Counted from the first letter of the stretch, positions 1 to 64,000 are shown. The stretch: 64,000 nucleotides of DNA from Macrostomum lignano (GCA_002269645.1 NIVC01000065.1:1-64000); one strand, 5' to 3'. Numbers and translations are program-made. Notes: generated by a model not told the origin, from the sequence alone.

Positions 1-54
1 AGCTGCTTGGGAGTTCATTTATTTTTTGTCTTACTTGTACGCACTCATCTCAGT

Positions 55-730
55 CCCCTATTTGCTCACTGCTGCACTCATCTCAGATCCCTATTGCTCA
101 CTGCTGCACTCATCTCAGATCCCCTATTGCTCACTGCTGCACTCATCTCAGATCCCTATTGCTCACTGCTGCACTCATCTCAGATCCCCTATTGCTCACT
201 GCTGCACTCATCTCAGATCCCCAATTGCTCACTGCTGCACTCATCTCAGATCCCCTATTGCTCACTGCTGCACTCATCTCAGATCCCCTATTGCTCACTG
301 CTGCACTCATCTCAGATCCCCTATTGCTCACTGCTGCACTCATCTCAGATCCCCAATTGCTCACTGCTGCACTCATCTCAGATCCCCTATTGCTCACTGC
401 TGCACTCATCTCAGATCCCCTATTGCTCACTGCTGCACTCATCTCAGATCCCCAATTGCTCACTGCTGCACTCATCTCAGATCCCTATTGCTCACTGCTG
501 CACTCATCTCAAATCCCTATTGCTCACTGCTGCACTCATCTCAGATCCCTATTGCTCACTGCTGCACTCATCTCAGATCCCCTATTGCTCACTGCTGCAC
601 TCATCTCAGATCCCCTATTGCTCACTGCTGCACTCATCTCAAATCCCCTATTCCTCACTGCTGCACTTTTTAGATCCCTATTGCACACCATCTCAGACGC
701 ATCTATTCTCAGATGCTCAGATCCCCTATT
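55..730. repeat. Minisatellite, 32-33 bp unit (ctattgctcactgctgcactcatctcagatccc)
   Basis: Direct tandem repetition; explains the repetitive ORFs 7..732, 26..673 and 159..749. Confidence 0.95.
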
Positions 731-803
731 GAAGGCTTCAGTTTCTTAGTTTCCTCTCGATTGCCATGAGCTATAATTGTTGCTTATTATTTTGCATGAC
801 GCT

Positions 804-1504
804 ATGAACGACGACAACCACGACAGCGGTTCGAGCCGGCACCATTCAGGAAGCGGCATAGCGCTCCGCCTCAGTGCCAGCACGCATCGCGAGGTTGCCA
901 GCCTGCACAATAGCCGAACTTCGTCTGGCCGCAGCGGCGGAGGCGGCGGCTCGAACTCCAGAACCTACCAGCATCAAAATTATTATCATCAGAATCAGCG
1001 CGACTCGTCAGACTCGTCTGACGATTCGGACCGGGATCGGGATCGCAAGCGACCGCGGTCTCGCTCCCGCTCCAAGAGTCCGTCAGCGCAAAGCCTGCCA
1101 CCAATGGGCGACGGGCGTCGGTCAAAGGAGGTCTGCTGGACTCACCAGCCCTCTTAAGTGGCAAGAAGACCGCCATGGTGTTGCACTTTTGCGACGCCTG
1201 CGATCGACCGATCCAATCGTTTGGCCGCCTGTTGCCATGCAAGCACGCCGCCTGTCGCACCTGCGCCCAGTCTAGCAAGCTCTGTCCCCGGTGCCAGGAC
1301 CCGATTGAAGACACCGAAATCGTGCCGGCATCCCAGCTGCACATCTGCATGCACGACTCTGCCGCGCCGCACGGTCGGTCAGGCTGCAAACGGACTTACC
1401 TGTCCCAGAGAGATCTGCTTGCTCACATTGAGCACAGGCACGGCGGCGGTACCAAACTGATCGCCGAATCCGCCACCGCCGCGTCTCTGCCGCCGCCGCC
1501 GCTT

Positions 1505-1535
<31 letters not shown>

Positions 1536-2015
1536 TGAATCCGCCAATGTCAACTCAGCCGCAGCAATCATTGGCCCAGTACCTGCCAATGCCGGTTGTT
1601 GCTAGCACAGCTCCTGGTAGCTTGGCTAATCCCTTGCATCATCATCATCCTTATCAGCAGGCCGTCTCCGCGTACGGTGGCGGGCAGCAGCCGCACCTGC
1701 CGCCGATGTCCCAGATGCCTCCGCCGCCGCCCCAGATGATGACTTCGCCTAATCAGCAGCATCAACAGCATCCGCAGCAGATGACATTTAGGCCGCCAAT
1801 GCGACCCGGTGGTGGCATGCTGCGCCTCCTCCGGCGTCTATGATGGCGCCGCCAGGACGCCCGTCCTGCTGCAGCCGCCTCCGCAGTCTACGTTTCAGCA
1901 GCAGCAGATGCATCCGCCAATGGGGATGCCGCCTCGGCCGCAGCTTCATCATCAGCATCCGCCGCAGCCGTGGGCCAATCAGCAGGCTCCTCCGAATCGG
2001 TTTCATGGAGTGTAG
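804..2015 (+). CDS. CBLL1: E3 ubiquitin ligase Hakai (RING + C2H2/HYB domain, Pro/Gln-rich tail), apparently intronless, with three -1 frameshifts in C runs
   Basis: HFCDACDRPIQSFGRLLPCKH...CPRC and GCKRTYLSQRDLLAHIEHRH match the Hakai signature. Adding one C near 1150, 1825 and 1861 joins ORFs 777..1157, 1175..1843, 1840.. and 1809..2015 into about 404 aa from ATG 804. Confidence 0.88.
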
Positions 2016-2699
2016 AGAATTGTTGTTTAAATCTAACAATGTCATTTTAATTAATCAAGTGCTTTGAGAGGCGTTTTCCTTATAGCTGATCTGTTTCCCT
2101 TTGCCTATCTATAAACTGTATATTTTTTGTTGTTGATTTTGCGAGCCCCACCCCTGTTCTGTTGGGTCTTAAGCGTATTAATCTAATCTACGTTTTCATT
2201 GGGATTTACTATTAGTAGTTTAATAACAATATAGCTAGTAGAAATCAGTTAGGCTTATGAAGTTTCATTTATCCAATTTCCGCTATGTTTTGTTCTGTAT
2301 CCAAACGCTGTTTAAAAAATTCAATTCTTACGTAATTACATTGTATGCATTCGTTGTAACCCGGTTTCTAAAGTTTCAGATAAGCGTGCAGAGAACAAAA
2401 TTCTTATCTTTAATACACGTATTTTTTCATTATTTGGCCCTAGTTGAGTTGTGAATAATATTTTGTCATTGTTGTTAGCATTTGTGCTAAAATATTATTG
2501 CTAATATAAATTCTGGGTAGCAATGCAATTGCGTTGATTGCTTGTCTGATAAATATTTGTTTGACTCTTCATTGTTTGTCAGTTTGGTTATTTAGCAGGG
2601 CTTATTAGTAATTTTCCTGGCAACTAGCATTTGAAAAACCCATCACCCTCTTTTTCTTCAGCCTAACCCCGAAAAATCTGGATTTTTTAAAGAAAACGT

Positions 2700-3215
2700 C
2701 CTAGTAATTTTCTTAGAAATAGCGTCCTTGATTTAAAAAAGATTAGAAATAAATTAACGTCAATTCATTTCTTAGAAACTACGTCGATTAGTTTCCTAAA
2801 AATTGTCTTATTGCTTTCTTAGGAATTATCCTTGTATCGATTTCTTAGAAAGACGTCTATCAGTTTCTTAGAAACTAACTTATTTGTTTTCTTAGAAATG
2901 ATCTCGATTGGTTTTTTTAGAAATGACCTCAATCGGTTTCCTAGAAAAAACCTCTATGGGCTACTTAGACACTGCCTTAATTTGTTTTTTGTTGAAAATT
3001 ACATGGACCTCTATTATTTTTTAAGAAACTAGGTCAATTGCTTCGATTTCTTAGAATCTATCGCGATTAGTTTCTTAGAAATTCTAACAAATTGCTGAGA
3101 ATGGCCTTAAAGCCTATATATTTGAAATGACCCTGAATTACTTTATTACGCTCGTAGAAATAGTCTTAAATGCCTATCTCAATAATGGGCTTGAATTATT
3201 TTTTTAGAAATTGCT
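2700..3215. repeat. Degenerate tandem repeat rich in TTTCTTAGAAA
   Basis: At least eight TTC(T/C)TAGAA copies at about 25-60 bp spacing. Confidence 0.7.
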
Positions 3216-3398
3216 CTTAATTTGTCGCTCCAACCACGCTACAGTTCCTTTCATAGAGATTAATTCGCCCAGCAGACAGTTTATTACTATAGCTGGTAGT
3301 TATGAAACTTTATTAATCTTGACTTTCTGCCTTTAAGCGTTTATAATAATCGTAGCTAAATATCAAAATTATTTGAAACTTGATTGAGAAACTCAACA

Positions 3399-6300
3399 AT
3401 GGCTTTGGCTATCAACGAAAACACCTGGTGGGCCAATCTCGACAATATGGTAGAAGATGCTTCTCGAGATCCAATGAACACCGTGCAACAGCATTACTGC
3501 TGCTATCCCGACTGCGGAGTTCACCTGGACTCGGTTGGCTGGATTTGCATCTGCTGTCATTCATTCTGCGAAGCTCACGCGCCTGAGTTAATTCACGGCG
3601 GCCCAAGTCACCGGCGTAGGTGCCACGTGTGCAAGACTGACCTGATGCCTAATGAGGTTTGTTGCTGGGGAGCTGACAGGCCGTTAGGCATTCCCTCTGC
3701 TGGTCCTTGGTTTCAAAGCCATTGTTGGTCTGGTTCGACTGCCATTTGTTGGTCTGGTTTGAGTGCATTTATTGGTCTGGTTCGACTGCCATTTGTTGGT
3801 CTGGTTTGAGTGCATTTATTGGTCTGGTTCAATTGCCATTTGTTGGTCTGGTTCGATTGCCATTTGTTGGTCTGGTTTGACTGCCATTTTTTGGTCTGGT
3901 TTGAGTGCATTTATTGGTCTGGTTCAATTGCCATTTGTTGGTCTGGTTCGATTGCCATTTGTTGGTCTGGTTTGACTGCCATTTGTTGGTCTGGTTTGAG
4001 TGCATTTATTGGTCTGGTTCAATTGCCATTTGTTGGTCTGGTTCGATTGCCATTTGTTGGTCTGGTTTGACTGCCATTTGTTGGTCTGGTTTGAGTGCAT
4101 TTATTGGTCTGGTTCAATTGCCATTTGTTGGTCTGGTTCGATTGCCATTTGTTGGTCTGGTTGAGTGCATTTATTGGTCTGGTTCGATTGCCATTTGTTG
4201 GTCTGGTTCGATTGCCATTTGTTGGTCTGGTTTGAGTGCATTTATTGGTCTGGTTCGATTGCCATTTGTTGGTCTGGTTTGAGTGCATTTATTGGTCTGG
4301 TTCGATTGCCATTTGTTGGTCTGGTTTGAGTGCATTTATTGGTCTGGTTCGATTGCCATTTGTTGGTCTGGTTCGATTGCCATTTGTTGGTCTGGTTCGA
4401 TTGCCATTTGTTGGTCTGGTTCGATTGCCATTTGTTGGTCTGGTTTGAGTGCCATTTGTTGGTCTGGTTCGAGTGCCATTTTTGGTCTGGTTCGATTGCC
4501 ATTTGTTGGTCTGGTTTGAGTGCATTTGTTGGTCTGGTTCAATTGCCATTTGTTGGTCTGGTTCGATTGCCATTTGTTGGTCTGGTTTGAGTGCATTTGT
4601 TGGTCTGGTTCAATTGCCATTTGTTGGTCTGGTTCGATTGCCATTTGTTGGTCTGGTTTGAGTGCCATTTTTTGGTCTGGTTCGATTGCCATTTGTTGGT
4701 CTGGTTCGACTGCCATTGTTGGTCTGGTTTGAGTGCCATTTTTTGGTCTGGTTCGATTGCCATTTGTTGGTCTGGTTCGACTGCCATTTGTTGGTCTGGT
4801 TTGAGTGCATTTGTTGGTCTGGTTCGATTGCCATCTGTTGGTCTGGTTCGATTGCCATTTGTTGGTCTGGTTCGATTGCCATTTGTTGGTCTGGTTTGAG
4901 TGCATTTGTTGGTCTGGTTCGATTGCCATCTGTTGGTCTGGTTCGATTGCCATTTGTTGGTCTGGTTCGATTGCCATTTGTTGGTCTGGTTTGACTGCCA
5001 TTTGTTGGTCTGTTTTGATTGTCATTTGTTGTCTGTTTTGATTGTCATTTGTTGGTCTGTTTTGATTGTCATTTGTTGGTCTGGTTTAACTGCCATTTGT
5101 TGGTCTTGTTCGATTGCCATTTGTTGGTCTGGTTTGACTGCCATTTGTTGGTCTGGTTCGATTGTCATTTGTTGGTCTGGTTTGACTGCCATTTGTTGGT
5201 CTGGTTCGATTGCCATTTGTTGGTCTGGTTTTAGTGCCATTTGTTGGTCTGTTTTGATTGTCATTTGTTGGTATGTTTTGATTGTCATTTGTTGGTCTGT
5301 TTTGATTGTCATTTGTTGGTCTGTTTTGATTGTCATTTGTTGGTCTGGTTCGACTGCCATTTGTTGGTCTGGTTTGACTGCCATTTCCTTTGGTTTTGTC
5401 GTCATGTCTTCTCCAGTTTGATTGCAATCTTCCGCAAGTGGGTTTTGTTTTAGTGCAGCTTCTCAGCCAGTCTTACGGTCATAGACTGAGCTACCCATTA
5501 TTTATGCCTGCATCATTCATTCATCAAGGTGAACCGGTTCTGTGTCCAAGACAACCAATCCGCCGGCTTGTTTAGCCAAGTTGGTCGCACCGTCAACCAG
5601 ACGTTCGACATGCTAAGCTTCAGCCTGGACCATTCTGTCAAGCATGAACAAGAGCGCCTTGCTATTCTAGCTAAACTCAAAGAAATTGACGAGGCTGATG
5701 ACCGAGCTCTGGCTGAGGCTGAGGCTGAAAAGGAGGAGGTCGAAATTGAATTGGACAGCCTGAGTATGCAGTGCCACCAGCGAAAGAAAAGGTGCATCCA
5801 GCATAAGAAGACGGTGAACACCGCCCAGCATCATCTCAAAACGATGGTAAGCTTTTCGGATGCATAGACAGCATCTGAGACGGGTTTTACAGCTCTGGGA
5901 TAGGTTTGACAGCTCTGAGATGGGTTTGACAGCTCTGGGATGGGTTTGACAGCTCTGAGATGGGTTTGACAGATCTGGGATGGGTTTGACAGCTCTGGGA
6001 TGGGTTTGACAGCTCTGAGATGGGTTTGACAGCTCTGGGATGGGTTTGACAGCATCTGAGATGGGTTTGACAGCTCTGGGATGGGTTTGACAGCTCTGAA
6101 ATGGGTTTGACAGCTCTGGGATGGGTTTGACAGCTCTGAGACGGGTTTTAAAGCTCTGAGATGGGTTTGACAGCTCTGGGATGGGTTTGACAGCTCTGGG
6201 ATAGGTTTGACAGCTCTGAGATGGGTTTGACAACTCTGGGATGGGTTTGACAGCTCTGGGACGGGTTTTAAAGCTCTGAGACGGGTTTGACAGCATCTGA

Positions 6301-7783
6301 GATGGGTTTGACAGCTCTGGGATGGGTTTGACAGCTCTGAGACGGGTTTTAAAGCTCTGAGACGGGTTTGACAGCATCTGAGATGGGTTTGAGAGCTCTG
6401 GGATGGGTTTGACAGCTCTGAAATGGGTTTGAGAGCTCTGGATGGGTTTGACAGCTCTGAGATGGGTTTGACAGCTCTGGATGGGTTTGACAGCTCTGGG
6501 ATGGGTTTGACAGCTCTGAGACGTGTTTAAAGCTCTGAGATGGGTTTGACAGCTCTGGGATAGGTTTGACAGCTCTGAGATGGGTTTGACAGCTCTGGGA
6601 TGGGTTTGACAGCTCTGGGTCGGGTTTTAAAGCTCTGAGACGGGTTTGACAGCATCTGAGGTGGGTTTGACAGCTCTGAGATGGGTTTGACAGCTCTGAG
6701 ATGGGTTTGACAGCTCTGAGATGGGTTTGAGAGCTCTGGGATGGGTTTGACAGCTCTGGGATGGGTTTGACAGCTCTGGGATGGGTTTGACAGCTCTGAG
6801 ACGGGTTTGACAGCATCGGAGATGGGTTTGAGAGCTCTGGGATGGGTTTGACAGCTCTGAAATGGGTTTGACAGCTCTGGGATGGGTTTGACAGCTCTGG
6901 GATGGGTTTGACAGCTCTGAGACGTGTTTAAAGCTCTGAGATGGGTTTGACAGCTCTGGGATGGGTTTGACAGCTCTGGGATAGGTTTGACAGCTCTGAG
7001 ATGGGTTTGACAGCTCTGGGATGGGTTTGACAGCTCTGGGTCGGGTTTTAAAGCTCTGAGACGGGTTTGACAGCATCTGAGGTGGGTTTGACAGCTCTGG
7101 GATGGGTTTGACAGCTCTGGGATGGGTTTGACAGCTCTGAGATGGGTTTGAGAGCTCTGGGATGGGTTTCACAGCTCTGGGATGGGTTTCACAGCTCTGG
7201 GATGGGTTTCACAGCTCTAGGGTGGGTTTGACAGCTCTGAGATGGGTTTGAGAGCTCTGGGATGGGTTTGACAGCTCTGGGATGGGTTTCACAGCTCTGG
7301 GATGGGTTTCACAGCTCTAGGGTGGGTTTGACAGCTCTGGGATAGGTTTGACAGCTCTATGAGCGCCCACTTTCGACCCCACAGCTGACGAAAGTGAAAC
7401 GATACAATGAAAGCATCAAAGTTGTGAAGCGCTACTTTGAGGACATGCGCAATCACAATGACAGCTTGAAACGCCAGTTAAACAATCGAGAGGACGAGAA
7501 CAAACGGCTGAACACGCAAGTGATTGCCGCTAACGATCGACTCGAAGAGTACAAAAATGCCAATTTTTCGTCCGAACAGGACAATGGGTCGCCTAGCCCA
7601 ACCGAGTACAGCGGCGGTAGTAGTCAACTGTCGATCGAGTACGCAGCTAACAACGGAGCCGGGCCTAGTGGTCGTCATAGCAACGGCGGTTTTAGCGACG
7701 CCACTTCTAGCATTGGCCCGTCCGCTTCGGCTGTTGGACGTCCGCCGTCGTATAGTGACTCGGAGGAGAGCGACTATAATTGA
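3399..7783 (+). CDS. B-box/AN1-like zinc finger + coiled-coil protein (RING-less TRIM-like), join(3399..3656,5529..5846,7385..7783), 324 aa
   Basis: Both GT-AG introns are phase 0 and give a continuous frame. Motif C-x3-C-x10-C-x-C-x4-C-x2-H-x5-H, then CHVC...FCVQD (degenerate B-box2), then heptad-rich helix and a Ser-rich tail. Confidence 0.7.
3720..5385. repeat. Intronic minisatellite, 23-24 bp (ttggtctggttcgattgccatttg)
   Basis: Tandem array filling intron 3657-5528. Confidence 0.95.
5870..7358. repeat. Intronic minisatellite, 20 bp (gatgggtttgacagctctgg)
   Basis: Tandem array filling intron 5847-7384. Confidence 0.95.
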
Positions 7784-8319
7784 TCTGGGGATTGAAATTT
7801 GATTTTGACAACTTGGACTGACTTGACAGGAGTGGCTACTGTTGTTGAACTGTTTTTTCTGGGTTTTGTGTGTGTTTTGTTTCCTAATTCAATTTTTGCA
7901 GCCATGCTCAATGTGCTCAATATTGCTGTGGATGGCTTTGAGTTTATCTGTTTTGGCTTTAGTTCAATTTATTTATCAATGTTTTGTTACTGTTTTGCCA
8001 TCAGTATAGCTTAATTGTTTGAGCGTTTGTTCCGCAATACATAATACAGTCTCAGTCTCGTTTATTCAACTTTATTTTCCCCACCAAAGCTTTTTTTCCA
8101 ATTTATAGTCATCTTTATGAGAAATTTCCTAAACTGCATTCACAATTTATCTATACTCGTATTTGAGACAATACAAAAGCTTTCTGCTTTCTTTTTTCCT
8201 GTTTCTTTTTCGTTTTGTTTCTTTGGACTCATATTGTGTTGTTGGCTCTAATTATTTTTTTCTGCAGTGCTCTTATTTGTAGTTTTAATCCTAGTGAGGA
8301 GAACAAAGCTGTAGCTGTA

Positions 8320-9375
8320 GGGTAAAGTAGGGTGTGAAATCAGGCAGTGGGGGGGTAAAGTAGGGTGTGAAATCAGGCAGTGGGGGGGGGTAAAGTAGGG
8401 TGTGAAATCAGGCAGTGGGGGGGGGTAAAGTAGGGTGTGAAATCAGGCAGTGGGAGGTAAAGTAGGGTGTGAAATCAGGCAGTGGGGGGTAAAGTAGGGT
8501 GTGAAATCAGGCAGTGGGGGGTAAAGTAGGGTGTGAAATCAGGCAGTGGGGGGGTAAAGTAGGGTGTGAAATCAGGCAGTGGGGGGGGGGTAAAGTAGGG
8601 TGTGAAATCAGGCAGTGGGGGGGGGGTAAAGAAGGGTGTGAAATCAGGCAGTGGGGGGGGTAAAGTAGGGTGTGAAATCAGGCAGTGGGGGGGGTAAAGA
8701 AGGGTGTGAAATCAGGCAGTGGGGGGGTAAAGAAGGGTGTGAAATCAGGCAGTGGGGGGGTAAAGAAGGGTGTGAAATCAGGCAGTCGGAGGGGGGTAAA
8801 GAAGGGTGTGAAATCAGGCAGTGGGGGGGGGTAAAGAAGGGTGTGAAATCAGGCAGTGGGGGGGGGGTAAAGAAGGGTGTAAAATCAGGCAGTGGGAGGT
8901 AAAGTAGGGTGTGAAATCAGGCAGTGGGGGGGGGTAAAGTAGGGTGTGAAATCAGGCAGTGGGAGGTAAAGTAGGGTGTGAAATCAGGCAGTGGGGGGTA
9001 AAGAAGGGTGTGAAATCAGGCAGTGGGGTGGGGGTAAAGTAGGGTGTGAAATCAGGCAGTGGGGGGGGGGTAAAGTAGGGTGTGAAATCAGGCAGTGGGG
9101 GGGGGGTAAAGTAGGGTGTGAAATCAGGCAGTGGAAGGGGGTAAAGTAGGGTGTGAAATCAGGCAGTGGGGGGGGTAAAGTAGGGTGTGAAATCAGGCAG
9201 TGGGGGGGGGTAAAGTAGGGTGTGAAATCAGGCAGTGGGGGGGGTAAAGTAGGGTGTGAAATCAGGCAGTGGGGGGGGGTAAAGTAGGGTGTGAAATCAG
9301 GCAGTGGGGGGGGTAAAGAAGGGTGTGAAATCAGGCAGTGGGGGGGGGGTAAAGTAGGGTGTGAAATCAGGCAAG
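8320..9375. repeat. G-rich minisatellite: 27-bp core (gtaaagtagggtgtgaaatcaggcagt) plus a variable G run
   Basis: Tandem array upstream of the splice acceptor at 9498-9499 that precedes the ARL1 ATG. Confidence 0.95.
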
Positions 9376-9467
9376 GGGTAAATTTGGATGTGAAAACTGG
9401 GGCTAAAAGCAGCTTCTGAGAAAGCTACAAGGGATCTGGAGCATGTCCAGCTGAACTTAAATGATGA

Positions 9468-11046
<1,579 letters not shown>

Positions 11047-11829
11047 ATAGCAGGTGTAGAACAGCTGTGAGAGTCGTTTTGAGTCCGTTTTTTGCTTATT
11101 TTCGATAGCAACGTAATTGTATTTACATTTATTTATTAGCAGTAATCTAATTTACCAAAATGGCTCTAAATTCGGATGGCATTGTTTTATTTGTATTTTC
11201 TTGGCTTCCAATACAACTATAAGTCTTGTATTTCGTAGTTTAAACTAATATTTGTTATTATACTCCTAATTGTGAAAGACGCATTCCTTCTTTTAAGCGG
11301 TCGCTTGTGTTCCTTCTGCTGGTGCGTCTTTTGCTTATTTTGCTACTCAATAGTAGCTAGGGTGATTTCTTTATAGCTAAATTTAGTATTGCATTAGACA
11401 TCTGGCGATAAATGCGTTATTTGCTGTTATTTCTGAGCTATCTTGTCTATTTGGTGAAAGCTCATACTTTTTGTTTTGCTTTCTTATATTTGTTTTTTAG
11501 TATTATAATAATTAGTTTAAATGTGTCAGCTCTGTAAGAGTATATATTTCAAGTCTATTGCACTCAAGATACTGCTTGTGTCTTCCTACAATTGACGTTT
11601 CATGATGCAATTAATTTTGTTTACTTAAGTGTAATCTAGTACAGTCAGTTATCCACTTTATATTTCGTTTTGCTGAATGAATTTTATTGATCAAATCTGT
11701 TCTGAGAAATAATAAACTCACCTAATACTCTACTGATACTTAGACTTGAGATATCTATACCTAGAAAAGGTTATTTTATATTATGTTATCAGAGTTATCT
11801 TTCAAAATCGCCAGCCCTACTCAAACCAC

Positions 11830-12830
11830 CATGAGAATCGCCCTTTAAACTACCTGAGAATCGCCCTTTAAACTACCTGAGAATCGCCCTTTAAACTATC
11901 TGAGAATCGCCCTTTAAACTACCTGAGAATCGCCCTTTAAACTACCTGAGAATCGCCCTTTAAACTACCTGAGAATCGCCCTTTAAGCTACCTGAGAATC
12001 ATCTAACCTACCTTAGAATTGCCCTTTAAACTACCTGAGAATCGCCCTTTAAACTACCTGAGAATCGCCCTTTAAACTACCTGAATCGCCCTTTAAACTA
12101 TCTGAGAATCGCCCTTTAAACTATCTGAGAATCGCCCTTTAAACTTCCTGAAAATCATCTAACCTTACCTTAGAATTGCCCTTTAAACTACCTGAGAATC
12201 GCCCTTTAAACTACCTGAGAATCGCCCTTTAAACTAGCTGAGAATCGCACTTTAAACTAGCTGAGAATCACCCTTTAAACTAGCTGAGAATCACCCTTTA
12301 AACTAGCTGAGAATCGCCCTTTAAACTAGCTGAGAATCGCACTTTAAACTAGCTGAGAATCACCCTTTAAACTAGCTGAGAATCACCCTTTAAACTAGCT
12401 GAGAATCGCCCTTTAAACTACCTGAGAATCATTTAACCTACCTTAGAATTGCTCTTTAAACTACCTGAGAATCATCTAACCTACCTTAGAATCGCCCTTT
12501 AAACTACCTGAGAATCGCCCTTTAAACTACCTGAGAATGGCCCTTTAAACTAACTGAGAATCGCCCTTTAAACTACCCGAGAATCGCCCTTTAAACTACC
12601 TTAGAATCGCCCTTTAAACTATCTGAGAATCACCCTTTAAGCTACCTGAGAATCAAACCTTAAACTACCTGAGAATCGCCCTTTAAACTACCTGAGAATC
12701 ATCTAACCTACCTGAGAATCACCCTTTAAACTACCTTAGAATCGCCCTTTAAACTACCTGAGAATCAAACCTTAAACTACCTGAGAATCGCCCTTTAAAC
12801 TAGCTGAGAATGGCCTCTTAACCACCCTGA
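11830..12830. repeat. Minisatellite, 23 bp (gagaatcgccctttaaactacct) with recurring variant units
   Basis: Tandem array between ARL1 and PSPH. Confidence 0.95.
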
Positions 12831-12965
12831 GAATCCCTCCTTAAACCAACCTGATAATTGCGTCGGTCAACATCACTGGCTGTCATACGTTCCAGGCATA
12901 AAGTGGTTTTGGTCAATCCAGTGTCGCACAAGCAGTCTTGCATACTCGAAGATCCTCCAACCGCA

Positions 12966-14289
12966 ATGTCTCAGCCGTCGCCCTCCGTTCTCCAAGCCTG
13001 GCTAGGCGCTGATTGCGTCTGTTTCGACGTTGACTCGACAGTTTGCGTCGACGAAGGGCTCGATAATTTGGCCGAATTTTGCGGCGTTGCTGACAAAGTC
13101 AAAGCGCTGTGAGTTGTTGTTTTGTGGGGGTTCTAATAGTTTGCTGTATCTCAATAAGTGTCCGTTATTTCACCATCGCAGCACTAACAAAGCCATGAAC
13201 GGAGACATGACATTTGAAGAATCGTTCGAAGCCCGATTAAGCATGATGGGACTTACTCGACAGAAATTGGACCAGTTTGTTAGTCAGCATCCGCCAAAGC
13301 TTACTCCGAATGTTGTGTAAGACTTTATATTTGATTATATTTGACGTAATGCTTTTATTTCAGGCCTAACACCTGCGCCTACAGTGGTTTAGTTGACTGA
13401 TAACACCTGCCCCAACAGTGATTTGATTGGCTGATAACACCTGCCCCAACATAGATTTAATTAGCTGGTAACACCTGCGCCTACAGTGGTTTAGTTGACT
13501 GATAATACCTGTCCCAACAGAGGTTTAATTAGCTGGTAACACCTGCCCCAACAGTGATTTAATTAGCTGGTAACACCTACCCTCACAGTGATTTAATTAG
13601 CTGATAACACCTGCCCAACAGTGATTTGATTAGCTGCTAACACCTTCCCCAACAGTGATTTGATTGGCTGATAACACCTGCCCCCAGGAATGATTTAATT
13701 GGCTAAATAACACCTGCCCCAACAGTGATTTAATTAGCTGATAACGTCTACGCCAAAGATTTAAATGTAATTATTCTGCCTAATTCTCCATATTTTCTGC
13801 TTTTTCCTACTGTAAGTAAGCAATTTAGTAGTCCATTTTCCATTTAAAAAACAATTTAGAAATCTTGTGCAACTGTTGGAGCAGCGCAACAAACGAGTCT
13901 ACCTGATAACTGGCGGCGTGAGCGACCTCGTCAAGCCCGTACTGACAGCTCTCAGCCTGCCAGACAATCGGCTGATCTCAAATCGGCTTTTATTTGACGA
14001 GAACACTGGCGAGTTTCTGGGCCACGATCGGTCCTGTTTCACCTGCCGGAGTGGCGGCAAAGCGGCCGCAGTTAAACACCTGCGCGTAGATCTTGGCTAT
14101 CGATCTGTGGCTATGATTGGCGACGGGGTTACCGATATGGAGGCCAGAAGCGAGTGCGATCTGTTTGTCGGCTTCGGTGGCAACGTGGAACGGGCCCAGG
14201 TGGTTGCTGGGGCGGATTGGTTTGTGCGCGATTTTAGGGAACTGGCTAAACCTCTGCTGGAGCGGGATGCTAACTGCAATATGCCTTAG
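12966..14289 (+). CDS. PSPH: Phosphoserine phosphatase (HAD family), join(12966..13108,13182..13316,13860..14289), 235 aa
   Basis: HAD motif I FDVDSTV, AMNGDM-F-ES cap, LITGG, GK and motif IV GDGVTD; two phase-2 GT-AG introns keep the frame. Confidence 0.93.
13365..13745. repeat. Intronic minisatellite, about 34 bp (ataacacctgccccaacagtgatttaattagctg)
   Basis: Degenerate tandem array in PSPH intron 2. Confidence 0.9.
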
Positions 14290-15649
14290 TGGTCCGGTAG
14301 AAATCTAAGAATCCCGATATGGGATCTAAGAATCCTGATATGAACTCTTAGAATCCCGATCTTATGAAAGTACCCTGGGATTTTTAAGTTAAAATTTTAG
14401 GAGTAAAAATAAACTGCATTCCCTAAATTACTATTAAATGCATTGATTGCTATTCAACAGATCTGCTTCTTCCGCAATTTTAATTACGCGTTCTGTTTGC
14501 CTGTTATGAAGTGCTTGTATCAGTTCGTACTCAAAAGCCTTGCTGATTAGGTTTTAAACAGTTCTGTTTTGATTTTACCTGTTCACGTTAATTCTTATCG
14601 TTGTTATACTATTATCACCTTAAATTTTTGCTATCAATCCGTCAGCATATCACTATTTTCTGACGATCGATTTATTAGTCAGCTACACTCAGATTCAAAT
14701 TGTTGATGCGATTTTTAAATAAATATCACCGCGTCAGTGCGCGCCCCACTATACATTTTTAGTTTATCTACCTGTTTGATCTCCAGTACAGAGGTGGTAA
14801 AGCATATCTAGATAAAATAACTGTCGATTATTTAGACATTTTTAACTTGCTAATTCCTGTGTCAGTCGTGCCTTGCCTCTATACAAATAGTTTATAGCAA
14901 GTAATGTGTATGTTAAATGTTGTATTTGTTTGAGTGATCAATTATTATTACTACTAAAACTTTTATAATTTTAAATATATGTGTATCTCCTATATTGTCA
15001 GGAAAGTCAGAACTCACTTAAAAATCACAGTTTCACTTTGGTATTCTTGATTTAACCAAGAGAATTAGAGAGTCATCAAATCAGTGTATCAATGCGTGGA
15101 GCTCTTTAAGTGCTAGATATTTGTAGCAACAGCCGATCTAGTGCCCGGGATATTTGAAGCCTCATACATGTTATGTAGACTGCCTAGAAGTGTGTTCGTT
15201 TAAATCGGCCATAACAAAGTGGAAAGGAAGTAGAAACTGTTTGTAGATTGATGAAATATCAATTTGAGTTTGAATAGAATTCGATTGACATGCGACTATT
15301 CATTCGTATGTACCCAGATATCTGGACATCACGTTAAATGTTAAATATTGATGTCGCCCTTAAATATGTACTTAAATATCCTAGAAAGTAAACCTATTTT
15401 AGATAGTTGTGTCTAAACTTTTAAATAATTTTATACAGTTATAAACAAAGTTTTGTAGTCACTGGCATATCAAAAGCTGTGTTATCAAGCTATTGTGTGT
15501 TTTAATAAGTTTTTAATTTTAAATGCATAGTAACCGTTTCTTAGAAAAAGTTTTCGCTGCACGGTTTTGCGAAGGCAGCAAAGCTTTAGGTTTGGGCTTA
15601 GAAATAATTTTTTACACCCGTCTGAGACGACTACAGATACTAAGACTCG

Positions 15650-18600
15650 ATGGCAAAAATTGTCATTGCTGGTAAGTAATAGATTACTTCACTTTAGTTT
15701 TTTATAGATGGCGCGGCATTATTCTGCATTTAGTTCAGATTTTCTTCTCGACATTATTAGATTGTACTTTGTATTTAAATTATATATAGTAATTTCAAAA
15801 CTTTAGCTAATGTTTCTTTAATAATTTTATGCAGCATTATAATCAATTGTATTTTCTCAGTGGTTTAATCATTTTAAGAATTTTAATTAGGTAATTTGAA
15901 TTGAATGTACTAAGTCTAAGGCAAGCTAAAATGTATGGTGCCATGTCTTTCTGATAAGATGCTGAACCCAGATTATTCTTTTATGTTGTTTCTATTTTAA
16001 TCCTGGAATTTTTTTTCAAATCTCAACCAAAGTCTAGTTCTTTTAATAATAATGGTATATATATTTATCTTTTATTAAAATTAACCTTTTTTAAAAATAT
16101 TAGCTTAGGACTAGGTTTAAATCAGAAACAGAGATTGGCAACCTGAACCTTTTTAGAGCAAGGGCCAAAAAGCCAATTTTTAAGGGCTTGCCTTAGATTC
16201 CAATAAAATAAAATTAAAAATGACAGTTGTATTATAGATTCATGGTTTATTCCAATCTCAACAATTTTTGTTCTTGTTTTGTTTCTAGGCTTTATTTTCA
16301 ATACATAATAAGGATAAAAAGTGAGAGTGAGAGAGAAGGTGGGGTGAAAGCCTAGGGGCAGATACAATTCTAGATCATCAAGGGCCTTGGGATAGGATTA
16401 GAAAGCCTTTGGAGGCTAGATCTAGGCATCTAGCATTGAGGCCAAAAGTTGCCAATCCTTGGTTTAAAATTAACACTAACTAAGGTATCTTGTCTTTGAG
16501 ACATAACTTACAATTACAATGGGTCTAGAATTAAGATATTATCTATATTATAAGCTAAGCTACTAATAAGTATCACTATATCAGTTATTGCCATATGAAG
16601 TGATAACTATTATTTAGATTTTTTGGCTTATTTAATTTAATTTATATTTATATTGACAACCATATATTTTTTTGAGAAGCTGTTTATTGTTAAACAGCTA
16701 ATTGATAGCCTAGGATCAAGGCTAATTCAATAAAAACATTCAATAGTTCAATTCAATATTCAATTCAATATTTAATTCATTTAATAATTCATTAAGAATT
16801 AATAATTAATAATTAATAATTAATAATTCAATATTCAATATTTAATTCAATAAAAATATTGTAGTAAACATTTAGGCAATTATAAACTCTTAAACATATT
16901 ATCTAATTGTTGGGAATTTTTTATATGTCTTACAAGTTTATTTAATATAATTATAAGATCTTTTGTATGAAGTTATCAATCCAAAATGGAATCTTCATCA
17001 TGTTCAATAACTTTCTGCTAGCATGTGTGTAGAAAATTAAATATTCTAGAATATATAGGAATTCCCTATGGTAAGGTAAATCCTATAGCAATGCTACTTC
17101 TATGCAGTGTTGGGCAAGTTATTCAAAAAAGTAACTTGCGTTACTGTAACTTAAGTTACCAATTTTTAAAAAGTAACTTATGTTAGCCTAGTAACTTTAG
17201 ACAAAAACCTGGTAACTTTTAAGTTACTGTCCGTTACTCACTTCTGTTACCCATGTTATTAACAAAATTTTCTGCTTTTTTCACATTGCACATTTTTTCA
17301 CATTGTTGTTAGTGAAATTTGCCATTGGGCATTGGGATTAACCAATTAACAGACAGAGACAGGAATTGGCGACACAATGTGAGGCAAGTAGAAGGACCAA
17401 TGGGCAATGGCAATCAATAATTAAAATTATAAATGATAAAATAAACGAATATCAATAATTCAATAGAGTAAAATAAATAGAACTGTATAAAATGGTGTAG
17501 TGTACTACAGTGCCAGTGGAGGGACTTGTGGAGGCTACAGATGAATTTCTTTCTTTGGTTGTTTGTTTGAATCAAACTTGAAAATTTTAGTAACGAAAAT
17601 AAAAGGCAAAAATATTTTACCGAAATTAACAAAGTAAAACATGTTTCAAGTATTTCTTCATTAATTAAGCACAATACCATATGATACTATTCACTTAATT
17701 TTGAATTTAGGAATGAAAAATGCAAAAAACATGTGACAACTGGCATAATAGCTAAGCATTTCAGTTTTAAATTTAAATATTGCGATTGTTGCAAAGTAAC
17801 TGTAATGGACTTCTGAAATTTGAGTAACTTACCATTACTCCGTTACTAAAATAAAAAAGTAACTTGCGTAAGGAATGCTTTACGAAAAAGTAACTTGCGT
17901 TACCATTTGCAAGTTACTCAGTAACAGAAGTGCCCAACACTGCTTCTATGTAACAACTAGGCTATAACCCCTTCTTAACTTCTAGAGAATATAGACTTAG
18001 AAGTTTACTAGCGCAACTAGAAATTTGTTGCAAGGGGGGGGGGCAAATTAGAGAGGGTAAAGACCCAATAGGGGTAGAGGGGATGGCTCTGTATTTTGCC
18101 AAAAAATTATTTGGTCTCTTTTAGATTTTTTCTAGTCTCCACCTAATGGAGGCAACTGGAATTTATCTTCCAATTTGTAAGAAATTCTAGTAAATTAATT
18201 TGTTTTCTAGACTCTTCATAGATTCTTATTTTTTCTGTTAGCACAAATTTTATAAAATGTACTTTTGGCACAAGATGATCTAAGAAAGACATGACTTGTT
18301 GTAGCATATATTTTAAGCCCAAATTATGGCCATGAAGAACTATAAGCCTTGTCAAGAACATAAATATTTAATATTAATTCCTTTCCTTAAACTTTAATTT
18401 TAATTTAAAAAAAATAAATTGATTATTATATGATGATACTTAAGGTTGAAATTTGGATATATTGTTGAGAATTTAGCCTACCTATAGTTGATATTCTTAA
18501 ATTAATAAATCCATATTTTCTCACCATCTTAATTATTAATCATAGGCTCGGCCGATTGTCCCTACTTTGCCAAAGTGGAGTTGCTTGCAGACAATTTGGC

Positions 18601-21600
18601 CAAAAATTTGCCCAGTTTTAAGCTGCATAAAATTGTTCGAACTGCCAATGATTGGCCTGTAAGTGTGTTTTGTACTGTTTTTTATTGCCATACTGTTTGC
18701 TAATTTGAAATGTTTTTACACAGCTAAGCTGTCAATCCGTCATCAGGACTGGTCGCGTCATTGCTGTCGCGAGCGCGGTTGGCGTCATCAACGTTCACCA
18801 ATTATTTGGCGCGAACTTGTCAATCAAGGCGGCAAAGGTGTACTGATTGGCGGCGCTAATGAGTTTCAAGAGTTTGCTAAGGGTGAGCGGAAACTGCCTT
18901 GGTGTTAAATAGTTTACTAACCTGTTTCATCCGTGTCTACTGTCCCTGTTTCACCTGTGTCTACTACCCCTGTTTCACCTGTGTCTACTACCCCTGTTTC
19001 ACCTGTGTCACCTACCCCTGTTTCACCTGTGTCTACTACCCCTGTTTCACCTGTGTCTACTACCCCTGTTTCACCTGTGTCTACTACCCCTGTTTCACCT
19101 GTGTCTACTACCCCTGCTTCACCTGTGTCTACTAGCCCTGTTTCACCTGTGTCTACTGCCCCTGCTTCACCTGTGTCTACTACCCCTGCTTTACCTGTGT
19201 CTACTAGCCCTGTTTCACCTGTGTCTACTGCCCCTGCTTCACCTGTGTCTACTACCCCTGCTTCACCTGTGTCTACTACCCCTGCTTCACCTGTGTCTAC
19301 TACCCCTGCTTCACCTGTGTCTACTACCCCTGCTTCACCTGTGTCTACTACCCCTGTTTCACCTGTGTCTACTACCCCTGCTTCACCTGTGTCTACTACC
19401 CCTGCTTCACCTGTGTCTACTACCCCTGTTTCACCTGTGTCTACTACCCCTGCTTCACCTGTGTCTACTATCCCTTTTTCACCTGTGTCTACTATCCCTA
19501 TTTCACCTGTGTCTACTATCCCTATTTCACCTGTCTACTACCTCATTTCACCTGTCTACTACTCCATTTCACCTTCATCTACTGCCCCCTTCCCTGCGCA
19601 TGCGCCAATCCGCAGCCTACTACGATGCCGAATCATCGATGTTGAGCCCGGAGATGCTCGCGGTTGCCAAGGACAACTCGCGCTACAAATCGGAGCTGGA
19701 CGCCGAAGAGGCTCACCTGCGCTCGCTATCTAAGCCACTGCAGGTGCTAGTGACGGCCTCGGCGAGCCCCACCGCCTACCAGCTGCTGCCGCTGCTCATG
19801 GACGGCTCCGTGTTCGGGCGGAGCACTGAGCTGGCCTTCACACTGTTCGACTGCGATGTAGCTGATGCGGAGGAGCTGGAGGTCCGTGCGCCTGTCTGTT
19901 TACCTTCTGGCTGGGTCACCGTCATCCTCCCAGATCCCCAGTTGCTGGGCCAGCCTCGCAGATCCTCAGTTGCTAGGCCAGCCTGCCAGATCCTCAGTTG
20001 CTGGGCCAGCCTCCCAGATCCTCAGTTGCTGGGCCAGCCTCCCAGATCCTCAGTTGCTGGGCCAGCCTCCCAGATCCTCAGTTGCTGGGCCAGCATCCCA
20101 GATCCTCAGTTGCTGGGCCAGCCTCCCAGATCCTCAGTTGCTGGGCCAGCCTCCCAGATCCTCAGTTGCTGGGCCAGCCTCGCAGATCCTCAGTTGCTAG
20201 GCCAGCCTGCCAGATCCTCAGTTGCTGGACCAGTGTCCCAGATCCTCAGTTGCTGGGCCAGCCTCCCAGATCCTCAGTAGCTGGGCCAGCCTCCCAGATC
20301 CTCAGTTGCTGGGCCAGCCTCCCAGATCCCCAGTTGCTGGGCCAGCCTCGCAGATCCTCAGTTGCTAGGCCAGCCTCCCAGATCCCCAGTTGCTGGGCCA
20401 GCCTCCCAGATCCTCAGTTGCTGGGCCAGCCTCCCAGATCCTCAGTTTATGCCTTGAAAATACTGTCTAATTATTTGCAAGATATGTTACGCATTGCTGC
20501 TCCCCAACCCTTCATCAGGGCCTGGTGATGGAGGCCTTCGACTTGGCCCATCCGCTGGTGCGCAGCATCCGGGCCACCGCCAACTTCCAGGAGGCCGCAG
20601 CCGCCGCAGACATCCTGCTGCTGCTTGACGACGTCCTCTTGAAGCCGCCGTCGCCGCAGGAGTCGGCAACGGACGGCGAGGAAGACAAAAAGGCGGCGAT
20701 GGCCACGGAGGCTTCACCGGCCGAAGGCGACTCGCCAACGAAGCTGGACAAATCGGACGCCGATGCAGCCGCCTCGGCCGCCGAGCTGGCCGCCCGCGTC
20801 GACTGGCTGTCGGCCGCCGCTGCAGTTTATCGACGCTACGCCGACTGGTTGAACGCGGCCGAATGCAGTCGCCGGCTGAAGGTGCTGCTTGCCGGCCGCG
20901 GGCCTGTCAACTTCGGCGCCCGGGTGCTGCTGGACGCCTGTCCGCGCTTGCCGGCCAGAAATGTGGCCGCTGCCGGTCGGTTGCTGGAGCGGCAGGCCAA
21001 GGGCGCACTGGCGGGACATATGAAGGTCAGTGTAGATTTTGGGCTTTTAGGATGAATGGCCTTTGTTCTAATTATTAGAGGGGGGCCTACAGTCTTAAAA
21101 ACTGCACGGAGAATTTCCTTTTAATCCTGATAAATGGAGTGATCTATTTTCTGTCTGATGAACTGAGTGACCTACTGTCCGATGAACTGAGTGACCTACT
21201 GTCCAATAAACTGAGTGACCTACTGTCCGATGAACTGAGTGACCTACTGTCCAATAAACTGAGTGACCTACTGTCCGATGAACTGAGTGACCTACTGTCC
21301 GATAAACTGAGTGACCTACTGTCCGATGAACTAAGTGACCTACTGTCCGATAAACTGAGTGACCTACTGTCCGATAAACTGAGTGACCTACTGTCCGATG
21401 AACTCAGTGACCTACTGTCCGATAAACTGAGTGACCTACTGTCCGATAAACTGAGTGACCTACTGTCCGATAAACTGAGTGACCTACTGTCCGATAGACT
21501 GAGTGACCTATACATTTAGTCTCAATCGCTTGTTACCCTATCCAGGTGCTGCCGTCCAGCGTGGTTGACCTGATAGTTTGGGGCGACCCGGCCGGGGAGA

Positions 21601-22364
21601 ACCTGGTGGACCTGAGCCGGGCCCGGGTGCACTACTACGACGGGTCAATCACGGGACCGGACAGCTACAACCAGCCTGTGCTGGACACAGTTTGGGATAA
21701 GAAATGGCTCAATCAGGAGTTTCCTAAAACAATGCGTCAGCGACAGGATAACAATCTGTTGCTAGGCGGAACTGGGCCACGATCGGCGGCGCTGAGCACT
21801 GCTCAGGCCACAGCTGACACGGTACGCAACTGGTGGCTGGGCGGCTCTGGCAACGAGATCTGCTCGTTAGGAGTTGTGTCCGAGGGTGAGACTGAGCCTA
21901 TTGACTGCAACGTACTAATCGCGGCCAACTTAACTTAACTTAGTCAACTACTAAGCCAGCGATCTGACCTGTGTCTAAACACACAACCCGACCCCTCTTA
22001 CCGAAATCTCGCAGGCTGGTACGGCATCCCGCCCGGTCGGGTGTTCAGCTTTCCCGTCCGATTCCAGCCGAAAGGCGCCTGGTCCGTTGTCGAAGATGTC
22101 GACTTGTCCGAGGAATCCGTCCAGCGACTGGCTCAGCTGGCTGAGGTGAGGTGCAGAATAGATAGATAGATAGGTAGGTAGATAGGTAGGTAGATAGATA
22201 GGTAGGTAGATAGATAGGTAGGTAGGTAGATAGATAGGTAGGTAGGTAGATAGATAGGTAGGTAGGTAGATAGATAGGTAGGTAGGTAGATAGATAGGTA
22301 GGTAGGTAGATAGATAGGTAGGTAGATAGATAGGTAGGTAGATAGATAGATATATAGATGGATG

Positions 22365-22405
<41 letters not shown>

Positions 22406-22406
22406 G

Positions 22407-22477
<71 letters not shown>

Positions 22478-25400
22478 CCGAATTTCAAAGTACTTCGGGT
22501 GTCCCAAATTTATTTAGACTTCTCGCTAAATTTAACAATATCAACTGCAGCAACAAAACAAACCATCAGTCAGTGACGTAATCTCCTTGGCATTGAATAA
22601 CAGCGTCTCAGTGATCCCAAAGTCGATGCAACTCCTGCTGCAGGCTCTCAATCTCCAGACCCCTTGCCCACTGCAACGTCGCCTGTTGCACTTCAACATG
22701 GTTCCCAAACTGGCGATGCTCGAAGTCTCGCTTCAGCCAAGAAAACAAAAAACGGTCACAAAGATTAAAATCTGGACTGTACGGTGCCTGGTGCAGCAAT
22801 CGGATGCCTTGTTTCTCCATGAAATGTTGAGTTGCTGCAGCTGTGTGAAGCCGGGCGTTGTCCCACTGCCAGATCACCTGATCAAGATGAATCGGTTGAC
22901 TTCTTAAAGATCGCCAGAGATTCCCGGTTCGCTGAAAGAAGTTGACAATGAACTCCGCATCCACTGACTGTCCTGGTTTGGTTGTTTCAAATGAAAACCT
23001 TTTGCTGGGGGTGAAGGCTGCAACAAGCAGAGTCTTCTTGTTTGTCATGCATCTTCTCACCACCTGGGCTCCCCGTTCGACAGCCAGCATCTGTTGCTCA
23101 TTTTGCAGAGCTGGCCTTCAAAGAAGATCCAGGACTCATCTTGAGTGACCAACTTATCTATGATGTTGTTGATTCCTTCACTCTGAAACACGCTGCGGAT
23201 GTTTCTGGCACATGCCACCCTAGCCTGTTTGTTGGCCTTGGCGAGGTGATGGGGCACCCATACCGATGTGACACAACGCAGCTCCAGGTCTTCTCTCAAA
23301 ATTCGATGCACCGTTGACTTGTCAACCTCCAGCCAGTCAGCAAGGGTCCGTACTGACACTTTTGGATCGTCTTCAATCAGAACACGCGCATCGCTGATCA
23401 GCTCTGGTGTTCGAGTTGATCGAGGTCTCCCGGCACCGCTGGCACTCGGGCAGTCGCCTGCTCCTTTAGTGGGGCCGGTTTTGGCATCAGCGGTGGCTGC
23501 CTTGAAATAATTAAATACAGTTGCACGGCATGGAGCTCCACTGCCATACACGGAAGACAACTCTTCAAAGCACTGTTGAGCACTGATTCCAAGCTGCTGC
23601 CGCGTCCATGCGTAAAATCTAAAGTTTTCTTTGCTAGGCTCCATTCGTTTTTGCACTGGCGTTGCAGTAGGCAAAAATGAGCTATAAAAATCTATTAGTA
23701 ATGCGCAAGAGAGGGTGCAGTTATACTTAAATCTCTTGTGCGTCTTCGGTACTGTCTATGGTAGCATGTGGTGCGCTGACAGCTGTAGCTATAGTTCACT
23801 CTTCAAATAGCAGCAGTAATCTAAATAAATTTGGGACACCTGAAGTAAAGCCACGCACTCATAGTCGGATTTTCTTAATGATTAGTCAAATCGAACGTAT
23901 TTAAATCGACCGATATTTCGGCCAGATTTGGCCTTCTTCAGGGTTTATTTTTGGGGTATTTTATCATAACTTTAATATTTATATACGAGCTTTGGAGGGG
24001 TGCGCTTAGCAGCGTTGAGTAAAATGTGTACTTAAAATAAAAAGGATGAATTGAAGCACGCTGATTGGTTGCAGCTTTAAAGCCTTGGATAATAACAAAA
24101 ATAAATGTGAGGAGCTACAGAAAAACTGATTTAGAAAAAAGTGAATGACTAAGCATCTTGACTAGTACGACAAAATTTATTACGAAAACACAACTTAAAT
24201 TGATAAAGAGCACTAAGAACTTGGATTGCTTAAAGTATTGTAAATAATTAAATGCAAATACATCAACAGTAATTGAGAACGAGAAGCCAGTCAGGCCACG
24301 AGTCGCAGTTGGCGGCGTCTGGTCAGTCAGGCCACGAGTCGCAGTTGTCGGCGTCTGGTCACAGACCGCCGCCTGCACAGCCCCTGGGCACTGCCGATCG
24401 ATTGCAGATTAATAGTAGTAGTAACAGTAGTGGTAGTAGTAGTAGTAGAGTATAGTAGTAGTAGTCTTCAACGTCGTAATCGTAGTCATAGTAGGCTCGA
24501 ACGTCTAGTAGTATCAGCTGTAAATATTAGCGCTTGTGCTCATTTTGGTCATGAGTTGATTTTTAGCGGGGTGAGTAGACGGCACACCGAGAGAAAACCA
24601 AGCACTGGTCGCGGGAGAAGATATAACCGAATGCCAAAGTAAAGCCACGCACTCAGAGTCGAATTCTCTTAATGATAAGTCAAATCGAACTTATTTAAAT
24701 CGACCGATATTTCGGCCTGAACCTGGCCTTCTTTAGGATTCATTTTGGGTATAAAGCCCAAATTATTTTGATTATTTCGATTATTTTGGCAGTGAACTTA
24801 TTTTATCATAACTTTAATATTTATATACGAGCTTTGGAGGGGTGCGCGCTAGCCTGTGGTGACTGAGGACAGTCCGCGCCTACTTTGGGTTCCTGGGCAC
24901 AGGCGGGTCGGTCCTGCAGGATGGACTCTTGGTCGGAGGCTGCTGTTAAGTGAACACTGTCCTCAAGGCCAATACTGTCCAGTGCTGGTGACTCTACCCT
25001 GCGATTGTGAGTCGTCGATAGTGATGGTGGACGTGTGCGGCTCAGCAGTAGATAGATGTTCATTGAGAGCACCATTGCTGCCTGCAGGTGGGGATGCCTG
25101 ATCGCATCCGTCTTGCGATGTCCAGCGGAACCCAACACGCCAGCTCGTTTGCAGCTGACTCGTGTCGACCTCCTTGCTGGCATCCTCGATTTCGGCTGAC
25201 AAGCGGTAAAAGGCATAGCTCATAAGGGTTCTCCATTGTATCCTGGGTGCTCAGCTCCCATGTCAAGGCTTGTCATGCACGCATTGTTGCGTCGCTTCGG
25301 TATTAAGGGCCGGCCGAATAAAGTTTTTCAGCTGTTCGGTTTTGCGGTGCACCCCACTCGGGACAACTCGCCAGTTCTCCAAGTGCTGCGCCGCTCGGAA

Positions 25401-28400
25401 GAGTTGCTTAACAAGGCGGGCAACTCGTGCGGCTTCTGTTGACCTCGGGAGTCCCCTGGTGAGCTTCTTGACGGGTGTCGGCGCGAGGGCCTCGGGGAGG
25501 CCGGCAACCGTCGCTGCGGGAACCACGGCGGTTGTCATCACGTGGATCATGACGGGTGTAACGGCGAGGCTCAAGATGATCGTGATCACGAGTTCTATGG
25601 TCTGTAGTGCGGCGATATTCACGATTAGGCCCATGCCAGTTTATGCCCCGAGCGTAACCAGTAGATGATTCATTTCGGGATCTGTTGCCAAGGCCACCCG
25701 GCTGGTTACGGTCTTGCTGGCGTCGGTCACTTTTTGGATTTGTTTGCTAGTTTTTTAGAGTTATGCCAGGTGCGGCTATTGGTAGGCATAACCTACCGGT
25801 AGATTGATAGAGATAGATATATAGATAGATAGACGAATGTCAAAGCAAAACCACGCACGCAGAGTAGGAATACTTTTTTGATAAAGATGATTGATTAAGC
25901 CGATCTATTTCGGTCAGATCCTAGCCTTCTTAAAGGTTTATTTTTAGGGTCTAAAAACAACAAATATTGGCAGTGAAATTATTTACCATAAAATTATGTA
26001 TATACCAGCTTTGAAGGGGAGCGCTGAGCATTTTTGAGTAAAAATTTGTACAGAAAGTAAATGAAAAGAGTAAATTGAAGCACTCTGGTTGGTTGGGGCG
26101 CTAAAGCCTTGCACAATAAATATAGATGTGAGGAGCTATAGAAAAACAGGTTTAAATCAAAGAAATGAATGACTAAGCAGCTTGAAAAGTATATCCCAAC
26201 AAGAAGGTATTTCAAAAACACTGATATTAAATTGATATAGAGCACTGAGAACTTTGACTTCATAAAGAAGTGTAAATAATTAGATGTAAATGCATAACAG
26301 TAATTAAATTGAGTCAGGCCACGAGTCGCAGTTAGCGGTGTCTGGTCACAGACCGCCGTCCGTCCAGCCCCTGGTCACAGGCAACTGGGCACTGCCGTTC
26401 AGTAGTAGACTAATAGTAGAAAAGTAGTAGTAGTATTCTTAGTAGTAGTAGATATTAGTGCTCATGCTCATTATGGTTTATTTTAAGGGTATAAAAACAA
26501 CAATTATATTGGCAGTGAAGCTATTTTATCATAACCTTAATATTTATATACCAGCTTTAAAAGGGTGCGCTGAACAGCGTCGTTGAGTAAAAATGGTAGA
26601 TAGATAGATAGATAAGACCACCCAAACAGTATAGCAGCTCTAAGCTTAACTTAAACGAGAAAAATCACAAAGACTGTTACAGACGAAAAATATAAATGTA
26701 CTGAACCGATATTTCGGCAATGAGCTGGCCTTAGTCGGGGTTCTCTGCATGTGTAACAAAATCAAGCGAAAATCTACTGAAATATACTGTAGTTGGGGAC
26801 TAGATATTTTGTGTTAAGTTGTGGTGGGCCCCGTCGCACAGTATTGCTGCATTGCCGCCCACTCTGAAAAGCTTAATCAATGCCATCAGTGAGGGCAGGA
26901 ATTTTTCAGGGGCAGAAAATGTTCTCAAAAGTGTAATCGAGTGAACGCAGATACAGTGTGCAACCCTTGTGCATGATGACTGCGTGCTCAGCGGGGAGAT
27001 GATTTTCTGTTCCACGATCCTGCGTTTGCGATAGGCTTCTTTGCTGGTCTCATTCTCGATGCTGAGGTACCAGAGGCCCATGATGCGTAAATTACCAAAG
27101 CAGTGATTGGAAGAGCAAAAATTCCTGCTAACACGGTTGTCCTTAGCGAGCCTGATATCGCTCAAGTGAGGCTGGAGTCTGACCTTGATTGCTCCGCCTT
27201 TTTCACAGTCTCGCATAACTCACAGTCTCGGCTACCGCAGTCTTGGAAGCCGAAATTCCACAGAAAAAAATGTCGATCGAAGGGATTGAATGACCCTGCT
27301 TTTTTTAGAATGCACATTTAGGTTGTTGCTGGCCTGATCAAAGTCATCTTCAAAGATGGAGTAGCGAAGAAACAGAGATTTCATACCTTTGAATGTCTGC
27401 TTTGGATAAAATGAATTTGGGTTCAATCATTGTTGGGAATCCGTGCGCTTTGAAGTAGATCGATTAGGGTAATCTCTTCCTCTTGTCTTCGTTGTTTAAA
27501 GTGACACAGCAGCCCAAAAAAAAATTATCTGCTTTGCTGTACCGGTATCTGTTTTCCGCTGCTCACAGATATTTGTCAGGTGCATCGGCAGCAACTAATT
27601 TGATCTATCGTGTAGACCTTCGATTTTGGAAAGGCTTTTGCCACAGTGGTTGATAGTTGTGGTCAGCTGCTTGTCGATAAGCTCTTCAAATTGCCTTAGA
27701 AGAGCCTGGTCCCATGGTAACAGGATCACAGCCTTAACGTCCGACATGGGATTGGCTCTTTCATATGTAGCTCGTACTGTAGCTCGTACGCAGTTTTTAG
27801 CATGCAAAGCTCGTAGTGGCTCTCCATTGAATCTTGCTTTCTGCTTTTCCAGGTCGCCGCGTTTTCTTTAACGCGTTGATGGTCCATCGGTCGGCATAGC
27901 TGTTCGGATGAGCGTTTCTTTCTGCTCGGCTTTCTTGTGAACGCTTTTCGGCACATACGCCAGTTGTCCAAGTGATGGACAGACCTTAAGAGTTTCTTGA
28001 CTGGGTGAGACTTTAGGCTGCACTAGTCGGTAGAGCCTTAGTAACAGGAGCATAAGGGCTATCTTTATTTCGTCGAGAATCACGTCTCGACGTTGCGATT
28101 CTTAATCCTGCGAGGTTTGTTGCGGTTGCGGCGAGGTTTAACATTTTCACGACTAGTCTTATCCCGAGTACGGTGCGGTACATCGTTGTTACGGCGGTTG
28201 TTCCAAGACCAGTCCCATTGTTGGTACGCTCGTAGATCAGCGTCTGGAAGTCTGTGGTTTGGCCGCGAACGATGCTGATGTGCTCCGGTATGAGTGTTTT
28301 GACGTTGCTGATTATATTGCTCAGAAAATTCTCTTTCGGAGTTGTGCCAAGTGCGGTTGTGCCTCGAAATTCTCGGGCAACCGAAGAAAAAAACAAGCTG

Positions 28401-30656
28401 ACTGGTCCACGGGGTAGGAAGAGGAATAAAAAGACGACTCACTCAGTAGCAGCTCTAATCGTAAGTTACACAGCCAAGACGAAAAATACGCGAAAACACG
28501 AAAATGAAAAGCAAAAAATGAAAACATACTGCAAGTAGGGACTAAAATATATTGTGAGTTTATTTATAAATTTGTGGTGAGCCCCGTCGCACATTGGATT
28601 TATCAATGCCATCAGTGAGGGCAGACAGCTTTAAAGGACAGTAAATTTCCTTTAGAGAGCGTGATCGAGTGTACGCAGCAAGTGTCCAACCCTTGTGCAT
28701 GGTTTGAGAGAACCGTGCGAAGTTCGTATACAATATTTGTATACCTGTCCGTACAAGGAATAACTCTGGGAATGCAGGCTCTTGTGCTGCTGTCCATCAT
28801 GTTTTCGATCGTGTCAATGGTGCTAATAGATAGATATATAAATAGACAGATATGAACAAGCAGTTAGACATTTCCAGCTATAACCGCGCATTCGGAAAAT
28901 TGAAGAAGTGGGAAGGTCAAGCTTTCGATACCACGAATATTTCGGCCGCATAAAGGCCTTTGTCGGGGTCTATTGTTGAACGTCTAAAAATGACAATTAT
29001 TGTGACGGTGAATTTTATTTTATCATCAGCAGGTTATTTACTGTATACACGTGTAAGTGTGTGTGTGTGCAGTACATAGAGTTACTCTCAAAATTGTATT
29101 ACTAGCGGCTCGGCAGATAAAGCCTTTTAGAAAATTATAGAGGTTACGAGCCAGAAAAAATGGAATTAACGCGCAAATCGCAAAAGTTTAAATATTAAAC
29201 ACGGCTTAAAAGGTACATCAAAGCAGAGAAACACAAACTTTCGGATTTCACACTGGACAGCCTTTTAGTAATGACACCCATTTTGGCGTCAGTCGGTCTT
29301 TCCAATATCCTAGTGAAATTAAGTAAACTTTTCGCCATTTACGAGTATTATGCAACAGTAATTGCACATAAACCTTAAAATATTGCTCTGCTATTATTTT
29401 GAAAATTCTCTGTGGTCGCACTGACTGAGTCGAGTCGAAGAACTCACCTTGTCTAATTAAAGTAGTGTAAATAATTAAATGCCATGACCCGTACGTATTC
29501 AGTAGTAAAATTGTGTAGCCAGACAATCATCGACCCCGCAATCCAGGCCGCCCAGCGCGACTACCTGCTGGTGTTCCCTCCACCAAAGCCGCCCACGCCG
29601 GAGCCCGTCGTCGAGGAGAGCGTCGACATCGGTGGCGACCTCGAGATCGCCTTGGACGACGGTCAGAAAGTTCCGTCGCAGACTCCGGTTGACATGGCCA
29701 GTGAGTTTCTGGGGTGATGTTACAAAGAATGCACTTTTATATGGTTGTCTATGTTTGTAGAAGTGCAATTGAGATACACTGGATACTGAATAGATAACTT
29801 TATTCTGCGCATCTTGAAAGTAGTTTAAGAAGTTCATTTTGTCTGGGTGTGTACTGGATTTTTACTGGATTGTAGTGTGGTATATCAATCAAAAATTGCT
29901 TAGATCATTCTGGATCGTTTAGAAGTTCATTCTAGTTTAGTTGAAAGTTCACTCTAGATCGCTTAGAAGTTCACTCTAGATCGCTTAGAAGTTCATTCTA
30001 GATCGCTTAGAAGTTCATTCTAGATCGCTTAAAAGTTAACTCTAGATCGCTTAGAATTTCACTCTAGATCGCTTAGAAGTTCATTCTAGATCGCTTAGAA
30101 GTTCATTCTAGATCGCTTAGAAGTTCACTCTAGATCGCTTAGAATTTCACTCTAGATCGCTTAGAAGTTCATTCTAGATCGCTTAGAAGTTCATTCTAGA
30201 TCGCTTAGAAGTTCACTCTAGATCGCTTAGAATTTCACTCTAGATCGCTTAGAAGTTCACTCTAGATCGCTTAGAAGTTCACTCTAGATCACTTAGAAGT
30301 TCACTCCAGATCACTCAGGAGCTTATTTCAGATAGTTGAGCAGTTCACTCTATTTAAACAATGCTCACCCAGGCGTCGAGCAGCTTCGCGACCGCCTGCA
30401 GTCGCTGTCACTCCCAGCCCTGTCAGCCGAGGCGCTGCTCAAGCTCACGCCGGACCTGGTTGAGCAGCTGCTCCGTCTAGAGGATGTTGAACAGCTTCGC
30501 GCTCGCCTGCAACGACTCGAAGAGGCTCCGCTGACTACGGTGGCTGAGGAGGTTGGCGATGCACAAGCAGCTGATGACGCAGAGGCTGAGGCCGAGGAAG
30601 AGAATAATGATGAAGTCAATGAAGAGGAAGAGGCTGGAGAGGAAGGGGATGATTGA
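15650..30656 (+). CDS. MDH1B: Malate dehydrogenase 1B-like, join(15650..15671,18546..18658,18747..18882,19616..19881,20519..21025,21546..21885,22015..22145,29523..29700,30373..30656), 658 aa
   Basis: [66 protein letters not shown] and [22 protein letters not shown] match MDH1B. All introns are GT-AG with consistent phases. The last two exons are attached by phase logic only and are less certain. Confidence 0.85.
16123..16461. mobile_element. Possible decayed hAT-type MITE
   Basis: Inverted ends CAGAGATTGGCAAC / GTTGCCAATCCTTG; flanks gtttaaat and gtttaaaa (7/8 match). Confidence 0.4.
17105..17942. mobile_element. Non-autonomous hAT-superfamily element (838 bp) in MDH1B intron 1
   Basis: Perfect 12-bp TIR CAGTGTTGGGCA, perfect 8-bp TSD CTTCTATG (17097-17104 and 17943-17950), many subterminal GTAACT/AGTTAC motifs. 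Confidence 0.9.
18925..19575. repeat. Intronic minisatellite, 24 bp (ctactacccctgtttcacctgtgt)
   Basis: Fills MDH1B intron 3. Confidence 0.95.
19925..20445. repeat. Intronic minisatellite, 28 bp, same family as the ARL1 intron array
   Basis: Identical consensus unit and shared variant unit ggaccagtgtcccagatcc. Confidence 0.95.
21150..21510. repeat. Intronic minisatellite, 24 bp (gataaactgagtgacctactgtcc)
   Basis: Fills MDH1B intron 5. Confidence 0.95.
22158..22477. repeat. (GATA)n/(GGTA)n microsatellite
   Basis: Direct; at the start of MDH1B intron 7. Confidence 0.97.
22493..23845 (-). mobile_element. Full-length mariner (DD34D) transposon, 1353 bp
   Basis: About 26-bp TIRs (cttcgggtgtcccaaatttatttaga / tctaaataaatttgggacacctgaag, one mismatch) and TA TSDs at 22491-22492 and 23846-23847. 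Confidence 0.95.
22566..23674 (-). pseudogene. Mariner transposase with one frameshift (about 23070) and one nonsense codon (22608-22610)
   Basis: HTH region, WVPHHL, QDESW, WDNAR[10 protein letters not shown] (34 residues between the second and third Asp); the frame continues AVIQCQGDY after the TGA. Confidence 0.9.
23848..24620 (-). mobile_element. Non-coding Penelope-derived/retrozyme-like unit a (continues at 22478-22492 across the mariner)
   Basis: Homologous to 24621-24852, 25832-26470 and 26471-26590; contains a hammerhead motif and abuts GATA repeats. Confidence 0.7.
23903..23950 (-). ncRNA. Minimal type I hammerhead ribozyme motif (PLE-type)
   Basis: Minus strand AAAUAAACC-CUGAAGA-A-GGCCA(AAUC)UGGCC-GAAA-UAU-C-GGUCGAUUU: canonical core, 5-bp helix II, palindromic mini helix III, AUC site, bulged helix I. 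Confidence 0.7.
24696..24745 (-). ncRNA. Degenerate hammerhead motif b (core CUAAAGA, G5A)
   Basis: CUAAAGA-A-GGCC(AGGUUCA)GGCC-GAAA-UAUC-GGUCG. Confidence 0.5.
24853..25750 (-). mobile_element. N-terminal ORF remnant of a Penelope-like element
   Basis: [23 protein letters not shown] aligns by eye with [23 protein letters not shown] at about 27900-27970; flanked by hammerhead-bearing units b and c. Confidence 0.5.
25832..26470 (-). mobile_element. Retrozyme-like unit c with decayed hammerhead motif at about 25895-25945
   Basis: Diverged paralog of unit a sharing gtcaggccacgagtcgcag, cacagaccgcc and the (TAG)n block; core UUUAAGA; preceded by GATA repeats 25801-25832. Confidence 0.65.
26600..28540 (-). 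mobile_element. Internally deleted, decayed Penelope-like retroelement (GIY-YIG; possibly Neptune-type)
   Basis: Frameshifted remnants: N-terminal region, RT motif 7/thumb (EITLIDL; [22 protein letters not shown]...FLRY), Cys linker CGSRDCELC, endonuclease C-half ([12 protein letters not shown]...[12 protein letters not shown]...RRIVEQKII); GATA repeats at 26597-26612. Confidence 0.75.
26703..26748 (-). ncRNA. Hammerhead-like motif d, variant core CCGACUA
   Basis: GAACC-CCGACUA-A-GGC...GCC-GAAA-UAU-C-GGUUC with a perfect 5-bp helix I. Confidence 0.45.
28566..29480 (-). mobile_element. Further Penelope-related pieces: copy of the endonuclease 3' end (28566-28800) and unit e with hammerhead-like motif at 28930-28975
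   Basis: 28566-28740 is similar to 26815-26990; motif CCGACAA-A-GGCC(UUUAUGC)GGCC-GAAA-UAU; GATA-like run at 28827-28850. Confidence 0.55.
29940..30310. repeat. Intronic minisatellite, 22 bp (tagatcgcttagaagttcactc)
   Basis: Fills MDH1B intron 8. Confidence 0.95.
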
Positions 30657-30779
30657 TTAAAAAATTTTATGTTGCCTTAATTTCGTATTATGCGTTACTG
30701 TTTATCTGGCACCTTAATTTATTGGATTTTCGGCTACTCATTTCTATGTTCCATCTGTCTATTGCTTCTCTTGTCTCTT

Positions 30780-31070
30780 AGCTTTGCTCTCCTATCTCCG
30801 CTCTCCCCCTCTACCCTCCCTCCCCCATCACTCTCTCCACCTCTACCCTCCCTCCCCCATCACTCTCTCCACCTCTACCCTCCCTCACCATCTTCGCTCT
30901 CTCCCCCTCTATCCTCTCTCTCTCTCACATCTCCGCTCTCTCCCCCTCTATCCTCTCTCTCTCACATCTCCGCTCTCTCCCCCTCTATCCTCTCTCTCTC
31001 ACATCTCCGCTCTCTCCTCTCTCCTCTCTCTTCTATCTCTGCTCACTGCCTCTCTATTCACCCTATCCTA
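30780..31070. repeat. CT-rich tandem repeat
   Basis: Polypyrimidine repeats downstream of the MDH1B stop. Confidence 0.85.
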
Positions 31071-31844
31071 TGCCCCTAATCTCGTCTCTAAGTCTCCCCT
31101 TTCTTCCCCAAGTAAAAATAATAAAAAATCGCAAATTGAACCAATTACAAAGTAAAAAACAAGGTGACTTTAGGTGCTAGGCGTGATGCAGTGATGTGTG
31201 CACTTTATATTCCATTCTGCTCCAAATAACTGTTATTGTTAATTCTCAGCAAATTTTAGCTGTCCGTTTTTTACAAATTCCTTGAAAATTTCTATTATTT
31301 TCTGACACTTGTTGATTTGTCGTATTTTTTCTCCCAGCTTAAAGTGAAATTTCTTAATAAAAAACTTATGGACTGCTTCCTAACTAGATTGAAGTATTTC
31401 TCTATCAGAGTTTTTTACCAGCTTTATTTATACTTTTATAAAGTGTTTTTGCGAATCTCAACAATTAGAAATCCGTCCTGAAGTTTATTGATCATAAAAG
31501 TTGTTGTATACCTTTGTTGGTAGAAATATACTCAAACCGGGACTGTTTTGAAGGTTTTACTATGCTCAAATGGTGGTTTTTCTGCTTCTATATTTTTTCC
31601 TATGTTTGGTTTATTTTAGTGTCTAGAGGGTTTGCCTTTCTTTTATTGCTTCAAGAGTGCAAATTGGCTTCTGAAACTCTGCCATTGCTAGGGAAATTGC
31701 TGATTACACAGCTCCACCCCTGCAGCTCCTGTTGAAATATTGCCTCTAATGAGTTGCTGTGTAAAAACTGCTCACTTGAGATGCGATTTCGGAATTGAAA
31801 GTGGCGTCTGGGCTGCAAGTTTGTTTCTTGAATCTCTCTGCATA

Positions 31845-33110
31845 TCTCCCTCCAACTCCCCTCTCTCTCCCACTCGCATCTCTTACCCTCCCACTCCCTC
31901 TCTCTCTCCAATTCCCCTCTCTCCCCCACTCGCATCTCTTACCCTCCCACTCCCTCTCTCTCTCCAATTCCCCTCTCTCCCCCACTCGCATCTCTTACCC
32001 TCCCACTCCCTCTCTCCCTCCAACCCCCCTCTCTCTCCCACTCGCATCTCTTACCCTCCCACTCCCTCTCTCCCTCCAACCCCCCTCTCTCTCCCACTCG
32101 CATCTCTTACCCTCCCACTCCCTCTCTCTCTCCAACTCCCCTCTCTCTCCCACTCGCATCTCTTACCCTCCCACTCCCTCTCTCTCTCCAACTCCCCTCT
32201 CTCTCCCACTCGCATCTCTTACCCTCCCACTCCCTCTCGCTCTCCAACTCCCCTCTCTCCCCCACTCGCATCTTTTACCCTCCCACTCCCTCTCTCCCTC
32301 CAACTCCCCTCTCTCTCCCACTCGCATCTCTTACCCTCCCACTCCCTCTCTCTCTCCAACTCCCCTCTCTCTCCCACTCGCATCTCTTACCCTCCCACTC
32401 CCTCTCTCCCTCCAACTCCCCTCTCTCTCCCACTCGCATCTCTTACCCTCCCACTCCCTCTCTCTCTCCAACTCCCCTCTCTCTCCCACTCGCATCTCTT
32501 ACCCTCCCACTCCCTCTCTCTCTCCAACTCCCCTCTCTCTCCCACTCGCATCTCTTACCCTCCCACTCCCTCTCTCCCTCCAACTCCCCTCTCTCTCCCA
32601 CTCGCATCTCTTACCCTCCCACTCCCTCTCTCTCTCCAACCCCCTCTCTCCCCACTCGCATCTCTTACCCTCCCACTCCCTCTCTCTCTCCAACTCTCCT
32701 CTCTCTCCCACTCGCATCTCTTACCCTCCCACTCCCTCTCTCCCTCCAACTCCCCTCTCTCCCCCTACTTCCCTCTACCACTCGCATCTCTTACCCTCCC
32801 ACTCCCCTCTCTCCTTCCAACTCCCCCTCCCACTCCCACTCCCCTCTCTCTCTCCAACTCCCCTCTCTCTCTCTCCAACTCCCCTCTCTCCTTCCAACTC
32901 CCCCTCCCATTCCCACTCCCCTCTCTCTCTCCAACTCCCCTCTCTCCCTTCAACTCCCCTCTCTCTCCCTCCCCACTCCTCCCTCTCCCTCCCACTCCCC
33001 TTTCTCTCTCCAACTCCCCTCTCTCTCCCTCCCCACTCCCCTCTCCCTCCTCCCCTCCCCTCCCTCTCCCACTCTACCTTTCTCTAACTCTTCCATTTCT
33101 GTCTGTCTGT
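31845..33110. repeat. Polypyrimidine minisatellite, about 56 bp unit (ccactcgcatctcttaccctcccactccc...)
   Basis: Tandem array; source of the 458-aa and 430-aa Leu/Ser/Pro ORFs. Confidence 0.93.
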
Positions 33111-33884
33111 CTCTGATTTTCGATCTCTATTTCTCTCCAATCACCCCAGCCCACCCGTACCGCTGCCTCACTCCCGTCTCTGTACCCCTTTCCTCGCTTG
33201 CATCTACCCACTTACCTTAAAGTCTGTGAGTGAAATTCTCTATTTTGCGAGTTTGTTGCTACGTAATATTTATTCTGGTGTGCAGACCCCACCCTCGCAT
33301 CAGCATTGGCTGATGCATAAATTATATACATGACCTAGTATAGCATAGCATAAACACCGAATCTGCACTGTATGAAAGATTTTGAACCACTCTGTCTCTC
33401 ACTCACTCTCTTGTCGCTAACCCGCCTGTGCATCTGACTTTAGCTGAACTGACTAATACAGCACTGCAGGCCCTGCGTTATCTTGATAAGTGCTTCTAGC
33501 TTGTGCGCCTTCCTTCTATCTTTTAGTTTTAGTTTTAGTTTTAGCCAGCTTTAATAGATTGCAATAGAATACAGGGGACAAGAGATTTCCTGTTGGCTTT
33601 TGGCTTTCTCTGCTTCAAGCTTATATATATATCCAGCTATTAATTGAACGATATTACGGCTCGTAGTAGGCCAATATCAAAACAGACAAGACTTTTAAAA
33701 GATTTCGCCTTTCTTCTGAATTCGCCGTTAAAATCTTCTGACTTCGCATCATAAAAAGGTACTATTACGTTAGTAATTATGCTTTCTTGTTTATATGGTA
33801 ATTCGTTTAGCGTGATTTTTTCAAGACTTTTCTTAGAATTTTGCGTTTCTTAGAATTATTGACCCATTTGAATTTTATCTGATT

Positions 33885-34245
33885 ACTCATTCAAGCTGTG
33901 TCTGAATACCCATTCAAGCTGTATCTGAATACCCCTTCAGGCTGTATCTGAATACCCCTTCAAGCTGTATCTGAATACCCATTCAAGCTGTATCTGAATA
34001 CCCCTTCAAGCTGTATCTGGATACCCCTTCAGGCTGTATCTGAATACCCCTTCAAGCTGTATCTGAATACCCATTCAAGCTGTATCTGAATACCCATTCA
34101 AGCTGTATCTGAATACCCCTTCAAGCTGTATCTGATTACTCATTCAAGCTGTATCTGAATAACCATTCAAGCTGTATCTGATTACTCATTCAAGCTGTAT
34201 CTGAATACCCATTCAAGCTGTATCTGAATACCCATTCAAGCTATG
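33885..34245. repeat. Minisatellite, 23 bp (attcaagctgtatctgaataccc)
   Basis: Tandem array. Confidence 0.95.
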
Positions 34246-34413
34246 TTTGAACACCCTTTATAATTTAAATTTTACCTTTTTCCAACACCAATCAATTGGT
34301 TTCAGAATATAATTGACAGCTGGAATCCGTAGCCCATACATTCCAACCCTAGCAACTGCAGCAGTTGGTCCACCCTCCAGAGGGAAGTGCTCTTCTGCAA
34401 GCAAAGAGCAGCA

Positions 34414-37382
34414 ATGAACCAGCAAATCACCATCAAGGCTGGCTACCTGAAGAAGCAGACCTCGGCTTACAACGGCGGCGCAAACGGCGCTAGCAGCGGA
34501 GGCGGTGGTTCCGGCTTGAAGTCCATCTCACTGCTGCACAGACCCACCAGGCGCTGGTTCGTGTTCCTCATATTCGGCGGCCTGCCCTCGCTCGAATACT
34601 ACGAGGACTCGAACTCGGCCAGGACTGAGGCGCCAATCAATTCGTTTGATTTGCGCGGCTGCCGCCAGGTGATTCGATCTCCTAGCGATGTGACCAGCTT
34701 CATGCTCACCCTGGCTGATCGGGTGCTCACACTCACTGCCGACTCTGAGACTGATGCTGGTGAGCTTCTGGCTGCTTGTGCTCACTTTTGTTCACTTCTC
34801 ACTGCACCGTTTCATTCTAGCTTCATTCACGACCAATCCCAAATTTATCACCCACCTCATTCACGCCCAACTGTACCCTATCACCCACCTCATTCACGCC
34901 CAACTCCATACCCGATCACCCACCTCATTCACGCCCAACTCCATACCCTATCACCCACCTCATTCACGCCCAACTGTACCCTATCACCCACCTCATTCAC
35001 GCCCAACTCCATACCCGATCACCCACCTCGTTCACGCCCAACTCCATACCCTATCACCCACCTCATCCACGCCCAACTCCCTACCCTATCACCCACCTCA
35101 TTCACGCCCAACTCCCTACCCTATCACCCACCTCATTCACGCTCAACTCCCTACCCGATCACCCACCTCATTCACGCCCAACTCCATACCCGATCACCCA
35201 TCTCATTCACGCCCAACTCCATACCCTATCACCTACCTTCATTCACGCCCAACTTACCAACCCTGTCACCCACCCTCATTCACGCCCAAATCCCTACCCT
35301 ATCATTCATCTCATTCACGCCGAAATCCCTACCCTATCATTCATCTCATTCACGCCCAACTCCCTACCCTATCATTCATCTCATTCACGCCCAAATCCCT
35401 ACCCTATCACCCACCTCATTCACGCCCAACTCCCTACCCTATCACCCACCTCATTCACGCCCAACTCCCTACCCTATCACCCACCTCATTCACGCCCAAC
35501 TCCCTACCCTATCACCCACCTCATTCACGCCCAACTCCCTACCCTATCACCCACCTCATTCACGCCCAACTCCCTACCCTATCACCCACCTCATTCACGC
35601 CCAACTCCCTACCCTATCACCCACCTCATTCACGCCCAACTCCCTACCCTATCACCCACCTCATTCACGCCCAACTCCCTACCCTATCATTCACCTCATT
35701 CACGCCCAACTCCCTACCCTAGCATTCACCTCATTCACGCCCAACTCCCTACCCTATCACCCACCTCATTCACGCCCAACTCCCTACCCTATCACCCACC
35801 TCATTTACGCCCAACTCCCTACCCTATCATTCATCTCATTCACGCCCCCAGCCGACTGGTCGGACGTCCTGAACCGCAACCTGGCGCAATACTCCGGCCG
35901 GCAGAAGCCCGACAACATCTACGGCACCTTTGATGACAGCGCCGCCGCAGAGGTGTACGAAACCACCGACGACGAGACCGAGGAGGACGCGGCCGCCTGC
36001 TGTTCCGTTGCTAATGGCAACGGCAGCAACAACGCTGCTGCCGCCTCCAGCGCAACCAACGAGATTCTGATCGAGCTGCGCCGAGTTGAGCAGCGCATCG
36101 AAGCTGCTCAGGGCCGGTCCGCGGTGGCCCAGCTGCGCCAGGAGCTGAACGAAGCCGCTCCGGCCGCCGCCGCCGCCAACTTGGCGGGCCCCAGCGAGCT
36201 GGCCAGTCTGGATCCCGCAGCCTACGCCCTGTTAGAGAAGAAGTACCGCGAACTGGAAGACTGGGACGGCCTGGGCGCGCTGCGCACCAAGCGGTTCCGC
36301 TCGGTCGCCGGGGTGCACCGGCCCAACCCGGATCCGCCCACGTTCCGTCGGGAGCTCCGGCCGATTCCTCTGGCCGGATTCTTCGAGCCGAAAACCGACG
36401 TGGCGGTTGAAGAGACCGACAATGGCCGGTTCTACGTGAACCCGCTGCCCGGCGGGCCCCGCCTGACGCCGCTGAGCTCGGCTGTTGAACGATTGAAGCG
36501 CCAGATTCTTTACCCTGGCGGGGTTGCAGTTATGTGCAAGAGTGCCGACCTGCTGGACAATGTGGCCATTGTGCAGTGCGCCAGCGACCGCTTCTGGATT
36601 GCCGGCTGGACCAGGCAGGCCACCAGGCTGCACTCCTGTCTGCATGTGGGAGATGAGGTTCGCTTCTTGCCGAAGCTAATATATCGTTATTAAATACCCT
36701 CTTTAAATCCGTCCCTGAACCTCATTGAAACCGTCCCTGAACCCTCATTAAATCCGTCCCTGAAGCCTCATTAAATCCGTCCCTGAAGCCTCATTAAATC
36801 CGTCCCTGAAGCCTCATTAAATCCGTCCCTGAACCCTCACTAAACCCGTCACTGAACCCTCACTAAACCCGTCACTGAACCCTCAAAACCCTCCCTGAAA
36901 CCTTAGCCCACCTCCGCCCCTCCCCGCCACAGGTGATCTCAGTCGATGGCTTCCCAATCGAGTCGCTGGATCAGCTCCGCCGGATTCTGCACGGCGCCTT
37001 CGACCGCGTCGCCCTCCGCCTGCGCCGCCTGCCGTACGGCAAAGCCTTCAGCGTCCAACGCTTGGACGGCCAGTCGCTGGGCCTGCAGACTGTCGGCCAC
37101 AAGGCCGAGATCTGTCACGTGCAGCAGGACGGCCTGGCCGCTGCTCACGGCTTGGCTTATCGAACCACTGGCGCTGTTGACGACGCCAATTTTTGCACCT
37201 GGACTATTACCGAGGTCAATGGCCGGCCGCTGAGTCTCTGGCCGGAGCCGAAAGAGGTGGCACTGCGATTGAATGCTCACGGCCAGGAGATCAGTCTGGT
37301 ATTGCAGCCCACGGATTTGGTGAAGGGGATCCGGTGTCAGTTAAAGCGGATTAAAGATTATAAGCAGTTTGTTGTTGGATAA
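34414..37382 (+). CDS. PH-domain + C-terminal tandem PDZ-like protein, join(34414..34759,35852..36657,36933..37382), 533 aa
   Basis: PH signature IKAGYLKKQ...RRWFVF...LEYYED...FDL...LTADSETDA-DW; PDZ-like LHVGDEVISVDG and TITEVNGRPL; both introns are GT-AG and phase consistent. Confidence 0.75.
34850..35845. repeat. Intronic minisatellite, 35 bp (accctatcacccacctcattcacgcccaactccct)
   Basis: Fills intron 34760-35851 up to the acceptor. Confidence 0.95.
36690..36905. repeat. Intronic minisatellite, 23 bp (ttaaatccgtccctgaagcctca)
   Basis: Fills intron 36658-36932. Confidence 0.9.
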
Positions 37383-38539
37383 ATGCTGACTGGCTGGCTG
37401 TTGATAGCGTTGAGCTCGATAAATTCTCGTCTCAGATAGTTTTGATGCTTGCACTTTTTTATGTACTTTTATTGCCTCGAGCAAGGTGTACTTTAATTCG
37501 ATTGCACTTTTGTCATTTCTGTGGATTGTACTTTTATTCTTATAACGCTACGTACCTCAAACATTTTATAGCGAAGTGTACTTTAATATTTAGGAGCGAG
37601 ATGTACTTTTATAGTTAGGAGCGGAGTGTACTTTAAAATCCTATAGCGAGTTGTACTTTTGTAGTTATGAGCCGAGTGTACTTTACTATTCAATAGTGGG
37701 TTGTAATTTTGTAGTTAGGAGTGGAGTGTACTTTACTATTTAAGAGCGAGTTGTACTTTTGTAGTTAGGAACGGAGTGTACATTAATATTTGAGTGGTTT
37801 GTACTTTCGTATTTATGAATGCGGTGTGTACTTTTAACCTTTTTAGGAAAGAACCGTGTTTTGATAAGATTAAGTGTACTTTATTCGTTTTTAATGCACT
37901 TTTATCATATTATTATAACTTTTAGAGATCATTAAATAATTTTTAAATGCGCATGCATATGTATAGTGTGTATTGTGATCCACAACTCATATCAATAATA
38001 TTGTTTGTACTCTTGAGAAATATTTTTTTGCTTTGTACTTTTATAAACAAGCGTGGGTTGGTTTTCCTGGTGCAATAATTGTTAAAACGTCATGCAATAT
38101 GTCACCCATTTTACTTGTTTATACCATTTCTTTGGTAATACTAATAGTAGTAGTGAGCATTTGCAACTGCGTTCGCTAACTTCGTTGTATTTCAATATTT
38201 ACTGCTGAGATTTTGTGGTTCTGACGCGGAGTAAAGTTTTGTTAATAATAGGTACACACAAACTGCGTGTAAATGCCTCACTTTATCTTACACCACCAGC
38301 AGTCAATGAAATATGAGCAGTTGAGCACTACCATATATGGAAAGTAGTCCATTCTCAGTATTGTCTCATAGTCCATTCGTTTTGATTTTTTGCTAATACG
38401 CCAGTACAATGCAATTTTAATGCAATACTTCAAATATATAGGATGCTATCGCAGCACTTTATGGCGTATTTTTTCACTTGTATATCGCAATTAATTGTGG
38501 GCTGTCTAAAGTCCAGACGTGACAGCGAATCGAAGACCC

Positions 38540-39460
38540 TCTAATTTTTTAACATGTCATTTACCCCTAGTGCGCGGATGTACTCAGATCCCGACCCTGG
38601 ATATCCAGGTCCCTCATCCAGATGACTCATCGGATGACTCGCTTCCTACGCCCAACCCGCTCCCTCTTCACCAAGCAGTGCTGGGGTAATTAAGGATGTG
38701 TGTGTGGCGACCCCCCCCCCAGTCCTTGGACTGAACAGCCGTACGCAGCCTTCAGATGCGCCGCGCAATAGCTGCGGCTGAGCTGTCGGTTGCAATCCAC
38801 AAGCCGTTTTACTCCTAATCATACTCGTATAATCAATTACACTAAAAATGGTCTGTCGGTAGGTATCTAGGTATGTGATCGATTATTGTCTTAGTTCGTC
38901 AGGGTGGTCCGCCGGTCCATCCTGCAGCGTGATCTTTCGTGGGGAAGAAAGTGGCTCGTCTTGTCGCCCAAAGGAACTGGATGAGCCATGGGATGCTGTT
39001 GGGCTGGCAGACCTCGTCAATGGACGGGTTCGGTCCGAGGTAGCGTAGCCGGTCTCTGGTAAAGAAGGGGCAGTGACAAACAAAGTGCTGAGCATCTTCG
39101 TTGTCGTATTCGCAAAAGGGGCAAAGTTCGCTCTCGAGGTCGCCTCAGAGGAAGCAGTGCCTGGCGAGGTAGCCGTGGCCCGTAAGGGTCATGACAAGGG
39201 CTCGAATATCCTTCCGATTTTGGTTCAGAAGGACGTTTCTGAGCCTGCGAGAGGGGCACGGAACCGCGGCACGTGATTGCCGGCAGTTTTGGGTGCCCGC
39301 CCATTGTCAGATCTGACGATTGATGACCGTCAAAGGGATAGGGACCAGCGGGGGGGGGGCAGGGTCAAAGAAAGAGCCAGAGCCGCCCCTCTTGGCGAGG
39401 TTGTCTACCAGCTTGTTCCGAGCTGCCGGACGCAGAATATACCACCTTTATTAAGAATGG
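38540..39460 (-). mobile_element. 3' fragment of an RNase H-bearing non-LTR retrotransposon (LOA/R1/I group)
   Basis: Minus-strand translation NKLVDNLAKRG (RNase H end), NCRQSR, LTGHGYLARH, CPFCEYDNEDAQHFVCHCP (C-terminal zinc knuckle), with internal stops; 3' boundary approximate. Confidence 0.75.
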
Positions 39461-40463
39461 GGGTTTGCAGCCTAGTGGTTGATTCACAACCGAAAGGTGG
39501 GGTGGGGGGGGTTTCGCGATTCTCGACCCACTCGGAACAATTTGTGTCCTTGAGTAAGACGTACTTTAGCTGTAAAGTGGGTTGCACATCTGCCCGTAAT
39601 GGCAGGTGTAATCAATAATAATATTAGTTTATGGTTTGCTACTTTAAACTGTGACAGGTATGGCTGAGTAGCACCATTTAAATCTGTAGTAAAAATGACC
39701 AACTTTGCAGAGATCTTCGGCTCTGTCTCCCTTGTCTCGTATAAATTCTAGTTCAAAACTACAAGCTTAGTGCAGTGTTTTCGCTATTCATTTTAGCCTA
39801 ACTGTAAACTGGGGTCCGCGACTATAGCCTCGAGATGATGGAGTCTGGGCGATTTTCTAGTGAGGCCCGGTACTGAATGATTCTCTGTTGTGATATTTTA
39901 TAATATCGACTGTAATAATAATTGCTGTTTAAGTACGAGTATATCTGGAACTTTTATAGTGCTCTCAGTGATAAATTGTAATAAACATAAAATATAACAC
40001 AATGGAAATATTCTAGCACAATTTATAAAAACTCTGACAAAAGCTGGAATGCAAGTGCATGCTATGAGGCTTCATATTGGTATCCATGCAAAAATAAGCC
40101 TTGAATGCTCTCTGTTTGCGCACGAGATCTTAACTCCTGTTACACCAAAAATATGTCCTTTGTGTTTATTTCATGAACTACCCTTGTAAAAATCAGCACC
40201 TTCAGCTAGCTGCGTACCATAATAATAATAATAATAATAATAATAGTAATAATAATAATACAGGGCTCGCGGTGACTGGAGTGACAGGACAGAATTGGGC
40301 GGCATGCATTGGAAAATACAGAACTTAACCAGAAAACGGTGTGTGGAATAAATAAAAAATATGGCAAATGGTTGGCATGCTGAGCTGTTTTAGGCCAGAA
40401 GAGATGAAACTAAAATGAAAGATAAATATTATTGATTAAACAAAACAGATTAAGAAATTGCTA

Positions 40464-41906
40464 TCACTTCCGCCCGATCCTGTCAAATATGGCAGCGACG
40501 GAATTAATAGATGCGCGTGGATTCAACTGTCTGCATCTTCCGCACCAAACGTAATTTAAAATATTGTTGAATTGGCTCCGAGTTAAACGCCTCCGACGAG
40601 GACAAACTACAACTAAAAAGAATGACAAAATAATCAGAATTGTAATTATCGACATGGGTACTTCAAAAAGAAGACTGTTGCTGGCTGACTCCTTAGAATT
40701 TGAAGCACTTGTTGTTGATGCATTTCGGCAGAACTTGGTCAATGTTAAAATACACTGGTTCAATTCCTTTGAGCCCATACTGACAGGTGCCGGGTTGGCA
40801 AAGCTCAGCAGGGATCTCATAGGGGTGCTACAATCCGAAAACGCGAGCTCCAGGGTTTTGCTGCTACCAATCTTCAGAGAGCCGCACTGGACGCTTGACG
40901 GCTCAGATCTGAAGGTTGAGCAAATTGGCAAACATAGGTATACTTATCAGTACATTGTAGAAATTTATCGTGTGTAATTGTACCTCGAGATTTCGGAGCC
41001 TTACCTGGATTCCTGACTCGGGTTTTCAAATCGTAAATTTAACTGCGCTGCAGAAATTCGTTCGCAGTTTGAGTCCCAAACCGAATCAGAGCAGCGAAAA
41101 ACTCCGAATCTCACGCGTCTGCTCGAATCCAGTGGCATCGCATCTTCAAGCGCATCTGCAATGCGTCAGTATGAGCACAAAACATCAGTTGAGCACAAAA
41201 CATCTGTATGAGCACAAAACATCAGTATGAGCACAAAACATCAGTATGAGTACAAAATATCAGTATAAGCACAGAACAGAATGATAACTTTTGGGTTGCC
41301 GTGCGCTTTGCGATTTGCGTTTTCACCCACTTCCTCAATTATCTATCTTTTTCAGCACTGTACCCATGAGCAATGACCAGCATGAGCAACAGCTCAGCAC
41401 TGTACCCATGAGCAATGACCAGCATGAGCAGCAGCTCAGCACTGTACCCATGAGCAATGACCAGCATGAGCAGCAGCTCAGCACTGTACCCATGAGCAAT
41501 GACCAGCATGAGCAGCAGCTCAGCACTCACTGTCCCTCATCAGCTCATCCAGCTGCTCCTTCCCGGAGATCGCAGCCAGCTCAACTCCAGTTCCGCTCAG
41601 ATCCGACAGCCGCAGCTCCGAGTCGGAGATGAAGAGGCAGCGGCCCCGATGCAGCAGCATGTGCCTGCCGCAGAAGCCCTTCTTGGCCACCGCGATGGTC
41701 AGCTCGATGCGCCCGCAGCTCGCGCTCGGCTCGGAGTCGCCCGTCGAAAACCGGACCGTCAGCAGCTGCGAGCTGCAGGACAGAAACACATCGGACCAAC
41801 ACAGTCAGTCAGCGCAATGTTACATAAACTAGTCAAGAGGCCACCAGCTGCTTTTAAATGCAAAATCAGAATAATACCTGTTGGTCACAGGGACTACCAA
41901 GGGTGC
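40464..41906 (-). pseudogene. CUB/C-type-lectin/TM receptor copy 1, 5'-truncated: partial B 41878-41906, C 41531-41772, D 41005-41155, E 40464-40908
   Basis: Exons C-D-E splice in frame with GT-AG sites and encode a TM helix plus RRRR; similarity to exon B stops at 41906 and no exon A is present. Confidence 0.7.
41354..41525. repeat. 42-bp minisatellite (agcactgtacccatgagcaatgaccagcatgagcagcagctc); also at 43660-43770, 49070-49465, 54540-54848 and 61497-61570
   Basis: Same unit immediately follows the exon C donor in all five receptor copies, with variable copy number. Confidence 0.95.
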
Positions 41907-42517
41907 ACCTCCGTAGCGTCTTCTGCTGTAACACACATTCCACTTTGTGACGAATATTTGATCTGACGTAATTGAGTTCGCGTGCTAACGGGCTGCTACA
42001 TGTACGCAAATTAGTGACGAACACGTAGAAGCTTGATTGTGATCGATGACGAACTGGCCGATTATTCAATTATTTGTATTTTCTCTCAAACATGGATGTT
42101 AGTAGTATAATAATCACATAAAACTGATAGCAGACAAACAATCGAATCAGGTTGGGGTGGTTTCGGAGGTTATGATCTTGTGGGAAAACACGGTACTTAG
42201 GTTGGGCGCAGTTCTATATCTGGCGGGTAGCGTTCATTAATAATGCTTGCAGTAATGAACTTGCTAGCACGCAAAAAATACAAAGCGTACAAAAGTTACA
42301 CTTCAGACAGAGGGCTGACGGAGTGAACAGCCGTTCTAAAAAATACGCAAAAAAAAATTGTATGACGTCATCACAACTGACGTCATCACAAATAAATTGT
42401 GATGACGTCAGTTTTAGCAGTCAGGTAACTCAGGTAAGTCAGGTACTCACCATACTTTTTCATATGGCACCGATCGTCTCTTTCCAGAACAAACATAGTG
42501 TGATTTAAAATCAACAA

Positions 42518-44576
42518 CTAAGATCTTAAAGGGATTCCAGACAATGAATCAAAGGGTTTGGACCTTCTAGATTTGCGACGACGTCCTTGTCGCTTAAAAA
42601 CAAAAAATTTAACAGCAACTACCAGAATCACGGCCAACACTAGCAGTGAGACTGTCACAGACACAAATAAAGCTATCAGATCAGTTTTATCTGAACTGTC
42701 CGTTTCTTTATCAGTTGATTCTTTAAAAATCACATGCATGCTCAAATCTTTACAGCTGGTTATTGTGGATTCCAAGCAGTTGGAGTTGTGTTGCAAATCT
42801 TGATTGATTGGCTCAATTAGGAAGCTCAGCAACAGATGCTGCGGCTGGTCGCAATCAATGAATGACAATTTTAGTTTCTCCGAATCGTCAGGTTCAGCAC
42901 TGATTGATGCGCAGTCTACCTGTGATGAGATGGACTGGTTCCTGGAATGATTAATTAGGTAATATGGTGTTTACATTTTCTTAAACAGCCAAGGACTGCC
43001 AATAACAGCCAGGAATCACTCAGGTAGCCAAGGACTCATTGGGAATCGCTCAGGTAGCCAAGGACTCAATGGGAATCGCTCAGGTAGCCAAGGACTCAAT
43101 GGTAATCGCTCAGGTAGCCAAGGACTCAATGGGAATCGCTCAGGTAGCCAAGGACTCAATGGGAATCGCTCAGGTAGCCAAGGACTCAATGGGAATCGCT
43201 CAGGTAGCCAAGGACTCATTGGGAATCGCTCAGGTAGTCAAGGACTCAATGGGAATCGCTCAGGTAGCCAAGGACTCAATGGGAATCGCTCAGGTAGCCA
43301 AGGACTCAATGGGAATCGCTCAGGTAATCAAGGACTCAATGGGAATTGCTCAGGTAGCCAAGGACTCAAGATACAGTCTTTAGCGTGAACTTAAAATCAT
43401 AGCCCTGTACGTCTATGGAACGAAAAGCAACGAACCGTCGAGTAAAGGACTCCTGAGCAGCCCCAGTCGTGCTGAAATTCCCGATCACGCACAAACTGGA
43501 GCTCACTGTCTGTGCAACCTGCGTCCATTGAATGATTTTGTTGCAACGAAACACCGCCACTCTCACAGGTCTGGTCAGGTTTAAGGGTCTGATGAATGGG
43601 TGCGCGTTCGTTCTGTCATCATCTGAAATAACGGCGGTTATAAACTGTACACTTGAGCAATACCAGCATGAGCAGCAGCTCAGCACTGTACCCATGAGCA
43701 ATGACCAGCATGAGCAGCAGCTCAGCACTGTACCCATGAGGAATGACCAGCATGAGCAGCAGCTCAGCACTCACTGTCCCTCATCAGCTCATGCAGCTGC
43801 TCCGTCCCGGAGATCGCAGCCAGCTCAACTCCAGTTCCGCTCAGATCCGACAGCCGCAGCTCCGAGCCGGAGATGAAGAGGCAGCGGCCCCGATGCAGCA
43901 GCATGTGCCTGCCGCAGAAGCCCTTCTTGGCCACCGCGATGGTCAGCTCGATGCGACCGCAGCTCGCGCTCGGCTCGAAGTCGCCCGTCGAAAACCGGAC
44001 CGTCCGCAGCTGCGAGCTGCAGGACAGAAACACACCGGACCAACACAGTCAGTCAGCGCAATGTTACATAAACTAGTCAAGAAGCCACCAGCTGCTTCTA
44101 AAAGCAAAATCAGAATCATACCTGTTGGTCACAGGGACTACCAAGGGTGCCTTCGGCGGCAGGTCCCGATTGTGCCATGCCTTGCTGAAGCTGGATCCTG
44201 CAAAGTGCAATCCATAACTGAGTCATTAATTACTCATAATATTCACTCTTGACCTCCGCCATGACCTTGAATCCAGCTTGCCTGTCAGTTCCACCGTGAG
44301 GCTCCAATCGCAGCTCGGTGGATTGCCATCGGGCATCGCCGCCTCAGATCCGCCTCTTTTCCGAGCGATATTCAAGATGAAATTGCCCGGCTCGATCAGG
44401 TTGGCCGGCGGTTTCACTTCCCATAGGCAGGTCTGCGATGCAGTCAATTCGCTCTGGTCCCTGTTGCGTGTGTCCAGGGTTACCGTCTCGCCGTCCCTCA
44501 GTTTCAGCTCATATCCTGAACTGTAGCACTGGTGCAGCTCAGCGAGTGCCCTGGGGAACAGATAGTGCGCAAGCAT
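42518..44576 (-). CDS. CUB-like + degenerate C-type lectin type I membrane protein, copy 2: complement join(42518..42941,43436..43622,43775..44016,44122..44197,44282..44576), 407 aa
   Basis: Continuous frame over five exons, with a GC-AG first intron. CUB-like C...CLWEV...CDW.L...VRFSTGD; CTLD-like C..H...RCLF...LAAI, VRVAVF, C-x-C; TM LIALFVSVTVSLLVLAVILVVAV followed by a basic stretch. The D exon donor is the least certain site. Confidence 0.72.
43010..43370. repeat. Intronic minisatellite, 30 bp (gggaatcgctcaggtagccaaggactcaat)
   Basis: Only in the D-E intron of copy 2. Confidence 0.95.
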
Positions 44577-45799
44577 GAAGGTGGATGACACGTATGGCCC
44601 GTTCTTTATGGATCAGATCTAAGCAGCAAATCTGGTTGGCTGTCAAGGAAGCCAGTGTTAATAATTAAAAAAGAACAAACTTCAAATTCCATTAGCTATG
44701 AAGGCTTTCTTTTCTTTTCTTTTCTTATACATCATACTTTCTGCATCAGAAAAATAACACTAGCAGTTCGATGCAAGTGCCTCCCCATTTCCAAAGCAAT
44801 TTTTGCTAATCCCAAACCATAATAATGCAATCCTCACTGGTCGTATTGCTCACATTACATTGAGAACCAAGTGCTTACTTACCATCGAATTTGAGTCTGA
44901 GCTACCACGATGAGCAGGAGAAATGCAAGTAGTTGTTTGCTGCACATCTGAAGCAGATTTTAATAAAATGCTACTGAAAAATTGCTAGAACTAATAAACT
45001 AATTACCTAATCAACTACTGCTATTTGCAGACTAACTAAACAGACAATTTACAATTACAAAGCAATTTTTAAACGTTAAAAAGCAATCAAATGTGTATTA
45101 TAACAACAAAAAATAAGACTCTAAAGACTTGTGCTAATTTGAATTCCGCAGGGTTTTGGCCAGTGCCGATAGAAAGTTACACCCTCAGAATTCAAACACC
45201 AATCTGATGTCGGCTGAAATATTCCAAGAAATGCGATACATACAGCTCTGAATCCCTCCCTCATGCGCGCACTTTTCAGATAATGCCCACTGCGCTGCCT
45301 TTCCGTCTTCTGTCGGGAGTGTCTGGCAGAGAGGCGCCAGACTGTTTTGCGCGGGCGCTGTAATGCCTGCTACAAAGCACGTTATTGTTTCCATCTTTAG
45401 TCAGTCCATTGCTGGCTACACTGTACAGTGTAAATTTTCTGAGTAGTATACTTTCAGGAGAGTGTAGCCTATGACAGTACCAAACACCGTCTTTCTACAA
45501 ACAAACGAATGCACTTGACAGTTTAGTAGGCTACGTCTACACTGCATGCACTGTACAGAGTTGGTGGACATTCGCAAATTGGAGCGATATTTTTGTTTAT
45601 CTCGATTGGCTAGGATTATTTTTTGGTCAGGTGGTGGGGATCTGAAGACAGGTGGACTTGATTGACTTGACTCGGCTTAGCTGCAGAGGCTATGTCGTAC
45701 ACTGCATGCACTGTACAGAGTTGGTAATGTGTGGGGATTTGTAGACAGGTGGACTTGGCTTGGCTTGTCTTAGCTGTAGGGGGCACCAACTGCAGAATA

Positions 45800-46150
45800 A
45801 TCTAGAACACCCGTTTCGCGAGCCCCTGACGACAGATAGCTACCATCGAAGTGATGTCGCTCAGGGGGGGGGTCAAGTGTCTCGCCTACAGCGCGGTCCT
45901 TTTCACCGGCGGTGGGGAAGAATTCAGCTCGTCCCGTATCCCTGAGGTACCGGGTGAGCAGCGGTATTCTCTCGGGCTTGCGAACATCGGAGAGAACCGC
46001 GTTTGGCCAGACTTGAGTGAGTCTGGCCTGGTGAAGACCACCCGGTAGTGCCAGACAAAGTGCTCAGCGTTTTCACTGGGTCAGCGATAAAAGTGGTGAG
46101 AAAAGATACCTTCGGTTGAGCCTAAGGAGGGGGGGACAGGGGACGGCCTT
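45800..46150 (-). mobile_element. Short LINE 3' remnant related to the 38.5-39.5 kb element; duplicated at about 51615-51965
   Basis: ENAEHFVWH and LTRYLRDTGRAEFFP align with EDAQHFVCH and LIQFLWATRRATFFP. Confidence 0.55.
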
Positions 46151-46509
46151 AAGACAGGTAAAGATCAACATAGCTCGTAGCGCTGATTGCACAGACCAGC
46201 TCCCTGTTCTACGTATTTGGAGTCACTATTCCATGTGAGTACAAGTGAGTGATTAGCGCAGCCCTCTATGGTGCAGTTTCGCTTTCAATTAGCTACTGAT
46301 GCTGGGTTGAATCACTGAGTTACACATCGTGAAATGTGACAGGAGTGTGACAACTTTTTGTAGCAGATGATGCTCACTATACAATAAAATATTTACATGA
46401 AATTCATCCATAAGTGCAGTTAAATTTAGCGGTAAAATTATCAAAAAATGACAACATAAAAGAAGCATCATTTCAAAAATGAAGCATTATGTCGAACATA
46501 AACCATTAA

Positions 46510-46930
46510 TTTGGGAATTGCTGCGATGTCAGAGCTTAGGGGGAATTGCTGAGATGTCAAGACTTATGGGGAATTGCTGAGATTTCAAGGCTTAGAGGGG
46601 AATTGATGAGATGTCAAGACTTATGGGGAATTGCTGAGATTTCAAGGCTTAGAGGGAAATTGATGAGATGTCAAGGCTTATGGGGAATTGCTGAGATTTC
46701 AAGGCTTAGGGGAAATTGATGAGATGTCAAGGCTTAGAGGGGAGTTGATGAGATGTCAAGGCTTAGAGGGGAATTGATGAGATGTCAAGGCTTAGAGGGG
46801 AATTGATGAGATGTCAAGGCTTAGGGGAAATTGATGAGATGTCAAGGCTTAGAGGGGAATTGATGAGACGTCAAGGCTTAGAGGGGAATCACTGCGATGT
46901 CAAGACTTACAGTGGAATTGCTGAGATGTT
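46510..46930. repeat. 29-30 bp minisatellite (gaattgatgagatgtcaaggcttagagggg); longer paralog at 52320-52890
   Basis: Tandem array in both duplicated blocks with different lengths. Confidence 0.93.
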
Positions 46931-47519
46931 AAGACTGAAAGTTCAGAAGCGACATGCATTTTATTCAAAAATATTTATTCTTCTTTTTGTTGGCTCCCCA
47001 AAGGGGAGGGCGATTGCTAGTATAAGCTAAAATTATTGAACGCTTTCTCTATACGTGCGCAGGTACTACTTACACGAGTAATAACGTTGACAAATTCTCT
47101 TTGAGTACCAGGGCCGGTCCAGACTTCTATCGTCACTTTTACCGATTCAGACAGCATGAAAATTCAACGATATCAATTCGAATTTAAAATGCAGAACAAG
47201 TTTCTCATAGCGTCCTCTGCTGTAACACAGATTCCACTCTGCAAGACTACAACAGCCGAGCCCCAAGAGACATCACCTCCCAAGCCACAAAATTTAAAAA
47301 GTTAAATAAAGTATTGCCAACCACCTTCAGCAAACATAAAAGTACAACCCATTGAAGTAACCCAAAATACACATTAAATATTCCCAGCGAATACCAGCTG
47401 AAGAACTGGGGAGACAAAGGAACTGTCAACGTCACAATTTAGGCCAATAACTCAACTAGCATTGATATCAGTAGTTTGTCAAAAGTGCGAAAATCCTATC
47501 CTTGGTTATAAAGTAAATT

Positions 47520-48225
47520 CTGTAAAAAATACGCAAAAGATACAAAGCGTACAAAAGTTACACCTCAGAAAGAGGGCTGTACGGAGCAAACAGCCTTTCT
47601 AAAAAAATATGAAAAAATACGAAGCGTACACAAGTTACACCTCAGAAAGAGGGCTGTGCGGAGCAAACAGCCTTTCTAAAAAAATATGAAAGAATACGAA
47701 GCGTACACAAGTTACACCTCAGAAAGAGGGCTGTGCGGAGTAAACAGTCTTTATGTAAAAATATGAAAGAATACGAAGCGTACACAAGTTACACCTCAGA
47801 AAGAGGGCTGTGCGGAGTAAACAGTCTTTATGTAAAAATATGAAAGAATACGAAGCGTACACAAGTTACACCTCAGAAAGAGGGCTGTGCGGAGTAAACA
47901 GTCTTTATGTAAAAATATGAAAGAATACGAAGCGTACACAAGTTACACCTCAGAAAGAGGGCTGTGCGGAGTAAACAGTCTTTATGTAAAAATATGAAAG
48001 AATACGAAGCGTACACAAGTTACACCTCAGAAAGAGGGCTGTGCGGAGTAAACAGTCTTTATGTAAAAATATGAAAGAATACGAAGCGTACACAAGTTAC
48101 ACCTCAGAAAGAGGGCTGTGCGGAGTAAACAGTCTTTCTATAAAAATACGCAAAAATACAAGGTGTACAAAAGTTACACCTCAGAAAGAGGGCTGTAAAA
48201 AGTAAAGAGCCTTTCTATAAATATA
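47520..48225. repeat. 77-bp tandem repeat (aagttacacctcagaaagagggctgtgcggagtaaacag...); short copies at about 42270-42350 and 53500-53670
   Basis: Period 77 measured between 47709 and 47786; lies just downstream of the E exons of copies 2, 3 and 4. Confidence 0.92.
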
Positions 48226-48375
48226 TGCAACTCATGCTCATGCTCATGAAAACACACGCTATTACAATACATAAGGAAACGCACTTGCGGCGAATCGAGC
48301 CACCAATAAAATAGTGTGTATAGCTGACTGCTGTGATTGCCAGTTGTTTGAAGGTCTATAAAAAAGCTGCTAGTT

Positions 48376-50310
48376 TCACAGTAGTGAAGTACATGTACAT
48401 CGACGAGTAATTGTGGGACTGAGCCGCCGACGCCTCAGTACGAGTATTAGCACAAAAGCTGCCACCATGACTAAAATAATAAAAACCACTCCAGCAATCC
48501 AACTATGATCAGTAATCGTATTGCCATTCAGCAACGGATACCGACAGACAGATTGCACTAGATGACCACAGTTGCTCTTCTCGCCGACTGCAGCTGTGCC
48601 ACCGTTGAAGCTCAGCAGGGACTTCATCGGCGAGTTGCAGTCGAAGAAGGCGAGCATCCAGCTTCCTTTGTTGGTTCGGCGCACGGAAGCGCAATGCAAA
48701 CTTGACGATGGCGAGCTTCTGTGTTGGAGTTGGCATTGTGCATGGTTTTTTTGTGCTGGGTTATGGTTTACACTAAAAGTACCAGCTATATATAAACAAC
48801 TTGATTAGATACAAATACTGAAATCATTAGAAAAAAATCAAACCTCAAACGCTGATGCTCTTCTAGAACTGTGTAGTTAAAGTCTTTAGGGACACACTTT
48901 CCTTCGCTGGAGTTCCAGTACCTCGGCTGCTTTGAGCCCGCACAAAGAAACACACCGACTCTCACTGGACTGCTCAGATCCAGTGACTCGGCATGCTCAT
49001 CTGCAATTTGAAGCCCAGGTAAATCCTATCAGAGATATCAAGTTCAAGCAGCAGCACCTAGAAATACCAGTATGAGCAGCAGCTCAGCACTGTACCCATG
49101 GGCAATGACCAGCATGAGCAACAGCTCAACACTGTACCCATGAGCAATGACCAGCATGAGCAGCAGCTCAGCACTGTACCCATGAGCAATGACCAGCATG
49201 AGCAGCAGCTCAGCACTGTACCTATGGGCAATGACCAGCATGAGCAGCAGCTCAGCACTGTACCCATGAGCAATGACCAGCATGAGCAGCAGCTCAGCAC
49301 TGTACCCATGAGCAATGACCAGCATGAGCAGCAGCTCAACACTGTACCCATGAGCAATGACCAGCATGAGCAGCGCTCAACACTGTACCCATGAGCATTG
49401 ACCAGCATGAGCAGCAGCTCAACACTGTACCCATGAGCAATGACCAGCATGAGCAGTAGCTCAGCACTCACTGTCCCTCATCAGCTCATCCAGCTGCTCC
49501 TTCCCGGAGATCGCAGCCAGCTCAACTCCAGTCCCGCTCAGATCCGACAGCCGCAGCTCCGAGTCGGAGATGAAGAGGCAGCGGCCCCGATGCAGCAGCA
49601 TGTGCCTGCCGCAGAAGCCCTTCATGGCCACCGCGATGGTCAGCTCGATGCGACCGCAGCTCGCGCTCGGCTCGAAGTCGCCCGTTGAGAACCGGACCGT
49701 CAGCAGCTGCGAGCTGCAGGACAGAAACACACCGGACCAACACAGTCAGTCAGCGCAATGTTACATAAACTAGTCAAGAAGCCACCAGCTGCTTCTAAAA
49801 GCAAAATCAGAATCATACCTGTTGGTCACAGGGACTACCAAGGGTGCCTTCGGCGGCAGGTCCCGATTGTGCCATGCCTTGCTGAAGCTGGATCCTGCAA
49901 AGTGCAATCCATAACTGAGCTATTAATTACTCATAATATTCACTCTTGACCTCCGCCATGACCTTGAATCCGACTTGCCTGTCAGTTCCACCGTGAGGCT
50001 CCAATCGCAGCTCGGTGGATTGCCATCTGGCATCGCCGCCTCAGATCCGCCTCTTTTCCGAGCGATATTCAAGATGAAATTGCCCGGCTCGATCAGGTTG
50101 GCCGGCGGTTTCACTTCCCATAGGCAGGTCTGCGATGCAGTCAATTCGCTCTGGTCCCTGTTGCGTGTGTCCAGGGTTACCGTCTCGCCGTCCCTCATTT
50201 GCAGCAGGTGTCCTGAGCTGTGACACTGGTGCTGCTCAGCGAGTGTCCTGCATGGGGAACAGTTAGTGCGCAAGCATGAAGGCGGATGAAATGTATGGCA
50301 CGTTTTTCAT
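48376..50310 (-). pseudogene. Receptor copy 3: A to 49979, B 49819-49894, C 49472-49713, D 48844-49000, E 48376-48718; signal-peptide region disrupted
   Basis: Exons splice in frame, but TAT is changed to TAA (50263-50265) and there is a 4-nt length gain relative to copy 2 just after the ATGs at 50310 and 50277. Confidence 0.65.
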
Positions 50311-53300
50311 GAATCAGATCTAAGCAGAGTGTAATTAATGAAAAATGCTTCAAATTCCATTAGTTATGAAGGCGTTTTAAAGTTCCTTCATACTACAAAA
50401 TTGTCAGTTCTGTCAAAGTGCCCTTTATTTTATCTGACATTAATTTTTTCTTAATTTTGGATCCACTATATCTATTAATTCTAAAACTGTACTGTACACC
50501 TCACAGCCACTCAAAGACCATTTAAGTCAAATATTTTAAATCACTGATGCCTTTCTGCATCAGAAAAATAACACTAGCAGTTCGATGCAAGTGCCTCCCC
50601 ATTTCCAAAGCAATTTTTGCTAATCCCAAACCATAATAATGCAATCCTCACTGGTCGTATTGCTCACATTACATTGAGAACCAAGTGCTTACTTACCATC
50701 GAATTTGAGTCTGAGCTACCACGATGAGCAGGAGAAATGCAAGTAGTTGTTTGCTGCACATCTGAAGCAGATTTTAATAAAATGCTACTGAAAAATTGCT
50801 AGAACTAATAAACTAATTACCTAATCAACTACTGCTATTTGCAGACTAACTAAACAGACAATTTACAATTACAAAGCAATTTTTAAACGTTAAAAAGCAA
50901 TCAAATGTGTATTATAACAACAAAAAATAAGACTCTAAAGACTTGTGCTAATTTGAATTCCGCAGGGTTTTGGCCAGTGCCGATAGAAAGTTACACCCTC
51001 AGAATTCAAACACCAATCTGATGTCGGCTGAAATATTCCAAGAAATGCGATACATACAGCTCTGAATCCCTCCCTCATGCGCGCACTTTTCAGATAATGC
51101 CCACTGCGCTGCCTTTCCGTCTTCTGTCGGGAGTGTCTGGCAGAGAGGCGCCAGACTGTTTTGCGCGGGCGCTGTAATGCCTGCTACAAAGCACGTTATT
51201 GTTTCCATCTTTAGTCAGTCCATTGCTGGCTACACTGTACAGTGTAAATTTTCTGAGTAGTATACTTTCAGGAGAGTGTAGCCTATGACAGTACCAAACA
51301 CCGTCTTTCTACAAACAAACGAATGCACTTGACAGTTTAGTAGGCTACGTCTACACTGCATGCACTGTACAGAGTTGGTGGACATTCGCAAATTGGAGCG
51401 ATATTTTTGTTTATCTCGATTGGCTAGGATTATTTTTTGGTCAGGTGGTGGGGATCTGAAGACAGGTGGACTTGATTGACTTGACTCGGCTTAGCTGCAG
51501 AGGCTATGTCGTACACTGCATGCACTGTACAGAGTTGGTAATGTGTGGGGATTTGTAGACAGGTGGACTTGGCTTGGCTTGTCTTAGCTGTAGGGGGCAC
51601 CAACTGCAGAATAATCTAGAACACCCGTTTCGCGAGCCCCTGACGACAGATAGCTACCATCGAAGTGATGTCGCTCAGGGGGGGGGGTCAAGTGTCTCGC
51701 CTACAGCGCGGTCCTTTTCACCGGCGGTGGGGAAGAATTCAGCTCGTCCCGTATCCCTGAGGTACCGGGTGAGCAGCGGTATTCTCTCGGGCTTGCGAAC
51801 ATCGGAGAGAACCGCGTTTGGCCAGACTTGAGTGAGTCTGGCCTGGTGAAGACCACCCGGTAGTGCCAGACAAAGTGCTCAGCGTTTTCACTGGGTCAGC
51901 GATAAAAGTGGTGAGAAAAGATACCTTCGGTTGAGCCTAAGGAGGGGGGGACAGGGGACGGCTTTAAGACAGTTGAAGAAGGTGAAGACTAGCATAGATG
52001 GCACAGACCCCTGTTCCATTAGGAGTCACTATTTCATGTGAGTACAAGTGAGTCATTAGCGCAGCCCTCTATGGTGCAGTTTCGCTTTCAATTAGCTACT
52101 TTTGCTGGGTTGAATCACTGAGTTACACATCGTGAAATGTGACAGGAATGTGACAGATTTTTGTAGCAGATGATGCTCATTATACTATAAGACATTTACA
52201 TGAAATTCATCCATAAGTGCAGTTTAATTTAGCGGTACAATTATCCAAAAATGACAAACTAAAAGAAGCGTCATTTCAAAAATAAAAGAAGCATTATGTC
52301 GAAAAAAAACGATTAATTTGAGAATTGCTGTGATGTTAGGGCTTAGGGGGGGGAATTGATTAGATGTCAAGACTTAGGAGGGAATCGATGGGAGTTCAAG
52401 GCTTAGGGGAAATTGATGAGATTTGAATGCTTAGAGGGGAATCGATGAGATGTCAAGGCTTAGGGGAAATTGATGAGATGTCAAGGCTTAGGGGGAGTTG
52501 ATGAGATGTCAAGGCTTAGAGGGGAGTTGATGAGATGTCAAGGCTTAGAGGGGAATTGATGAGATGTCAAGGCTTAGAGGGGAATTGATGAGATGTCAAG
52601 GCTTAGGGGAAATTGATGAGATGTCAAGGCTTAGGGGGAGTTGATGAGATGTCAAGGCTTAGAGGGGAGTTGATGAGATGTCAAGGCTTAGAGGGGAATT
52701 GATGAGATGTCAAGGCTTAGAGGGGAATTGATGAGATGTCAAGGCTTAGAGGGGAATTGATGAGATGTCAAGGCTTAGAGGGGAATTGATGAGATGTCAA
52801 GGCTTAGAGGGGAATTGATGAGATGTCAAGGCTTAGGGGGAATTGATGAGACGTCAAGGCTTAGAGGGGAATCACTGCGATGTCAAGACTTACAGTGGAA
52901 TTGCTGAGATGTTAAGACTGAAAGTTCAGAAGCGACATGCATTTTATTCAAAAATATTTATTCTTCTTTTTGTTGGCTCCCCAACGGGGAGAGCGATTGC
53001 TAGTATAAGCTAAAATTATTGAACGCTTTCTCTATACGTGCGCAGGTACTACTCACACGAGTAATAACGTTGACAAATTCTCTTTGAGTACCAGGGTCGG
53101 TCCAGCCTTCTATCGTCACTTTTACCGATTCAGACAGAATGAAAATTCAACGATATCAATTCGAATTTAGAATGCAGAACAAGTTTCTCATAGCGTCTTC
53201 CGCTGTAACACAGATTCCACTCTGCAAGACTACAACAGCCGAGCCCCAAGAGACATCACCTCCCAAGCCACAAAATTCGAAAAGTTAAATAAAGTATTGC

Positions 53301-53707
53301 CAACCACCTTCAGCAAACATAAAAGTACAACCCATTGAACAAACCAAAATACACATTAAATATTCCCAGCGAATACCAACCGAAAAACTGGGGAGACAAC
53401 GGAACTGTCAACGTCACAACTTAGCACAAGAACTCAACTAACATTGATATCAGTAGTTTGTCAAAAGTGCGAAAATCCTATCCTTGGTTATAAAGTAAAT
53501 TCTGTAAAAAATACGCAAAAAATACAAAGCGTACAAAAGTTACACCTCAGAAAGAGGGCTGTACGGAGTAAACAGCGTTCTGTAAAACATAGGCAAAAAT
53601 ACAAGGGGTACAAAAGTTACACCTCAGAAAGAGGGCTGTACGGAGTAAACAGCCTTTCTATAAAAATATGAGTATGCAACTCGGGTTCGTTTTTAGCAGC
53701 AGCAAAG

Positions 53708-56500
53708 TCAGAGCCTTGACCCACCCTCTGCACCCGTTTCAGTCCAGATCGGAACATCTGAAACGGAAAATTCAAATAAAAACTTGTCAATATCTGTCTT
53801 TGCAAGCTGAGTTAGAATATAAATAAAAGCATAATTATGGACACAACACAAGTACTGTAAACCAACCTTACGGATTCTTGAGTGGCACATGCACACACTA
53901 CTAATAGCAAAAGTTATGTACAGCGCGATCAGGAAAGCGACGATTAACTTCTGTCCAGATTTGCCAGTTGTCCGGGAGTTCGGTGGAATTCTGTGGATGG
54001 AGTTTGCCCCACATACTCGTAATTGATGTACATGTAGCCAACAGTTTCTTGTTCTCACTTTGCCCGACACTGAACCGACTGGAGTCTCGCTGAAGCTGAG
54101 CAGTGAGAGCATCTTCGCTCTGCATGAGCAGCTGTGCAGCCCAGCTCTGCCTTCAGGATCAACTTGCAAGGCTGTGCACCGAGTGTCGGCAGTGAGATTT
54201 CTACAGCCAGTGAAAAGCAGGGATGTAATCATTTATCATTCTGCTTGATCTTTTCCATTCAGTGAGCGAGTGTTCAACCTATGACGAGGTTAATTATTTG
54301 GTGTTATATCAATAAATTGTGTAAGATAGAAAATCTGCTGACCCTTTAACTGTCAGATCTGAAGCGGCAGTTGAGTTGAAACGTTCCCGTGAGCACAAGC
54401 TGCTAGTGAAGTTGAAATGGACAGAAAAAGTCCTTAAGGCAGAACAGCGAACAACTCCCACTCTTGCTTGTTTGCTCAAGTTCAGCGGCTTGAGAAATGG
54501 GTATTGTTCGGCCCTGCGTTCGTCTGAAATTGAGAAAAGCAGCAGCTCAGCACTGTACCCATGAGCAATGACCAGCATGAGCAGCAGCTCAGCACTGTAC
54601 CCGTGAGCAATGACCAGCATGAGCAGCAGCTCAGCACTGTACCCATGAGCAATGACCAGCATGAGCAGCAGCTCAGCACTGTACCCATGAGCAATGACCA
54701 GCATGAGCAGCAGCTCAGCACTGTACCCATGAGCAATGATCAGCATGAGCAGCAGCTCAGCACTGTACCCATGAGCAATGACCAGCATGAGCAGCAGCTC
54801 AGCACTGTACCCATGAGCAATGACCAGCATGAGCAGCAGCTCAGCACTCACTGTCCCTCATCAGCTCATCCAGCTGCTCCATCCCGGAGATCGCAGCCAG
54901 CTCAACTCCAGTTCCGCTCAGATCCGACAGCCGCAGCTCCGAGTCGGAGATGAAGAGGCAGCGACCCCGATGCAGCAGCATGTGTCTGCCGCAGAAGCCC
55001 TTCTTGGCCACCGCGATGGTCAGCTCGATGCGACCGCAGCTCGCGCTCGGCTCGGAGTCGCCCGTCGAGAACCGGACCGTCAGCAGCTGCGAGCTGTTGA
55101 AGAGATGGGCATGTAGACATCATTACGAGCTCTAGAGTGCATTTTATAATCAGCCACAGGCTTAAAGTGTTTATACTATGGAACTCACTTGTGCATTACT
55201 GACACGATAAATGGAGCCTTTGGAAGATTCGTTCCATTCCTCCAGGTCTTGCGGAACTCCGTGTCTTTAAGCGGTATATAGCCGATCTAAAGTCAATTTC
55301 TTAAAGTCATACGTACTTTTGAACTCATATATTTTGCTTTCCAAAAACTTTGCTTCTGTGACAAGCTTTCTAAGAACTGTCGTTATGCGAAAAAATTCCT
55401 AGCCACTTCGTTGCACTGAACTCGTCATCTCGTCTGAGAGCTCTGAGATCTCTCATCTATCGACAACTCTGATATGTAAAACTCTCAGCTGTCTTCTACG
55501 GAGATATTAGGATTTTTTCTGAATGAATATCTGCTAAGCGTCGTCAAAAGAATGGGTGAAGAAGCTTTAACATCTGGGACCACTCATCACGGAGAATGGG
55601 ACACCGGAGGAAGAGATCAGAATTCGAATCTAGGCGTCTCAACCAGCTCAATGATAAGGCTTGATGAACTTCACAAAGGCGGTCATTTGAGTAACACTGC
55701 TCTGTGGTTGCGAGAGCTGAACTCTGGGGAAGAGAAGTGTGGAGACATTCAAAGCATTTGAAATGAAATACTACATAAGAGTGCAAAGGATTTCATGAAA
55801 AGAGAAAAAGACAAATGTCTGGTTTCCGAGAAAAATGGAGGAGGTATAGGGATAGGAACCAGAACATGTGGAGGAGATCATCAAGCAGACAAAGCTAAAA
55901 TATTACTGACATCAGACGTGGCAGAAGGGAGATATCTGTATTCAAGGCAAGAAGAAGGAAGAAATGACGGCTACGGCAAAGAAGAAAAACAAGAAGGTTC
56001 GTCAGAATGGTTCACTGACTATCGTAGCCTCTTCACTTGTGCCTATGCAGCTGGCACCCTACAGAAGCTATTCAGTTGAGGTGGCAATTCTCGCAGGCCC
56101 GCCTCCTAATTCCTAATTTGATACTGATTGCTTCCGTGTCGCTGCCATCAATGCTGCGGAGCCCCTATAACTCACCTTTCAGCTCCGCTGTCAGCTCAGA
56201 CGGACATCCGGGTCCGCTTGCAGCAGCACCCGGTCGGCGGTGGCCGAGCCGAAGCGACAGCATGAGCTGCAGCGGCTGAGTCATGCGGCCCAGCCTCACC
56301 TCCCAGCTGCATCGCTGCGATGAGATGAGTCCGTTCACCTCCCTGTGGTTGGTGAGCAGAGTCTCAGGCTGGTCTGAGTCAGCGTTCATTGAGAATGCCT
56401 TGATGCTGTCCTGGATGCAGTAGTGGTGAGCAGCCTCGCAGCTGATGATGAAGAGGCTGACAAACGCTGGAGCTGCGAGAAGCGGCCAGCTCCAGGCCAT
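53708..56500 (-). CDS. Receptor copy 4, apparently intact: complement join(53708..54200,54343..54523,54852..55093,55189..55264,56176..56500), 438 aa
   Basis: Clear signal peptide MAWSWPLLAAPAFVSLFIISCEA, CUB-like C...CSWEV, 76-nt exon B and 242-nt exon C as in copies 2/3, TM LIVAFLIALYITFAISSVCMC; all introns GT-AG. Confidence 0.75.
55555..56020 (+). mobile_element. Decayed RTE-clade LINE fragment in intron A-B of copy 4
   Basis: HLGPLITENGTPEEEIRIRI and LLCGCES*TL...FKAFEMKYY...IS*KEKKTN match the RTE RT C-terminal consensus. Confidence 0.7.
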
Positions 56501-58219
56501 TGCGTGGCGGATGTTTCAGCCAAAGCAATCCATCAAGCTTGGCTAGTGGACTCTATAACACTTTAAAAAATAAAACCTATGTCATTCCTCCATGTAGTTT
56601 TAGATGTCACAGTTTTGCAGATCGAGTAGAATATGGGTAGCTTGCACTCGACTTTATCGAGTAAGTGGGCACTGATAACCAGTATCCAGTGTGGTATACA
56701 AATGCAGTTCTGGGTTAAGGAGTACAACGATTGAAACTATTGTGGCCTTCGTACGACAACAGTACGGCATTGCTATGGCTTGCTGTAGTGTTGAACGCCA
56801 ATTGATGATTTTGATCTGCAATTTTATTCAATCGCTATAGTAGTATTGAATGCATAGAACCTACAAATCGCTCTTCTCAGATTGATAGATCAATAAATTA
56901 TCCCTACATTAGTCAATGCTTAGTGTTCCTACTAATGAGTAGTCTGCTGCCACTATATTCCAAATTCGAAATAGAAGATTAACATGCAACAACTCGATGA
57001 TAATTGTCAATGAGGACAGGCGAATATACAAGCAGGTTTGTCTCATACTACTCTAGCTCCAATTTTTTAGCTCGTGACAATAAAATCATACATATGGTAA
57101 ACTCGAAGAATCTGTAGCCTTAAACATCAGAGATGCTGTCAAATGATCTGGTCTCAGCACAGTGCTACATAGACGGGAGAGGGGAGAGTGGGAGAGAGCT
57201 GAGAGGGGAGAGGAGAGAAGTGAAGAGAGCTGACAAGAGCCATGAAGCACTTATTGGTGAGGAGAACGGCACTGCAGGCGAGACCGACAGGTTACGCCTT
57301 AACGACATCACTCCTGTGGAAGTTTTTGGTCACCAGGTGCTAGCGGAATGGGCGGCCTCCTCCGTCTCCTCGCTGCAGCCGCGGGTCGGTGTCCATTTCA
57401 GTCCTGTTCCTTATTCTGTTCTTAGGCGTAATTTAAAAAATAACTTGACACAGCTGACTTCTTCACTCTCACAGTTTGATGACAAATTTCAAACTTGCCG
57501 AAAATTCTTTCTTCTATTTTATTGTGTTTTCACTTCTTGCATTATCTACGAGTACAGCCAGTTCTGGCGGAAATTGAACAGGTTGCCTAAAAAGGCTTCA
57601 CCAGTCTACAATTCACAAGATGTACAGCACTTGCTGAGTGATACTTGTATTAAATACTGAAATATTAAAATTGCTTTCACTCTGTTGCCGTATCAGAAAT
57701 TTACCATTTTTTTACCAATTTACAGTTTGGCAGAAAAGAGGCGTGAAATTTAAAATGCTTTAATCATGCCATTCATTACGCCATGCATTCATTAAAAAGC
57801 TACGTAAGAGGATAAAATATGTAATAATAATAAATGCGTGAAAAAGGTACACAGCTAATCTCTAAGATAGAAATTGCACTGTTACTTTTTGACAAAAAAT
57901 GCAATACATGTACTGATGAAGAGTTGATTCGGGAGGTGATCAGTCTCCCGAAAACTCCCACTTCCAGACACTTAAGCCTGGGAACAAAGTCAGTGATCAC
58001 TTACTGTTGCGGGTTCCTCTTCTTTGTCGCGCGCGTCTGTAGAGCTCGTCTCCGTAGAGCTGTTCCTCCCGGGGTAGTCTTCTTGAAGTCTAGAATCGGC
58101 CGAAGGTGAGAGCGTAACAATAAAATCGACGTCGCAGCATTTCTCGAACGCAAATCAATACAGGCCTTAAACTCAGTAATCAATATCTACGATACGCCCT
58201 TAAAATAAAATCTACTTTC

Positions 58220-59003
58220 TGTAATAATAACGAGGTCCTCCAAGAGGGGCGTCTTCTTCTAGAATTAACAGAATCGGAGTCGTGTGCTCCTATCGGTTAA
58301 TCTAGGATAACCAAATCAATCAACTCGATAATCCTCTAAGGGTATCGGAATCGGTCCGCAGATCCTATCCAATCCCTTAGGAAAATTGGAGGCCTCAAAT
58401 TCAATAGTCTCAGTGAAATCAACTGAACAGTAACGGCCGGCAATAAATCGCTCTCAAAAAATCAATTCAATAACAAAGGCTCGAACAAGAGCTTACCGAA
58501 CGGTAGGTAGTTCCTCAGAGATGTAGCCTCGCTTAGCTGTTGCAGCAAGCTCCAAGATCTTCAGAGGCTGCTCCGAGTCTGAGATTTTTAGCTCGGACTT
58601 TTGCTTGTATTTATAGGAAAAATTCTTGAACAACAGATTATTTTTAGTAGGTGACAGTTTAGCGCTTTGGAAATTGACCCCTATGGAATACATTAGCTTT
58701 GAGCGCCGATACCATATTCGGAGTTCTAAATTTAAATGTTGCAAAAGATGGTCATTTGTTGCTTTCGTGGTCTTAAAAATAGAGTGTGACAATTTGCAGT
58801 TTTTAGCGTTCAGGTTTTTTGCATCTTTATGTTGCTACTTATAGTAGTCTACTTTGTATCTTATCTGGAGATCCCTACAGCCACTCTATTCGCTACTGAG
58901 CAATTTCTCTTGGACTATTCTGAAATAAAAGATGTGAGAAAACTAATCGGGGTAGTTTTAATCCGTTTAACCTTCGCACACCGCTCCCCCCACTTCATTC
59001 CTC
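58220..59003 (-). mobile_element. Possible 3' LTR remnant (58220-58980) with polypurine tract
   Basis: Minus strand: purine tract GAGGAATGAAGTGGGGGAGCGG directly before TGT...ACA ends, with TATA-like ctataaata inside; no TSD or second LTR found. Confidence 0.4.
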
Positions 59004-59474
59004 AACTCGAGTCTGCCGCGGCGTAGCTGAGTTGCGTCACTCGCAAGATTGAGAGACTTTAACCTGCACTCTCAAAAGTGGCGACCACAGACCGAATCTT
59101 CTGTGATGGCGACTTTTCAATGTTGCTTAGTATACATTTATGTATATTTTACGTCTGAATAAGCATTGTTTAATTCGTTTACAAAAAAAGTTTTGTTTAG
59201 GTCATTACCCAATGCAGACAAAGACAAAAAAGACAAAAAGCACGAATATTAGCAACTACGAGTAAAACGACCAGAAAAAATATTAATTAAAAAACAGCAA
59301 AATAAAAATTTGTATTGCATCTTCAGTGATCGAGGCAATTAAACAGGTGTCATGACAAGCATGCAAAAAGCAAGCGTTATATTTTCATAGAAAATTCCTG
59401 CAGAAGGGATTGCTGAATAATAAATGAGATATTGCACACTTTACTCGTATAGTTTCCTTAGAGTAGTATAATAA

Positions 59475-59695
59475 GGTCGCCATCATAAATTCGAAAAATC
59501 ACAACTCCGAAAAGACTTCCCATCACAAACCCGAAATATCAAACCCGAAATATCATAACTCCGAAAACCAAAATAGTGTTGGACATTGCTAGAACTTTCG
59601 TAGTTATGATATTTCGGGTTTATGATGGGCAATTGTTTTTGTTTTCCAAGATATGATATTTTGGTTTTGTGATTTTTCGGTTTTGTAATGCCCCC
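59475..59695. mobile_element. Mutator-like fold-back MITE
   Basis: Imperfect long inverted arms (cgaaaaatcacaa / ttgtgatttttcg; cccatcacaaacccgaaatatc / gatatttcgggtttatgatggg), G...C ends, flanks gtataataa and gtataatag. Confidence 0.7.
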
Positions 59696-60300
59696 GTATA
59701 ATAGTTACGTTGATAGTTTGTGCTTTCTTAGAAATTGCCATGTTTAAATAATCGCCTAAATTTTCGTTTAACTGTTTAACTTATAATTTATTCATATTCT
59801 GTAAGCAAAATTTGTTAGAATTTTTCTCAAAGAATAGTATAAACTGAAGACCGAGAAGGGGCTAGAAGAACCAACTCACCTACTCACCGCTCGCTTATAT
59901 TCTTCCAACTTTGTAAAGTTAATTAAACTCGATATTTGCAGTTTTAAAAGACTTTGATCATTTCCTTTGAAACCCCAAAATTAGGCGAATTGAGAACCAT
60001 TTAGAAACGAGACATATCTCAGTAGTCTGCAGTAAACAATCGCCTTAGAGCGGTATAAATCACCTACAGCCATGAATCCCATATGGGAGCAAATAGGAAA
60101 AAAGGAACAGGGTTGACAGCCCCACATATAGCCGCTCAGGCCAGTAAATAGTACAGTACATAGTACACACCTAGCACTAGCACAACTTTGGTGGCATTGG
60201 TGAAATTTTAGTGTCAACGGTAATTTTAGTGTCCAGTGCTACTACAACTTTAGTGTCAGCTTTTTGGGATTATTTTCAAAGACAGAACGATACCCCTACT

Positions 60301-60500
60301 CAGTGGCGGGTCTAGAGTTTCATTTTGGGGAGAGGGCGGTCCAAGTTTGGGGCGCCAGCACGAGTATAAGGGGCGCCAGTTTTTAAGCTAGGGGCGCAAA
60401 AATGCATATAGAGGGAGAAAAATCAAGATTAGGGGCGCAGTAAATGCGTGTAGGGGGCGAAAAGTCAAGCTTAGGGGCGCAAGAAGTGCGTGCGTGTATG
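60301..60500. mobile_element. One end of a probable hAT-type MITE (CAGTGGCGG.TCTAG plus ggggcgc subterminal repeats)
   Basis: Typical terminus motif and repeated AGGGGCG units; the other terminus was not found. Confidence 0.4.
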
Positions 60501-60660
60501 GAGGTTAAACTCCAATATGTTGCCAATCTATCCATCTGTGATAGATCCTGGCACCGATTTATACGGACCCAATCTCTCACTATTTAAAGTACTGTCTGGG
60601 TGGCTTGCCTAGCGTTTAGTTCATTCCTCGTGCTAATAACTTTGTTTTACTGCCTTAAAA

Positions 60661-63241
60661 TTAGACTTTAGCTGTTTCAACTTGGTAATCGTCAAATTCG
60701 TGTTTGGCGATACAAGACGCGTGCCCTTCGCTCTTCATCTCGCAGTGTGCAGCAGGAACCTCTCCAGTGCTCATCCGTCTATTTTGCTGTTCGAATCCTT
60801 CCGCATTAAATTGACCTCGCCGACGGTAATAAATATATCTAATTATTATCCCCATGAGCATCGCAACTAAACATACGATGGTTATAACTACGAACAGGTC
60901 AATAGAGCCATTTCTAAACTGTTTCTCCTGCAACTGCTGACTAAAAGTTCTGTCCAGGAAATTCTTCAGGCAGTTGTTCGCACCTGCAGCAAGAGATTCA
61001 TTTGAGGGGCTCTCGGGAAAGCTCAGCAGAGACCTGGCTGAGGACCTGCAGCTCGAGAAGTTGAGCTGATCAGTCGAGAATCCGGCAAGCATCAGCGATG
61101 CGCACTGCACTGATTGGCCAGAATCCCAAAGTCCTGGCTCCCTGCCAGTTCAGGAGGGACTGTCGTTGATGATTCTGCGAATTTAAACGGTATTGATTCG
61201 AGAAGTCGTCCTATATTGTCACTTACCTAACCAGAAGATAAAGTTCTTGGGCATCTCTGGGGCTGATTAGGGCAACTGAGCACGAGCCAGCGGCATTGTC
61301 CAGAAAAAACATTCTGCCTGACGATACATTGTAGAACAGTCCGACTCTGACTGGGACTTGGCTTAGGTCCAGAGGCATGAGGAATGGGTAGCGATACTGT
61401 CTCTGTTGATCTGAAATATGCATGAAATGATACAAAGCTGGGAACTTAACATTAGTGATACGGAGGCATAAAAGCAGCTCGGCCTGGTACCACGAGAAAT
61501 GACCAGCATGAGCAGCAGCTCAGCACTGTACCCATGAGCAATGACCAGCATGAGTAGCAGCTCAGCACTCACTGTCCCTCATCAGCTCATGCAGCTGCTC
61601 CGTCCCGGAGATCGCAGCCAGCTCAACTCCAGTCCCGCTCAGATCCGACAGCCGCAGCTCCGAGTCGGAGATGAAGAGGCAGCGGCCCCGATGCAGCAGC
61701 ATGTGCCTGCCGCAGAAGCCCTTCTTGGCCACCGCGATGGTCAGCTCGATGCGACCGCAGCTCGCGCTCAGCTCGTCGCTCGTCGAGAACCGGACCGTCA
61801 GCAGCTGCGAGCTGTTAAGCATTACAGGCAATAATTACATTGCTCAGCTGTCCCACAGTTGGTAAGCTTAAGTGCTTACACTGCAAGTACAGTACTACGA
61901 AACTCACTTGTTCATCACTGAAACAACCAATGGAGCTTGCGGCAAATTCGTCCCATTCTTCCAGGTCTTGAGGAACCCGGAGTCTAAGTTGTACGAGGTT
62001 TACGCGAATAGGGACTGAACTTTCTGTATTTAACAAAAACGTTTTGTGCTCTGAAAAGTCGCACCTCATTGCAGACCTTAATTTTATTTCTGAAGCTACG
62101 AGTATAGACTTTACACTAAAGTAACTAACTCTCACCGAAGTTCTTGGGAGCACGAGAAGTTCCCGCAGACGAATCGTTCGCCGAGATTTGCCCGTGGAGA
62201 TTTGCCCGCCGAGATTTGCCCGCCGAGATTTTCCCGCCGAGATTTGCCCGCCGAGATTTTCCCGCGGTGCATTTGCCTGTGAGCGAATTTCCCGCGATGA
62301 TTTGCCCGCTGAGGTTTGCCGGTAATGCATTTTTCCTGCAGAGCATTTGGCAGCTAGATTTTGTCTGTACGCTCGTATTATCCCCCCCCCCAAGAAAAAA
62401 GTTATGAATTTGATATGAAGTTACGATGAAAACGTTTTGATCGTGTAAATCTCTTTATAAAGATTTATATGTACTAAGGATTGGGAAGGCAATGCAGACA
62501 AAATCTGCCGGGTGGCCAAATGCGCTGCAGGAAAAAGAATTGCGGGCAAACCTCGGCGGGAAAAAACTCGGCGGGCAACTCTCTCGCGGGCAAATTGAAC
62601 TGCGGCAAATCTCAATGGACCCGAAGTTCTTACCTAACTACCTAACTACCTCAAATCCTAGCCAACTCTCAGAACTGCGCTTCTACGTGCACATAGTACG
62701 AGTACTAGTACGAGCTAGAATTGCAAGTCCGTGTGGTCTTTTCTAAATTTTGGCCAACGCTTTCTCTTTCATTGTTTCTGCTTATGCGTGTTTATTCGTC
62801 TTGGAGAGTCTGGGGTAGACAGCTCTTCACTATGGGGAACAGCAGTTTTACCCTCGGCAACCTCAGTTGGATTTTTATGAATTATCCTGGTGCCCTGTTA
62901 AAGGCTAAAGGTAAGTGGGAAAAGTATGAAGGCTACTCGTGTCGCTGCCATCAATGCTGCGGAGCCCCTATAACTCACCTTTCAGCAGCGCGGTCAGCTC
63001 AGACGGACATCCGGGTCCGCTCGCAGCAGCACCCGGCTGACGGTGGCCGAGCCGAAGCGACAGCACGAGCTGCAGCGGCTGAGTCATGCGGCCCAGCCTC
63101 ACCTCCCAGCTGCATCGCTGCGATGAGACGAGTCCGTACACCTCCCAGTGGTTGGTAAGCAGAGTCTCCGGCTGGTCTGAGTCAGCGTTCATTGAGAACG
63201 CTTTGATGCTGTCCTGGATGCAGTAGTGGTGAGCAGCCTCG
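60661..63241 (-). pseudogene. Receptor copy 5: A 62979-63241 (signal peptide missing in window), B 61908-61983, C 61573-61811, D 61227-61410, E 60661-61141
   Basis: B-C-D-E splice in frame, and C has an in-frame 3-nt deletion. Similarity to copy 4 exon A ends abruptly at 63241, 62 nt short of the ATG, at a LINE remnant. Confidence 0.65.
62146..62622. mobile_element. Mutator-like MITE (477 bp) in intron A-B of copy 5
   Basis: Perfect 9-bp TSD GAAGTTCTT (62137-62145 and 62623-62631), GGG...CCC ends, long imperfect inverted arms built of gagatttgcccgcc units. Confidence 0.88.
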
Positions 63242-63900
63242 ATCCTTAAGAGTGGATTTCATTGCATTGCTTCCATCAGAAGAATGAATTTGAATAAAAT
63301 TTAGAATGCATGAAGGTTTAGAATCTGAATATGCAAAATGAGGCACTCTTGATTTGATGTGAGTTTTTAATATTGGAATTAAGTTAAGCGCTGTCTTATT
63401 CCAAAGGGAAGTTGCTATGAGAATGAAGATCCAGGATGTCGGTTCATCGTACGCACGTCGTACATACGGTTTGGCTACTGTTTGTAGTTAAGATCTATTT
63501 GTAAGTTTTATGTGAGTCACGTTCGTGTCTTCCACTGTGATGAAACTTTTCCAAGGTTGGCGGAAGACTATCAGAATAGCTGCAGAGTTTGATGCCGATA
63601 TGCAGAAGGATACTGCATACCACATTGGATTGTTGCTCTTCGGCCGGGGCGGATCCAGCAGAAGTTCATCATGAGATGAACAGGTTGATCAATCAGCATT
63701 GGTGTCCATTTAACTCCTGGGTCTTTCAGCCTGCTCTAGGAAGGCGGAGAGTTCCTTAGACCAGGGCAACCTTTGGAGACATGCCAATATGCAGACAGAG
63801 AGACGACTCTTGAAGCTGCATGCGGCGGGAACAACAAGGCAGGCAGACCTTGTCGAAGGCATTGTGCTGAATACTTGTGAATGATCCTGTTGTGTACCAT
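63242..63900 (-). mobile_element. Highly decayed CR1/L2-like LINE 3' fragment
   Basis: Minus-strand remnants AFDKV, ATSLWNK and IKSRV in the expected order, with many stops and frameshifts. Confidence 0.5.
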
Positions 63901-64000
63901 GCGTTGCTTCTCGTTGCATTCTCTAAGGGGGTGGGTGATGTTGTGTATGCGGCTTTTGCGGGTCTACGACAATTGACTGCCACAATTTGACTGCCACAAT

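Follow-up and report, generated by a model that had tools for sequence, protein, structure and literature searches.

How do five neighboring genes come to have in common a nearly invariant half of one protein domain, when the other half of that domain and the transmembrane (TM) segment that follows cannot be aligned between them as DNA? The question is raised by bases 1-64000 of Macrostomum lignano contig NIVC01000065.1, a stretch of 64,000 nucleotides referred to here as the window, where five minus-strand paralogs (c1 to c5) lie in tandem, head-to-tail. Four are complete, and one, c1, has no 5' exons: its similarity to c2 and c3 stops at 41906, within exon B, and neither exon A nor a signal-peptide exon was found for it. 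In the spliced models, intron phases across copies are 1, 2, 1, 2 and the C-D-E reading frame is open in all five. The common A-B-C-D-E architecture that an earlier note ascribed to every copy thus holds for the complete copies but not for c1. An extra signal-peptide exon is found upstream of exon A in c2 and c3, where the exon A donor is GC instead of GT. The elements of the array are as follows.

40464..41906, minus strand: copy c1, 5'-truncated, open C-D-E frame
41878-41906, minus strand: c1 exon B remnant, last 29 nt
41531-41772, minus strand: c1 exon C
41352-41527: c1 42-nt minisatellite
41166-41278: c1 additional 19-nt minisatellite
41005-41155, minus strand: c1 exon D
40464-40908, minus strand: c1 exon E with TM segment and stop
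42518..44947, minus strand: copy c2, complete
44883-44947, minus strand: c2 signal-peptide exon
44282-44550, minus strand: c2 exon A, GC donor
44122-44197, minus strand: c2 exon B
43775-44016, minus strand: c2 exon C
43644-43771: c2 42-nt minisatellite
43436-43622, minus strand: c2 exon D
43012-43369: c2 30-nt minisatellite, in the D-E intron
42518-42941, minus strand: c2 exon E
48376..50761, minus strand: copy c3, complete
50697-50761, minus strand: c3 signal-peptide exon
49979-50247, minus strand: c3 exon A, GC donor
49819-49894, minus strand: c3 exon B
49472-49713, minus strand: c3 exon C
49066-49468: c3 42-nt minisatellite
48844-49000, minus strand: c3 exon D, donor less certain than in other copies
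48376-48718, minus strand: c3 exon E, acceptor less certain than in other copies
53708..56500, minus strand: copy c4, complete
56176-56500, minus strand: c4 exon A, signal peptide fused to the exon
55189-55264, minus strand: c4 exon B
54852-55093, minus strand: c4 exon C
54538-54848: c4 42-nt minisatellite
54343-54523, minus strand: c4 exon D
53708-54200, minus strand: c4 exon E
60661..63244, minus strand: copy c5
62979-63244, minus strand: c5 exon A
61908-61983, minus strand: c5 exon B
61573-61811, minus strand: c5 exon C, 3-nt in-frame deletion
61473-61569: c5 42-nt minisatellite
61227-61410, minus strand: c5 exon D
60661-61141, minus strand: c5 exon E

The D and E splice sites match GenBank protein P0001 (BOX15_Mlig005992g2), which comes from RNA-seq-guided annotation, in c2, the paralogous UniProt model P0002 in c4, and GenBank protein P0004 in c5. 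RNA-seq-guided GenBank models include C-D-E of c2 and c5; since the GenBank record holds no transcript-based model for c1, c3 or c4, some copies may be pseudogenes. The genome comparison covered a single assembly together with L002, a duplicate contig that overlaps in part and is 99.7% identical to c5 over 6 kb, including the junction between exon C, minisatellite and exon D. The c5 signal-peptide exon lies outside the window and is seen in L002 (4519-4617), about 3.8 kb upstream of exon A.

Each gene is predicted to encode a type I membrane protein comprising, in this order, a signal peptide, an N-terminal beta-rich domain, a divergent C-type-lectin-like domain (CTLD), a short cysteine-containing stalk, a TM helix and a short basic tail. 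Exons A and B and the first ~28 codons of exon C correspond to the beta-rich domain; the remainder of exon C, exon D and the start of exon E correspond to the CTLD. Regarding the identity of the latter, which is supported by profile and model, a profile built only from the five copies in the window gave no match, and neither the window proteins nor distant paralogs matched Pfam Lectin_C even at E values up to 10. A ten-sequence family profile (A8) gave 59 matches among PDB sequences, all 59 of them CTLDs, with CLEC4C (9.5e-5) and CD69 (1.7e-4) as the best; the aligned segment is the portion that exon C encodes, with a further, weak stretch of alignment over the C2...C3 region. The AlphaFold model of paralog P0009 has a mean pLDDT of 65 (~70-92 in the greater part of the domain core but low in the long loop), and the top 50 Foldseek matches listed for it from the PDB are all CTLDs (E 1e-5 to 3e-4, target TM 0.54-0.67). 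The model of the window's own P0001 is poor (pLDDT 48), and the fold is carried to the array from P0009, ~25% identical, through the family alignment. On this basis exon C corresponds to the N-half of the CTLD, with the N-terminal hairpin and both helices, as first proposed, plus the ~28 residues of the preceding domain, and the ligand-loop half falls to exon D with the start of E (WIGL-equivalent strand, long-loop region and strands 3-5).

Two putative cysteine pairings, C0-C0' (FCGRHMLLHRGRC) and C2...C3 (C290...C310 of c2), are invariant in the alignment read by hand. For C1-C4 both partners are absent: helix 1 has no cysteine, and LLSF replaces the expected FxCE. Inspection by eye revealed neither EPN/QPD in the long loop nor WND in strand 4 in the five copies or paralogs, and no signalling motif in the alignments. 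No homologs of the family were found outside M. lignano, and it is known from this species alone. The immune, allorecognition or chemosensory role once suggested for the array finds no support; in general terms, the proteins appear to be cell-surface recognition or adhesion receptors. UniProt names P0002, P0003, P0007 and P0017 for a CUB domain; there was no Pfam CUB match, and a profile of the N-terminal domain (A9) gave no CUB in the PDB, only weak Ig-like matches (E 0.02-0.12). By eye, the C-x-W-E/I pattern and strand layout of that domain are CUB-like.

The near-invariance concerns exon C. Its copies are 96.3-97.5% identical to that of c2, taken as reference (n=5), and 5-8 nt differ per 242 nt in 10 of 10 pairs, whatever the flanks look like; the near-identity reported from a count by eye is confirmed exactly for c1 and c2 (6 of 242 nt). 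Between pairs of the five copies, exon C has a dS of 0.016-0.067 and a dN of 0.006-0.03. At the protein level, identity among array copies reaches 96% in the N-half of the domain and 29% in the C-half, the corresponding values being 26 and 25% between array and unlinked paralogs, and 44 and 32% among the unlinked paralogs themselves. The N-half is thus not intrinsically ultra-conserved in the family. It could nevertheless be supposed that extreme constraint on exon C, as protein or as nucleotides, acts without recombination, as the exon covers the domain junction and structural core of the lectin-like fold and the edge of identity is an exon boundary. However, synonymous sites are as conserved as non-synonymous sites, the adjoining intronic minisatellite is homogenised as well, and the protein identity of exon C falls to 22-61% in comparisons that involve unlinked members; purifying selection alone is an extremely improbable explanation. 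Because dS is 0.02-0.07 in exon C and above 1 in the flanking exons, its near-identity is better ascribed to recombination than to selection. Alternatively, the tract edge may coincide with the acceptor of exon C because of some function of this exon at the sequence level.

The minisatellite in question, with a 42-nt period and 2.3-9.6 units, begins in each of the five copies at the donor of exon C and spans 97-403 nt. On its 3' side no blastn match is obtained in any pair of copies. Exon C together with this minisatellite is common to all five copies, and nothing else is. The exons upstream are not constant, A and B each falling into two types across the array: the exon A types, c2/c3 and c4/c5, are 27-30% identical with a dS of ~1.15. 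Between these subtypes, identity starts at the CAG acceptor of exon C and stops at the end of the 42-nt array. Within them, exon B of c2 and c3 is 100% identical, and c4 and c5 have 94% nucleotide identity in A, 76% in B and 97% in C, the A-B intron giving no alignment. The claim that recombination homogenises the 5' module stands for exon C and fails, across the array, for A and B, which retain two old types; conversion is patchy and centred on exons. Exon by exon, A groups as (c2,c3)(c4,c5), C is star-like, and D and E show no grouping; these histories are incongruent, with discrete boundaries at the acceptor and at the minisatellite end.

A larger block is common to c2 and c3, and further minisatellites lie in and around it.

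43644..47689, minus strand: c2 "constant block", ~95% identical to 49341-53671 of c3
49341..53671, minus strand: c3 constant block, partner of 43644-47689
46513-46933: 29-nt minisatellite in the c2 block
47536-48196: 77-nt minisatellite, upstream end of the c2 block
53500-53666: 77-nt minisatellite, end of the c3 block, just 3' of the c4 stop codon
42269..42353, no strand assigned: 77-nt minisatellite remnant between the c2 stop and the truncated 5' end of c1

The block starts in the 42-nt minisatellite, takes in C, B, A and the signal-peptide exon and reaches ~3 kb further upstream; its edges are the 42-nt and the 77-nt arrays. The remnant at 42269-42353 matches 47531-47617 and 53513-53599 at 88-90%. 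As described previously, c2 and c3 are alike over A-B-C and 3 kb upstream and unlike in D-E, the switch lying in the 42-nt minisatellite, at the 3' end of which similarity ends completely. More generally, homogenised 5' sequence adjoins anciently diverged D-E-TM parts, with no blastn similarity in any pair beyond the array end.

Since the junctions sit in tandem repeats and Mlig_3_7 is an assembly with redundancy and many repeats (PMC5730564), the identical blocks of exon C and minisatellite might be collapses or mis-joins. This is hardly credible: each of the five exon C copies has private substitutions, the arrays are well under long-read length, the independent contig L002 repeats the c5 unit and the c5-c4 order, and in c2 and c5 the transcript-guided models run across the C-D junction.

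Exons D and E, which as the earlier note stated are unalignable as DNA and share motifs only (the cysteines, LLSF, NC and a TM segment), are homologous between copies, BLASTP on D+E alone giving E values of 9e-7 and 1e-5. They are 19-34% identical as protein, and dS is saturated (1.3 to unbounded). With 29% amino acid identity between copies and 25% to unlinked members, they are simply old, and their description as hypervariable through recent diversifying selection is not borne out. The sole unsaturated cassette pair, c5 and L002-X, has a dN/dS of ~1.4 in D and 0.77 in E, values resting on 11 and 43 substitutions, respectively.

These observations bear on whether selection maintains the scaffold and recombines it at minisatellites onto ligand-loop/TM cassettes, in which case new receptor combinations would be found between individuals or lineages. 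In c1 to c3 the D-E cassettes indeed have a 42-nt array on their 5' side and a 77-nt array on their 3' side, one 5' block stands on two unrelated cassettes (c2 and c3), the variable part is the usual ligand-binding half of a CTLD, the c5/L002-X ratios are high, and UniProt models from an older assembly suggest further A/B/D-E combinations. All these features are, however, also expected from neutral non-allelic recombination in a genome of which 15% is tandem repeat (PMC5730564). A single-copy paralog, too, has its corresponding intron filled with minisatellites, the older models are chimeric predictions that may reflect collapse at the repeated exon, and the dN/dS values come from few substitutions. 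Moreover, the cassettes are of ancient, not recent, divergence. Active or adaptive reshuffling, as first envisaged, is not upheld, and such adaptive shuffling can be regarded as unlikely.

The explanation that is probably correct is that old paralogs undergo exon-centred gene conversion and exchanges ending in minisatellites, the constant N-half being a by-product. The paralogs are old: synonymous divergence has reached saturation in D and E whichever pair is compared, and in A and B when one subtype is set against the other. A first process would be recurrent, short-tract, GC-biased conversion seeded in exons with enough identity left; it would have evened out exon C and the C-D intron minisatellite across all copies, and exon A inside each subtype. 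The between-subtype tract would begin precisely at the acceptor of exon C, since homology has been lost in the intron before it, and would end in the 42-nt minisatellite. Most likely, exon C and the repeat-filled intron are thus kept ~97% identical by gene conversion. A second process, consisting of larger non-allelic exchanges with endpoints in minisatellites, would have copied one 4-kb block, from the 42-nt to the 77-nt array, between c2 and c3, so that the same 5' part is now found on two unrelated D-E-TM cassettes. The constant N-half on five C-halves is then read most simply as a by-product of surviving homology in a repeat-rich, recently duplicated genome.

From these patterns we infer that the minisatellites are exchange points and that conversion is recurrent and ongoing. 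Recurrence is argued by only two lines, both indirect, namely a footprint in GC3 and two incompatible pairs of sites. Exon C has a GC3 of 0.86-0.90, compared with 0.69-0.75 in exon A and 0.41-0.61 in D/E, with 0.60 in exon C of the single-copy paralog, and the four-gamete test is failed by 2 of 3 informative-site pairs in exon C, where such sites are few. A single burst of exchange at ~3-5% divergence ago would give an identical identity pattern.

Combination could also take place in transcripts. As all units have the same orientation and intron phases, splicing of an upstream unit's exons to downstream C-D-E or D-E cassettes is conceivable; the array would then be a cluster with alternative 3' cassettes, the promoter-less c1 being one target. 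Although c1 lacks 5' exons it has intact splice sites and an open C-D-E frame, M. lignano produces long multi-gene precursor transcripts (PMC5730564), and P0001 spans 42518-49907, i.e. exon B of c3 followed by C-D-E of c2. With exon B identical in c2 and c3, however, this span may be mapping ambiguity; the truncation of c1 may simply be recent, and the complete units each own a full exon set, unlike protocadherin or UGT1A clusters. Cross-unit splicing is therefore very unlikely, and a variable/constant cluster of the protocadherin/UGT1A type can be set aside, the "constant" exon being physically repeated in every unit. Programmed assembly, as in V(D)J or the lamprey VLR, was likewise rejected: c2 to c5 are each complete and spliceable with their own exon C, and the cassette flanks show no conserved signal besides the minisatellites. 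An adaptive or programmed "diversification system" is not supported.

Among known systems, the human fetal globin genes offer a precedent for the boundary. Slightom, Blechl and Smithies reportedly described in 1980 a gene conversion bounded by intronic simple sequence, and the repeat is said to have been proposed as a recombination-prone boundary. The case concerns a recently duplicated pair of genes and a (TG)n microsatellite. The flatworm tract likewise ends at an intronic tandem repeat, but involves several old paralogs, and the 42-nt minisatellite itself lies within the homogenised tract.

Other receptor arrays provide established examples both of conversion limited to particular regions and of hybrid genes (PMC2110893; PMC4046983), SIGLEC5/14 and KIR being cited as cases of the former (PMC2110893). 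Dog CEACAM1 and CEACAM28 similarly combine a sharply bounded, near-identical exon tract with otherwise diverged paralogs, giving receptors with one extracellular part in common and different TM segments and tails (PMC2110893). In the flatworm, by contrast, a single 242-nt exon and an intronic minisatellite make up the tract, which is found in at least five paralogs rather than a pair; it encodes half a structural domain and not a whole ligand-binding domain, and its flanks are saturated instead of 80-92% identical. Here the scaffold is the half that has been homogenised and the presumed ligand face the half that has diverged, the opposite of paired receptors. The chicken BG (butyrophilin-like) region is also a same-orientation array with separate 5' and 3' gene histories, its hybrid genes being attributed to unequal crossing-over or deletion, with array expansion and contraction (PMC4046983). 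BG genes are Ig-superfamily members, with two lineages of 5' parts and two of 3' parts (PMC4046983). In the flatworm array, two 5' types and no fewer than five unrelated 3' cassettes occur around a middle exon common to all copies.

With regard to structure, the best matches are the non-lectin CTLD receptors LOX-1, CD69, NKR-P1 and CD94/NKG2. The flatworm proteins resemble them in having a CTLD fold with a putative N-terminal hairpin disulfide and no obvious calcium or sugar motif, in being membrane-anchored and in being encoded by clustered genes. Those receptors are type II proteins with all canonical disulfides; the flatworm family is type I, has another beta-rich domain ahead, lacks both sides of the helix-1 to strand-5 disulfide, is unrecognised by Pfam Lectin_C and has no relatives detected outside M. 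lignano.

The array shows partial concerted evolution in very clean form, with nothing unusual in its mechanism: most likely conversion, already known elsewhere, in a family found in M. lignano alone. It is distinctly unlikely that the minisatellite-flanked D-E-TM cassettes are exchangeable units joined to the conversion-kept scaffold, by germline recombination or by cross-unit splicing; if they were, the array would provide a combinatorial repertoire of lineage-specific lectin-like receptors, e.g., for self/non-self, mate or microbe recognition.

Each of the five tandem minus-strand paralogs, c1 to c5, carries one 242-nt exon C, at 96.3-97.5% identity to copy 2, and 5-8 nt differ in every pair. 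An earlier note had described this exon as almost invariant, with about six substitutions between c1 and c2, and the count is exactly 6 in 242 nt. In every copy a 42-nt minisatellite of 2.3-9.6 units begins at the donor of exon C and takes up most of the C-D intron; downstream of it, pairwise blastn of the five units gave no match in any pair. Copies c2 and c3 share about 95% identity (43644-47689 versus 49341-53671) over a block comprising the 42-nt array, exons C, B and A, the signal-peptide exon and some 3 kb upstream, up to a 77-nt minisatellite. Copies c4 and c5 have in common exon C, an 85% identical stretch upstream of it and an exon A of about 95% identity. Between these two subtypes, distinguished by exons A and B, blastn matches are limited to exon C and the 42-nt array: the CAG acceptor of exon C marks the exact 5' limit of identity, the intron upstream being unalignable, and the 3' limit is the 3' end of the minisatellite. 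These blastn results and tract edges confirm that exons D and E cannot be aligned as DNA and that the switch between c2 and c3 lies within the minisatellite.

In the 42-nt arrays (41352-41527 and the other four), each unit ends in GGGTACA and then GTGCTGAG, resembling the genuine donor of exon C, GGGACA/GTGAGTGCTGAG (the slash marking the splice junction); from this likeness, the array seems to have arisen by tandem duplication of the intron next to the donor. Within the repeat units the three minus-strand, i.e., coding-sense, frames are all open, while retention of the C-D intron would stop translation after three codons (SEC, then a stop).

Spliced models were built for the five copies. Intron phases are 1 (A-B), 2 (B-C), 1 (C-D) and 2 (D-E) in every copy and the C-D-E frames are open in all, so that the proposed common layout stands as to phases but fails for c1, which has no exon A, retains the last 29 nt of B and shows nothing further 5'. 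Both c2 and c3 have an additional signal-peptide exon and a GC donor after exon A; at these phase-1 donors (window 44282 and 49979) the sequence is CAG/GCAAGC in c2 and CAG/GCAAGT in c3, the c4/c5 equivalent is the canonical AAAG/GTGAGT, and no GT donor in the right phase was found near the 3' end of exon A of c2 or c3. The signal peptide of c4 is fused to exon A, and the signal-peptide exon of c5, outside the window, was located in the near-identical contig L002 (NIVC01000064.1). Regarding D and E, the splice sites of c2 and c5 agree with the RNA-guided GenBank proteins P0001 (BOX15_Mlig005992g2) and P0004, respectively, the annotation being derived from RNA-seq-guided transcript assembly (PMC5730564). 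The locus retrieved for P0001 (L001) matches window 32518-59907 at 100% identity and has the same coordinates in contig NIVC01000065.1 (GCA_002269645.1), which places the window at bases 1-64000 of the contig.

Divergence, estimated by the Nei-Gojobori method, changes abruptly along the gene.

Divergence by exon, and amino acid identity of the two domain halves.
Exon C, all ten pairs: dS 0.016-0.067
Exon A, between subtypes: dS about 1.15, 27-30% amino acid identity
Exon A, within subtypes: 92% amino acid identity
Exon B, c4 versus c5: 76% nucleotide identity
Exons D and E, all pairs: 19-34% amino acid identity, dS 1.3 to unbounded
Within the array: N-half 96%, C-half 29%
Array versus unlinked paralogs: N-half 26%, C-half 25%
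Among unlinked paralogs: N-half 44%, C-half 32%

BLASTP on D and E by themselves still detects significant similarity (E 9e-7 and 1e-5), and the copies have in common the motifs LLSF and NC, invariant cysteines, and a TM segment with a basic stretch behind it. The five C-halves of the array are nearly as distant from one another as from the unlinked genes.

Near-identity of exon C could reflect either selection or gene conversion. Conversion is favored because synonymous sites are conserved as strongly as replacement sites, the intronic 42-nt array is homogenised along with the exon, N-half identity is only 22-61% in comparisons that involve unlinked members, exon C variants are star-like, and GC3 reaches 0.86-0.90 in exon C and 0.69-0.75 in exon A, against 0.41-0.61 for D/E and 0.60 for the exon C of a single-copy paralog, a pattern that is the expected footprint of GC-biased conversion. 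Exon A is converted within subtypes, and two of the three informative site pairs in exon C fail the four-gamete test; copy-specific variants lie, for example, at sites 12, 25, 150, 181, 213 and 224 of exon C. In the exon C part of the 10-sequence C-D-E alignment, the array N-half is farther from the unlinked paralogs (26% amino acid identity) than these are from each other (44%), and it is rich in R, G, A and L, residues with GC-rich codons; biased conversion may have driven non-adaptive change here.

The array is read as a case of partial concerted evolution with non-allelic exchange in tandem receptor genes, in which it resembles the CEACAM, SIGLEC and KIR genes and the chicken BG region, where both have been reported (PMC2110893; PMC4046983). 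Conversion would start and resolve only where paralogs stay similar, which would set its boundary at the exon edge, and minisatellites are plausible exchange points, but are ubiquitous in the M. lignano genome. Of the recombination model proposed earlier, a homogenised exon C and array beside diverged D/E holds, while adaptive, programmed or ongoing reshuffling is not supported. Nor was an immune, allorecognition or chemosensory diversification system borne out. The data require no new kind of molecular mechanism.

An assembly artefact, an unlikely alternative, was considered because 15% of the M. lignano genome is simple and tandem repeats and 180 Mb lie in duplicated blocks of at least 95% identity (PMC5730564); tandem arrays make up 27% of window bases. 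The assembly is supported by L002, which reproduces the c5 unit at 99.7% identity over 6 kb, followed by a c4-like A-B-C at 94-97%. A further unit upstream on L002, X, carries a D-E cassette with 83-84% DNA identity to the c5 cassette. This is the only unsaturated pair; its dN/dS is 0.069/0.048 for D and 0.137/0.177 for E, and the cassettes appear, on small substitution counts, to evolve fast under weak constraint. Two deletions mark the X cassette (L002 1-1264, versus window 60502-61569): one of 9 nt, in frame, lies past the TM segment, and one of 7 nt changes the reading frame of the cytoplasmic tail. In the c4-like unit the 42-nt minisatellite is immediately followed by a copia-like retrotransposon (L002 17639-19518), which includes a gag zinc knuckle (CYTCGKEGHFSRECR) and the beginning of an integrase. 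No D-E cassette follows before the end of the locus, which was therefore set aside as evidence on a different 5'/cassette combination.

Such combinations in other genome copies are a lead, as is cross-unit splicing, suggested by a c1 without promoter and by P0001. The gene model of the latter is partial and covers 7.4 kb (window 42518-49907); its CDS starts at c3 exon B (49907) and continues with c2 exon C variants, D and E. As exon B of c2 and c3 is 100% identical, the span could represent either reads placed ambiguously or genuine splicing from c3 to c2. The UniProt models P0002, P0003 and P0005, from an older assembly, hint at other combinations and were excluded as chimeric predictions. 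In P0003, P0005 and P0006 (older ML2 assembly), exon C is joined straight to the c2 E exon, D being skipped, and the shifted frame ends in RTSP(S/F)HHR and a stop; in P0005 this E2-like end goes with a type-II exon A and an exon B of a third version. These joins could be another genomic combination, exon skipping or assembly collapse.

One third of window 1-40000 consists of long minisatellite arrays.

Selected features in the first 40 kb.
3718-5386: 24-nt array, 70 units
5867-7358: 20-nt array, 74 units
8320-9373, 31845-33050 and 34823-35847: further long minisatellite arrays
about 34414-37382, + strand: PH-domain gene, 533 residues (record annotation)

The array at 34823-35847, of 35-nt units, falls within the PH-domain gene span, and strand composition skew is very strong at 32-36 kb (GC skew down to -0.69). 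A 28-nt unit at 9870-10685 and 19926-20447 recurs in an intron of an unlinked paralog (L003 14263-15397); at least one unit family is therefore dispersed.

Regarding the protein, Pfam scans of single exons, the five spliced proteins and distant paralogs gave no CUB or Lectin_C match, and otherwise only sub-threshold TM-like and SPRY noise. Homolog searches recovered M. lignano proteins only, and an exhaustive HMMER search added distant members (P0009, P0014, P0015, P0016, P0017) and cluster members (P0018, P0019), all from M. lignano; bacterial cadherin-repeat proteins from that search were treated as compositional noise. Profiles of the window copies alone found nothing in PDB, and unlinked paralogs had to be added before the profile matched. 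The 10-sequence C-D-E profile then matched 59 sequences, all C-type-lectin-like domains, including CLEC4C (9.5e-5), CD69 (1.7e-4), DC-SIGN and type II antifreeze protein; the match spans the exon C-encoded part, and a second, weak stretch lines up the C2...C3 region. The AlphaFold model of P0001 (c2), from a shallow alignment, is unusable (pLDDT 48), and the fold was reached through the paralog P0009, modeled from the family alignment with pLDDT of about 70-92 over most of the domain core and a low-confidence long loop. The best 50 Foldseek matches listed for it in PDB are all C-type-lectin-like domains (E 1e-5, target TM 0.54-0.67), among them LOX-1, Mincle, DCIR and NKR-P1. In this model helix 2 ends at the C-D boundary, the WIGL-equivalent strand (VRVGVF) and the long loop come from exon D, and strands 3-5, stalk, TM helix and tail from exon E. 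Profile and model together support the earlier C-type-lectin-like reading. Having yielded only such domains, profile and fold searches also led to rejection of SPRY for c5 exon D (E 0.006, below threshold) and of the UniProt name 'FHA domain-containing' for P0005 and P0006.

Since, on inspection of the alignments, both partners of the helix-1 to strand-5 disulfide appear to be missing and neither an EPN/QPD nor a WND motif can be seen, the domain is lectin-like, not a demonstrable lectin. The N-terminal domain is encoded by A, B and the start of C (about 28 residues); CUB, the name UniProt gives it, was unconfirmed by Pfam, and the PDB profile search returned no CUB match. The exon structure recurs in a distant single-copy paralog, where the C-D intron contains other minisatellites. 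The architecture suggests that these receptors are cell-surface recognition or adhesion molecules.

With exon C ~97% identical and neighboring exons saturated, the array is a natural experiment in gene conversion, with a GC3 footprint on the converted exons and a minisatellite at the tract edge, and can be used to study the part played by homology, GC-biased conversion and tandem repeats in determining the limits of converted tracts. It also tests the tolerance of a domain of which one half is overwritten and the other is drifting. Finally, it defines an unannotated, Macrostomum-specific family of type I membrane proteins with a lectin-like domain missed by Pfam, whose expression and function are testable, M. 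lignano being amenable to RNAi and transgenesis.
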